From NCBI RefSeq assembly GCF_036588685.1, contig NC_086375.1, positions 86,552,001-86,616,000 on the forward strand: DNA of 64,000 bases, in the 5' to 3' direction. The notes under the pieces were generated by a model that searched no databases, was not told where the DNA came from, and saw only the letters and a program-made list of their open reading frames with translations. The translations under genes and the position numbers were made by a program. The number at the start of each line of letters is the position of its first letter. Positions within the stretch are counted from its first letter, which is position 1. Below are positions 1 to 64,000 of the stretch, in pieces. The DNA comes from Mytilus trossulus (taxonomy: Eukaryota).

Positions 1-241
1 AAATATTGCATATCACAATAGAAAATAGTTGTATATGTATTTATTTTCTTCGATATCATAAAAAAAATAAGAAAATAAGGAGAAACCTATCTTTCTTCTG
101 TCTATTAATGTTCCGTCATTGTGCCGTATGTTAGATACCATCGAGTCCGAACAAATTTTGCCGGTGTGGTTTAGACACAGTGTGCAGGTAAACTGGAAAT
201 GTCAGTGTAAAATAAATAAAAGTGATTTGTATGTACTTTAG

Positions 242-3200
242 ATTTCGAGACAATATGAAGGATCTAGAGATCATGATGCAGAATATGATGGACTCGGCAT
301 TTGAAACTGTAAAGACAGTCGAAGGAGGTGTGGAATTATTGGATATTTTCTGTCATCTGTCACCAAGGGAGGTAAGTTATGATTTTCTCTGCATTGTGAC
401 AAGGGAAGTAAGTTAGGATTTTCTCCGCATTGTGACAAAAGTCACTGATTTTGTCAGCAAGGAAATTATAGAAATCACAAAGAACTTTTACTTATTTAGC
501 AGTTAATTTATTGAATATCTATAGTAGTTGTCATCAAGATAAGTAATGAAGGAATTTTGCAATTTTTACTGTGACAGTTTAAATATGGGATATATTTTCT
601 GTCATATGTTATAAAGGGAGGTAAGTGGACTGTGTGACAGGAATTACAACTTATACTGTCAATACTTGAACTGCCGTCAAAAATAAATTACAAAGTGATG
701 AGAAATTTTGACATTTTTTGACAAGGAAGGTATTTTAAAGTCATAATATATGCTTTTGACAAGGTGACAACAATTGAGGAATGCCTTAACAAATTTTGAT
801 GTTTTCTGCCATTTATAATGAAACAAATTTGCCATAGGTTATTTGAATGTAAATATTTCTGATAGGAAAGTGTTAAGTTTTACTAGAAACATATGCTTTT
901 TGGAATATTTTATATCTTTTGGTTAGATTAAAGACTCATGTATTTCAGTTGCTTTTAAAGTAACTTAACTAAACAGATAATAATACAGAAAATAGGCAGT
1001 TAAAATAAACTCCTTATGATGTAATAGACAACTAATTCAGAGTTGTAAAATTGTAATATTATCTATTTTAACCATGTTTTATATTTTCAGGCCATTAAGA
1101 GGATGATTGATAAGAAGACCAAGGATGTGTTTATAATGTTTAATGCAGAACTAAATTGTGTCAAGGTGGAACTATCCTCCAAACCAGAACTACAAATGTC
1201 TGACCATCCAAAGTATGCTGGACTAGCTCTGTGGGCCAGACATCTCAGGAATAGAATACAAAGAAACATGAATGTAAGGTTAACAGTCTGTATTCATATA
1301 TATCAATGTGATATACACAGGTTTTCTTGTTAAAAAATTGTCACATTTAATCATTGTCAGTTATTTGTAGGAATGTTTTTTTTCTATTCCAAAATGATTC
1401 CTTTTGTCAAAAAAATATTATTTGTTTATCATCTACAAATTTGCAAATGTTTTCTTGATTTCATATTTGGATTAAATAGAATTAGACATAGGTATTCTTT
1501 AATCTGCCAACATTTATTAAAGCTAAGTTTATTCTATCTTTTATTTATAAACAGTTGCTATCAAAGTCCCATTTCCTGCCCTTTACTGGGACTGGAGAAG
1601 AGGTTAGAGGTGCCTTTATACAGTTAAATCAGGCTCTTGATGAGTACATGAGGAAAACCTTTCATGAGTGGACTTTGTGTATTGTTAAAGTAAGTACTTT
1701 TTGTTTGAAGACTTTTTTTTTTTAGAAAATAATCAGTTCAGTAAAAAGTCAAAGAGGACATACATTGAAAATTATTTCAGAAACATTGTTTATAGACTGT
1801 TAAGTTGATTTATGCAATGAAACATTATTCAGAGCTTTATATATGGTTGGCCACTTGTCACCTACACCAGATTTAAATTATATATATATGGTTTGGCTAC
1901 TTATCATTTAGACCAGATTCAGAGCTTAATATATTGTATGGTCTGTGTATTGACATGTAAAACTCTTTGTAATATATATATATATAAATATGTATATAAA
2001 TGGAGAATCTGATGTTTTAGGATCCAATGAAGTTACTTGACATTCCCCTGATGTGTAGAAGTACTGAGAGACCTCCAATGTTAGATATCAATTTTGACAA
2101 GTAAGTTATTTCAAATGTAAATTTATGAACTAAAACACACTTAAAAGTTGAATTTCTGTTGTAAGAGAAAGAAAGACCTTATTTTAGATATCACTTTCGA
2201 CAGTTCAGAGAACTTCTAAGGTGGGATCAATTTTGATACTGGAGAAGATTTTATTTGAGATATATCAGTTATGATAGATAGGAAACGTTCCAAGGTAGGG
2301 ATCAATTTTGGAGCAAGAGGAGATCTCATTTTAGATATCACTCAAGACAGATGAGAGACACGCTAAGGTTTAATATCAGTTTTGACCATAGAAAACCCAT
2401 ATCAGTTGTGACATATAAGAGACTGTCATTGATTGGATATTACTATTCTAATTGTTCATTTAGTTCATGTTTTTTCTCTCTCACAAAAGTAGAAAAGTTC
2501 TATATTTTTTTATATTTTAATTTCAGGAGACTTGATAAGCTTTTCCAGGAGGTACATTATTGGGAGAGATTGAATTTTGATATTCCTCACTATGTACGCA
2601 TGGCTTACAACAGAAGGGAAGATCTCAGAAATTTGAAAGAGCATGTTCTCTTGGTTGTCAGAGATTATAACAGGTATGATAAAGTACAATATAAAAATAT
2701 GTTCATTTTGTTCTCATAGATAATTACAAGCATGGTCTATATAAATAATAAAAGATCAATGTAAGATATATCTCAGATGCTGTAGTACCGTATTCAGCCA
2801 TGTATAGTCAGCAGTTATGTAAAGTCTGCACCCCTTTTAATCCCCCAAAACCTAACTATAATTTAAGAGCTCACACTACTTAAGAATCATAAAGAGAAGT
2901 GACTTATTTATTTTATTTAATAGGAAGAATTTGTAATACCTCAGAAAGAGTTGCTTGTTCAATCCCTGCATACAATTCGTTTGGTTTAACATTATTGCTT
3001 TAATTTTGACATTTGTATCCTATTTATGCCATTCTTTTATTTGGCATATTAAAAAGTAATCTGACTGCCCTAGTCACCCTGTAAAGTGAGCCTTGAGTTT
3101 GATATTTATTCATATGAACTTCATTAAAGCCAAGATTGTGTAATCTGCTGGGAAGTCACTGTTTGTTCTTTATATTTTCATATTTTAAAATTTTTCATTT

Positions 3201-6200
3201 ACCCAGTAGGCTTGAGTTTTTTGTTTATGTTTAATAATATTTAAGTGTGTGAATTCTTGGGAAAATTGTGAAAGGATAGGTTTTGCAAAATAAAATACAA
3301 TGTACTCACATTTCTAATTAAAACTTTATTGTGCATGCAACATTTCCTGAAATCCCATTATGTAACTCATATATTTTCCACATTGTTTTACTATTGTCAT
3401 AATGAATTCTTGCAAAACATTTTTTAACTTCAGTTATCTAAAACAGTCAATCTTTTTAATATGCCCCATTTATGGTCATTATGTTTTCTGGTCTGTTGGT
3501 CCGTCAGTTCGTCTGTCCCGCTCCAGGTTATAGTTTTTGGTCAAGGTAGTTTTTGATGAAGTTGAAGTCCAATCAACTTGAAACTTAGTAAACATGTTTT
3601 TTTTTTCTAATTTCAATGCTAAATTAGATTTTTTACCCAGGTAACCCCATTTTCATAGTCCACTGGACATAGAAAACGAGAATGTGTACTAGGATCACAA
3701 TCTTGTTGGAATATTTATTAATATACAGTGGATGCTGTTAAAAAAATTATAATCTCTGTTTCAGGATCATAGCAGCATTGTCATTTGAAGAAAGAGCCCT
3801 GTTCAGAGAGAGAATAAGATTCCTTGATAAAAAGATCCACCCTGGTTTGTCTAAACTAACATGGGTGTCACATGGTATATCTGAATACTTTGTTACTGAT
3901 TGTCGAAATAATGCCAGCAAAGTACAAGTAATTGTTGATGATTATAAAGGAGCTAACACAGAGATTGCTGATCAGTGTGTGAAAATCAGTGAACTATTAT
4001 TGATTAAGATTTTTCCTGGGAAAGTTTATGAGAAAATGGATTTTGATTCATATCAAGTAAGTCAGTTTTAAATTAAGAACAGCTGAAAAGGGTTTTTATG
4101 CCCAGCTGTCACTGGAGGTGGCATTATGTGTTACCCAGATTTGGTCTGTCTATACATATGTCCCAAAATTCCTAATATAAATCAGACCTAACATGGGATT
4201 TGAAATTAAATTTGATGTATTGAAATAATGTCTAAATTTAAGATTACAACTACTAGTAATTGTGTGACATTTGTGAACAATATGGACATTATGGTACACT
4301 TACATATATATCACTATGATAATTACAGTTATTTAATGCCTATTATCCTTCAAAGTAATGTTCAAGTTGATTATAATTATCCTTTTTTGGAGGAGAGCTT
4401 ATACCACTAATTTGTATCTGGCTAAAAAAAAGTTTATTAGGTAGAGGTATGTGTACCTTTAATTAGTTAATATCAGATTAAAAGTTGATGACAAGTCCAA
4501 TGAAAATGACAAAGTAAATATCAAATGTTTCATTTTTCTTAATTTTTCTTGTTTTTCTATTTCAGACTAAACATAGAGAGATTGTTACAAAAAGATTGAC
4601 ACAGATACATGAGAATATTGTCAGGACAATGAAGAAAACCCATGAAATATTCAGAGTGGACGGTAGTGAGGTATATTGTAACAATACTCTAGATCCTCAT
4701 AATCTAAGTTCACATTTATCTAAATCCTCTTTATTTATTTTCACATTTCATCAGATCCTCCAAGTCTATTTTCACATTTCCCTAAAAAGTGATTTTTATA
4801 TTTCGTTCTTATGTTGTACTGTTATACCACTGTCCCATGGGGAGGGTTGGGATCCCTCTAACATGTTTAACCCCGCCACATTATTTATGTATGTGCCTGT
4901 CCTAAGTCAGGAGCCTGTAATTCAGTGGTCGTTTGTTTTTGTGTTACATATTTGTTTTTTTGTTCATTTATTTACATAAATGAGGCCGTTTGTTTTCTTG
5001 TTTGAATTGTTTTCATTGTCTTATCAGGGCCTTTTATAGCTGACTATGCGGTATGGGCTTTGCTCATTGTTGAAGGCTGTATGGTGACCTATAGTTGTTA
5101 ATGTTTGTGTCATTTTGGTCTTTTGTGGATAGTTGTCTCATTTGCAATTATACCCCATCTTCTTTTTTATATAATCTATTTTTTATATATCTAGATCATC
5201 ATAAATTATTCTCACATGCTTCTAAATCATAGTCATGAGCTAAGCAAGGCTAATAAAAATTAAAATTGTTCAGTTAACAGATTTTTGTAAAGTCTAGCAG
5301 TCAGTATAAGTTCAATTTAGCGAGTATTAGAAGGGAGTTGTGCATCTATTACATGGTGACAGAAGGTTGTAACTCTTGCACAAATTTTGTCAATCAAGAC
5401 GTTCAAAATAACGGAAAAGAAAGTGATTGTTTATTCATTACACAAATCCCCAACTAGACAGACTTAAAGAAATAGAACAGAACATATTTTACTTTTCTAC
5501 ACCTCAAAGCCAGTGATACCTTAACATTAAATCTCACAGCTTACTGCAAGTTAAAGATGGTCCTATGACCTATGCTCTGATTAATCTTCAAGTGTCATGT
5601 AACAATTCCTTATTATTATTATGTAAAATTTGATTTATTTGGATGCAATATTTTGAGAGTCTAAGTAATGGCATACAAAGGAGTAGGTCCAGTAAGACCC
5701 CTTTTTGGCCCCAAAATATAGCAGGTTTACAAAATTGTGAAAATTATAATTTTTAGTTATTTATTGGACAGAAGAATGCTTCTGCTACATAAATATGGGC
5801 TGTTTTTGACCCTACCATGCACATAAATCGGATAGTAGCACCATTAAGTCATGCTAAATTACTGAAATCTTCACAATTCTACCATGTTAGTTAAATTTTA
5901 GACGGTTTCTGTTTAAAACGAAAGTGGCCTCATTTGTTTTTGACAAAAACCATCTGAAAAGGGACATTTTTCGGCATATTTGGTACATTTTTAATATTTA
6001 AGCTATAATCAGGTCGTTTTTGATGACTAAATCAATTAAAATCTTTCACATAACCTAATTGTTTCAAATGAAATAGACACTCAAGTGTTTAAAAAGTGGT
6101 CAAAATCTTTCATCAGATGAACCTGAAATTTGAGGCCAAAATCTGTCCTTACCGGACCTACTCCTTTGCATACAAGTATAAATGGATCTTTTATAGCCTT

Positions 6201-8158
6201 TACATATATTTCTAACCATATGATATAATTTACATATAATTTTTACCATATGATCTACATATAATTCTTTTTACCATATGCTCTTATATATAATTCTTAC
6301 CATATGATCTTACATATAATTCTTACCATTTGATCTACTTTAAATATAATTTTTACCATATGATGTTCTTTAGGTGCAGGTACACTGGCATAAATATACA
6401 GAGAAAATGGATAAAATGGTGGAAGAAGCTTTCAGACTAAATGTGAAATGGTCTCTACAGGAATTGTCTAAAGCCATAAATGGAGATGGCAAAAATCCAC
6501 CAAACCCTATGTTCAAGGTTAAAGTCTTGCTCAAGGATAAAAAGGTAAATAAATAATATGGGTTTCTATCCATGAAACAAAATCAGTATGTAAACAGCAA
6601 AATCTACAAATAGCAAAGGAACAAAAGGATCATGGTTCGTATTGTTGTTCTTCATCTCAAAGTCACAGTTAGGCTTTCAACATAGAGGAAAAAGTTTTCA
6701 CCTAACTGCAAGTTTAAGACACCAGTTTCAGCTGGGTTTTTTTTTGCAAACTAATGATCACGTGACATTAGTGAATTAATGAACAAAGCTGTGGAGTAAT
6801 ATCAATGAAATAAATCTGGCAAAGAAATCAAAGGTAACACAATTTCCTGGTTTTGCTATATTTCAGGTTGAGTTTGAGCCATCCCTATCAGAGCTAGCCT
6901 ATGCTGTCAGCAGTGAATATGGCTATATAACTAGTGCTTTATCACAGATACAGAGACTACCCAGTCTGTTGACACCAAAAGAAAGTGTCAAAGAGGTCAG
7001 ATATTAAATAATTCACATATTTTGTCTGAGTTGAATTGATAAACTGAAAACCTTATTTTAATTTAAAGAAATGGTACCTTCTGAATATTCACTAAATCTG
7101 TAAAAGTCTAAAATACAACTGCATTGTAAATTACCAAATACATTTATATCTACCATCCCAACTGCCTAAAACATATAGTATTTATATCATCCATGATACT
7201 ATAGTTTGAGTCTTACATTTTAAAAGGTTTCTTTGAATCTTCTACCTAAAGCCTCACCCACAGAAATATGCATTTTGAAATCCATATTACGACAGACATT
7301 GCAAGTTTCATTGTGATGTCACACACTTGTACCCCATGTTTTGTTGAGATTAGAACATGGTTTTGTTTACTGAATGGGATAGAAGAGCATTTTATTTCTA
7401 TCTTTAAGCCAATCTATGAAATGATAGCAAGAAGTGAAGAGGCCAGGAAGATCCACAGTGTTATAAACACAGGAATGCAGACTAATGCCACTCACATGCT
7501 GAACTATATAAAGACCTGGGACAATTACCGTGAGATCTGGGAGATAGACAAAGGAATGTTTATACAACGCTATCAGAACCTTGGTCCAGTTGTTTCATCT
7601 TTTGACTCTGACATTGCTAGGTAAGATGCCAAAGTTTTTTTAGCTGTAAAATATTCCACTCTGATCATGGTGTCCTAGAGTTGGTAGGATTCTATTTTAA
7701 ATAAAACATAAAATACTGACTCTTTATTATTTCAACTACAAATGTAACTACATACATCACAAGATAGGTAACAGAAACCAGCAACCCTTTAAATGACATT
7801 ATACCCCCTTCTAAATAAAGCTGTTGTTATTAGTGATAGTTCAATCTATCTGCCCAGGCTTTGAATCTACAACTTTTCTAAGACCAGTTGTTAGAAATTT
7901 TTACTTTATGATTACCAACTGTTCACCTTTGAACTTTGCCATTATGAATTATTACAGATATGATGAAGTTGCCAATAATGTGGAGGCTCATGAGACCATA
8001 GAAATCATACAGTTTATGATGATTGATTGTTCTCCGCTGAAGACAGCCATTATGAGCCACTGTCGAGAGTGGCAAACAAAGTTCACACAATTATTGAAGA
8101 AAATGTCCATCACCAGTCTGATGGATCTTCAGGATTACCTAGTGGAAAATGGAGACAG
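242..8158 (+). CDS. DNAH2: DNAH2 exons 1-11 of window (N-terminal tail)
   Basis: Exons 242-371, 1091-1273, 1555-1689, 2021-2100, 2527-2673, 3765-4056, 4566-4670, 6374-6544, 6867-6995, 7409-7620, 7958-8158; all AG/GT bounded. Peptides include [59 protein letters not shown]. Confidence 0.88.
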
Positions 8159-11100
8159 GTGAAAAGATTTGTCTTACTCAAAGTTTTCTGTATAGTGTAA
8201 CATAGACAGTCAGGCTTTTGATAGTTTTTTTGTTTTGGTCATAATGTTTGTTTTCCTTGTGGTTTTTGATTGCCTTGCATGGATTAACTTTAAGACATAC
8301 TGCATTTTCCTTTTTGTATGTTTATAACCATTTTCAAACACATTTGTATGAATGGATGAACTTATGTTCCAAGACTTTTAGATACTTAAGTAGCATAAAC
8401 CACTAGCACAGGATAAACAAAATATATATGATATAATTTCTGTGCATAAAACACATGTTTCTTGATTTGCCTTCAACAGCCCACGAACAAAAGTTTGGAA
8501 ATACAACAATGTAAAACTTGTGTGAGAGCATAAAACCAAAAGGGCCATTTCAGTCAAAATCATCTTTACTGTTAACTAATTATTGTAGTTTAATTTTACA
8601 GAATAAATCAGCTTCCCCAGACATTATCAGAATTAGGTATAAGTTTAAACTTATGGGACAAATTACATAATGAGCTGGAAGCGACAGAGGAAAAGTTTGC
8701 ACCACTGGCAGAACAATTTCAGGTTCTGGAGAAATATCAAGTTACAGTAGAAGAAAAGGTATAAATAAAAGTAGAATAAAATTTTTGTTTTCTGATTTAA
8801 CCCAAGGGGGACTGGGTATAGAAATATGATCATCCCTTGGTCTTCTTCATACTGGACATAAAACCCTCTCAAAGTTGGGTGTCTGTTTGGTTGTGCAGGA
8901 TGTACAAATTCCTTATCATGTGAGGTCAGAATGGGGAAATTTTATCAGAAGACTTATCATGTACCAAATAGTTGCCACTGGACATTAAGTGTACTGTAGA
9001 TCTCTTTCATGCAATGTAAATTTGAAGTTTCTATATTTTCCAAAGGAGAAATGTCCAATGATTGTATATACTTTTATTAAGGAGCACTATGTGCTTTTAT
9101 ATAAAGCATTATGAAAATAATTCTATAAATATTTTAACTAAACCTTATTTATTGACAATACGACATACATGTTAAACGAGGGAGACAATCACAATTTGTG
9201 TGCATTATGGATATTCTAACCAATATATAAGGTATAATTTGACCTGTGTATGAGAGATATTAAGAACAATTAATACTGTAAGGTTCTACCAATCATTGAT
9301 ATATAGGACTTTAGAATTAGGAAAGCAATATATTATCTGCCATTTCTGTTTCTATAATTTGATTTGATGACATCTTTGAAATTTGTTTTGAACACTTTCT
9401 CTTACAGTATTTGACGACACAAGAAAAGTTAAAAGATGAGTGGTTTATATTCCAAGAGAGTTTGAAAGAGGCTGAAGGCATGTTGAAGAAACATAAGGTA
9501 TATATTTGTAGTGAACACAAACATTGATTGCTGGATTTTTTTTTATATTGTATTTAATTCACCTACATATTGCTTGATATATCTACCTTATTTGGCATAC
9601 CCATAAATAAATGGAGTTGTTAGTTAAATTCCTGTAAAAACCATGTCTATCCTTTGTTTAGTGCATATTTTGATAGCAAAGGTGTGAAGAAATAGAAGTT
9701 TCTTTATAATGGAAGCTCCAAATTGAAAAAAAATATTATGGAATATTATTTCCACTGGAATAAATATTACAGTATATGTTCCAAATATGAATAAATATTA
9801 CAGTATATGTTCCAAATGGAATAAATGGTATAGAACATTTGTTCCAATATCATCAGATTTTATGACATTGTTTATAACAAAGTGTCCAGTGGAACATATA
9901 AATATATGTTGACAGAAGGCATTATCTTTTATCATTAAGTTTGTGCACCTGTCTGTTAGTCTGTATATGCAACTCTTTTAAAAATTATTATATGTGTTTT
10001 CAGGATATATTTAAAGCAGGATTACTAGCTCAATCTGATGAGTTCAAGAAAAAAGTACATTTCTTGTTAGATAACTTTCAGAAGAATGGACCGTTCACTA
10101 GTACTATAGGGACAGGAGAAGCTTTAGAGAGTATCAGTGTAGTTCAGGAACAACTCATGGCCTTCAAGAAAGCTCAACAGGAGATTAGAGATGGGCTTAA
10201 TATCTTCAAAATAGATCAGCCACCAAATAAAGAAATAGCTTTTATGGAGAAGGTAGGAAAATAGAAATGTTCTCACTATATTCATGATTATAGACCAGCC
10301 CCTAATAAAGAAATGTTTTTTTTTATTGTTAAAAAATAGAAATAGGTCTCATTATATTCATGATCATAGACCAGACTCTTAATAAAGAAATGGTTTCTTG
10401 AAAAAAAGGAAAATATAGATGGTCTCATTATATTTGAATTTAGAAGACATAAAATGCAACATATTACAAATGGCCTTATTAACTTAAGTATAGATAAAAC
10501 ACTTTATCAAACATACAAACAAATGCTAACCTTATAAATAAAAAATGAAATCTATGAGGTATAAAAATACCACTGGTAAGTTTTGACTGTTAATTGAATA
10601 AGTTTGCTTCGGAAATATAAGTTATTGACTTTTTGAAGAGGTGGATGCAATGGTTCATCAACCTCAGAGTAAAACTATATTTTCACAGATATAGTTTTAC
10701 CAGAGGAATGAGAATTTGTAAGCTTAAACTGGTTGGTTCAATAACCTGGTTGTTTTATTATAGGATTTACAATATATAGAAGATATCTGGTTGATGAACA
10801 AAGAATGGGAGACATCGTGGGCTGAATGGAAAGTGAACAAGTTTGTAGATCTACAGACAGAGACCATGGAAGCATCAGCTATAGCTGATCATAAGAAACT
10901 ATTGAAGTATAGTAAACTATTAGCGGTAAGTACTCAAAACAGTTTGCTTTCAAAGCAGCATTTTATTCTCATATATTTACAAAATAAAAGAAAAGCCTTT
11001 AGGTTTGTTTCCTACCAGAATTACATCCTATAACCCCTCACAGAGCTACTTGTATGCTGAAATATAATTACTGTTATTAATAGGCTATTTAAATATAAAT

Positions 11101-14100
11101 ATTTTTCTTCCTGAACAATTGCTTATATACTTCCATGCTTATACAAACATGTTCTATATCTATGATAACTATTCATTTCAGGACAGGAACTGGGAAGTTG
11201 TTGAGACAAGTAAAAACCGTGTTGATCAGTTCAAACGTACCATGCCCCTGATAAATGACCTGAAAAATACCGCCATGAGAAAAAGACATTGGGACAAAAT
11301 CCAGGTATTACAGTGTTACATGTATCTCAGAAATAGATTATATCATTATAAATAGATTCTTGCAAACAGAGTTGGGTTTCACTTTGTCTTTCAGTTATGA
11401 CATTAAGTTTTACTTTGTCTTTTATTAAAGACATCAAGTTTCACTTTGTCATTCAGTAATAACATCAAGTTTCTTTTATTCTTTTAGTAATGACATAAAG
11501 TTTCACTTATTCAACCAGTGTAGACATTAAGTTTCACATTGAGTTTTAGTGATGACATTAGGTTCCACTTTGTCCTTAAAGTAATGACATATTCTTTGTT
11601 TAATGATAATTCGTTTCACTTCGTCTTTGGTTTAACAATTAAGTTTCATTTAACCACTAGTAAAACAAAACAGATTTACTTCACTTTTTCTTTAGTAATG
11701 GCATTAGTTTCACTTTGTCTTTAGTAATGGCATTAAATTTCACTTTTTCTTTAGTTTCACTTTGTCTTTAGTTCCACTTTGTATTACAGAATGAGATGGG
11801 GAAGGATTTTGATCATAAATCCAATGATTTTACTCTAGAGAAGATTATAGAGATGGGATTTGATCATTATGCAGAACTTATACATGATATATCAGAGGCT
11901 GCTACTAAGGAGCTAGTCATTGAACAGGTAATTATACATTCAGATATATAATTTATAGATTAGTTAGACATTGAGCTAGTTATTACAGTCTTCATAATGA
12001 ATAGATGAAAGTCACCTTTGACAGTAATTGTCATGTGGAATATTTTAAATGAAGTGATAGAAATATAAAGCAGAAATACACACCCAGTTTGTAATAAAAT
12101 CTATATTATATTTTTATAATAGCAAAACAAAATACATATATGTTAAAAAAAATGAATTCTGATTAAGTTAAAATAAATGCATTTAAAATTTTGTTGCTTT
12201 AAGCTCTCTTTGCTACTAAATTTCAACTTGTTTCTATTTAAATAAATTAAATGTGTAATGTATTTGTTGCAGGGACTTGAAGTAATAGAAGCAGTATGGA
12301 ATACAACAGATCTTGAAATTATACCATATAAAGATAGGGGTCACTACAAGCTTGTGTAAGTATTAGAAATTATACCATATAAAGATAGGGGTCACCACAA
12401 GCTTGTGTAAGTATTAGAAATTATACCATATAAAGATAGGGGTCACTACAAGCTTGTGTAAGTATTAGAAATTATACCATATAAAGATAGGGGTCACTAC
12501 AAGCTTGTGTAAGTATTAGAAATTATACCATATAAAGATAGGGGTCACTACAAGCTTGTGTAAGTATTAGAAATTATACCATATAAAGATAGGGGTCACT
12601 ACAAGCTTGTGTAAGTATTAGAAATTATACCATATAAAGATAGGGGTCACTACAAGCTTGTGTAAGTATTAGAAATTATACCGTATAAAGATAGGGGTCA
12701 CTACAAGCTTGTGTAAGTATTATAAGATCAAAGGACATTGAGAGGTATTGGTAATCTCATAAAAAGTTCTCCTCCCATCCATGACACAAAATCAGTTAAT
12801 GTAAAACAGCCCCATGCATTGGTTTGAGTGGAATTCTTTGCAAAAATAATTTGGATAGACTTTGTAAGATGTGAAAGTTTTTCTTTATAAAAATATCGGT
12901 AAACATAAGCTTATTTGAGTATTTTGTCAACGTTTCACCTTATGAAAATAGAGGTCACCGGTATAATTTTCAAGGTTTTTTACCTTATAAAGTTAGTTGT
13001 AACTAAAAGCTAGATAGAATCAAGGTTGTATTTTATAATGATTGAGCAGGGAGAATTTCATAGCTATTCTAGGGAAATTTTAATAAATGTGCTATAGGCA
13101 CATATTTCTGGATACATTTCAATCTGTAAAAATACTGGAAATCAAATCAATTAACCAATTAAAAATTTATTGTATAGTCTTTAAAAAATTCCACAAATTT
13201 CTTCAAAAATGAGAAATAACAAATTTGTTTTTTAACATTTACAGAGGTGTTGAAAATGTTTTTGCTTGCTTAGATGAGAATCAGATGCGACTATCCTCAA
13301 TGAAGGCCTCCAGATTTATCAAAGCTTTTGAAACTGATGTTGACAGATGGGAGAAAATTTTATCAAACATTTTGGAAGTTATAGAAATTCTTCTACTGGT
13401 GCAGAAAGAATGGATGTATTTAGAGGTAAGTACATTCTATTATTCAAATCGGAGTAAGTAATGATAGATGGTAGAACATTATAACTAACATTGGATAAAT
13501 TACTGAAACTTGTCAATCAATGAAAATGAATGGATGTATTTGGAGGTTGGCACAATTGTATTCAGTAAAATAGCGAAAATTTAAATTGATACAATTGAAT
13601 CATAGAGAAGGTTCTACTGCTATGTAGAGTTTTAAGCAATTTGTAAGGTCCACAGGTTCAGAGTAATAAGAAATCGGGAGAATTTTTTCTGCCAAACTGA
13701 TGAATTTAATTCAACAGAAAAACACTATTGATTTAAACCATAGAACTTGGTACTGATCAGAACTAATATTTTCAGAATATTTTCCTTGGAGAAGATATAC
13801 GTAAACAGCTACCAAGAGAATCTTCTAACTTTGATGAAGTGAATGTGAAATGGAAAGCTATAATGACCAGAATGCATGGTGATAAAAATGCCTTACGTTG
13901 TACACATTATCAAGGTAAATGTCTTTTCTTTAGACTTTATTGTTTATTGTGTTTCTTTCCACCATTAGCAGCTAATTCAAAATTCTGACCCAATTGCAAT
14001 CTGTTTTATCAAATACAACTGTTCAACTCGTCATAAATTTTACAAAAATGTTGCAGAAAAAAACAGTCTGGACATAAATGTTACAAATGTAATGTGAAAA

Positions 14101-17100
14101 ATAAACATGAAAAATGTTGATATGGTTTGATTGACAATGAGATAACTTTCAATCAGAAAAAAGTATGTAGAAGTTAGCAACTATTGGCATACTCACAAAA
14201 AATTGGTTTGCAATAGAAAAGTGTTTTGTCAGGTTATTGTCTCTTTGACAATTCAATTCAGTATCTTATGAAGCTAATACTCTGTTGATGGAGTAGACAG
14301 AAAAATTCACAAAATGGAGGAGAAGTACAAAAGGAAGTCTTACTAAAATGGCATAACATTTAAAATGCTTGAAAAAAATAATTCTAAATACAATTTATTA
14401 TTGAGTCTGTAAGAAAACAGTATAACTAGTTATTTCTTGTTAGATTTGCAAGTCTCTATGAAATCTTAATGTATAAATATGTTTTACAGGCTTGTTAGAG
14501 GAATTGAACGAAATGAACAAGAAATTAGAAAGTATTCAGAAATCACTTGAAGCCTATCTGGAAACAAAGCGTGGAGTTTTCCCCAGATTTTACTTTATAT
14601 CAAATGATGACTTGCTGGAGATACTTGGACAGTCTAAGACACCAAACTCTGTACAGCCTCACTTGAAGAAATTGTTTGATAATATCAGTTTTCTGGACAT
14701 GAAAAAAGAGGCAATATATCAGTTCATTATTTATGAGAAAAGAACACTATTGTATTGTATGGAAAGAAAGTATTTTGATGTATAAATTCATGACACAATA
14801 TCCCTTAAAAATAAATAACAAAAACAAAAACAAAAAAACATTGATTGTACAAAAAATGTATTGCTATTCTTTATTTCAAAACCAGCTTTAGATCTTATAG
14901 TAAAGGTGACAACTTTAAAACCAAACTGGAACACTGGAAAAGGAAGGATATTATTTATCAATATTCTTGACACACAATCACTTCATATACTCGACAAAAA
15001 CATTTGGCAAAACCATGAAATCTAATATCCCTTGAAAATACAAATTTCCACAATCCAAAAAATTAGTACTCACAAAAATAAAGGAATCCACAGGTAACAA
15101 AACTGTAAGAAGTTTTTATTGATCTGTTATATCTTATATAGAACTGATAATTGATGTTTCAGGGAAAACATATAAAGGCCATATCAATGAACTCAGAAGA
15201 TGGAGAGAAAGTAGAGTTTATCAATACTGGGGTGTTTCTAGATGGCCAAGTGGAGGTAGGTATACAGGGAAAAATTGAGAAAAATCGATCTTGAGTTGCA
15301 TAGTTTCAGATTTTTTAATAAACAGAAGGAGAACTTGTGTATTAAAGTCAAAGCTATCCTGCGATATTCTGCTTTCATTGGAATATGACATATTTGAAAG
15401 TATCAAGCCTAAGCATAGAAGATTCTTTTAAAGAGTATTCCAGTTAAAGTAGATAGACACTGTTGAATTTGATGTTCAACTGAGAATCAAATGGCAGCCA
15501 TCATCTTGTAAGGCTTCTAAGATTAATTTGCAATTAGGAATTCATAATTAGTTGCAAAGTTTTATCTTAAATAGTAGCAAATGTATCCACTCATTCAGGA
15601 TTCATACAATATTTGCTTTGGCAAGGGAGATAAATTATGCACAACTGTTTAATTCAGGGGAGACAATTAACCACAATATACTGCAAATCAACCAAATTTT
15701 AGAATTTTATGTGAAATATCAAGAAAACAAGAATGGGGAATAACTTACATATAGCCTCCTGTAAAAGGTCATTGATCTTTAAAATGTCCTCCTAAAATAT
15801 ATAAATTTATAGATTACTTTTTTATTAAATTTTGATTGAAAGAATATAGTTACCCTTTTTAATCTATATAGTAATATCAAGTTCCTAATATATCTGATCC
15901 ATAGAACTGGCTAGGAGATGTGGAAGCAGGCATGGTTGATACATTGATGGAGAGATTGATCGCTACAAAATCTGCATTGAAGAAATCTAAGAAAGACAAA
16001 TGGCTGAAGGAACATCCTGGGCAGCTCTGTATCGTAGCTAGTCAAATACAGTGGACCAGTGATACAGAGAAAGCCCTGAAACATGTCAGGGTCAGAGGAG
16101 ACAAAAAGCCACTCAGGACAATGAAGAAAAAACAGGTAATTGATGGTAAACAGGTAAAAAAAATGTAGGGAAGGAACTTTAACCTATAAGGCTAGAGGAA
16201 ACTATGACATGAGGACTGCAAAGAAAAAAAGTTAAAATTTGTGATATATAGAATCCCTAAAATTTAACAGATCTTTAGGTCACTATAAGGTTCATGAGGA
16301 CCATGAAGAATAACAGGTAATAAACAATAGTAAATGGATTCATATAAACTGTAAGTAACAGAAATTGTTGTGTGTATGTATTATTAAGATATGACAAACA
16401 GACAAAATTAAAGAACTAGTTTGATTTCAGGAAAAGCTCCAAACAAATATACCTGTCAGATTTCATTCAGATTTCATATTATTGGGAAACTCACCAAGTG
16501 GCACTATTTGTAATTATCCCTTAATTTACAGTATATTTATATTTATTTATGGTATACCATGATTCACACTTCTCTTTCTTTTCCTCAGCTGAATTCATTG
16601 GAAAATTACTTGTAACACATCAACAGATAAACAAGATCCAGTGGTGTGTGACTTAGTGCATTTTGTACTATGAAAATATGTACATTGATTTTTTCAGGTG
16701 ACTTCATTGAACAGGTACTCAGAAATAATACGGTCAAACTTGACAAAGATGCAGAGATTGAAAGTTACAGCCCTTGTCACTATAGAAGTTCATGCTAGGG
16801 ATGTAATAGAAAAGTTAGTAAAGTCTGGATGTAATGATGAAAATGCATTTGAGTGGCTTTGTCATCTTAGATATTATATGGAGAAGGTGAGTTATATCTC
16901 ATAGACGGATGTTATATCTCCTATACTTTTAGCCTGTCTTGAGTAAGGAGCCTGTAGTCCAGTAGCTGTAGTTGTAGTTTATCGCTATAATTGTTTTGCT
17001 TTAACATTAGAAGCTAAAAATAGCATTAGAATAACTTTGTTCTTCATGGCTTGTTTGGAGCTTGATTGGAGCACTGTGTGTAAGAATTTTCCAATCTGTC

Positions 17101-20100
17101 AAACACTTACTTGTTTCAGATGCTTTGAACTACAATTCAGTTTTTGAAAAGATAACTATTGCTATTGCTAAGATTAGAAATTTGAACTAGTCCATACTTT
17201 TTGTAAGATGAGTATCAAGCTTTATATTTCTGTTATTTTATTTATATCCCTCTTGTTATTTTTATAATACAAACTTTTGTAAATAACATAGGATATGATT
17301 TCTATGGGCACAACAAATGTGCTTTGAATTATCCTTCATTCAATATGCTTAAAATCAATTGTTTCAAAGCAATGAAATAGTTTTAAAAAATGTAATAAAT
17401 GCAATAACTGCAATGAATGTAATAAATGTAATAGATGTAATAAATGTAATAATTGTAATGAAGCAATGAAGTAATTGTATTAAATGTAATAATTGTAATA
17501 AATGTAATAGATGTACTAAATGTAATAAATGCAATGAAGCAATGAAATAATTGTAATGTTATAAATGTAATAAATGTAATAAATGTTTTATTTCAGGATC
17601 AGGCAGATGATGTTTGTGTCATCAAACAGACCAATACTGATTTTAGATATGGCTGTGAATATCTTGACTCTAGACGTCTGGTCATCACACCATTGACTGA
17701 CCGTTGCTACATCACACTGACCACTGCTCTACATCTCCACAGAGGAGGCAGTCCTAAGGGTCCAGCCGGTACAGGAAAGACTGAGACTGTCAAGGATTTG
17801 GGAAAAGCCTTAGGAATGTATGTCATTGTAGTCAACTGTTCAGAAGGTCTAGATTTCAGGTCCATGGGAAGAATGTTCTCAGGTTTGGCCCAGGTATGTA
17901 GTAAATGTTGATTTAATACTTGACATATGAACCAAAATATATTCATGATAGATGTTTTTTTGATTGATTAAAATTCAGATTCAGCTTGTCATTAGAATAT
18001 GTACAGCTTATGATATAGAATTGAAATTAAAACTTGGATTTATAAATGTGATTTATGATCAAAAGACCAAAAATATGAGATAAGTCAATGCCATCATTGG
18101 GAATGCTGCATACACTTGATGATACAAGTATTTGAAATGTGAGGTACCCTAACTAATATGATGATGATAATCCTATTGCATGTTTTGACAAAAACTTAGA
18201 CTTTATACATCAATACAGCAAATTATATCTATTTTTTATCCTTGGTAACAAAAAGTAGTTTTTATATTAACAGACTGGAGCCTGGGGATGTTTTGATGAG
18301 TTCAACCGTATCAATATAGAAGTGCTGTCTGTGGTTGCTCAACAGATACTGTCAATACTCAGTGCTCTATCATCAAGGGCAAAAAGATTTACATTTGAAA
18401 GAAGGGAAATAACCCTCATACCAACTTGTGGGATATTTATCACAATGAATCCAGGTTAGAGTTTTTCTTTAATATTCAGTATAAATTGTTGATTCAATAC
18501 ATTAAATGGCAAAGCAATATCAACTAACTAAACTCAAGGAGGTTAAACATTGTTAAACTGAAAAATATTGTTTTTCTTTCTTACATTTTATTGAAAAGTA
18601 AACACATATAACAAGAAAATTTAACATATAAGTTTGCACACCATAAGAGACAATATAAGCATTTCAGACTGTAATGGAATTGCATTGATTCACATTTTAC
18701 AAAAAAACATTGAAAATTAAATTTATTTGCAAGAGCTTTGTCTAGAATGAAAATTTTATACCCTAACTTGCAGGGCAATATTGTCATCTAGCTAGTCCTT
18801 CATCCATCTGTTTGTCCAACAAAAATGCCTTCACACTTTTCTCAGGAACTACAAAACATAATGACTTCATATATGGCCAGAAATTTGACAATGGCAAGTT
18901 TTGACACATCAGCATTTTTCAGATATATCAGATACCCACTTCCTTTTTTCCATACTATGAATCTTTCATTGATATGAATGATTTTAATATTATAGCTATG
19001 GTCCTATTTCAGGTACAGAATTTAGGGGAAGGATTGAGATTTCAGACATTTTAATTCTATATTTAACACTTTGCTATATTCTTATTTCTGTGACCTGGTA
19101 TGCATAAAATTGAGAATGGAAATGGGAAATATGTCAAAGAGACAACAACCCGACCATAGAAAAAAATAACAGCAGAAGGTCACTAACAGGTCTTCAATGT
19201 AGCGAGAAATTCTCGCACCCGGAGGCATCCTTCAGCTTGCCCCTAAACAAATATATACTAGATCAGTGATAATGAACTAGTATATATTCAGCTTCCATCA
19301 ATCTTAAGTTTTTGTTTTGACACTTCAATGCTATATCCTAATTTCTGTTTCAGGGTATGCTGGAAGGACCGAGCTTCCAGACAATCTCAAGTCTATGTTT
19401 AGACCTATAGCAATGGTCTCCTTTCTATTACAGGTTATGCTGGAAGGACAGAGCTTCCAGACAATCTCAAGTCTATGTTCAGACCTATAGCTATGGTTTC
19501 ACCAGACTCAACACTGATAGCAGAAATCATTCTGTTTGGTGAGGGTTTTAATAACTGTAAAGGACTGGCCAGGAAAACACACACACTCTACTCTCTAGCA
19601 GAACAACAACTCTCTAAACAGGATCATTATGACTTTGGATTGAGAGCTTTGGTGTCTGTACTCAGATATGCTGGCCCAAAACGAAGGACTTCTCCTAACT
19701 TATCTGATGAAGAGGTCTGTATAGCTATTTTTGATCTATGAAAATTAACACTTTTAATCAAAAACTTGAAATTGAGGAAATTATTTTTTCTTCATAGAAT
19801 CAAAGAAGAATATGTTGTTGTGTTTTGATTATGAATGGGTACTCATATTGTAACAAATATACTGTGAAAATAAACCTAACTTATTATAGCTGACTATCTA
19901 ACATGGGTTTTGATCATCGTTGAAGGCATTACACTGACCTTCAGTTGTGAATTTCTTTGTCATTTGGTCTCTAGTGGAGTTTCGTCTCATTTGCAATCAT
20001 TATAGTCCTAACTAAGTACAGACACTTAAATTGGTGGCCAGTTAAACCAGTTTATACAGTTCTATGTTTCTTTGTATAAAGGGCACAAATTAGACATGGC

Positions 20101-23100
20101 TGTGCCTCATGCATCCTACAATGAATTCAGCAAAGCTAACCATCTCAACTTACCTACCATTGTCACATGTGGTGTTGTGTAATTACATGTGTATATATTT
20201 ATAGGTGTTAATTTTGTCCATGAAAGATATGAATTCAGCAAAGCTAACCGTCTCAACTGACCTACCATTGTCACATGTGGTGTTGTGTAATTACATGTGT
20301 ATATATTTATAGGTGTTAATTTTGTCCATGAAGGATATGAATGCAGCAAAGCTAACATCAGCTGACCTACCATTGTCACACCTGGTGTTGTGTAATTACA
20401 TGTGTATATATTTATAGGTGTTAATTTTGTCCATGAAGGATATGAATGCAGCAAAGCTAACATCAGCTGACCTACCATTGTCACACCTGGTGTTGTGTAA
20501 TTACATGTGTATATATTTATAGGTGTTAATTTTGTCCATGAAGGATATGAATGCAGCAAAGCTAACATCAGCTGACCTACCATTGTCACACCTGGTGTTG
20601 TGTAATTACATGTGTATATATTTATAGGTGTTAATTTTGTCCATGAAGGATATGAATGCAGCAAAGCTAACATCAGCTGACCTACCATTGTCACACCTGG
20701 TGTTGTGTAATTACATGTGTATATATTTATAGGTGTTAATTTTGTCCATGAAGGATATGAATGCAGCAAAGCTAACATCAGCTGACCTACCATTGTCACA
20801 CCTGGTGTTGTGTAATTACATGTGTATATATTTATAGGTGTTAATTTTGTCCATGAAGGATATGAATGCAGCAAAGCTAACATCAGCTGACCTACCATTG
20901 TCACACCTGGTGTTGTGTAATTACATGTGTATATATTTATAGGTGTTAATTTTGTCCATGAAGGATATGAATGCAGCAAAGCTAACATCAGCTGACCTAC
21001 CATTGTCACACCTGGTGTTGTGTAATTACATGTGTATATATTTATAGGTGTTAATTTTGTCCATGAAGGATATGAATGCAGCAAAGCTAACATCAGCTGA
21101 CCTACCATTGTCACACCTGGTGTTGTGTAATTACATGTGTATATATTTATAGGTGTTAATTTTGTCCATGAAGGATATGAATGCAGCAAAGCTAACATCA
21201 GCTGACCTACCATTGTCACACCTGGTGTTGTGTAATTACATGTGTATATATTTATAGGTGTTAATTTTGTCCATGAAAGATATGAATTCAGCAAAGCTAA
21301 CCGTCTCAACTGACCTACCATTGTCACATGTGGTGTTGTGTAATTACATGTGTATATATTTATAGGTGTTAATTTTGTCCATGAAGGATATGAATGCAGC
21401 AAAGCTAACATCAGCTGACCTACCATTGTCACACCTGGTGTTGTGTAATTACATGTGTATATATTTATAGGTGTTAATTTTGTCCATGAAGGATATGAAT
21501 GCAGCAAAGCTAACATCAGCTGACCTACCATTGTCACACCTGGTGTTGTGTAATTACATGTGTATATATTTATAGGTGTTAATTTTGTCCATGAAGGATA
21601 TGAATGCAGCAAAGCTAACATCAGCTGACCTACCATTGTCACACCTGGTGTTGTGTAATTACATGTGTATATATTTATAGGTGTTAATTTTGTCCATGAA
21701 GGATATGAATGCAGCAAAGCTAACATCAGCTGACCTACCATTGTCACACCTGGTGTTGTGTAATTACATGTGTATATATTTATAGGTGTTAATTTTGTCC
21801 ATGAAGGATATGAATGCAGCAAAGCTAACATCAGCTGACCTACCATTGTCACACCTGGTGTTGTGTAATTACATGTGTATATATTTATAGGTGTTAATTT
21901 TGTCCATGAAGGATATGAATGCAGCAAAGCTAACATCAGCTGACCTACCATTGTCACACCTGGTGTTGTGTAATTACATGTGTATATATTTATAGGTGTT
22001 AATTTTGTCCATGAAGGATATGAATGCAGCAAAGCTAACATCAGCTGACCTACCATTGTCACACCTGGTGTTGTGTAATTACATGTGTATATATTTATAG
22101 GTGTTAATTTTGTCCATGAAGGATATGAATGCAGCAAAGCTAACATCAGCTGACCTAACATTGTTTAATGGAATTATATCAGATCTTTTCCCTGGAATAG
22201 AAATGCCAACTGTGGAACATACTATAGTAAGTATTTTAAATGTTCTTGTCTTTTTTTTTAAATTTTTATTTAATTTTGTGTTTGTATAAACCAAGACGTT
22301 TAACTGTGTTGAACAAATGTTTGTTTTAGTAATTTATATGTAGAAACGTATAGAGTCAGAAAGGGTACATGTGTAAAGTTCAAGTTTATTATTTTGAACA
22401 TAAAACTGAAAGTATTTCTGATCAAAACTAACGATTCCTGTACCTTAAGGTATGATGCTTTCATATTACAATTGATACTTTATGCACATTCATGTTCAAA
22501 TTTAACAAAAGTAATTAACATAAAAACTTCTCCAGCAGCCTTATAAAGCTTGGTCTTATTGTGTCACTACACAAGTTTTACAGTCAGTCAGTCACCATCA
22601 TGAAATTGTTGATAAGTCTGCATATCAGCTAGAGAGAAACATGTTCTCAAAGATATAGAAATAATTGTCAGATTTCAATTAACCAATATTGCCTTTTCTC
22701 AATTATAATATTTTGATGTCAATTAAAGAAAACTAGCTGTAAGTTGGTGTGTAAAACTATAATTTACCTTTTTTATGCCCCATTTATGGGCATTATTTTT
22801 TCTGGTATGTGCGTCCTTCTGTCCATCTGTTCGTTAGTCTGTTTGTTAGTCTTTGCATTCGTCTGTTTGTTCGTCAGTCTGTCTGTTCGTCCCGTTTCAG
22901 CTTAATGTTTTGGTTAAAGTTTTTGGTTGAGGTAGTTTTTTATGAAGTTGAAGTCCGATCAACTTGAAACTTAAGTGAAAATGTTCCCTATCATATGATC
23001 TTTCTAATTTTAATCCCAAATTAGAGATTTTATCCCATTTTCATGGTCCACTGAACATAGAAAATGATAGTGAGGATTGGGCATCCGTGTACTTGGGACA

Positions 23101-26100
23101 CATTCTTGGTTTTTGAATGTAAAAGGTCTATGAGGTATGAAGTTTACAATATTTCAATGATGCAAATTGATTTTCTAATTCTACAGATGAAGAACGCCAT
23201 TGTAGCAGAACTGAAGAGTACACATTTGCAAGCTCATACACACTCCATTAAAAAGGCAATGCAGCTTTATGAGACTAAGTCATCTCGACATTCTGTCATG
23301 ATAGTTGGAGGAACTCAATCAGGGAAGACAACTGCATGGAAGACATTGCAGGGGGCACTCATAGCACTCTTTAAAAAGGGAGATGAAAACTTCCAAAACG
23401 TTAAGGTAATTTTAAAACTTTAGATTTAGATTTTAGAATTTTAAAAGTTTATCTCAATAATAATAATCACATTTGAAAAAGCCATACTTTAAAAGAAATT
23501 GAATTAACAGGTTAAAGGTCACAATGCTCGAAGCTAGAATTTAACATGAATGATACAATACGATAAACGCTTGATTGTCAGTTATTTTTCGGTTGAAAGT
23601 TGTAACTAAGAGTTAAATACAGAAAATACCTATGGAGAAATCAATCCAATACCTTGATGGGAGACAGGCAATACCATGGCCAAAAAGAAAAAAACCCAGC
23701 GGAAACATGAAACACTATACAGAAAACAAAAGTTTTAGCAACAATCCTATCTAAAAAAACTTAGGTGAAAGCAGGTGCTCCAGAAAGTATAATTAAAAGT
23801 GTTTTTATTTTTTTGTCAAATATTTAAATTATAAGCCTAATCAAAAAATGATTTAATTTACAAAAGCTCAAACTAAGAGCGGTGTCTTCCTCCTATTCCC
23901 ACTTTTTAAAAATACTATTCCTTCTATTCCCACTTGCAAATAACAATAGGTGTTTTGATAAATAATTTGTTTTTATAACAATCAAGGTTAATTAGAATTT
24001 TACCAAAGATTTACTTGTATTTTTTTTAAAAGCCTAACATATTTGGTACACTGTTTAGGTATTATACCTTGTTTATTAGGTCTTTCCACTTTTCTGTGGA
24101 AAGACCTATTGTTTTTCTTCTGATTATTTTTATTTATTTTTTTCTTCCGCCTAATTTTGTTCTTGCGATAAACATTTGTTTCGCAATATGTCGCTTAGAT
24201 ATTTGGTATATGATATCGAACAGTTTCTGCGCTTTTGAAATTTACCCTGCGTAAACGAATACTTTTCTTTGTAGGAGTTATCTCCCCAAACACTGTTTTC
24301 CTTGTTAGCGCATCTCCTTCGCAACCGTAAAAGATTATGAGAAATTTATTTTACAAAATTGCTCGTTATATCCTTCGCATGATTTGTCCTATTTTGACCG
24401 AAGCGATATGACCGCTCCATATGAGAGTTATTTCTCCTTATGCATCTGATATAAGTGATATGAATTTCTATCTTATAAATCATAAGTGATGAGACCTAGG
24501 ATCTTTTGATTTGAGGTCCTTGGTCTCAAAAAATTAAAATTAGGTCAAGGTCAAAGGTCAAGGTCATATTCTAATATTTGAATTTGGCTTATTTTCACTT
24601 ATATCCAAAGACTGTATAAGATATCAACAAATTATTTTTACTAAATTGTTAGTTGCGACATGTCGTAAGATGTAAATTTTGATTGCAAGCGTACGTTGAA
24701 TGTAAAAGGGAGTTTTCTCCCCTCTTGTATTTAAAAATACGCGTTTGGTGATATAACTCATTAACTAAATATAATAAAGACCTATGGTCTTTTGATTTGA
24801 GGTCCTTGGTTTATGACCTTGAAATTGATCTCAAGGTCATAGCTTAATTAGACGTTCTAGATTTTGACCTTTGCTTTTATTCTATATGTATACATGATAA
24901 AGATATACAACTTTTAGAAAAAGGTATCAAACCATTTAACCTTGTAAAAAACAACCAGAAGTGACCTTTTGTAAACCGGAAATAGCTATTTTTTTGTACT
25001 TTATTAATATAAAAGTTTATAGAACCAGATATTTTTGGAATCAGTGTCAAGTAAATATTCAAATATAATCGGAAGTAACATTTTTCAAACCGGAAGTAAC
25101 AAATTATCTCCCTTATTTAAAAAAAATGTATGGAAACAATATATTTTTGGAATCAGCTTACTAGGAGCTATCATTTGACGATTGAAATGACATTTTAAAC
25201 TTAGTTTCACAACTTTTCATATCAAAATACTCTGAACAATTGGTTTTTAATTTGTAATATGTTTCTTTTTTCATCATAGATATACTTAAAAATAATTATG
25301 ATAAATAGATTGGAGTTAGATTTATTTTTAATTTTTTGAATTTGTACTAAGAAATAAAGATAAATTATGATAGAAGATTGTTGTTATGAATGTTTTATTT
25401 CCGGGAAGACTATCTAATGCGACTATTTTCTGTCTATAGAATTATTTTTAAAAATTTTGAATTTGTACTTAAAAATAAAGAAAAATTATGATAAATAGAT
25501 TGGAGTCGGATTAATTTTAAAATATTTGAATTTGTAACCTTAAAAAATTGTCTGAGCACTTTTCCATCTTGCAAGAACACAATGTACAACAAACGCAAGA
25601 AGAACCTTCCATTTTACCAAAACTGATCAAATCAATCATGCTAACAGAAGACAACACAGTAGGGCGTATGCTCATTTTCAGTACGCAAAAGAATCTAACA
25701 CACTTATCAGCTGCAGATATAATGCATGGTAATCCACTCGTACCCAGTTTATTTCCAGCCAAGAGTGAACTAGTATATACAAGTTTCCTGACTTTACTTA
25801 AAGATCTCTGCCACCAGCACCAACTAAAACTTCAGCCTACCAATATCTTCCTGGACAACAAAGTCGCCATCTGAAATTCTGCCACTAGACGCAATACATC
25901 TGGAGAAAAGCACAAGAAAGTGGACTTCAGGTCCCATACAAGGATGACGACAATATTCATCAACTAGTATGCTGTGCCGCTGTACTTCCACTTATACCCT
26001 TTGCTGAGGTTGAAGGTGTGTGCTTTAATGCCCTAACAGACATAGGTCAGATTGATACAAAAATCAACTAAACAGCCTTTACAGACTATGTAACAACATA

Positions 26101-29100
26101 CTGGGTTGAACAGAACAGTCACCTTTGGAACCACTACTTAACACAAGGATCAAGGACAACAAATCATCGAGAGGGATGGCACAGCAAGCTGAAGAAACAT
26201 TCCACGCAGCCACATCCAAACATCTTTCAACAAATTAAACTTCCATAACATAAGAAAGCATTGACAATGATCCAGTATGTAGCTAGTGGGAAGAGAGTGG
26301 CCTTTTAAAAGAAGTATGTAGAAATCATCAACAGATTAGACGAACTTAAGGTTAGACACCACAACCAGAAAGTCACAACAGTAGAGTTTGGTGATGCAGC
26401 CTCCCACCTTCTTCACATGGAATAGACATTGCCATTCTCAATTTTATTTAATTGACTTGTATACAGTGATTGTCTAATGTTTGTGCTAAAATGTGCGATT
26501 TTATTTAGTGCTGTTGTATAATTTGTTCTTATATTATGCTTGCTTGAATCTTCAGTTAAATTTGTGCTATAAAAGTAATAAAAATAATTTACTTATATTT
26601 GTTTTAATTTCTTTCATATTTATTTTGTTTAAAAAAACAGAATTCATAGATGCAAAAATAACTTATTACCTGTTCTAATAAAAAAAGACACTGGTCAATT
26701 AACAGTTGATTAAAAATGTTTGTACAGTATAATCCTTTGTTTGCACAAGTTTTCCTCCTATTCCCACATGATGTTTTACCTTTTCTTACCAGATTTATAA
26801 AAAGTGGGAATAGAGGGAATAAAGATTTTGTATATTTGCAGGTATTTCCCCTGAATGCCAAGGCTTTATCTCTGGGAGAACTGTATGGAGAGTTTGAGTT
26901 TAGTACTAATGATTGGACTGATGGAATATTATCTAGTATCATGAGAAATGCTTGTACTGGTATGTATCATTGAACCAAAACAAGGTATCTCAGACTTCAT
27001 TCTACATGATATCTTATTACACTCAACATTATGAAGCTTTGTCAAATTATAAAATCAGCCAATATATCAACTTAAAAAGGAAAATGATCTTTTGTTTCAT
27101 CTAACAAATTACCTTCCCAGTTATCATTGTTTAAATGTTAAAAGCTATGTAGTCCAGTATATCTAGCAAAAATTTGACCCTAGCCTTGAAGTAATTGCAA
27201 AAGAAGATTTTTACATTTTAAACTTTATACCCCAAATATACACAGAAAAAAGTCCCATAAAATCTAACTTGAGGAAAACATAAAAATCATGATTTTAAAA
27301 TTCCTATGGAGATTTGCATTGTTATGGGAGATAACTCTGCAAAAAATGCAGAAATATCAATAAAAAATATTTTTTTGTTTTAACTTTACAGTTTCTATTC
27401 AACAAAATGTATTGATTCTTGATATTTAAGACGTCTTTAGAGTATAACAAACATCTCTATAGGTGTTTTCATATCTTTTATCAAGCTACAACCTAGATTT
27501 CATAATTCATTAGTTGACCATTTATTAGATTTTTAAGCATGTCAACCTCAAATTGAATAAAGGAAATTAAGCATATATTCTTCTTTTTGTGGTTTAAAGT
27601 TTCTTTAAAAAAGGTAGATGCTGAGGAAACTTAATTTACAGATATCAACAATACCAAGTATTCACATTTTTTCCTCAAAATGGTCACAAAACCATAAATA
27701 TGCCCCCCCCCCCAAAAAATAACCCATAATACATCTGTTTTGTACATTACATGAGAAGAAGGTTATATAATATAGTCAAATACAAACTTATAACCCCCAT
27801 CAAAGTATCATATTTTACATGAATTTTAAGAAAAACAACCAAACACTGACAATAACAACAAAAAAATCGTTTTGGCAGAGTTATCTCCCCTTCCAACAAT
27901 TAAAATCCATATGGAATTAACAATTAAAAAATTGAGGTTTACTTAAGTAAGATTTTTTGGGACTTTTTCTGTGTATATTTGATGCTTATTACTATAGATT
28001 AGAACTAAAACATTTTCTGTTGCAATTAGTTTGAGGTTCAAACTTAGTTTGACTGGACTAAGGATAAAATAGGTTAAAAGATAAAATCTGATGAAAAAAA
28101 ATAAATGTATCTTCTTTTATGGTTGGTTTTATATTTTAGATAAGAAACCAGATGAGAGATGGATTTTATTTGATGGCCCAGTAGATACGCTCTGGATTGA
28201 GAGTATGAACTCTGTGATGGACGATAATAAGATTCTGACTCTGATTAATGGAGAGAGAATCTCACTTCCTGAACAAGTGTCCTTGCTGTTTGAAGTAGGA
28301 GATTTATCAGTTGCCTCCCCTGCCACTGTATCTAGATGTGGTATGGTGTATGCTGATTATGAAGACCTAAAGTGGCTGCCATATGTTGAGAGTTGGCTTC
28401 AGACTAAAAAAGAAAATGAGGTAAAAAGTTGCTGAAGTTTTGTATCATAGAAACTTTCTAAACATGAACAATAGATAATACCTTACACCATAGTTCTGAT
28501 AGATGGCAACAAACTCAGAGTTTTCTTTTTCCAAAATGAAATAAATCGATTATTTAAATTGAAGCATCAATTAACATAATCAGATCTTGATAATATGAAA
28601 TGAATTATTGTAAAGAGAGGTTGTACTACTGATGTAGAACAACAATCTCATATAACTTTTTAGAATGGGATGCCCTGTAAAAAGAGCTAAAGAAAATGTT
28701 TGATAAATACTGTATCTTAGTTATAAAATGATACAGAGTTAATTTTTAAACAGGTATTGGTTGAAGAACTAAAGAAAATGTTTGATAAATACCTGGTAAA
28801 GATTTTAACCTTCAAGAAGTACTACTGCCAGGATCTGATTTCTATTGCTCCCATGAATGGAGTTAGGTCCCTTTGTAAATTGTTTGATGCCTTAGCAACA
28901 CCGGAAAATGGTGTAGATCAAACTGACCAATCAGACGAAAGCCTTGCAAGGATAATAGAGTTATGGTTCTTGTTTTGTATGATTTGGTCAATTGGTGCCT
29001 CTGTTGATGAAGATGGAAGGAAGAGATTGGATAATTTTATTCGTGAAATTGAAGGAACTTTTCCAAATAGAGATACTATTTATGAGTATTATGTTGAGCC

Positions 29101-32100
29101 TAAAGGAAAATGTTGGATACATTGGGATGAACAACTCAAAGTTGGATGGAAATATGATCCAAGGTTTGACTTTATCTAAGATTTTATAATGTAATTCTGA
29201 TGTGACTAGATGTTTTCTAAAAGTCATTCCTTTGTTCTTATTATTCTCTTATCTTATTAAAAATCGATAAAAATTTTGAGATGTGTAAACTAAATAAAAA
29301 TGAGTTTTTCTTGTCAATTTCATGAATGATGAACACAAATTTGTTAACTTTTTATGTAAATTTGTTCATCTATTTCAGTATGCCATTCTACAAGATCATA
29401 GTACCAACAGTAGATACAGTTCGGTACCAGTACCTTGTGTCTGCCTTGATTGACTCATTTAATCCTGTGTTACTTGTTGGACCAGTTGGTACAGGGAAGA
29501 CGTCAGTGGCAAACAAAACATTACTGAAGAGTGATCAGAAATCAAACTCTGTCCTGACCATCAACATGTCTGCTCATGTTTGTTTAATATTTTATACATA
29601 ATTAATCTATGTGCACTTCCATTTTTAAATGAATGTAAATTTACACTGAATTAGAATCTTGATCAACAAAAAAGGAAGCAGCATACTTTATGGTGTAGTT
29701 TTGCTCAATTGCATTTACAAAAAGAAGCAATTAATTCTTCATAGATTTTATTAAAAATAAACCACACCATTCAATTTTTTATATTTACAGATATTTTTAT
29801 AAGAAATTTATATGTTATTCTCATTTTGAATCTAAAGGAAATCTTTTAACAATTACAAAACTTCAGCAGAAATTGGCTTAAGTGAGATGAAAGCAGAATG
29901 TTTCCAATAGAAATAATATTTGTTTGCATAAATAGCCTTTTCAACCATCACAAATTCTTGTAGATGAAAAACTTCTGAATTATTTCTTTCAGACCACATC
30001 CAACCAAGTACAAGAAATAATAGAGAGTAGAGTAGAGAAGAGAACTAAGGGAGTGTATGTACCAATCGGTGGCAAGAAACTTCTTACATTTATGGATGAT
30101 TTTAACATGCCAGCCAAGGATACGTTTGGATCACAGCCTCCTTTGGAGTTAATGAGATTGTGGTTAGATTACGGATTCTGGTACGATAGAGAGAAACAAA
30201 TTCAGAAAGAAACCAGGGTATGTTATGAATAATGATGCTAGTACGACAGAGAGAAGCAAATAAAAAATTAAATCATTTGGTAGCAGAAAACTGTTCTATA
30301 ATGGTGGATGAAATTTTTTTTTAATTGGAAATATAAAAGTTATGTAAAATGCTTTCAACGGTACAATTCTTGCCAGATTTTTATAAAACTTGTACAATGG
30401 GTTATTATTACCAATATTTCAGACAAGTTCTATAATGATGGACAACTTTTCTTTTAAAGAGTTTTGCTTCTTCAACTCTGTTCTATTTTGGATCTGCATT
30501 CATATTAGATTTATCTTATATTAACAGGAAATGTTCTTGATAGCAGCAATGGGTCCCCCTGGTGGAGGACGACAAGTTATCTGCCCACGTTTACAAAGCA
30601 GATTTAATCTTATCAACATGACTTTCCCACAGGTTAGTATAAAGGCAAGGAATAGCAGATGGACCTTTTTATAGGAAGACAAGTTATTTGTCTCAAAAAC
30701 ACCAAACCAAGTTGCAGGAAACATAATATCTATTGACGTGAGCTTATAAATTTAAGATTTTCAGTTTCTGAGTTATGGGGGTTATTTCATTAAAAAAGCT
30801 TGAGTTTTCCAGTTTTTAGACGATAACTCAAGAGTTCTTTTTAGTGGTTTTCATGGAACTTTGTTGACTGCATGGTTTATATTTCTATTGAATTAAATAT
30901 CCCTTAGCTTTTAATAAATTTCTGCTATGACTTGAGGAAATATTGAATTTTATTCTTTGAAAAAGCAACCAGCATATCATGCACTTTATTATCATTTGTT
31001 TTAATTGAACATATTTCTGTATTACAGGATAACCAGATCCAAGTGATCTCTTTATTATCATTTGTTTTAATTGAACATATTTGTGTATTACAGGATAACC
31101 AGATCCAAGTGATCTCTTTATTATCATTTGTTTTAATTGAACATATTTCTGTATTACAGGATAACCAGATCCAAGTGATCTTTGGAGGAATGTTGAACCA
31201 GAAATTACAGGAGTTTGAGGAAGATATAAAACCATTAGGAGATATTATTACCAAGGCTACAATTGAAGTGTATCTTGCTGTTCAGCAGAAATTCAAACCA
31301 ACCCCTTCTAGAATGCATTACTTGTTTAATCTGAGAGATATTTCAAAGGTAAAATAAACTTCATTAATTGCTCTGGCAGATGATAATAAGATTTTAAAAG
31401 GTATTTGAAAGCCAGATGAGTTTATGTAATATGTGGATCTTTAAATGTTCATTGATTTCTGCTTATATTAATCTGTAGGTCACCCCATAACCTTCAAAAA
31501 TATACAAAATAGTTATCAAAGGTACCAGGATTATAATTTAGTACCCCAGATGCGTGTTTCGTCTACGTAAGACTCATCAGTGACGCTCATATCAAAATAT
31601 TTATAAAACCAAACAAGTACAAAGTTGAAGAGCATTGAGAATCCAAAATTCCAAAAAGTTGTGCCAAATACGGCTGAGGTAATCTATGCCTGGGATAAGA
31701 AAATCCTTAGTATTTCATAAAATTCAATGTTTTGTAAGCAGGAAATTTATAAAAATGAACAAAACACATACAATATTATAATCCATGATAAAAGACCCTA
31801 ATAAAAATCAGAGACCTTTTTCAAATTAAAACTATGAACAATAGCATATATGGCCGTACATAAAACAACAACTACAGACTCTTTGATTGGGACAGCCACA
31901 TAAAAAATGTGTTTTACTCATTTATGCTCAGACCTTTCGTGAGACCTGTTTGTAATTCAATGTTGTAAATTAACTCCCTTTAGTTTGTATTATTTTCAAA
32001 TTTTTGTATTTTCAGGTGTTCCAAGGAATGTTAAGAGCACACAGACATGTACATGATACCAAGAATGCTATGATACGATTGTGGATACATGAATGTTTTA

Positions 32101-35100
32101 GGTAATGAGTTTATCAATAACAATGTCCATTGCAAATCTCAAAACAAATTTCTTTACATTATAGAAGTATAGAATACTTCTTTTTTAAAAATCAAAATTG
32201 AGATACTATTTGTCAAGCCAAATTACCAAAATCTGTGTTTTTATTGGCCCACTGTACAGAGGGGCATTAAGTGTAATCCATATCGGTCCATATGTCCATC
32301 CAATACCTACGTCCCAACTGTCCTCAAGATTGGTTTCTGCCTCAACCAAATGTTATGAAACACAAACTCAATGTTTATTTAAGAATTGAATGCTTCTTTT
32401 TGTAAATTTATTGGGGTGTAAAAGCGTTGACCGAAGTACATTTTGTATGAAGCGCGGAAGCGCTTCATTTTAAAAATGTACGCACGGTCAACGCTTTTAC
32501 AACCCTATAAAGTTATAAAAAGAAGCATTCAATACTTATAATTACATTACTTAGCTAGGATCATGAAAACACGATTTTTATCAAGTTTTATTTAATTTAC
32601 CTGTGCACTTTATTGTGGGACCTCGTGTCATCATGAATGATAAGTTTTATTGTCTATTGCAATTGCTTACGGAATAACATGTGATGTGCATTTAGCCAAT
32701 CAGAATAACGTGTTATAATGAAACATACATCTAATGTAATTATTACTACAAAACACAAATCTAGTACAAAATTGGGTGGTATCTTGTTTCATGCATAAGT
32801 AATGCCCCTTTATAAACATAAAAATTGCTGAAATTTAGTTTGTCTCAACCAAATGTTATGAAACTTATACACAATGCTTTTAATCACAAAATGGTTTTAA
32901 TCACATAAATCATGCATCTGTAGGTGAATGTTAACTCATGGATATTTACAAGCCGAGGCATCTGTGCTCATTGACACATTCTTCCTTTATTTTTTACATT
33001 TTTGGTACTTGCATGCTCTAGTAGATACATTATACATAATGTTTGGTATAATTGAAAGTTTGCAATTCTTTTCCAGGGTATTTTCAGACAGACTGGTGGA
33101 CACCTTTGACTATGAAAGTTTTGTTGCCATTTTAACAGAGAAGTTAGCATCTTTGTTTGATCAAACTTTCCACAACTTATGTCCAAATAAACAACCTCCT
33201 GTATTTGGTGAGTATTAAACTTAGTGTCCAGCCCTATTATTGTTAGTTTTTATTGGCTTTGAACTAGTTGTCAGTAGCTGTGAGTACTGTCAGATCTTTG
33301 CTTAGTGTCTATTTTGTTATGAGGAATAAATAAACTGCCTATACAATCAGTATCTTCATTACATGTTTTTCTTCTTTGTATCAATCAGATGAGTTAAGCC
33401 CATACTCAACTACATATAACAAAAAACATATATATGCAAACCAATACTTTAATACAGAAGTTATATTTATAGGGGACTTTCTAAATGAAGAAAGGAGATA
33501 TGAAGACATAACAGATATTGGAAAGATAAGGGATCATCTGAATGTTACCCTAGAGAAATATAACAACACGCCAGGGACAATCAATATGGACCTTGTAATG
33601 TTCAGGGATGCTATAGAACATGGTAAGATATCCATTTTATCATGGACCATCAATATATACATTGTTATGCTAAGGAATTCTATAGAACATGACGATATGT
33701 CTATTTTATGATATGAAAGAATTAAAAACATCAGGGACTTGCAGTATGGATCTTGTTATGTTCAGGAATGCCACATCAGATTATGAATTGATGAGTTCAA
33801 GAGTAAATTCATAACTGCAATCCAATAATTAACCATATTTAGCCAATTTTCATTAAAAGAAATTACATCATCAGATAAAATTTGTTTCATTTTAGTAAAG
33901 TTTAAATCAGATTGAAATAAATTTTACACTGCATCCTTGGCAGTCTGTTTTGTTTAAATTCAGCTATATTTGGAAGTATAAAAACTTTTCTTTATCCAAA
34001 ATGAGCTATTTTTAGTAGGCATCAAATCACTGGACATTTTAAGAACTCTCAAAACAGGGTTTCCATAATTTTGGGAACACGTTACACAAAATCCTAAGTG
34101 CCAAACCATTCATACAGAAGATTTTATGAAATAAAAGTATTCTATGACTTTGTTCACGAAATATTATTTGATTAACTGTTTATCAATTAAGAAAAGTGAA
34201 GCCACAAGTCTTAGGTGCACAGATACGTCAGTCTTCACAGTGATATAAGAGTAATCTTACTTCAATAAAACATTTATCTTATTTTCTAGTGGTAAAGATA
34301 GTTCGAGTGATACGACAACCATGTGGTAACATGTTACTAGTGGGGATTGGAGGCAGTGGACATAAAAGTTTAACTAGACTGGCTTCATTCATGTGTGGCA
34401 TGTCAGCTTTTGAGATTGAGATTAGTAAACTGTACAGGAGAAATGAATTCAAAGATGGTATGTTTTTAGATACTAATTATTCTGTATACAACGGGCTTCT
34501 ATTTTCAATACATATGTGTTCTTCTTTTAAGGTTCCTAACTTGAATGATATCTGACAACCCTTCAGATAGAGATTCCATTGGACCTTTTCTTTTCATCAG
34601 GAAAAGGAAACTTCTTCTTTCTTTCCATTATTCCACATAAATATTTACAAAGTTTTAACTTGCAACACAAAGTCTTTATTCAATATTTTTATTTTTTAAC
34701 ATTTTAATGGTGTTATCAGCATAAACTAGCAGAAATGACAATGTTTTACAAAAATTAAGAGTGAAGAACACAAAATCAAGCTAAAATCTGCAAAAACTAG
34801 GAACTGGGAAAGGAGTTTAAAATATCCACAGTGACAAATAATAGATCTTGGTGATTTTCACTTTCATAACTGTTCAACACCAAATAGAGAAAACATCAAG
34901 AACTTTTTTGGAGCACATATGTATGTTTAACCTTTTAGACTATTTGTATTTACTAGTGTATTGAACAAGCAATGTGTTTGTTTTTCTTTCTTCAGATTTA
35001 AAGAGACTGTACTGGCAAACTGGAGTTCTAAACAAGCCCACAGTGTTTATTTTTAGCGACAGTCAAGTTGTAGAGGAGGAATTTTTAGAGGATATAAATA

Positions 35101-38100
35101 ATATCTTAAGTAGTGGAGAAATACCAAGTTTATATAATGAGGAGGAGTTTGAGGAGGTATTGTCTTTTAGTACCTAATGTCAGATATCTATTCTACAATT
35201 CTTAACAAATTTGTTAGAAGTTTATATTAGCTATGTATCAGGATTTGAAAAAAAATCAGTGCAATTCAACAATTTTTATACGCCCATTTACAGGACGTGT
35301 TATGGTATACCATTGTCTGTCTGTCTATTCGTCCATCTGTCCATCATTTATTTGTGCAGAAATTATGTCCCCTTGAAATGAAAATGTTTGGAAAATTGCA
35401 TTGTAAGAACTCTCACCCCTTCATTTCTTATCCAATTTTTAAAAAACTTAAATTTAAGGTTGATATAGTTAGGGTTTTGGACAAGATATTAAAAAGTGTA
35501 AATTAATTTTTTACAGGGATTATGCCCCTTGGAAATTGAAGTTATACAGAAAATGTAATCAATCTTAAGCCTTTATTTATCAAAGAATATTTATGAAAAA
35601 TTTAAAGAACAGAAAAGAAAAAAAGGAGTTATTGCCCTTTGACATTCAAAATGTCCTCTAGTATTAAGCCTTTATTGATAAATTAAATAAAAAATATTTA
35701 ACCAAATATTGTCTTACAGATAATTCACTATAATTATTGATGATTCATTCTTAGGTCAGAAATGAATTGTTAGAAGTTGCACAAAATGAGGGAATTGAGG
35801 ATACTCAACAAAGTGTGTTCTCATTCCTGATTGGACGTGTGCGATCCAATTTACATGTAGTTTTATGTATGAGCCCAGTTGGAGAACCATTTAGGCAAGA
35901 ACTGTGTGACTAGAATGTATAGAGTGTTCACAGTATTGGGAAACACATCTACTTTTTGTTGTATTAGTATGTCAACTGTGAATTGCAATATAGTATTGTT
36001 TTTTGGTTACACTTGTGTTTGGTTTAATGGACTATGTTATCAGTTGGCACTATTGAGGGGAATTAATTTTAATGATAAATGCATGCAAGAATTTGTCAAT
36101 TTACTGCATAATGTTTTCAGCAATATATAATCAGTGGTGCACATATAATATACGAACTTTGTAAGAGTTTGGAATGACTGACCAGTGACTATCTAAACAA
36201 TAATTATCATTCAGTGAGTATCTGATCTATCGATATGACCTAAGACTGTTTAATTATTGGTAGATTTTTTTCAATGACGTCTTCATTCTTATTTTAACTT
36301 GATGAATGTTATGATTTGATCTATGTTACAAAAATGATGTCTGATTATTCTTTAATTTAATAACGTATAACCAATTGACTGGTTTACAAATGATACTTAA
36401 TTAATTGATATTCTTATTCTTACAGAAATCGTGTGAGAAAGTTCCCAGCCTTTGTGAACTGTACTACAATTGACTGGTTCAGTGAATGGCCAATAGATGC
36501 CCTTAATGAAGTAGCTGACAAATATCTACAAGATGTTACTCTTGACATGGACAAAGAGGTTTGATCATTTTTAAACATGATTGACTCATTTACTCTCCTG
36601 TATCTTGACATAAGTTTTTAATTTTAAGTGCACCGAAATCAGATCCTCTGTTTTATTGATTATAACAGGCCGTACTGAAGGATGAACAAGATACCTTCAA
36701 TCAGTGAAATAGAACTGGTATCATAGAAAACAAATTGTAGACTATTATTTAAATAATTTGGTCCAAAGTTCAGAAATCATTCCTTGCTTCTTCAACAGCA
36801 ATGTTTTTTAATTCCAATTCTAAAGAAGAAAGTTTGATAGGGAGAACTTGTTAGCCCCTTTAATTAAAAAAACAGAAAGTTTTATATATTTATAAAAAAA
36901 ACTTGTCTAATTTTATGAAGCGTATTTGGAGTCCTGTTCCCTTTGTCATGTATGGTCTAGTTACTTTAAATAAATGAGCAATTTTCAGTTTAAAGTTTTC
37001 ATATTCTTGAAAGAGACTACTTGTGATTGTTCAATGATTATTTCCTATAAAGTTGCATTACTATCAGTACAGTTTGTCAACTGATTTGAGGCCCTGTCTC
37101 TAGTTCTATCCACCTTGAATTTATTAATGATGTTGTTGTCCAGCAGATTGTCTTTTCTGAATTTTCTGCCAACAGTCAAAATATGACTCTGTCTCAACAG
37201 TTTAATGAAAAGTTTGTTTATTTTTCTTTCAGGACAAGATTAAGCCATACTTGGTGAAGATGTTCTCAGCAATGCATAAATCTGTCTCAGACCTTTCTCG
37301 TAAAATGCTGTTAGAGATGAAACGACATAACTATGTCACACCTACCAACTATCTGGAATTTGTGACTGGATACAAAAAGTGAGTTTCAACATTGAATTTA
37401 AAGTGAATAACAATATTTAATATGTGCCTTAGATACTTCTTTGAAACTGAATTTTACTGTGCATATTGCTGTCTGTATGTTTATATTACATTTTCTAGAG
37501 TTAAAGGGGAAGGGGTTTAGATCCTTCAATACATGTTTAACCCTGCCATATTTTTGCGCCTCTTTGTGTGGAATTTTCTCTCTATGTTGAAGACCCAATG
37601 TAGGCCTTTGGCTGTTTTCTGCGCTATGGTCAGATATTTGTCTTTTTGACACATTTCCCATTTCCATTCTCAATTTTATCTCTTTTTTAAGACCAACAGG
37701 AATGATAGAATTCTCTATGTCAAAAATTTGCATGGAGAATTCTGTTTCACAAGAGGTAAAATATCCCACATGACAAAAAAATTTACTTCACCAATTGTAA
37801 ACTCAAGCCATTCAATTTTGGGATGCAGTGATGTATGTTGTACATTATATTTCCAGGTTATTGTATTCCAAGAGAAAAGAATTAGGTGACCAGGCCAACA
37901 AACTAAAGAATGGTTTGAGTAAGATAGACGAGACAAGAGCAAAGGTGAAAAATATGACTGAGGAGTTAGAAGATGCTAGAGTTAAGGTTATTCAGTATCA
38001 GAAAACTTGTGACGAGTACCTCATTAATATTGTACAACAGAAAAGGGATGCTGACGAGCAACAAAAGGTATGATATATATAGTCTTTAGCAACATTTGAA

Positions 38101-41100
38101 ACCAACGAAAAAGGATTTTGACATTCAACTGAATGTAGGGATATATATAATTGGGATAAAATTAGAGGCAGCAGAAATACAATAACATATCTGAGAACCT
38201 CCAAAGAGCACCTTGTTTGTATTTTACATTGGTGTGTTTCAACCTTCAAATTTAGGTTAAGATGTTAATTTGAATGAGGTTTGAAAACATCCCTCATTCA
38301 TATATTAGTTAATGCTAAATTCCCTACCCATTCATCTATTTCATAAGAAATCACAACCATATCCCAGCTAGCATGACAACTTATTTCAATGACATGTTTA
38401 CAACTTATTATGAGATAAAAAGATTGTAAGAGGGGATAATCATGTATGACCTATTGACTTATAAATTTCTACCCTTTGATATATTACCTTCCTGAAATGC
38501 CACCACATTGATTAATTTTGACTTTCCAAACAAAGTGATCCATACCATACCATGGGTATGTCTGTGTATACCTTTGTGTAAGAAGAGACCTTTATCTTTA
38601 TTTGGATTTGTAAAACCAGGTTCTTCTTGTAATGTCAGTATCTTTGATATTTTTATTTTAGACTGTAACTATTAAAAGTGAAAGAATTGGTGAAGAAGAG
38701 GCTAAATGCAAACACATGGCTGACATAGCTCAGCATGATCTTGATGAAGCCATGCCTGCTCTAAAGGAAGCTATTGAGGTAAGAAGGAATAATGTTTTAT
38801 ATAAACACATGGCTGACATTGCTCAGCATGATCTTGATGAAGCTATGCCTGCTCTAAAGGAAGCTATAGAGGTAAGGAGGAATAATGTTTTATATAAACA
38901 CATGGCTGACATAGCTCAGCATGATCTTGATGAAGCCATGCCTGCTCTAAAGGAAGCTATAGAGGTAAGGAGGAATAATGTTTTATATAAACACATGGCT
39001 GACATAGCTCAGCATGATCTGGATGAAGCTGTGTCTGCTCTAAAAAAAGGATTAGAATTTGACCAAGGGTTTAACACTCAGAACAATACAATACAATACA
39101 TGTTTAATATGATTTTGCTGATTTAGCATTAAGCTATGTATTTATTGGTTACAGGCGCTTGATTCATTGAACAAGAATGATATAACTGAGATAAGGTCTT
39201 ATGGTAGACCCCCAGCACAGGTGGAGAAGGTTATGGAAGCTGTAATGATCCTCAGAGGCAATGAGCCTACCTGGTCAGAGGCCAAGAAACAGCTGGGTAT
39301 GTAGATGGCACTTTTACATTCATTGATCCCTATGTTCGGCTGAGAAGCAGCAAATGCCAATTTTTAAGTCTAATTAAGTCCTAGCCAGATGTTTGACCCC
39401 AGGACCATTCCAGGTCATCAAACTACTACTAGAGCACCTAGGTGGTCACACCTTTTGGATGATAAGAAAGCTCAATAAGGGTGCAAAAATTGTAAAAAGC
39501 AAAAATACTTGTAGACATCTTTCTTACATCTTTTGTAAATAACGACTGTTTAGTATAAGATTATTCAATGATACATCCATTATTAGTGTATTCTATATTC
39601 TATAAAACACAAGCATGGCTGTAAGGAATGTTACAATCAGCCTCTTATTCTGTAGTCTAAAGGAATTAATTTACTGATTTTATTGGTTGAACTGAATTCT
39701 TGAGATAATCATTGGTACAATGAGACTGCTTACTCTCTTTCTGATATTCCTGGTACTGTCCAACTTAATTAAAAGATTTTCATTACAGGTGATAACAATT
39801 TCATCAACAAATTAGTGGCCTATGACAAAGACAATATATCAGACAAAATGTTAAAAAAGATCAGCAGCAATTATGTCAACCAGAGTGACTTTCGTCCAGA
39901 GATTGTAGGTCGGGTATCCCTGGCAGCCAAGTCCCTCTGTCTATGGGTCAGAGCCATGGAACTGTATGGTCGTGTGTACAGGGTAGTCCAACCTAAACAG
40001 CAGAGGCTGAATGTGGCAATGAAACAGTTGCAAGAAAAACAAGATGCTCTTGCTGAGGCTCAGCAGAAATTGGCAGAAGTTTGTTTTATATCTTTATCAG
40101 ATTTTAACTCTTATTGAAAAGGGTCAATTTCATTTTACAAAGAAGAGATCTAATTTTACATCATTATTATTTAAAAAGTAAGATGTTTCTTTATTTATAT
40201 ACAAATTACAACATTGAGTAATAAAGATTATATTTTGGGCTGTGACAGAGTAGGAAATACAGTGGAACTGTACTATTTTAGAGAATTTGCCAAAAGTATT
40301 AGATATTAAAACAAATGTCATTTTACAAAATTTTGTTCTGTTGAAAATAAATGTATTCTACAAAGATTTGAAGCACTGTTCATTTCCAATCAGGTGAAAA
40401 AAGTTAACTAAACACCACCTTCTTACACAGGATTATCTCACTGAAATTCTCTTCTTATGTTTAATCAGAAAATATTGAATTTAAATCTATAATGACCTAT
40501 GCAGGTTAAAGCTAAAATGGAGGAATTGAAGAGAGTTTATGACGAAAAGTTGGAACAGAAAGAAGATCTAAAGAGAAAGGCAGATTATACAGAAATGATG
40601 TTAGAAAGAGCTGCTAAACTTGTAGAGGGACTGGCTGAAGAAAGAGTCAGATGGGAAGAAACAGTTCAGGTAAAAACAAGCAATTAAAGACTTACTGCAT
40701 GGTGTGACTGAGGTTATGGGTACTGTAGATAGGAAGTTTTAGTTAGTTACAGAGAAAAAGAAAAAGGGGAAATAACTTTGATAAAAAGAAACAATATTTT
40801 CTTACTTTTTTACATTTTTGTATCAAAACTATGATATCAAAAAGACTCAGAATATATGATTAACATATGATCACTAGAATGACATTTTTTTTCTTCAGAA
40901 TTTGAAAGAAAAGATAAGTACTCTACCAGGAGATTGCATGTTAGCTGCTGCCTTCCTGTCTTACATGGGGCCATTCTTATCCAACTACAGAGAGAAAATT
41001 GTCAAGAAATTATGGATTCCTCAGGTTTGAACATAAAATATATATGAACACATATAATTGAATACAACAGCTTTGAATTTTGAATTTTATATATATATAT

Positions 41101-44100
41101 ATGTTTGTTTTAAATATTTCTTTATATTGAAACTTATAAAGCAACAGTAAAAAAAATGCATTTAAATCTTTTATATTTTCTTTGCATACCAATAAAGCAA
41201 TAAACATATTAACAAACAAAGCAAAATCAAGTTGAAAATCTGTAGAACTTCAAAATTGTCAAACTTGCAATCAGTGAAATGTAACGTATTAAGGTAGCAT
41301 TATTTTTTATACAGATTACCAAACTAGGGATTCCATGTACACCATTATTTGAGTTCAGTGAGTTCATGGCACGTCCTACACAAGTAAGAGAATGGAACAT
41401 CCAAGGCCTACCAAGCGACAGTTTCTCTACAGAGAATGGTGTTATAGTAACGACTGGTAGCAGATGGCCTCTGATGGTGGATCCTCAAGGACAGGCTATC
41501 AAATGGATCAAGAACAAAGAAGCAGAAATGGTATGATCATAGGAATAAGATGGCTTTTATGACCTAATGAATAGTATTTTTTTATGATCTAAGGAAATAT
41601 ATTTTTTATTTGTGAAAGAATAATGTTTTTTCAGGATCCAATGAAAATAATATTAACTGAATGCTGCTGCAAAATTGATAAATAGATTGTTAAATATCAG
41701 TTTTCAATTTCAGAAACTTGTATGAGTCCTAGATCTATTTACAGTCTTGAGCTGATACTTTGGCTGATATGGGAAACAAAAGGTATTTCTGAACATTCTA
41801 AATAACGTAATAGTTATAAAAAAATGATTGCTTTATATTTTAGGGACTAAAAGTGATAGATTTTCAGCAGGCAGACTATATGAAATATCTGGAGAGTGGA
41901 ATACACTTTGGTACACCAGTTTTGCTACAAAATGTTCGGGAGAAACTGGAGCCATCCCTGGATCCAATACTGAATAAATCATTGATTAAAAAAGGTGAGA
42001 TAATAAAAAACTGTAGCCATTACTTGATCTATTACCATGCTAATCTTTGGTTAAAAAAGGTGAGATAATAAAAACTGTAGCCATTTCTGGAACCTATGAT
42101 GAACAAGTCATTGGTTAAAAAAGTGAGATAATAAAAAATTCTACATCAACAGGATTATGTAATTTATTTGACTTAACAGAGTTTTTGAATCAATCAAGTT
42201 CGACTTATCAGAGGTGATTATCTATTGATGAAACAGGAAATCAAGAATTATACTGGGACGGAGAAATCACTTCGACTCATCTGAGTTTTCAACACAACCT
42301 GAGTTAGACTGTATTAAATTATGTTCATTAAATTGAAATAGTGATATTTTATGTTACTAAAAAATAAAGATTATATGAAAGGATTTATATTTGTTGGTCT
42401 ATCAGTGTAGATTTTTCTGATTAAATAAATTGGTTTGTATTTAATTTGTTTCAGGTGGTGTCACTTGTATTAAAGTTGGTGATAAAGAGATAGAGTACAA
42501 CGCTGATTTTAGATTCTACATCACAACAAAACTTGGTAACCCCCACTATATGCCAGATATATCTACCAAAACTACCATTGTCAACTTTGCTGTTAAAGAG
42601 CAAGGTAAAATATACCAATATTTGTTTTTGTCCAAAGTGTGGTTATTAAAGATAGAATAAAATAAATGCCTGCAGAGGTCAAAACTGACATTGAAACAAT
42701 GAAATGAATTGTATATGATCCATGAATGAAATGCTCTATAGAATTTATTCACTAAATTTTATTTCTTTGGTTCTGAGGAAAACCTATTTTTCCTTCAAGG
42801 CTATTTGGGCAAAATAAATGCACCAGAGTCAATCCTGCTTCCAGGAGCTATAGCAGTAATTAAACTGAATAACGATACGACAGATGAGGGCTGGCTGTCA
42901 ATTAAGATTAATCATTTCTATTTTGTAGAAGTTTAAAATGTATTTCTCATTATAGGTTTACAAGCTCAGTTTCTTGGTATTGTGGTCAAAAAAGAGAAAG
43001 CAGAACTAGAGGAAACTAAAGACCAGCTAGTGAAGAGTATTGCAAGTGGAAAGAAAAAGTTAGAAGAATGTGAAGATGAAATTCTCAGGTTTGTGTTCAT
43101 CCTAATGTATCTTGTTTCTTCTGTATTTACCTTATCCTCTACAGAAAATCCACCAGCTTAAAGGTGCACCTGCTGATCTGTCACATGTCATTGACCTTTA
43201 CCTTAGATTTGTAATGCAAAGAATCACTTTGTTTTGTGAAATTAGTTTCTGTTTCTAAATTTTGTATTTAGACAAAGATATATTATGCAGTCTTAATTTA
43301 CTACTTCACACCCTGTTACAAAATGTAAATCTTGTCAAAAATATTTCAGACTTTTAAATGAGACAAAAGGTTCTTTATTAGACGATGAACAGTTAGTTAA
43401 CACATTACAGACATCTAAAATGACTTCACAGGAAGTGTCAGAGAAACTCCAGATATCGGAACAAACTGAACATAAAATTGATGCAGCTCGAGAGGTTAGT
43501 ATACGTCTATAAGATATGTCAAATTGGATTTATAGGCAATGTCTTAGGATCTCCAGAGAGACAGTTATCTTTTAACAGACCAATTCATACTTTTTTAATG
43601 ATCAAAGCAAGGGCGTGAAATTGATTTTTTTTTATATAAGATGTATTTTGTTTGAAGTCATATTTTGATCTTACTCAATATGAGTTCCACTGCCTATTTT
43701 CATGTTCCCTACAAACCTTTATTACAGAGCATGTGCCCAGAGAGTGGCTATTTTATTGCATGATTGGTCCAGTGTACCAGTTTAATTTGGACCAATATGA
43801 TAAATTCTTTGTATAATTGTAGGGCTATAGATCATGTACCCAGAGAGCAGCTATTTTGTTATTTGTCTTGAATGACATGGGATTGATTGGTCCAATATAC
43901 CAGTTTAATTTGGACCAATACATTTAATTCTTTGTATATTTCTAGGGCTATAGATCATGTGCCCAGAGAGCTGCAATTTTGTTCTTTGTGTTGAATGACA
44001 TGGGAATGATTGATCCTATGTACCAGTTTTCTTTGGATTCCTACATTGAATTATTCCTACAGTCCATAGACAGAAGCCAGAAAAGTCAAAAGCTTGATGA

Positions 44101-47100
44101 GAGAATAGTCAATTTAAATGAATATCACACTTATGCTGTTTACAAGTAAGTTCTTGTTACACTATGTAGGAACATTCAAATATGAATTGTATTGTGTAAA
44201 TATACATAAATGGCTTTCAATTTAGATACTAAAGTCTTCTTCATAGGAATCTCTTTTTGATATTTCTACTTATTTTAAATATCGGATAATTGAGATTACA
44301 GTAATGTTTACAGGAACTAACATATTGTAATGTAAATAGTTGTCATATTGGAAATATATGATTATGAACTTGTAGTCTTTTAAACTTAAGGGGTAAAGTG
44401 ATGTGTAAGTAAAGAATACTTATTTAGGTTGAAAATGCACAAACCTCTTCCCATGAAAACAATGAAATAGCATATATATGTTTATATTTATTTATTTGCA
44501 CCTTTTCACCAGATTGATAATTAAGATAATATTTATAAAAGAAAGAAAACACAAGACTAAATATCTCCTGGTTGTTTATGTCCTTTGGTTCTTGTCTCAT
44601 GCAGGAAGAATCCACATCTCCCATTATTCAGAGGTAATTGTATTATTTTCAGATATGCCTGTAGAGGCTTGTTTGAGAGACACAAACTGTTAATGTCATT
44701 TCAAATGTGTGTGAAGATTTTAGAAGCAGTTAATAAAATCAACATGGATGAGTACAGTTTCTTCCTCCATGGTGGCATTGTAAGTATGGGAATTCATTTA
44801 TTATCTTTTACAGTGGCATTGTAGGTATAGGAATTCATTAATTATCTTTCACAGTGGCTTTGTAATAATGGGGATCCATTTTCGTATATGGTGGCATTGT
44901 AAGTATGTAGATTCATTTATTGTCTTTCAAAGTACGGTCTTCAACGCAGAGCCTTGGCTCACACCAAACAGCATATATGCTAAACTTAACATTATTTGCT
45001 ATATAATTCTGATTATTGGAAAGGACTATCTTAGAGCAGTATGTTCTGTATACTTCAGGTTATTGTAAGGGAATGCCTCAGGACTTTATTTGCTGTATAT
45101 TTCATGTAATTGTTAGGGTCTGCCTCAGGACTTTATTTGCTGTATATTTCATGTAATTGTCAGGGTCTGTCTAAGGACAATATTTGCTGTATATTTCAGG
45201 TTATGGATGGGGTCTGTCTCAGGACATTTGCTATATATTTCAGGTTATGGATAGGGACAGTCAAATAGATAATCCTTGCTCTAACTGGTTATCAGACACA
45301 GCTTGGGATAACATTACAGAGTTAGACAAACTAACCAACTTCCATGGAATCATTACATCCTTTGAACAATATCCCAAAGATTGGCACACATGGTACTCTT
45401 CTGCTGAACCTGAAAACTCACCCCTACCTGGTAAGTATATATCTATATATATATATAAAATGACTGAATAACTAGTCAACGATTAATCTTACAGGGCGAT
45501 GGATCATGTAATATGATTCTGTGCACTACAAAATATAATACATAACAAGTCAAAAAGAGTACAACATCACCATTAAATAACTATAAAATGAACAAATATT
45601 AGATATTTCGGATAACGGTGATGTTGTACCCTTTTTGACTTGTTATGTTCTATATATATTGTAACGATTTCGCCCCTTAAACCGAGTGGAAAGTTTAAAT
45701 GAATAAGGAGGCTCGATCGAACATAATTTGCATGGATCCTTTGAGTTGGTATATGGTTGAAATAATAACTAAGTCAGGTATAAAGTTCAGATGCATTTTA
45801 TATAACATCTATATAATCAAATATTTACAATTGATCATAAAAACATACATTTATATTTATATACAATTTGCCGTAATCGTCTCTAACGGTCTGCTAAAGT
45901 GAAAGTAGGTTTCCAAAAAACCTCTCTCATCGTATTTATAGAAAGTTGACTAAGTGGAACGACAGCTGACGGGACTTTCCCGTATGTCGAAGGTCGTCTT
46001 CTTCTTCTTCTTCTTCTTCTTCAAAACAATTGCCATGTGTAAGAAGGTTGAGTTTTCTTAAAACCATTAAAACCTTCACACTAAATTATAAGGACATCAA
46101 GACAGCTAAACTTCGACTGCTCTTGCAGGCAGTGAGAATAATTCTGAGACTAATTCTAAAGTTTGTTTCGTCAATTTATAATTTTCCGGTCAATGGATCG
46201 ACCAATCAAAACATTTGTTATGTTCACAGGCAATCTCGTGTATTAGGCCGCCAATACACAAATAAATATGGCTTCTCTTGTAAATAAACTATGGCACTGC
46301 TGGTATTTAGACGATTACGGCTAAAACACAAGTTATTACATTAAGAAAATAAATAAGCTAATAAGGTAAACACATAACCACATCATTTATCATAAAAATG
46401 CATGCCAACCAACCGTGAATATTCTATACGAGGTGACATTCCATCGTAAAAATAGCGTTGCGAAAACGTAAACAAAAACAGCTGACTCATAAAATAACTA
46501 CTGTAAACTATGGAAAACAAGAGTTCCATTAATTTAATAATACTATCACTAAATCGTAACAATATATATATATATATATACAACTCGTCTAAACATCAAC
46601 CCAACAATGTTAGATCTGTAAATTTGCTTTCGCAAATTTTTGGTTCTTCCCTCGCCGGGATTCGAACCCATGCTACTGTGATATCGTGACACCAAATCGC
46701 CTGCACTACAGCCGTCCCGCTAGACCACACGACCACCTGGTATATATATATATATATATATATATATAAGTATGTCTAAACAAGTGACAACTCTATGACA
46801 GATCCATTTTTATATATATATATAAATGATCGTAACGATCTTGCATCTTCATAATAAACAACTTGAACAAACAATTTCTGAAGATTAGACTATTCTGAAA
46901 TGGTGTTATTTTCTTTAATACCGGATAGCACATTTCAATCCATCTTGAGAGCTGACAAAAACTTTGTCCTTTCAACTTAATCAACTGAGATCATCGGCAG
47001 CCATACATTGATTAAAATTTTGAAACAATGTATCCAGAAAGCACGAAATTGCCAAAGAATTAGAGAAATTTTTACATAGATATAAGTGACATTGTGTTCT

Positions 47101-50100
47101 TCACTCTTACATAAAACCTAGAATGATAAAAAGGTATTTGAGATATATTTGATATAAAAACTGAATTGAATTAAAGAGATATCATATGTATGATCCTCAA
47201 GATTAATTTTCAAATTGTGTTTTACTCACTGATGATGTCTATATTACAGGAGAATGGGAGAATGCATGTAATGAATTACAGAAAATGTTATTTGTCCGTT
47301 CCTTGAGACCAGATCGTGTGTCATTCTGTTGTACAACCTTCATTTTGAACCATCTTGGTGTAAAGTTTACAGAGCCACCAGCCCTAGATATGTCCCAAGT
47401 TATTGATGATTGTAATTGTAAAACGCCTCTGATATTTATTCTGTCGAACGGGGCGGTAAGTTATAGCATGTACAGAGCCACCAGCCCTAGATATGTCCCA
47501 AGTTATTGATGATTGTAATTGTAAAACACCTCTGATATTTATTCTGTCTAATGGGGCGGTAAGTTATAGCATGTACAGAGCCACCAGCCCTAGATATGTC
47601 CCAAGTTATTGATGATTGTAATTGTAAAACGCCTCTGATATTTATTCTGTCTAATGGGGCGGTAAGTCATAAACAACCCGACCAAAATAAAAAAACACAA
47701 CAGCAGAAGGTCACCAACAGGTCTTCAGTGTAGCGAGAAATTCCCGCACCCGGAGGCGTCCTTCAGCTGGCCCCTCAACAAATATATACTAGTTCAGTGA
47801 TAATGAACGCCATACTAATTTCCAAATTGTACACAAGAAACTAAAATTTAAATAATACAAGACTAACAAAGGCCAGAGGCTCCTGACTTGGGACAGGCGC
47901 AAAAATGCGGCGGGGTTAAACATGTTTGTGAGATCTCAACCCTCCCCCTATACCTCTAACCAGTGTAGAAAAGTAAAAGCATAACAATACGCACATTAAA
48001 ATTCAGTTCAAGAGAAGTCCGAGTCTGATGTCAGAAGATGTAACCAAAGAAAATAAACAAAATGACAATAATACATAAATAACAACAGACTACTAGCAGT
48101 TAACTGACATGCCAGCTCCAGACTTCAATTAAACTGACTGAAAGATTATGATTTCATCATATGAACATCAGGCACAATCCTTCCCGTAAGGGGTTTAGTA
48201 TCATACCATCATAACATATATGAGAAGAACATAACCCGTGTCATGCCAACAACTGTTTTTAGAATAAATGTGTTTAGTTCCGACGCAAAGACCTTATCAG
48301 TGACTCAATATTAACGCCAAAATATGCAATCTTTAATGACTTGACAACAGTATCGTAATTATATCCCTTCTTAATAAGTCTATTCAAAGGTTTTGTAAGT
48401 TTATGAGGTGAATACTGACACCTTTGTGCTTTATAAAGAATATTTCCATAAAAAATTGGATGTGAAATACCTGAACATATAAAAAGTCTGCATGCACAGA
48501 GCCACCAGCCCTAGATATGTCCCAAGTTATTGATGATTGTAATTGTAAAACGCCTCTGATATTTATTCTGTCTAATGGGGCGGTAAGTTATAGCATGCAC
48601 AGAGCCACCAGCCCTAGATATGTCCCAAGTTATTGATGATTGTAATTGCAAAACACCACTAATATTTATTCTGTCTAATGGGGCGGTAAGTTATAGCATG
48701 TATCCTACTACTTACAAAAACTTTCTCAAATTAGTAAACAAATGTTAACTTATTTTTAGCACATTTGAAATTGTAAAGGTAGAAGATTAATACTCTTGTT
48801 GGTTTAATCATTGTCAGACTAAATCAATATGGTTTTGTTCTTTGAGATATAAGAATATCTTTTTTTATCACATGTTTGTTATGAATATGTTGGGTTTTGT
48901 AAATGCAATAACCTCAAAATTGCCCAGGGCAATTAAAAGGTTATTGATTGTTGTGCCCCTTTTTATTTAAATGTTTATAAGATAAACATAAAGTTAGCTA
49001 ATTCTTTTATTACAGGACCCAACAAATCACCTTCTACAGCTTGCTGAATCTAAAGGTCTGGCCAACAACTTCAATGCTCTGTCTTTAGGACAAGGTCAAG
49101 CTCCAATAGCAACCAGGCTCATCAAGGAAGGAATTATAGAGGTATGTAATAAAGTGTTAAACATTCATGCTGCTGGAAATGAGATAACAGTAGATGGTTT
49201 AATAGTTACAGGATTTCCCTTTTTAATTGTTTTACATATTCATTTCAAGGCCAATTATAGATGACTATGCTGTATGGGATTTGCTCATTGTCGAAGGCGG
49301 TATGGTAACCTATAGTTGTTAATTTCTGTGTCATTAATGTCTCCTGTGGAGAGTTTCATTGGCAATCATGCCACATCTTCTTTTTTATATTATGTGTTTT
49401 TCTGACAATGCACTTTTTGGGTGATTATAATGAAGCAGTTACCCAAACAAGACATAGATGTTTCAACAATATTTTAAAGTTTGTAACATATGTGTCACTA
49501 TTTTTTTATTTTTAGGGTAACTGGGTATTTTTAGCTAACTGCCACCTTTCATTAAGCTGGATGCCACATCTCCATAAGATTATAGAACAATTCCAGACTC
49601 AGAAACCTGAGCCACACCCAGAATTCAGGTTATGGTTAAGTAGTAGTCCTCATCCAGACTTCCCAATAACCATCCTACAAACTGGCCTTAAAATGACAAC
49701 AGAACCACCTAAGGTAAGTAGTTAGTTGTAGCCCATATCCTGATCATGCATCTCCAGAGTTATAAATTATCAATTAAAGTAACTCTAGAGTAATCAATTA
49801 TGCAATTAAAGCATCTCCTGAGTAATAAATTATTATGCAATTAAAGTTACTTCAGGGAAATCATTTATGCAAATAAAGCATCTCCAGAGTAATGAATTAT
49901 TATGCAATTAAAGTTACTTCAGGGAAATCAATTATGCAAATAAAGTAACTACAGAGTAATCAATTAATCAATTAAAGCATCAACTGTGTAATCAAGTATG
50001 CAATTAAAACAACTCTAGAGTTATCAATTATACAATTTAAGTAAATCTACATAATCAATTATGCAATTAAAGTAACTCAACATAATCAATTATGCAATTG

Positions 50101-53100
50101 AAGTAACTCCAGAGGGAGATATGTTTATTAATGAAATATTGTCTTGTCTTGTCTTGTCTTGCAATTAAAGTAACTTCAGAGTTATCAATAATGCAATTAA
50201 AGTAACTCTACGTAATCAATTATGCAATTAAAGTAACTCCAGAGTAATCAGGTATGCAATTAAAGTAATTCCAGAGGGAGATACGTTTATTGCATGATTT
50301 ATTTCTCTGGATAAACTTTAATTGCATTATTGACTATGAATGTTTCAAAGGAAATAACACATCAAAAATACTGGTTAACAATTTATTCATTTAAGCATTA
50401 GTTATATGATTATTTTTTATATCATATTTGTAGGGTCTGAAAGCCAACTTGAAGAGATTGTACACTAACATTTCTGACTCCCAGTTCCAGAGATGTCCAA
50501 AACAAGACAAGTATAAAAAGTTACTGTTTTCTCTCTGCTACTTCCATTCCTTACTGTTAGAGAGAAAGAAGTTCCTCACGCTGGGATGGAATATTCTCTA
50601 CGAGTTCAATGATTCAGATTTTGAGGTAAGAAAATAAAACACAGTTTGGAGATCACAATTCAGAAAATACATGAACTCATCAGTTAAAAAAAAGAAGTAT
50701 AATTTTCTTCTCATCTAAACAATCAAATTGGACTAATTGTCATATAGATCTTCATCATAAAATGTGATTAATTTCACATAAGAAGCAAGAAACTTGATCT
50801 GTTTGTTTTTTTTTATCTCCATTGTAACATGTATTTTATTTTACCTCAGGTATCAGAGAACTTGATGTGTATATATCTAGATCATTATGAGGAAACACCC
50901 TGGGAGGCAATGAAATTTTTAGTGGCTGGTATAGTGTACGGAGGTCATGTGACTGATGATTGGGATCGCCGTCTGTTGATGACATATATAAATGATTATT
51001 TTCAAGATGGAGTCATCAGTACAATATTTTACCAGTAAGTGTTTTGTATGGCAATGAATGTTAACTTTTCAATGACTCTTATGATACATTTTCAACTACA
51101 ATTTCCAAGAGGAAGCTAACAATATTATGTTTTATCAATGATTTTAAACCTCACTTGACCAAAAGTAACATTTTTACATTGAAGTGATAATATAATATGA
51201 TTGTGAATAAATATAGCATAATTAAAAAAAGGATGGAACAATTTAAACTAATTTTACTATTTCTAAGGTCAGATAGTGATTCTTAAACAGCCTCCATTGT
51301 TAAGTTTGACACATGACCTTGACCTCATTTTGTAATTTTTTTTCCAGATTCCTATCAAGTTTTAGTAAGGGACGACATCAAAAGTTCAATGTTGGATAAA
51401 AAACTTAATTTACATAGTTTTTTATCCTTCATTAATTTTTTTATGTCTACCCTAACTAGTTCATGCTAATTTGAGTATTTTTGCAGTATTTAGTTGTCTT
51501 TGACTTGGAATTGCATGGTTATTAACATTATTATTTTATAATTCAGTTGAAATATATTTAGTTGTTGTCCTTCAACTCATTAGATGAAAAAAAAAGGATA
51601 AATTGTATTTTATTTTAGACTGTCCTCCCTGCCGACTTATTACATACCTAAAGATGGTCCCTTAGCTGTGTACAGAGAGTATGTGAGTATGTTACCTAAT
51701 GTGGATCACCCTGAGGCCTTCGGACAACATTCTAATGCTGACATACAGTCACAGATACAGGAAACTAAGATGATGTTTGATACATTGCTGAGTCTACAGC
51801 CCACAGTGTCCCTTGTAGGGAGTGGAGAAAGCAGAGAAGACAAGGTATGTGATCAAAGAATAACTGAGTTTTCAGCCACTGTGTCCACATAAGAAGTGGA
51901 AAGAAACAGGGTTGGGTGGATAAGTAACAGGGCTTGTTTAGGTGACATTACTTGGTGTAAATCACTCATAAGAGGTGAAGAAAACAGGGGGATAAGGTAT
52001 GCAGTTTGTATACAAGTTAGGGTTTAGACAATAATACATTAGGACATTACTTATGCAAATTAAAAGATGTGATATGATTGGCAGTGGTACAACTATCCAT
52101 TAGAGACCAAATTACACAGATATAAGCATCTATATGTATATGATATATAAAATGACAAGATGTGATATGATTGCCAATCAGATAACTATCCACCAGTTTT
52201 AAAAATAAGTGTAGTTTAAAAGCAATTTGTAGTTTCAAAGCAATTATAGGTCAATGTACAGCCTTAAACAATGCAAAAACAGTATAGAAGCTATAAAAGG
52301 CCAGACATGAAAAATGTGAAACAATTCAAATGAAAATTCAAAACCAATTGTTCAGAGAACAATTGAAGGGTTCCCCCCCCCCCCAAAAAAAAACCCCAAG
52401 TATTCTGTTGTAAAAATAGTAAAGATTCTGTTTAAAATGTCATTAACAATGTCAAATGATATCTAATAGTATGCTGATCCAAAAAGATATGGTTTCCATA
52501 TAAAAAAAAATTGATAAGGGAGATAATTTGTTACTTTCGGTTTGAAAAAGGTTACTACCGGTATTATTTAACTGTTTAATTGACACTGATTCCAAAACTA
52601 TATAGTTCTGTGACATTGTGCTGTTGTTTTTTCTATGTTCAGGTTGTTGTCTCTTTGACACATTCCCCATTTCCATTGTCAATTTTATACTATATACTTT
52701 TACATTCAAAAAGTACAAAAACTTAGCTAATACGGTTTACACAGGGTCACTACAGGTTTCTTTTTAAAGGTCACATGGCTTGCAACTAAACGCAAAAAGT
52801 CCCGTGGCTTTATTATTCATTAGGAGGTAAAATCTAAGGTCAAAAACTAGTACGACAATTCATCCTATGACCTTGAGCTCAATTTCAAGGTCATCAACCA
52901 ATGACCTCAAATCAAAATAACCCTAGATCTGAATTATATTTGGTTCATGAGTTACATCACCATATGCATATTTTTAAATAAAGAGGGGAGAAAACTCTAA
53001 TTTGATGTAATCCAACCCTTTAAATCAATATTTATGTGTCAGGACATGTTGCAACTAACATTTAAGCAAATATATGTTGTCGATATCTTGTATTGTATTT

Positions 53101-56100
53101 CAAAAGTGGTGAAAATAAGCCAAAATCCCAAATTTAGAAATGACCTTAACCTTTGACACTCTTTTTTCTTTCTTTTTTTTTGGACCAAGGATCTCAAATC
53201 AAAAGACCATAGGTCTTTATCACTTATGGTTTACAAGCTACAACAAAAAATTTCTTATTAAAACTACAAAAGGGGAAATAACTCCCATATGTAGTCTCCT
53301 GACCTCTTTGGTCAAAATTATTTGTAAGAACCTGAAGATATAACGAGCAAATTGGTGAAATAATTTAGTCATTATTTTTAACGGTTGTGAAGGAGATTTG
53401 TACACAAGAAAAACTGTTTGGGGAGATAACTCGAACAATAAAAAAATATTAAAAAGTGTTCAGCTTAACAGGGTCAGTTTCAAATTCGTAATAACTGTTC
53501 AATATCATATGTAAAAAATCTAAGCGACATATTGCGAAACAAAAACATACCAACAGAAAAAAGTGGTGGAAGAAGAAGAAAAAAAATAATAATAATAATA
53601 AACAGAAGAAAACCAATAGGTCTTTCCACAGAAAAGTGAAAAGACTGAAAAAAAGAAACTAACAGCCTAATTTATAATAAAACATTTTATGAAAAACAAA
53701 TATTGCAGACATGAATATAGGACAATCACTGTACTTCAGGCTCCTGATTTGGGACATTTATTTAGTCTATATTTAAATAAGTAGATCCTGGATGATTCTT
53801 TACTTTTTAGGTATTGAACCTGGCTGCCAATATCTATAAACAGATCCCAGATGATATGGATTATGAAGGAACAGTAAAGATTCTTGAGAGTGATCACAGA
53901 CCAATCAACATTGTATTATTGCAGGAAGTAAGAGTGATATATCTTTTGATTGTGTTATTAATATAACTGTATATCAAAGAAAAGGGACTTTTATTGCTGT
54001 TCTTCATCCTGGTATTTATTGGAAGTTCTCCATCTTTTCAGATTAAGATATTCACTTTAAGCATGACCCCCTATAATTTGAGTGGTATTGTCATGTTATT
54101 GAGAACACATTAAGCCTGACACTTTAAATTTGAAAATTTCACTTTCGTCCATGTCGTCACAATAGCAATAGCGAAGATTTATTTATCTTACAAATGAAAA
54201 ACTGAGGACAAGGAAACTGCTAGTAGTCTGTTGTTATTTATGTATTATTGTCATTTTGTTTATTTTCTTTGGTTACATCTTCTGACATCAGACTCAGAAT
54301 TCTCTTGAACTGAATTTTAGATGTGCGTATTGTTATACGTTTACTTTTCTACATTGGCTAGAGGTATAGTGGGAGGGTTGAGATCTCATAAACATGTTTA
54401 ACCCCATCTCATTTTTGCACCTGTCCCAAGTCAGGAGCCTCTTGCCTTTGTTAGTCTTGTATTATTTTAATTTTAGTTTCTTGTGTACAATTTGGAAATT
54501 AGTATGGCGTTCATTATCACTGAACTAGTATAAATATGTATTTGTTTAGGGGCCAGCTAAAGGACGCCTCCAGGTGCGGAAATTTCTCGCTACACTGAAG
54601 ACCTGTTGGTGACCTTCTGCTGTTGTTTTTCTATGGTCGGGTTGTTGTCTCTTTGACACATTCACCATTTCAATTCTCAATTTTAAAGTGTAGATTGTCA
54701 AAAAAGTTGGTGTGAGATTTGTGAATCAAAAAATTTAAAAACCTAATGTGATTGAGTAGTTTACTGTTAAGAATGCTGTATAAAGAATAATAAGTATGCT
54801 AAAGGTAAGAACACATCTTTGTATAGGGAAAACTGTAGCTTGAATAGTAGGATATTTATTCTAAAAAAAAACATTGCTTCCTGATGCTTAAGGTAGATGT
54901 AAAAAAAAAAAAAAAAAACCTTTTAATTCTTGACAATAAGTTAATAGTGACACCAAACTTATTTTTTATCCAGATTGAGAGATACAATACTTTAATGGGA
55001 ATAATCAGAACAGCTCTGACAAATTTAGAGCAAGGTATTAAAGGCTTAGTTGTGATGACAATGGAGTTGGAGAATACATTCCAGTGCATATTTGATGGCC
55101 GAGTTCCACCCACTTGGCTTAAGGTTTGTTTAGTTTTGTTTTACTTTAAAGTAGAAGAGTCGATAAAAAAGTGAAAATTTCTCAACAGTTTTCATGTGAT
55201 ATATCTTTTAAACTGGAAGCAATATAGATATATGAACAAGCATTATCTAAGACATAATTAACCAATCAGAATCAGTAGATATATTGTGAAGATTTAAAAG
55301 ATATAATCATACTTTCTGCAGTTACATATACCCAAAACTCACTAACTTTTATGTTTTTATCCATTAAAAAAATAATTCTTTCATGCCATGCTATTATTCA
55401 GAATTATTATACTTCTAAGTGAACCTATGATTTGCATTCAAAAGGCAGCTATTTTGGTTTGAAAAACATAGTTGGACGAGAGTTGATTCAGCTTCTTGTA
55501 CTTATATTTGTATCAAGTGAGTAAAATGTCATATTTTAATTTAGAGATTATTTTTATAGGCTTACCCATCACTTAAGCCATTAGCTTCATGGACCAGAGA
55601 CCTTGTTGTTAGGGTAGAACAGCTTTCAAAATGGTCCAAAAGAGCAAATCCCCCTTTTATATACTGGATACCAGGTTTTACTTTGCCTACTGGTTTCCTG
55701 ACTGCAGTACTACAAACATCAGCTAGACAAAACAATGTAAGTGTATTTATGCAACAACAATCAATAATATAATGGATACCAGGCTTTACTTTGCCTTCTG
55801 ATTTCTTGACTGCTGTAGTACAAACATCAGCCAAATAATGTAAGAGTATATGCTACACCAATCACCAATATATTTATATTAAATATATATTATTTTAAAC
55901 AGTTTAGCAATTTGATTATTCATTGAAGTCACAAAAAACTTTGACTCTATGGCAATTGTCTATATAGCGCTTGTGTGCTTTGATTGCTTTTCCTCCTTGT
56001 ATAAGAACTTTGCAGATGGATTAAAAAAAAATGTAAGAAGGTTTTCAATCCCTGTTTCTTGTCTTTTTAAAAGATTTTTTATCATTATTGTAGATGAATT

Positions 56101-59100
56101 GATTATTTTTAAACATTTGCACCTCTGTTAGTTGTGAGAAATTAGAAGTATAGCTGTCCATGATTTTATTTTAGTGTATTATCTATATTATAGGTGTCTA
56201 TTGATACCTTGTCTTATGAATTCAGCATTATAGCTGTCGGTGATTTTATTTTAGTGTATTATCATTATAGGTGTCTATTGATACTTTGTCTTGGGAGTTC
56301 AGCATTATAGCTGTCAGTGATTTTATTTTAGTGTATTATCTATATTATAGGTGTCAATTGATACTTTGTCTTGGGAGTTCAGCATTATAGCTGTCGGTGA
56401 TTTTATTTTAGTGTATTATCTATATTATAGGTGTCTATTGATACTTTGTCTTGGGAGTTCAGCATTATAGCTGTCAGTGATTTTATTTTAGTGTATTATC
56501 ATTATAGGTGTCTATTGATACTTTGTCTTGGGAGTTCAGCATTATAGCTGTCAGTGATTTTATTTTAGTGTATTATTTATATTATAGCTGTCTATTGATA
56601 CTTTGTCTTGGGAGTTCAGCATTATAGCTGTCGGTGATTTTATTTTAGTGTATTATCTATATTATAGGTGTCTATTGATACTTTGTCTTGGGAGTTCAGC
56701 ATTATAGCTGTCAGTGATTTTATTTTAGTGTATTATCTATATTATAGGTGTCTATTGATACCTTGTCTTGGGAGTTCAGCATTATAGCTGTCAGTGATTT
56801 TATTTTAGTGTATTATCATTATAGGTGTCTATTGATACTTTGTCTTGGGAGTTCAGCATTATAGCTGTCAGTGATTTTATTTTAGTGTATTATCATTATA
56901 GGTGTCTATTGATACTTTGTCTTGGGAGTTCAGCATTATAGCTGTCAGTGATTTTATTTTAGTGTTTTATCTATATTATAGGTGTCAATTGATACTTTGT
57001 CTTGGGAGTTCAGCATTATAGCTGTCAGTGATTTTATTTTAGTGTATTATCTATATTATAGGTGTCTATTGATACTTTGTCTTGGGAGTTCAGCATTATA
57101 GCTGTCAGTGATTTTATTTTAGTGTATTATCATTATAGGTGTCTATTGATACTTTGTCTTGGGAGTTCAGCATAATAGCTGTCAGTGATTTTATTTTAGT
57201 GTATTATCATTATAGGTGTCAATTGATACTTTGTCTTGGGAGTTCAGCATTATAGCTGTCAGTGATTTTATTTTAGTGTATTATCATTATAGGTGTCTAT
57301 TGATACTTTGTCTTGGGAGTTCAGCATAATAGCTGTCAGTGATTTTATTTTAGTGTATTATCATTATAGGTGTCTATTGATACTTTGTCTTGGGAGTTCA
57401 GCATAATAGCTGTCCGTGATTTTATTTTAGTGTATTATCATTATAGGTGTCTATTGATACTTTGTCTTGGGAGTTCAGCATTATAGCTGTCAGTGATTTT
57501 ATTTTAGTGTATTATCTATATTATAGGTGTCTATTGATACTTTGTCTTGGGAGTTCAGCATTATAGCTGTCAGTGATTTTATTTTAGTGTATTATCATTA
57601 TAGGTGTCTATTGATACTTTGTCTTGGGAGTTCAGCATAATAGCTGTCCGTGATTTTATTTTAGTGTATTATCATTATAGGTGTCTATTGATACTTTGTC
57701 TTGGGAGTTCAGCATTATAGCTGTCAGTGATTTTATTTTAGTGTATTATCTATATTATAGGTGTCTATTGATACTTTGTCTTGGGAGTTCAGCATTATAG
57801 CTGTCAGTGATTTTATTTTAGTGTATTATCTATATTATAGGTCTCTATTGATACTTTGTCTTGGGAGTTCAGCATTATAGCTGTCAGTGATTTTATTTTA
57901 GTGTATTATCTATATTATAGGTGTCTATTGATACCTTGTCTTATGAATTCAGCATTATAGCTGTCAGTGATTTTATTTTAGTGTATTATCATTATAGGTG
58001 TCTATTGATACTTTGTCTTGGGAGTTCAGCATTATAGCTGTCGGTGATTTTATTTTAGTGTATTATCTATATTATAGGTCTCTATTGATACTTTGTCTTG
58101 GGAGTTCAGCATTATAGCTGTCGGTGATTTTATTTTAGTGTATTATCATTATAGGTGTCTATTGATACTTTGTCTTGGGAGTTCAGCATTATAGCTGTCA
58201 GTGATTTTATTTTAGTGTATTATCTATATTATAGGTGTCTATTGATACTTTGTCTTGGGAGTTCAGCATAATAGCTGTCAGTGATTTTATTTTAGTGTAT
58301 TATCATTATAGGTGTCAATTGATACTTTGTCTTGGGAGTTCAGCATTATAGCTGTCAGTGATTTTATTTTAGTGTATTATCATTATAGGTGTCTATTGAT
58401 ACTTTGTCTTGGGAGTTCAGCATTATAGCTGTCGGTGATTTTATTTTAGTGTATTATCTATATTATAGGTCTCTATTGATACTTTGTCTTGGGAGTTCAG
58501 CATTATAGCTGTTGGTGATTTTATTTTAGTGTATTATCATTATAGGTCTCTATTGATACTTTGTCTTGGGAGTTCAGCATTATAGCTGTTGGTGATTTTA
58601 TTTTAGTGTATTATCTATATTATAGGTGTCTATTGATACTTTGTCTTGGGAGTTCAGCATTATAGCTGTCAGTGATTTTATTTTAGTGTATTATCTATAT
58701 TATAGGTGTCTATTGATACTTTGTCTTGGGAGTTCAGCATTATAGCTGTCAGTGATTTTATTTTAGTGTATTATCTATATTATAGGTGTCTATTGATACT
58801 TTGTCTTGGGAGTTCAGCATTATAGCTGTCGGTGATTTTATTTTAGTGTATTATCTATATTATAGGTCTCTATTGATACTTTGTCTTGGGAGTTCAGCAT
58901 TATAGCTGTCGGTGATTTTATTTTAGTGTATTATCTATATTATAGGTGTCTATTGATACTTTGTCTTGGGAGTTCAGCATTATAGCTGTCAGTGATTTTA
59001 TTTTAGTGTATTATCTATATTATAGGTGTCTATTGATACTTTGTCTTGGGAGTTCAGCATAATAGCTGTCAGTGATTTTATTTTAGTGTATTATCATTAT

Positions 59101-62100
59101 AGGTGTCAATTGATACTTTGTCTTGGGAGTTCAGCATTATAGCTGTCAGTGATTTTATTTTAGTGTATTATCATTATAGGTGTCTATTGATACTTTGTCT
59201 TGGGAGTTCAGCATTATAGCTGTCGGTGATTTTATTTTAGTGTATTATCATTATAGGTGTCAATTGATACTTTGTCTTGGGAGTTCAGCATTATAGCTGT
59301 CAGTGATTTTATTTTAGTGTATTATCATTATAGGTGTCTATTGATACTTTGTCTTGGGAGTTCAGCATTATAGCTGTTGGTGATTTTATTTTAGTGTATT
59401 ATCATTATAGGTCTCTATTGATACTTTGTCTTGGGAGTTCAGCATTATAGCTGTTGGTGATTTTATTTTAGTGTATTATCTATATTATAGGTGTCTATTG
59501 ATACTTTGTCTTGGGAGTTCAGCATTATAGCTGTCAGTGATTTTATTTTAGTGTATTATCTATATTATAGGTGTCTATTGATACTTTGTCTTGGGAGTTC
59601 AGCATTATAGCTGTCGGTGATTTTATTTTAGTGTATTATCTATATTATAGGTCTCTATTGATACTTTGTCTTGGGAGTTCAGCATTATAGCTGTCCGTGA
59701 TTTTATTTTAGTGTATTATCATTATAGGTGTCTATTGATACTTTGTCTTGGGAGTTCAGCATTATAGCTGTCAGTGATTTTATTTTAGTGTATTATCTAT
59801 ATTATAGGTCTCTATTGATACTTTGTCTTGGGAGTTCAGCATTATAGCTGTCCGTGATTTTATTTTAGTGTATTATCTATATTATAGGTGTCTATTGATA
59901 CTTTGTCTTGGGAGTTCAGCATTATAGCTGTCGGTGATTTTATTTTAGTGTATTATCTATATTATAGGTCTCTATTGATACTTTGTCTTGGGAGTTCAGC
60001 ATTATAGCTGTCAGTGATTTTATTTTAGTGTATTATCTATATTATAGGTGTCTATTGATACTTTGTCTTGGGAGTTCAGCATTATAGCTGTCAGTGATTT
60101 TATTTTAGTGTATTATCTATATTATAGGTCTCTATTGATACTTTGTCTTGGGAGTTCAGCATTATAGCTGTCAGTGATTTTATTTTAGTGTATTATCTAT
60201 ATTATAGGTCTCTATTGATACTTTGTCTTGGGAGTTCAGCATTATAGCTGTCAGTGATTTTATTTTAGTGTATTATCTATATTATAGGTGTCTATTGATA
60301 CTTTGTCTTGGGAGTTCAGCATTATAGCTGTCAGTGATTTTATTTTAGTGTATTATCTATATTATAGGTGTCTATTGATACTTTGTCTTGGGAGTTCAGC
60401 ATTATAGCTGTCAGTGATTTTATTTTAGTGTATTATCTATATTATAGGTGTCTATTGATACTTTGTCTTGGGAGTTCAGCATTATAGCTGTCAGTGATTT
60501 TATTTTAGTGTATTATCTATATTATAGGTCTCTATTGATACTTTGTCTTGGGAGTTCAGCATTATAGCTGTCCGTGATTTTATTTTAGTGTATTATCATT
60601 ATAGGTGTCTATTGATACTTCTTCTTGGGAGTTCAACATTATAGCTGTCAGTGATTTTATTTTAGTGTATTTGTAAAGCAAAATTATATCCGGGTGAAAT
60701 TTGATCCGGAGGAAAAAATGTCACAGTAGTTGTTGTTATTTTTTTATCTGGAGGAAAATATTTCCCTGGGATATTTTTTCCTTTGCCGTGAAATTATATC
60801 TGGGTAGTTAACTTATTGAATAGTTATTAGATAAAACTTATCCATTACAAATACTATGAAATAATAATGGTGTATTTGAATTAAACCTATTTTGTAAAAA
60901 ACAATGTATTATAATTGGAATTATTTCACAAATTATCATTGAAAAAAATTCCTGAAAAAAATTCAAGTAAACATCAATCTTTTAAAAAAAAAATTATCAT
61001 TAAACTATAAGTAAGAAAGAAAATCAGAAATTATTTCAAAGATCGTAATTGTGAAATAATATCATGATTAAATATGGTAAGTTAAATACATGTAAAAGTG
61101 AGTTGTTTTCAGATCTCAGTACAAATATAATTAAAAGGTAAATGTTGAAATATAGTTGCATTACCAATGTTAACAGTAATGGGAGAATTTGATTATGATA
61201 ATATTTTTAACTATATAAATAGTCTGGGGACAAAGATGTTGTTGTTGATTATATGGAAATCAGATAAATCATACTATTAGCATAACAATATATTGGAACA
61301 AAAGCAATTTTAACAGCTGGATAGTATTTACCTGTGAAATGTTATCTGTCTTATTAAAAATTCATGTTGTAAGTCATCTTGTTATATAAATGAATATATA
61401 AAAAATAAGATTCAAGGAAAAATTTCACTATGAAATAGATTCAGGAATATGCTATATTAATATCTTTAAATATAAATTGCTCATAATTACCTCCCTTTGA
61501 TAAATTATGCAAATTTGTTCTACCTTTGTGAAACATTTTATAATTAAAGTCAGGTATATATTGATTGCAAGTAACTTACATACTAGTTAATGGGACTATA
61601 TTTCACAAGGTTCTGTGAAATATGATACGGTAAATATATACCCGTACACACTATCCGAATAACACAGATAGATTTTCACTCCTCTGGAAAAATTCTACCT
61701 GTGAAATACCATGCCTGGAAAAAATTTACCGTGACAAACTATCCTCAGGATAAAATATCACAGAGGAAGAAATAAACCGTTACATATTATCATTATAGGT
61801 GTCTATTGATACTTTGTCTTGGGAGTTCAACATTATAGCTGTCAGTGATTTTATTTTAGTGTATTATCTATATTATAGGTGTCTATTGATACTTTGTCTT
61901 GGGAGTTCAACATTATAGCTGTCAGTGATTTTATTTTAGTGTATTATCTATATTATAGGTGTCTATTGATACTTTTTCTTGGGAGTTCAGCATTATAGCT
62001 GTCCGTGCTTTATTTTAGTGTATTATCATTATAGGTGTCAATTGATACTTTGTCTTGGGAGTTCAGCATTATGACTGTCAGTGATGAAAACATTATAGGA

Positions 62101-64000
62101 CCACCAAAGGTAAGGTATAATGTATAAGAATATTGAAGACACCATCATAATTTGTGTGAGTTAAGAAATAATAGAGATGAAACATAGTCTTTTTACATAT
62201 TTATTATAAAATGCAAAATAAAAACTAACTCATGTAGAAAAAGTACAAAATTAACAATACAAGAGCCATGTAAAAGGTAAAATGACAAAAATACTGATCT
62301 CCCAGGAAAATTCAAATCAGAAAGCTCATACACATTCAACTAATTGAAAAAAGCTGTCATACTATTGATTTGGTAATGTTTTTAAGCTTGATCATGTTGA
62401 TTAACGTTGCAAAATTTGATATGTTTTGTTATGTAATACAAGAGTTCAATCAAGTTTTGAAAAGGAGTAGAGCTGTCGACTTATAATTTAATGTTTCCCA
62501 AATGCATATTTGTAAGTGCTTTTGATCAAAATAAATTGGCTGTTTTATTCCCAAAATATCAATTTTAAAAAATCTTAAAGTTGTAATTCCTTTTTACGCT
62601 CAACTTAAGACAAAACAGCACACAGATATGACTAAGAATCACTGGTTTCTTTTTCAGTCATATTTTTGAGCTCATTTAATTATCTTACCTAAAAGTCTGT
62701 TTTATGTGTACTGTTTTAAGTTACTGTTTTATGTGTACTGTAGGATGGTGTCTATGTGAAAGGTTTATTCCTACAAGGAGCCGGTTGGGACATGAAGAAT
62801 TCTTGTTTAGTAGAAGCCAAGCCTATGGAGTTAGTATGTCCTGTTCCAACCATTCATTTCAAACCGGTGGAAAACAAGAAAAAGTCAGCAAAAGGTAACT
62901 ATCTGTTATAATTCTTCAAATTATTGTTAGATTTTGTTACATGGTGTCTGTTGTTTTTATACCCCACCTACGAGAAGAGGGGCATTATGTTTTCTGGTCT
63001 GTGCCTCCGTTTGTTCGTCCATTCGTTCGTTCGTCCGTTCGCTTCAGGTTAAAGTTTTTGGTCGAGGTAGTTTTTGATGAAGCTGAAGTCCAATCAACTT
63101 AAAACTTGATACACATGTTCCCTATGATATGATCTTTCTAATTTTAATGCCAAATTATAGTTTTGATCCCAATTTCATGGTACACTGAACATAGAAAATG
63201 ATAGTGCAAAGTTCAGGTTAAGTTTTTGGTCAAGGTAGTTTTTGATGAAGTTGAAACTTAGTACACATGTTCCCTATGATATGATCTTTCTAATTTTAAT
63301 TCCAAATTAAAGTTTTGACCCCAATTTCACGGTCCACTGAACATAGAAAATGATAGTGCGAGTGGGGCATCCGTGTACTATGGACACATTCTTGTTATTC
63401 GTTGTATTAAAGTGTAGGGCTACATGGTAAATTTATATTATAAATGGATGAATGTGAAATCTAAAATTAATGCCTTCATAAATAATTTTTATTTAAAAGT
63501 GCTTGTAAACCTATATTTAATAATTATGCAAAGATTGTAGACAGATCATCATTAAAGGGGGAGTAGAGTGAACCTTGGGTCAATCTAAATCTTGAACTTT
63601 ATCTATTACAGGAATATACACTTGTCCATGTTATTACTACCCCAACAGAGCAGGGAGTGGAGAGAGGTCCTCCTTCATTGTAGAGGTGGAGTAAACCCTG
63701 AGTCAAAGTAAATCTTAAACTTTATCTATTACAGGAATATACACTTGTCCATGTTATTACTACCCCAACAGAGCAGGGAGTGGAGAGAGGTCCTCCTTCA
63801 TTGTAGAGGTGGAGTAAACCCTGAGTCAAAGTAAATCTTGAACTTTATCTATTACAGGAATATACACTTGTCCATGTTATTACTATCCCAACAGAGCAGG
63901 GAGTGGAGAGAGGTCCTCCTTCATTGTAGAGGTGGAGTAAACCCTGAGTCAAAGTAAATCTTGAACTTTATCTATTACAGGAATATACACTTGTCCATGT
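242..64000 (+). CDS. DNAH2: Axonemal dynein heavy chain, DNAH2-like; multi-exon gene, 5' and 3' partial
   Basis: 69 exons with consistent phases (listed in the blocks below) give one continuous dynein heavy chain ORF. P-loops are GPAGTGKT (AAA1), GGTQSGKT (AAA2), GPVGTGKT (AAA3) and GIGGSGHKS (AAA4). Other motifs: [53 protein letters not shown]2-type segments recognised from memory: [35 protein letters not shown]. Orthologue versus paralogue status not verified. Confidence 0.9.
3455..3708. mobile_element. Non-autonomous Helentron/HINE (DINE-1-like) element copy
   Basis: Starts TTTTTAATATGCCCCATTTATGG, then GTCC/GTCT-type microsatellite and core GGTAGTTTTTGATGAAGTTGAAGTCCAATCAACTTGAAACTTAG. 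Homologous to 22769-23110 and 62953-63395. Family name is inference. Confidence 0.6.
4790..5172. mobile_element. Interspersed repeat (SINE/MITE-like)
   Basis: GACTATGCGGTATGGGCTTTGCTCATTGTTGAAGGC...CATCTTCTTTTTTATAT recurs at about 19885-20000, 49220-49390 and inverted at about 52140-52330. The AACATGTTTAACCCCGCC...AGTCAGGAGCC segment is shared with the 47672/54222 family. Confidence 0.65.
5677..6167. mobile_element. MITE with terminal inverted repeats
   Basis: TIR AAAGGAGTAGGTCCAGTAAG / CTTACCGGACCTACTCCTTT, flanked on both sides by the direct repeat GCATAC; no ORF. Confidence 0.85.
6195..6372. repeat. About 28-bp degenerate minisatellite abutting the acceptor of exon 6374
   Basis: About 6 copies of CCATATGATCTTACATATAATTCTTA. 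Confidence 0.8.
8602..16886 (+). CDS. DNAH2: DNAH2 exons 12-24 (tail end and linker, DHC_N2)
   Basis: Exons 8602-8758, 9408-9497, 10004-10252, 10764-10925, 11182-11304, 11790-11927, 12273-12355, 13245-13425, 13776-13914, 14490-14710 (GC donor inferred), 15163-15255, 15905-16135, 16698-16886. Peptides include [73 protein letters not shown]. Confidence 0.88.
11370..11800 (+). repeat. About 31-bp degenerate tandem array, probably derived from the acceptor at 11789
   Basis: Units such as GTTTCACTTTGTCTTTCAGTTATGACATTAA resemble GTTCCACTTTGTATTACAG|AATGAGAT. Confidence 0.7.
12315..12722 (+). repeat. 8 x 51-bp tandem array spanning a 5' splice site
   Basis: Unit GAAATTATACCATATAAAGATAGGGGTCACTACAAGCTTGT|GTAAGTATTA; the first copy is the real exon end. 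Confidence 0.97.
17388..17586. repeat. 9-bp microsatellite-like repeat (AATGTAATA)n
   Basis: About 20 imperfect copies ending just upstream of the acceptor at 17596. Confidence 0.9.
17597..22226 (+). CDS. DNAH2: DNAH2 exons 25-28 (AAA1 and lid)
   Basis: Exons 17597-17893, 18274-18454, 19434-19714, 22101-22226. Peptides [73 protein letters not shown]. Confidence 0.93.
19107..19278 (+). mobile_element. Fragment of an abundant interspersed repeat
   Basis: AAAATTGAGAATGGAAATGGG...ACAACCCGACC...GCACCCGGAGGC; homologous to 47672-48494 (+) and 54222-54685 (-), with shorter pieces at about 37510-37680 and 52610-52685. Confidence 0.8.
20118..22165 (+). repeat. 105-bp tandem array spanning a 3' splice site (19 acceptors)
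   Basis: Acceptor AGs end at 20204, 20312, 20417 ... 21995, 22100. Each unit is the exon start ([19 protein letters not shown]) plus about 40 bp of intron end. Two 108-bp variant units at 20205 and 21258. Confidence 0.97.
22769..23110. mobile_element. HINE/DINE-1-like element copy
   Basis: TTTTTATGCCCCATTTATGGGCATTA hairpin, GTCT/GTTC microsatellite, end GGGCATCCGTGTACTTGGGACACATTCTTG; homologous to 62953-63395. Confidence 0.7.
23187..33622 (+). CDS. DNAH2: DNAH2 exons 29-39 (AAA2 and AAA3)
   Basis: Exons 23187-23405, 26842-26959, 28140-28420, 28754-29163, 29379-29577, 29993-30217, 30528-30632, 31160-31348, 32016-32101, 33077-33207, 33473-33622. Peptides [74 protein letters not shown]. Confidence 0.92.
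24072..25260. mobile_element. Hairpin-ended non-autonomous element (Helentron-like) nested in the MULE
   Basis: Terminal palindrome AGGTCTTTCCAC-TTTTCT-GTGGAAAGACCT and CAAGGTCA/TGACCTTG motifs; inverted homologue at about 52790-53650. Right boundary approximate. Confidence 0.65.
25560..26425 (+). pseudogene. MULE transposase remnant (frameshifts and stops)
   Basis: Fragments [34 protein letters not shown] and [51 protein letters not shown] match the MULE pattern RTNNxxEGWHxxL..HPNIF. Confidence 0.8.
27150..28060. mobile_element. MITE/foldback element with long imperfect inverted repeats
   Basis: Ends TAGTCCAGT / ACTGGACTA. Internal mirrored blocks CAAATATACACAGAAAAAAGTCCCA versus TGGGACTTTTTTCTGTGTATATTTG, and GGGAGATAACTCTGC versus GCAGAGTTATCTCCC. 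Confidence 0.8.
30985..31183 (+). repeat. 3 x 66-bp tandem array spanning a 3' splice site
   Basis: Acceptors end at 31027, 31093 and 31159; the unit is in frame and stop-free. Confidence 0.95.
32378..32745. mobile_element. Palindromic MITE-like insertion inside a decayed HINE-like copy
   Basis: About 160-bp hairpin: ATTGAATGCTTCTTTT..GTAAAAGCGTTGACCG..TGAAGCGC-GGAA-GCGCTTCA..CGGTCAACGCTTTTAC..AAAAGAAGCATTCAAT. Confidence 0.7.
34290..41024 (+). CDS. DNAH2: DNAH2 exons 40-50 (AAA4, stalk coiled coil, MTBD)
   Basis: Exons 34290-34457, 34996-35156, 35755-35894 (GC donor), 36426-36558, 37233-37378, 37857-38067, 38662-38778, 39155-39296, 39789-40078, 40505-40669, 40899-41024. Peptides [61 protein letters not shown]. 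Confidence 0.92.
38710..39057 (+). repeat. 93-bp tandem array spanning a 5' splice site (3 intact donors plus a decayed copy)
   Basis: Donors at 38779, 38872 and 38965; in-frame repeat [31 protein letters not shown]. Confidence 0.96.
41315..51034 (+). CDS. DNAH2: DNAH2 exons 51-63 (AAA5, buttress, AAA6)
   Basis: Exons 41315-41530, 41844-41994, 42455-42604, 42956-43088, 43350-43494, 43946-44145, 44653-44779, 45244-45430, 47250-47455, 49016-49141, 49516-49713, 50434-50625, 50850-51034. Peptides [73 protein letters not shown]. Confidence 0.92.
45660..46561. mobile_element. Probable solo LTR (Gypsy-type) inserted in a (TA)n tract
   Basis: Termini TGTAACGATTT / AAATCGTAACA with ATAT on both sides; about 0.9 kb and non-coding. 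Confidence 0.6.
46582..46740 (-). mobile_element. tRNA-derived SINE-like element in (TA)n
   Basis: Minus strand has A box GTGGTCTAGCGG and B box GGTTCGAATCC; no convincing full cloverleaf; flanked by TA repeats. Confidence 0.65.
47368..48702 (+). repeat. 103-bp array spanning a 5' splice site (5 donors), interrupted by a repeat insertion
   Basis: Donors GCG|GTAAGT at 47456, 47559, 47662, 48583 and 48686. Confidence 0.95.
47672..48494 (+). mobile_element. Interspersed repeat inserted in the 103-bp array
   Basis: Homologous to 19107-19278 and to the reverse complement of 54222-54685; lacks the first about 35 bp of those copies. Confidence 0.85.
49748..50340. repeat. About 32-bp degenerate minisatellite
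   Basis: GTAACTCCAGAGTAATCAATTATGCAATTAAA x about 15, with one inverted copy near 50300-50335. Confidence 0.85.
51619..62894 (+). CDS. DNAH2: DNAH2 exons 64-69 (C-terminal domain)
   Basis: Exons 51619-51844, 53811-53927, 54974-55123, 55560-55736, 62035-62109, 62744-62894. Peptides [61 protein letters not shown]. Confidence 0.9.
52790..53650. mobile_element. Inverted copy of the hairpin-ended element at 24072
   Basis: CAATAGGTCTTTCCACAGAAAAGTGAAAAGAC and CTAAGCGACATATTGCGAAACAAA are reverse complements of segments in 24072-24200. Confidence 0.75.
54222..54685 (-). mobile_element. Interspersed repeat copy
   Basis: Near-collinear reverse complement of 47672-48100 plus the 19107 terminus. Confidence 0.85.
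56148..62085 (+). repeat. About 60-copy 80/77-bp tandem array spanning a 3' splice site
   Basis: Unit GTGTCTATTGATACTTTGTCTTGGGAGTTCAGCATTATAGCTGTCAGTGATTTTATTTTAGTGTATTATC(TAT)ATTATAG. The last copy (acceptor 62034) is the real 75-bp exon. Copy number estimated from length. Confidence 0.97.
60672..61784. mobile_element. TGT..ACA element with 4-bp TSD (Ginger-like non-autonomous element or solo LTR)
   Basis: Ends TGTAAAG / CGTTACA. TSD TATT (60668-60671, 61785-61788) is verifiable against the neighbouring empty repeat units. Confidence 0.8.
62953..63395. mobile_element. HINE/DINE-1-like element with duplicated core
   Basis: TTTTTATACCCC..GGGGCATTATG start, (TTCG/TCCG)n, two tandem core repeats of about 160-170 bp, end GGGGCATCCGTGTACTATGGACACATTCTTGTT. 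Confidence 0.75.
63558..64000 (+). repeat. 123-bp tandem array spanning the acceptor of the terminal exon (runs off window)
   Basis: Acceptors end at 63611, 63734, 63857 and 63980; each full copy reads [27 protein letters not shown]. Confidence 0.95.

What the first reader, a model, noticed from the sequence alone, without database searches (positions are those of the whole stretch)
242..64000. Gene-wide system of splice-junction tandem duplications ('junction echoes') at about 25 exon boundaries
Seen: copies of an exon edge plus its splice site are stacked into the adjacent intron. Donor-side cases follow exons ending at 371, 2100, 10252, 12355, 13425, 16135, 30217, 33622, 38778, 41994, 44779, 47455, 51844 and 55736. 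Acceptor-side cases precede exons starting at 7958, 11790, 19434, 22101, 28140, 28754, 31160, 43946, 45244, 53811, 62035 and the terminal exon. Units are 30-125 bp, unrelated to one another, and range from identical arrays to barely recognisable relics. The largest tandem arrays in the window are all of this type. Inference: a recurrent, long-running process seeds minisatellites at splice junctions and builds intron sequence from exon edges. It may be a junction-biased mutational mechanism (co-transcriptional break or R-loop repair, slippage) or unbiased duplication filtered by selection and tolerated through exon definition.
Basis: partly seen in the sequence, partly recalled or inferred. Interest (0 to 1): 0.9.

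Follow-up and report, generated by a model that had tools for sequence, protein, structure and literature searches.

The report
Splice-junction minisatellites throughout a dynein gene
In one mussel dynein gene about twenty exon-intron boundaries have been copied in tandem into the neighbouring intron, far more often than chance placement predicts, while the cell still splices at the original sites. The repeat type is known from a few human genes, but this density is unusual.

Summary

**Gene.** The window holds about 70 exons of a DNAH2-type axonemal dynein heavy chain gene on the + strand.

- 20 have a clear copy of the exon edge plus splice site in the adjacent intron.
- 4 are weak relics: 10252, 51844, 7958 and 11790.
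- 2 are not supported: 28140 and 53811.

**Enrichment.**
- 14 of 24 arrays with period 25 or more span a true junction. About 3.4 are expected if units were seeded at random wherever tolerated (none of 20,000 simulations reached 14).
- 7 of the other 10 arrays lie within 35 nt of a junction (2.1 expected).
- These arrays make up about 17% of the intronic DNA.

**Splicing and reality.**
- An RNA contig joins the exon-contiguous sites at four arrays and skips the copies.
- DNA contigs from another run span two arrays.

**Sequence differences and other genes.**
- Differences between copies and the real exon are enriched for synonymous changes (38 of 80, 19 expected).
- Three other dynein genes in the same genome carry the same feature at about one sixth of the rate.

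**Status.** The kind is known from human F7, CBS, IFI6, LMNB2 and PDGF. Acceptor-side arrays, the density and the junction bias are the new part, and the cause of the bias is unresolved. The scan had already noted this phenomenon in other genes of this genome.

The parts
242..64000 (+). DNAH2-type axonemal dynein heavy chain gene, exons for residues ~474-4398 of a 4430-aa reference; 70 exons, 139 junctions
   Evidence: RNA contig confirms five junction pairs
364..438 (+). donor array at exon end 371: 36 bp x 2.1, 92% identity; a further copy at 592-626
10255..10434 (+). 76 bp x 2.4 array starting 3 nt after donor 10252; exon 10211-10236 echoed at 10290-10314 (moderate support)
11376..11782 (+). 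29-31 bp arrays ending 7 nt before acceptor 11790; unit resembles the acceptor plus the first 8 exon nt (weak)
12315..12722 (+). donor array at 12355: 51 bp x 8, 99% identity; 41 nt of exon plus GTGTAAGT; 7 decoy donors, each giving an in-frame stop
13341..13547 (+). donor relic at 13425: exon 13341-13427 echoed at 13462-13547 (offset 121, ~71% identity)
16115..16321 (+). donor relic at 16135: exon edge echoed at 16297-16321
19342..19497 (+). acceptor duplicate at 19434: 80 bp x 2, 92% identity; all 3 differences are synonymous
20121..22164 (+). acceptor array at 22101: 105 bp x 19.4, 98% identity; 18 decoy acceptors, use gives an in-frame stop
28682..28795 (+). acceptor-side relic at 28754: exon 28764-28792 echoed at 28682-28710 (offset 82); decoy AG lost
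30174..30261 (+). donor relic at 30217: exon 30174-30201 echoed at 30234-30261 (offset 60)
30984..31181 (+). acceptor array at 31160: 66 bp x 3, 98% identity; decoys are in frame and open (+22 or +44 aa if used)
33575..33709 (+). donor duplicate at 33622: 69 bp x 2, 77% identity; decoy GT lost
38710..39044 (+). donor array at 38778: 93 bp x 3.6, 95% identity; decoys are in frame and open (+31 or +62 aa if used)
41943..42138 (+). donor array at 41994: 65 bp x 3, 76% identity
43760..44037 (+). acceptor array at 43946: 123 bp x 2.3, 87% identity; spanned by an independent DNA contig; RNA uses 43946
44772..44865 (+). donor array at 44779: 41 bp x 2.3, 88% identity; spanned by an independent DNA contig; RNA uses 44779
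45046..45256 (+). acceptor array at 45244: 47 bp x 4.6, 86% identity; RNA uses 45244; 3 of 5 decoy AGs lost
47368..48700 (+). donor array at 47455: 103 bp, 3 + 2 copies, 96-97% identity, split by a very high-copy repeat at about 47690-48494; RNA uses 47455; all 6 variant sites are synonymous
55659..55849 (+). donor duplicate at 55736: exon 55659-55746 echoed at 55767-55849 (88% identity)
56149..62085 (+). acceptor array at 62035: 80 bp x 57 (56149-60671) plus 3.7 copies (61792-62085); 60 decoy acceptors TTATAG|GT; fills about 76% of a 6.3-kb intron
63566..64000 (+). terminal-exon acceptor array: 123 bp x 3.5, 97% identity, running off the window end

Best explanation
These are independent minisatellites.

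**Origin (inferred).** Each was born when a 36-123-bp stretch straddling an exon-intron boundary was duplicated in tandem, and it was then expanded by further unequal exchange or slippage.

**Why it is tolerated.** The duplicate lies on the intron side. The only copy joined to the rest of the exon stays the real splice site, which is the first copy at a donor and the last at an acceptor.
- Shown: the spliceosome uses that copy at four arrays.
- Inferred for the others, from exon definition and from the 5'-to-3' donor choice described for human F7.
- Shown: almost every decoy would give a frameshift or a stop, so mis-spliced RNA would be unproductive.

**Later history.** The arrays keep turning over. 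Copies differ from the real exon preferentially at synonymous sites, arrays get interrupted by transposons, and they decay into relics. They now make up about 17% of this gene's intron DNA.

**Unresolved bias.** In this gene they arise or persist at junctions about four times more often than random tolerated seeding predicts. Other arrays also crowd against junctions, so there is a junction-proximal bias whose cause is not resolved. My split:
- about 55% a break/repair or recombination bias near exon edges;
- about 25% preferential retention, because extra splice-signal copies help or because junction-flanking DNA is protected from deletion;
- about 20% inflation because an extreme gene was chosen.
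For: - Tandem structure and exon-edge content.
- Excess over the random unit-seed null: 14 against 3.4-3.5, with 0 of 20,000 simulations reaching 14 and a Poisson tail of 2e-5.
- Seven of 10 non-junction arrays lie within 35 nt of a junction, against 2.1 expected (P = 5e-4).
- RNA contig X18 record 9 joins 44145>44653, 44779>45244, ~45430>47250 and leaves 47455, so it uses the exon-contiguous sites and skips all echoes.
- DNA contigs of run X2 span arrays 43760-44037 and 44772-44865 with a few differences from the window.
- A very high-depth repeat splits the 103-bp array.
- Decoy use gives a frameshift or stop except at 371, 38778 and 31160.
- Synonymous excess: 38 of 80 variant sites against 19.3 expected (P = 5e-6).
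- The same structures occur in other dynein genes: g1 at about 29960-30170, and g3 at 18091-18200, 26777-27113 and 30950-31150.
- Human precedents and first-donor choice: PMC1557585.
Against: - The window was selected for this pattern, so its P values are optimistic.
- In three dynein paralogs only 4 of 159 exon sides carry echoes. That is about 1.6 expected by my rough hand estimate, so not clearly above chance there.
- Splice-site use was seen in contigs of one RNA run, for four arrays only. Rare use of decoys cannot be excluded.
- The 2-kb and 4.5-kb arrays were not checked against reads, so their copy numbers rest on the assembly.
- Most of the synonymous excess is what simple two-lineage divergence predicts (about 39% synonymous). 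It does not by itself prove exchange with the functional copy.
Confidence: 0.75

Rival explanations
1. Chance overlap. The gene has a junction every ~460 bp, so ordinary intronic tandem repeats hit junctions often. No junction bias exists.
For: Junction density is high: 139 junctions in 64 kb, median intron 507 bp. Placing whole arrays at random already gives 8.4 overlaps against 13 observed (P = 0.03). Paralog genes show rates near expectation.
Against: A repeat can only cover a constrained exon edge if its unit contains that edge, so the seed-based null is the apt one. It gives 3.4-3.5 against 14. Non-junction arrays also crowd within 35 nt of junctions (P = 5e-4). The seven highest-scoring arrays all carry an exon edge.
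Confidence: 0.1
2. Assembly artefact. The arrays are created or inflated by mis-assembly of repetitive long reads.
For: Copy numbers of the 2-kb and 4.5-kb arrays were not checked. Short-read contigs break inside the 103-bp array.
Against: Contigs from another DNA run span two arrays and most of a third. The arrays carry internal variants and a transposon insertion. An artefact would not select exon edges. Earlier notes and three other dynein genes show the same structures.
Confidence: 0.04
3. Selected function. The reiterated splice signals are kept because they help. Extra donor copies would recruit U1, or extra branch-point and pyrimidine-tract copies would recruit U2AF. Either would strengthen exon definition or suppress premature polyadenylation in very AT-rich introns.
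For: Arrays cluster at and next to junctions on both sides. Decoy GT/AG dinucleotides are intact in the young arrays. Introns are about 30% G+C.
Against: In older arrays the decoy sites decay like the rest of the unit: 33622, 30217, 28754 and 45244 have lost GT or AG. Most junctions manage without arrays. There is no expression or splicing-efficiency data.
Confidence: 0.12

Closest known systems
Human exon-intron junction minisatellites: F7 IVS7 (37 bp), IFI6/6-16 intron 2, CBS IVS13 (31 bp), LMNB2 (100 bp), PDGF intron 4 (81 bp), as reviewed in PMC1557585
   Same: The first monomer spans the exon-intron boundary, so the donor is reiterated in the intron. Unit sizes are similar (31-100 bp). 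The authentic, most upstream donor is the one used.
   Different: The cases listed there are single, donor-side arrays, one per gene. Here at least 20 junctions of one gene are affected. Eight are acceptor-side, with up to 60 decoy acceptors. The arrays exceed random expectation about fourfold. Copy-number polymorphism, a hallmark of the human cases, was not tested here.
Variable internal tandem repeats at exon-intron boundaries in human segmental-duplication genes (PMC2812944), and introns arising from tandem arrays (Zhuo et al. 2007 PNAS, known to me only through its citation there and from memory)
   Same: Tandem repeats carrying splice sites sit at exon-intron boundaries and can reshape introns.
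   Different: In those cases the repeats create new or alternative introns and alter proteins. Here pre-existing introns are lengthened and the mRNA contig is unchanged.
Intron gain by tandem duplication of an AGGT-containing exon segment (PMC3265369, PMC4974935)
   Same: A tandem duplication involving exon sequence supplies splice-site copies.
   Different: That model makes a new intron between two exon copies. Here one end of the unit already lies in an existing intron, and the rest of the intron is unrelated sequence.
Small tandem duplications from Pol alpha-primase fill-in at DNA break ends (PMC8355091)
   Same: It is a known route to short local tandem duplications at double-strand breaks. 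I offer it as a candidate for the founding event.
   Different: Nothing here shows breaks at junctions. This is a mechanistic analogy only and was not tested.

Membership tests
Exon-intron junction minisatellite (F7 IVS7 type) | Head-to-tail array with units of tens of bp | tested here: met
   TRF periods 36-123 bp, 2 to 57 copies
Exon-intron junction minisatellite (F7 IVS7 type) | The terminal monomer spans the boundary, so the authentic splice-site sequence is reiterated in the intron | tested here: met
   14 arrays span a modelled junction; decoy cores are identical to the real site in the young arrays
Exon-intron junction minisatellite (F7 IVS7 type) | The authentic, exon-contiguous site is the one used | tested here: met
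   RNA contig X18 record 9 at 43946, 44779, 45244 and 47455; the other arrays were not tested
Exon-intron junction minisatellite (F7 IVS7 type) | Copy number varies between individuals (VNTR) | tested here: inconclusive
   X2 contigs match the window's copy number at two short arrays. Contigs cannot resolve the long arrays.
Intron gain by tandem duplication (Rogers model) | The intron consists of the duplicated exon segment between two exon copies | tested here: not met
   Arrays cover only part of each intron (for example 367 of 889 nt after 12355), and the remainder is unrelated sequence or transposons
Transposon-borne satellite | The unit recurs at other loci | tested here: not met
   No junction-array unit has a copy elsewhere in the window or in 180 kb of other loci, whereas true dispersed repeats do

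The most novel reading that the evidence does not exclude
Tandem duplication in this mussel is truly biased to exon-intron boundaries by a germline break/repair or recombination process. One possibility is that repair intermediates stall where conserved exon meets highly polymorphic intron. Another is breaks tied to splicing or transcription. Either way, exon edges would be a steady source of new intron DNA and of splice-site decoys, and some genes would act as hot spots.
Probability: 0.3. Interest if true: 0.85.

Novelty: new variant of a known kind. Interest (0 to 1): 0.62.

Why it matters
- **Intron origin.** If the junction bias is real, it is a measurable mutational route by which introns grow from exon sequence. 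That bears on how intron size and sequence evolve.
- **Splice-site choice.** The gene offers natural experiments in splice-site selection: up to 60 identical acceptors or 7 identical donors competing in one intron.
- **Gene annotation.** Repeated exon edges create false exons and false splice sites, which matters for anyone annotating mollusc genes.
- **Protein variation.** Three arrays (371, 31160, 38778) could add in-frame residues if a decoy were used.

Tried and rejected
- **Narrow echo test.** The 36 + 8 nt test missed relics whose echo lies deeper in the exon, so I repeated it with whole exons.
- **More paralogs.** I tried to fetch six more dynein loci for replication.
- **Position of the junction in the unit.** The exon fraction ranges from about 0.2 to 0.85 with no clustering at 0.5 (hand calculation). 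This gives no support for a break exactly at the junction.
- **Decoy splice-site conservation.** It shows neither clear preservation nor clear destruction.
- **Cross-species comparison.** Contigs of a ~8% diverged relative (X16) stop inside or beside the arrays and do not settle whether the arrays are shared.
- **Periods divisible by 3.** Eight of 14 periods are multiples of 3, which is suggestive only.
- **Literature.** I found no mollusc paper describing this. The mouse pseudoautosomal-region papers link intron minisatellites to high recombination but not to junctions. Zhuo et al. 2007 could not be opened.
- **Joined model.** Exons were searched by reference, and boundaries were set pairwise.

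Full report
**What the window is.** The + strand carries a large part of an axonemal dynein heavy chain gene. The P-loop exon matches solved DNAH2 chains best (E = 7e-51). A 4430-aa DNAH2-type reference (P0004) aligns exon by exon from residue 474 to 4398.

I chained the tblastn matches, filled six gaps, and set each boundary from GT/AG, frame and the reference. This gave 70 exons, 139 junctions, 19% exonic sequence and a median intron of 507 bp. Three boundaries were corrected by eye: donors 371, 19714 and 43494.

Exons were handled by reference, and that step is deliberately left out. The window has no N runs.

The genome is 1.30 Gb in 541 contigs, and the window is C3:86552001-86616000. My own data only show mollusc-labelled sequencing runs.

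Two further arrays are displaced pieces of junction arrays:
- 48490-48700 belongs to the 47455 donor array.
- 56149-60671 belongs to the 62035 acceptor array.

A control-calibrated test compared each exon edge with its own intron and with all other introns. It gives 19 strongly positive junctions plus the terminal-exon array. The whole-exon version adds 10252.

- 20 strong;
- 1 moderate (10252);
- 3 plausible relics (51844, 7958, 11790);
- 2 unsupported (28140, 53811).

The units have no copies elsewhere in the window or in 180 kb of other loci, unlike the true dispersed repeats in these introns. Summing the intronic parts of the arrays gives about 8.9 kb of 51.9 kb, or 17% of the intron DNA (hand sum). 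The arrays fill about 76% of the 6.3-kb intron before exon 62035.

A unit of the observed period is seeded uniformly. Seeds that fall wholly inside an exon or swallow a whole exon are rejected.
- Expected junction-containing units: 3.5 of 35 arrays, or 3.4 of the 24 arrays with period 25 or more.
- Observed: 14. None of 20,000 simulations reached that. The Poisson tail is 2e-5.
- Placing whole arrays at random gives 13 against 8.4 (P = 0.03). That null lets repeats overrun constrained exons, so it is too generous.
- The ten arrays of period 25 or more without recognisable exon sequence also hug junctions. Seven lie within 35 nt, against 2.1 expected from random placement inside their own introns (P = 5e-4).

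So 21 of 24 minisatellite-scale arrays sit on or against a junction.

The caveat is ascertainment, because this window was chosen for being striking. As a partial replicate I analysed 60 kb of each of three other dynein heavy chain genes of the same genome. They hold four unmistakable donor-junction arrays:
- a 152-bp duplicate in g1;
- a 36-bp, a 68-bp x 5 (100% identical) and a ~50-bp array in g3.

That is only 4 of 159 exon sides, against 20 of 139 junctions here (Fisher P = 2e-4). By my count, the density of non-junction arrays is similar in all four genes, at 0.10-0.17 per kb. The phenomenon is therefore general, but this gene is a hot spot specifically for junction arrays. The scan's notes list the same structures in many unrelated genes of this genome.

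**Are the arrays real DNA, and which sites are spliced?** I laid two DNA and two RNA runs on 43700-49699.
- Contigs of DNA run X2 carry a few differences from the window, so X2 is another individual or haplotype. They span the 123-bp array (43760-44037) and the 41-bp array (44772-44865), and most of the 47-bp array.
- A 1205-nt RNA contig (X18, record 9) runs through five exons. It joins 44145 to 44653, 44779 to 45244 and about 45430 to 47250, and it leaves at 47455.
- So the exon-contiguous donor (the first copy) and acceptor (the last copy) are used at all four arrays, and the echoes are skipped.
- Depth and loose ends show that about 47690-48494 is a very high-copy element inserted into the 103-bp array. 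This explains its two separated pieces and shows that the array predates the insertion.

**Consequences of decoy use.** Using a decoy would shift the frame or meet a stop at 12355, 13425, 22101, 41994, 43946, 44779, 45244, 47455, 55736, 62035 and 19434. Only 371 (+12 aa), 31160 (+22 or +44 aa) and 38778 (+31 or +62 aa) stay open and in frame.

Decoy GT/AG dinucleotides are intact in the young arrays: 7 donors after 12355, 18 acceptors before 22101 and 60 before 62035. They are partly lost in the old ones. That pattern looks like neutral decay rather than preservation or purging.

**Turnover.** Across 12 arrays, 80 distinct sites differ between echo copies and the functional exon. Of these, 38 are synonymous against 19.3 expected for random change (P = 5e-6).

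About 39% synonymous is expected if the echoes drift freely while the functional copy accepts only silent changes. Most of the excess therefore needs nothing exotic. The exceptions are the two youngest arrays with variants, 47455 (6 of 6 synonymous) and 19434 (3 of 3). Four of the 47455 variants differ among the echoes themselves. This suggests that echoes are repeatedly spawned from, or exchanged with, functional alleles that carry silent polymorphisms. The suggestion is an inference and rests on few sites.

**How it most likely works.**
- The founding event is a local tandem duplication straddling a junction. This is inferred. Slippage, unequal exchange, or fill-in at staggered break ends as in PMC8355091 are all candidates.
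- The duplicate is harmless because only one copy is contiguous with the exon and that copy is the one spliced. This is shown for four arrays. It agrees with the most-upstream-donor rule shown for the human F7 minisatellite (PMC1557585) and with exon definition for acceptors.
- Arrays then expand, exchange, get hit by transposons and decay.

The fourfold excess is not explained, and neither is the crowding of other arrays against junctions. A pure selection filter predicts neither. A junction-proximal bias in breakage, repair or recombination is my leading guess. Retention because extra splice signals help is second, and ascertainment accounts for some of the excess. The junction sits anywhere from 20% to 85% along the unit (hand calculation), so the data do not point to a break exactly at the splice site.

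**What is known.** Minisatellites whose first monomer spans an exon-intron boundary are described for human F7, IFI6, CBS, LMNB2 and PDGF. Variable repeats at exon-intron boundaries are catalogued in human segmental duplications (PMC2812944). The human cases listed are single, donor-side arrays. I found no report for molluscs.

The new parts are acceptor-side arrays, the density (about one junction in seven in a single gene), the share of intron DNA, and a statistically supported junction bias. I file it as a new variant of a known kind.

Noticed in passing
window 47690-48494: A very high-copy dispersed element (contig depth up to about 1e6 in DNA runs) is inserted inside the 103-bp donor array. 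Related pieces lie at 19104-19277, 37571-37679, 52610-52688 and 54509-54685.
   Followed up: partly
window 3460-3676, 22869-23121, 62954-63416: A dispersed repeat family of about 200-450 bp, with up to 9 copies in 180 kb of other loci. Its translation gives recurring 'GHYVFWSV...' pseudo-peptides that could fool exon finders.
   Followed up: no
window 24070-25230 and 52690-53645: Inverted copies of an element of about 1 kb (76% identical) in two different introns. Nearby open frames at 25530-26245 in the 3.4-kb intron may be transposon-derived. This was not searched.
   Followed up: no
G000:C3:86655892-86659347 (about 40 kb beyond the window end): A second dynein heavy chain locus lies on the same strand just downstream. 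It has unusually long open frames (479 aa), so it has far fewer introns than this gene.
   Followed up: no
window 14710 and 35894: The best-fitting donors of two introns are GC rather than GT (GCAATA, GCAAGA). No RNA evidence was collected there.
   Followed up: no
window, all junction arrays: Eight of 14 array periods are multiples of 3 (36, 51, 66, 69, 93, 105, 123, 123). One third would be expected, so this is marginal.
   Followed up: partly
window 60672-61791: A 1.1-kb stretch separates the two pieces of the 80-bp acceptor array. It has no copy in the window or in the 180 kb fetched, so unlike the 47690-48494 case it is not obviously a transposon.
   Followed up: partly
L013-L018 (g3, reverse strand, gene coordinates 26777-27113): In another dynein gene, a 68-bp x 5 donor-junction array is 100% identical across copies, so it is a very recent expansion.
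   Followed up: partly
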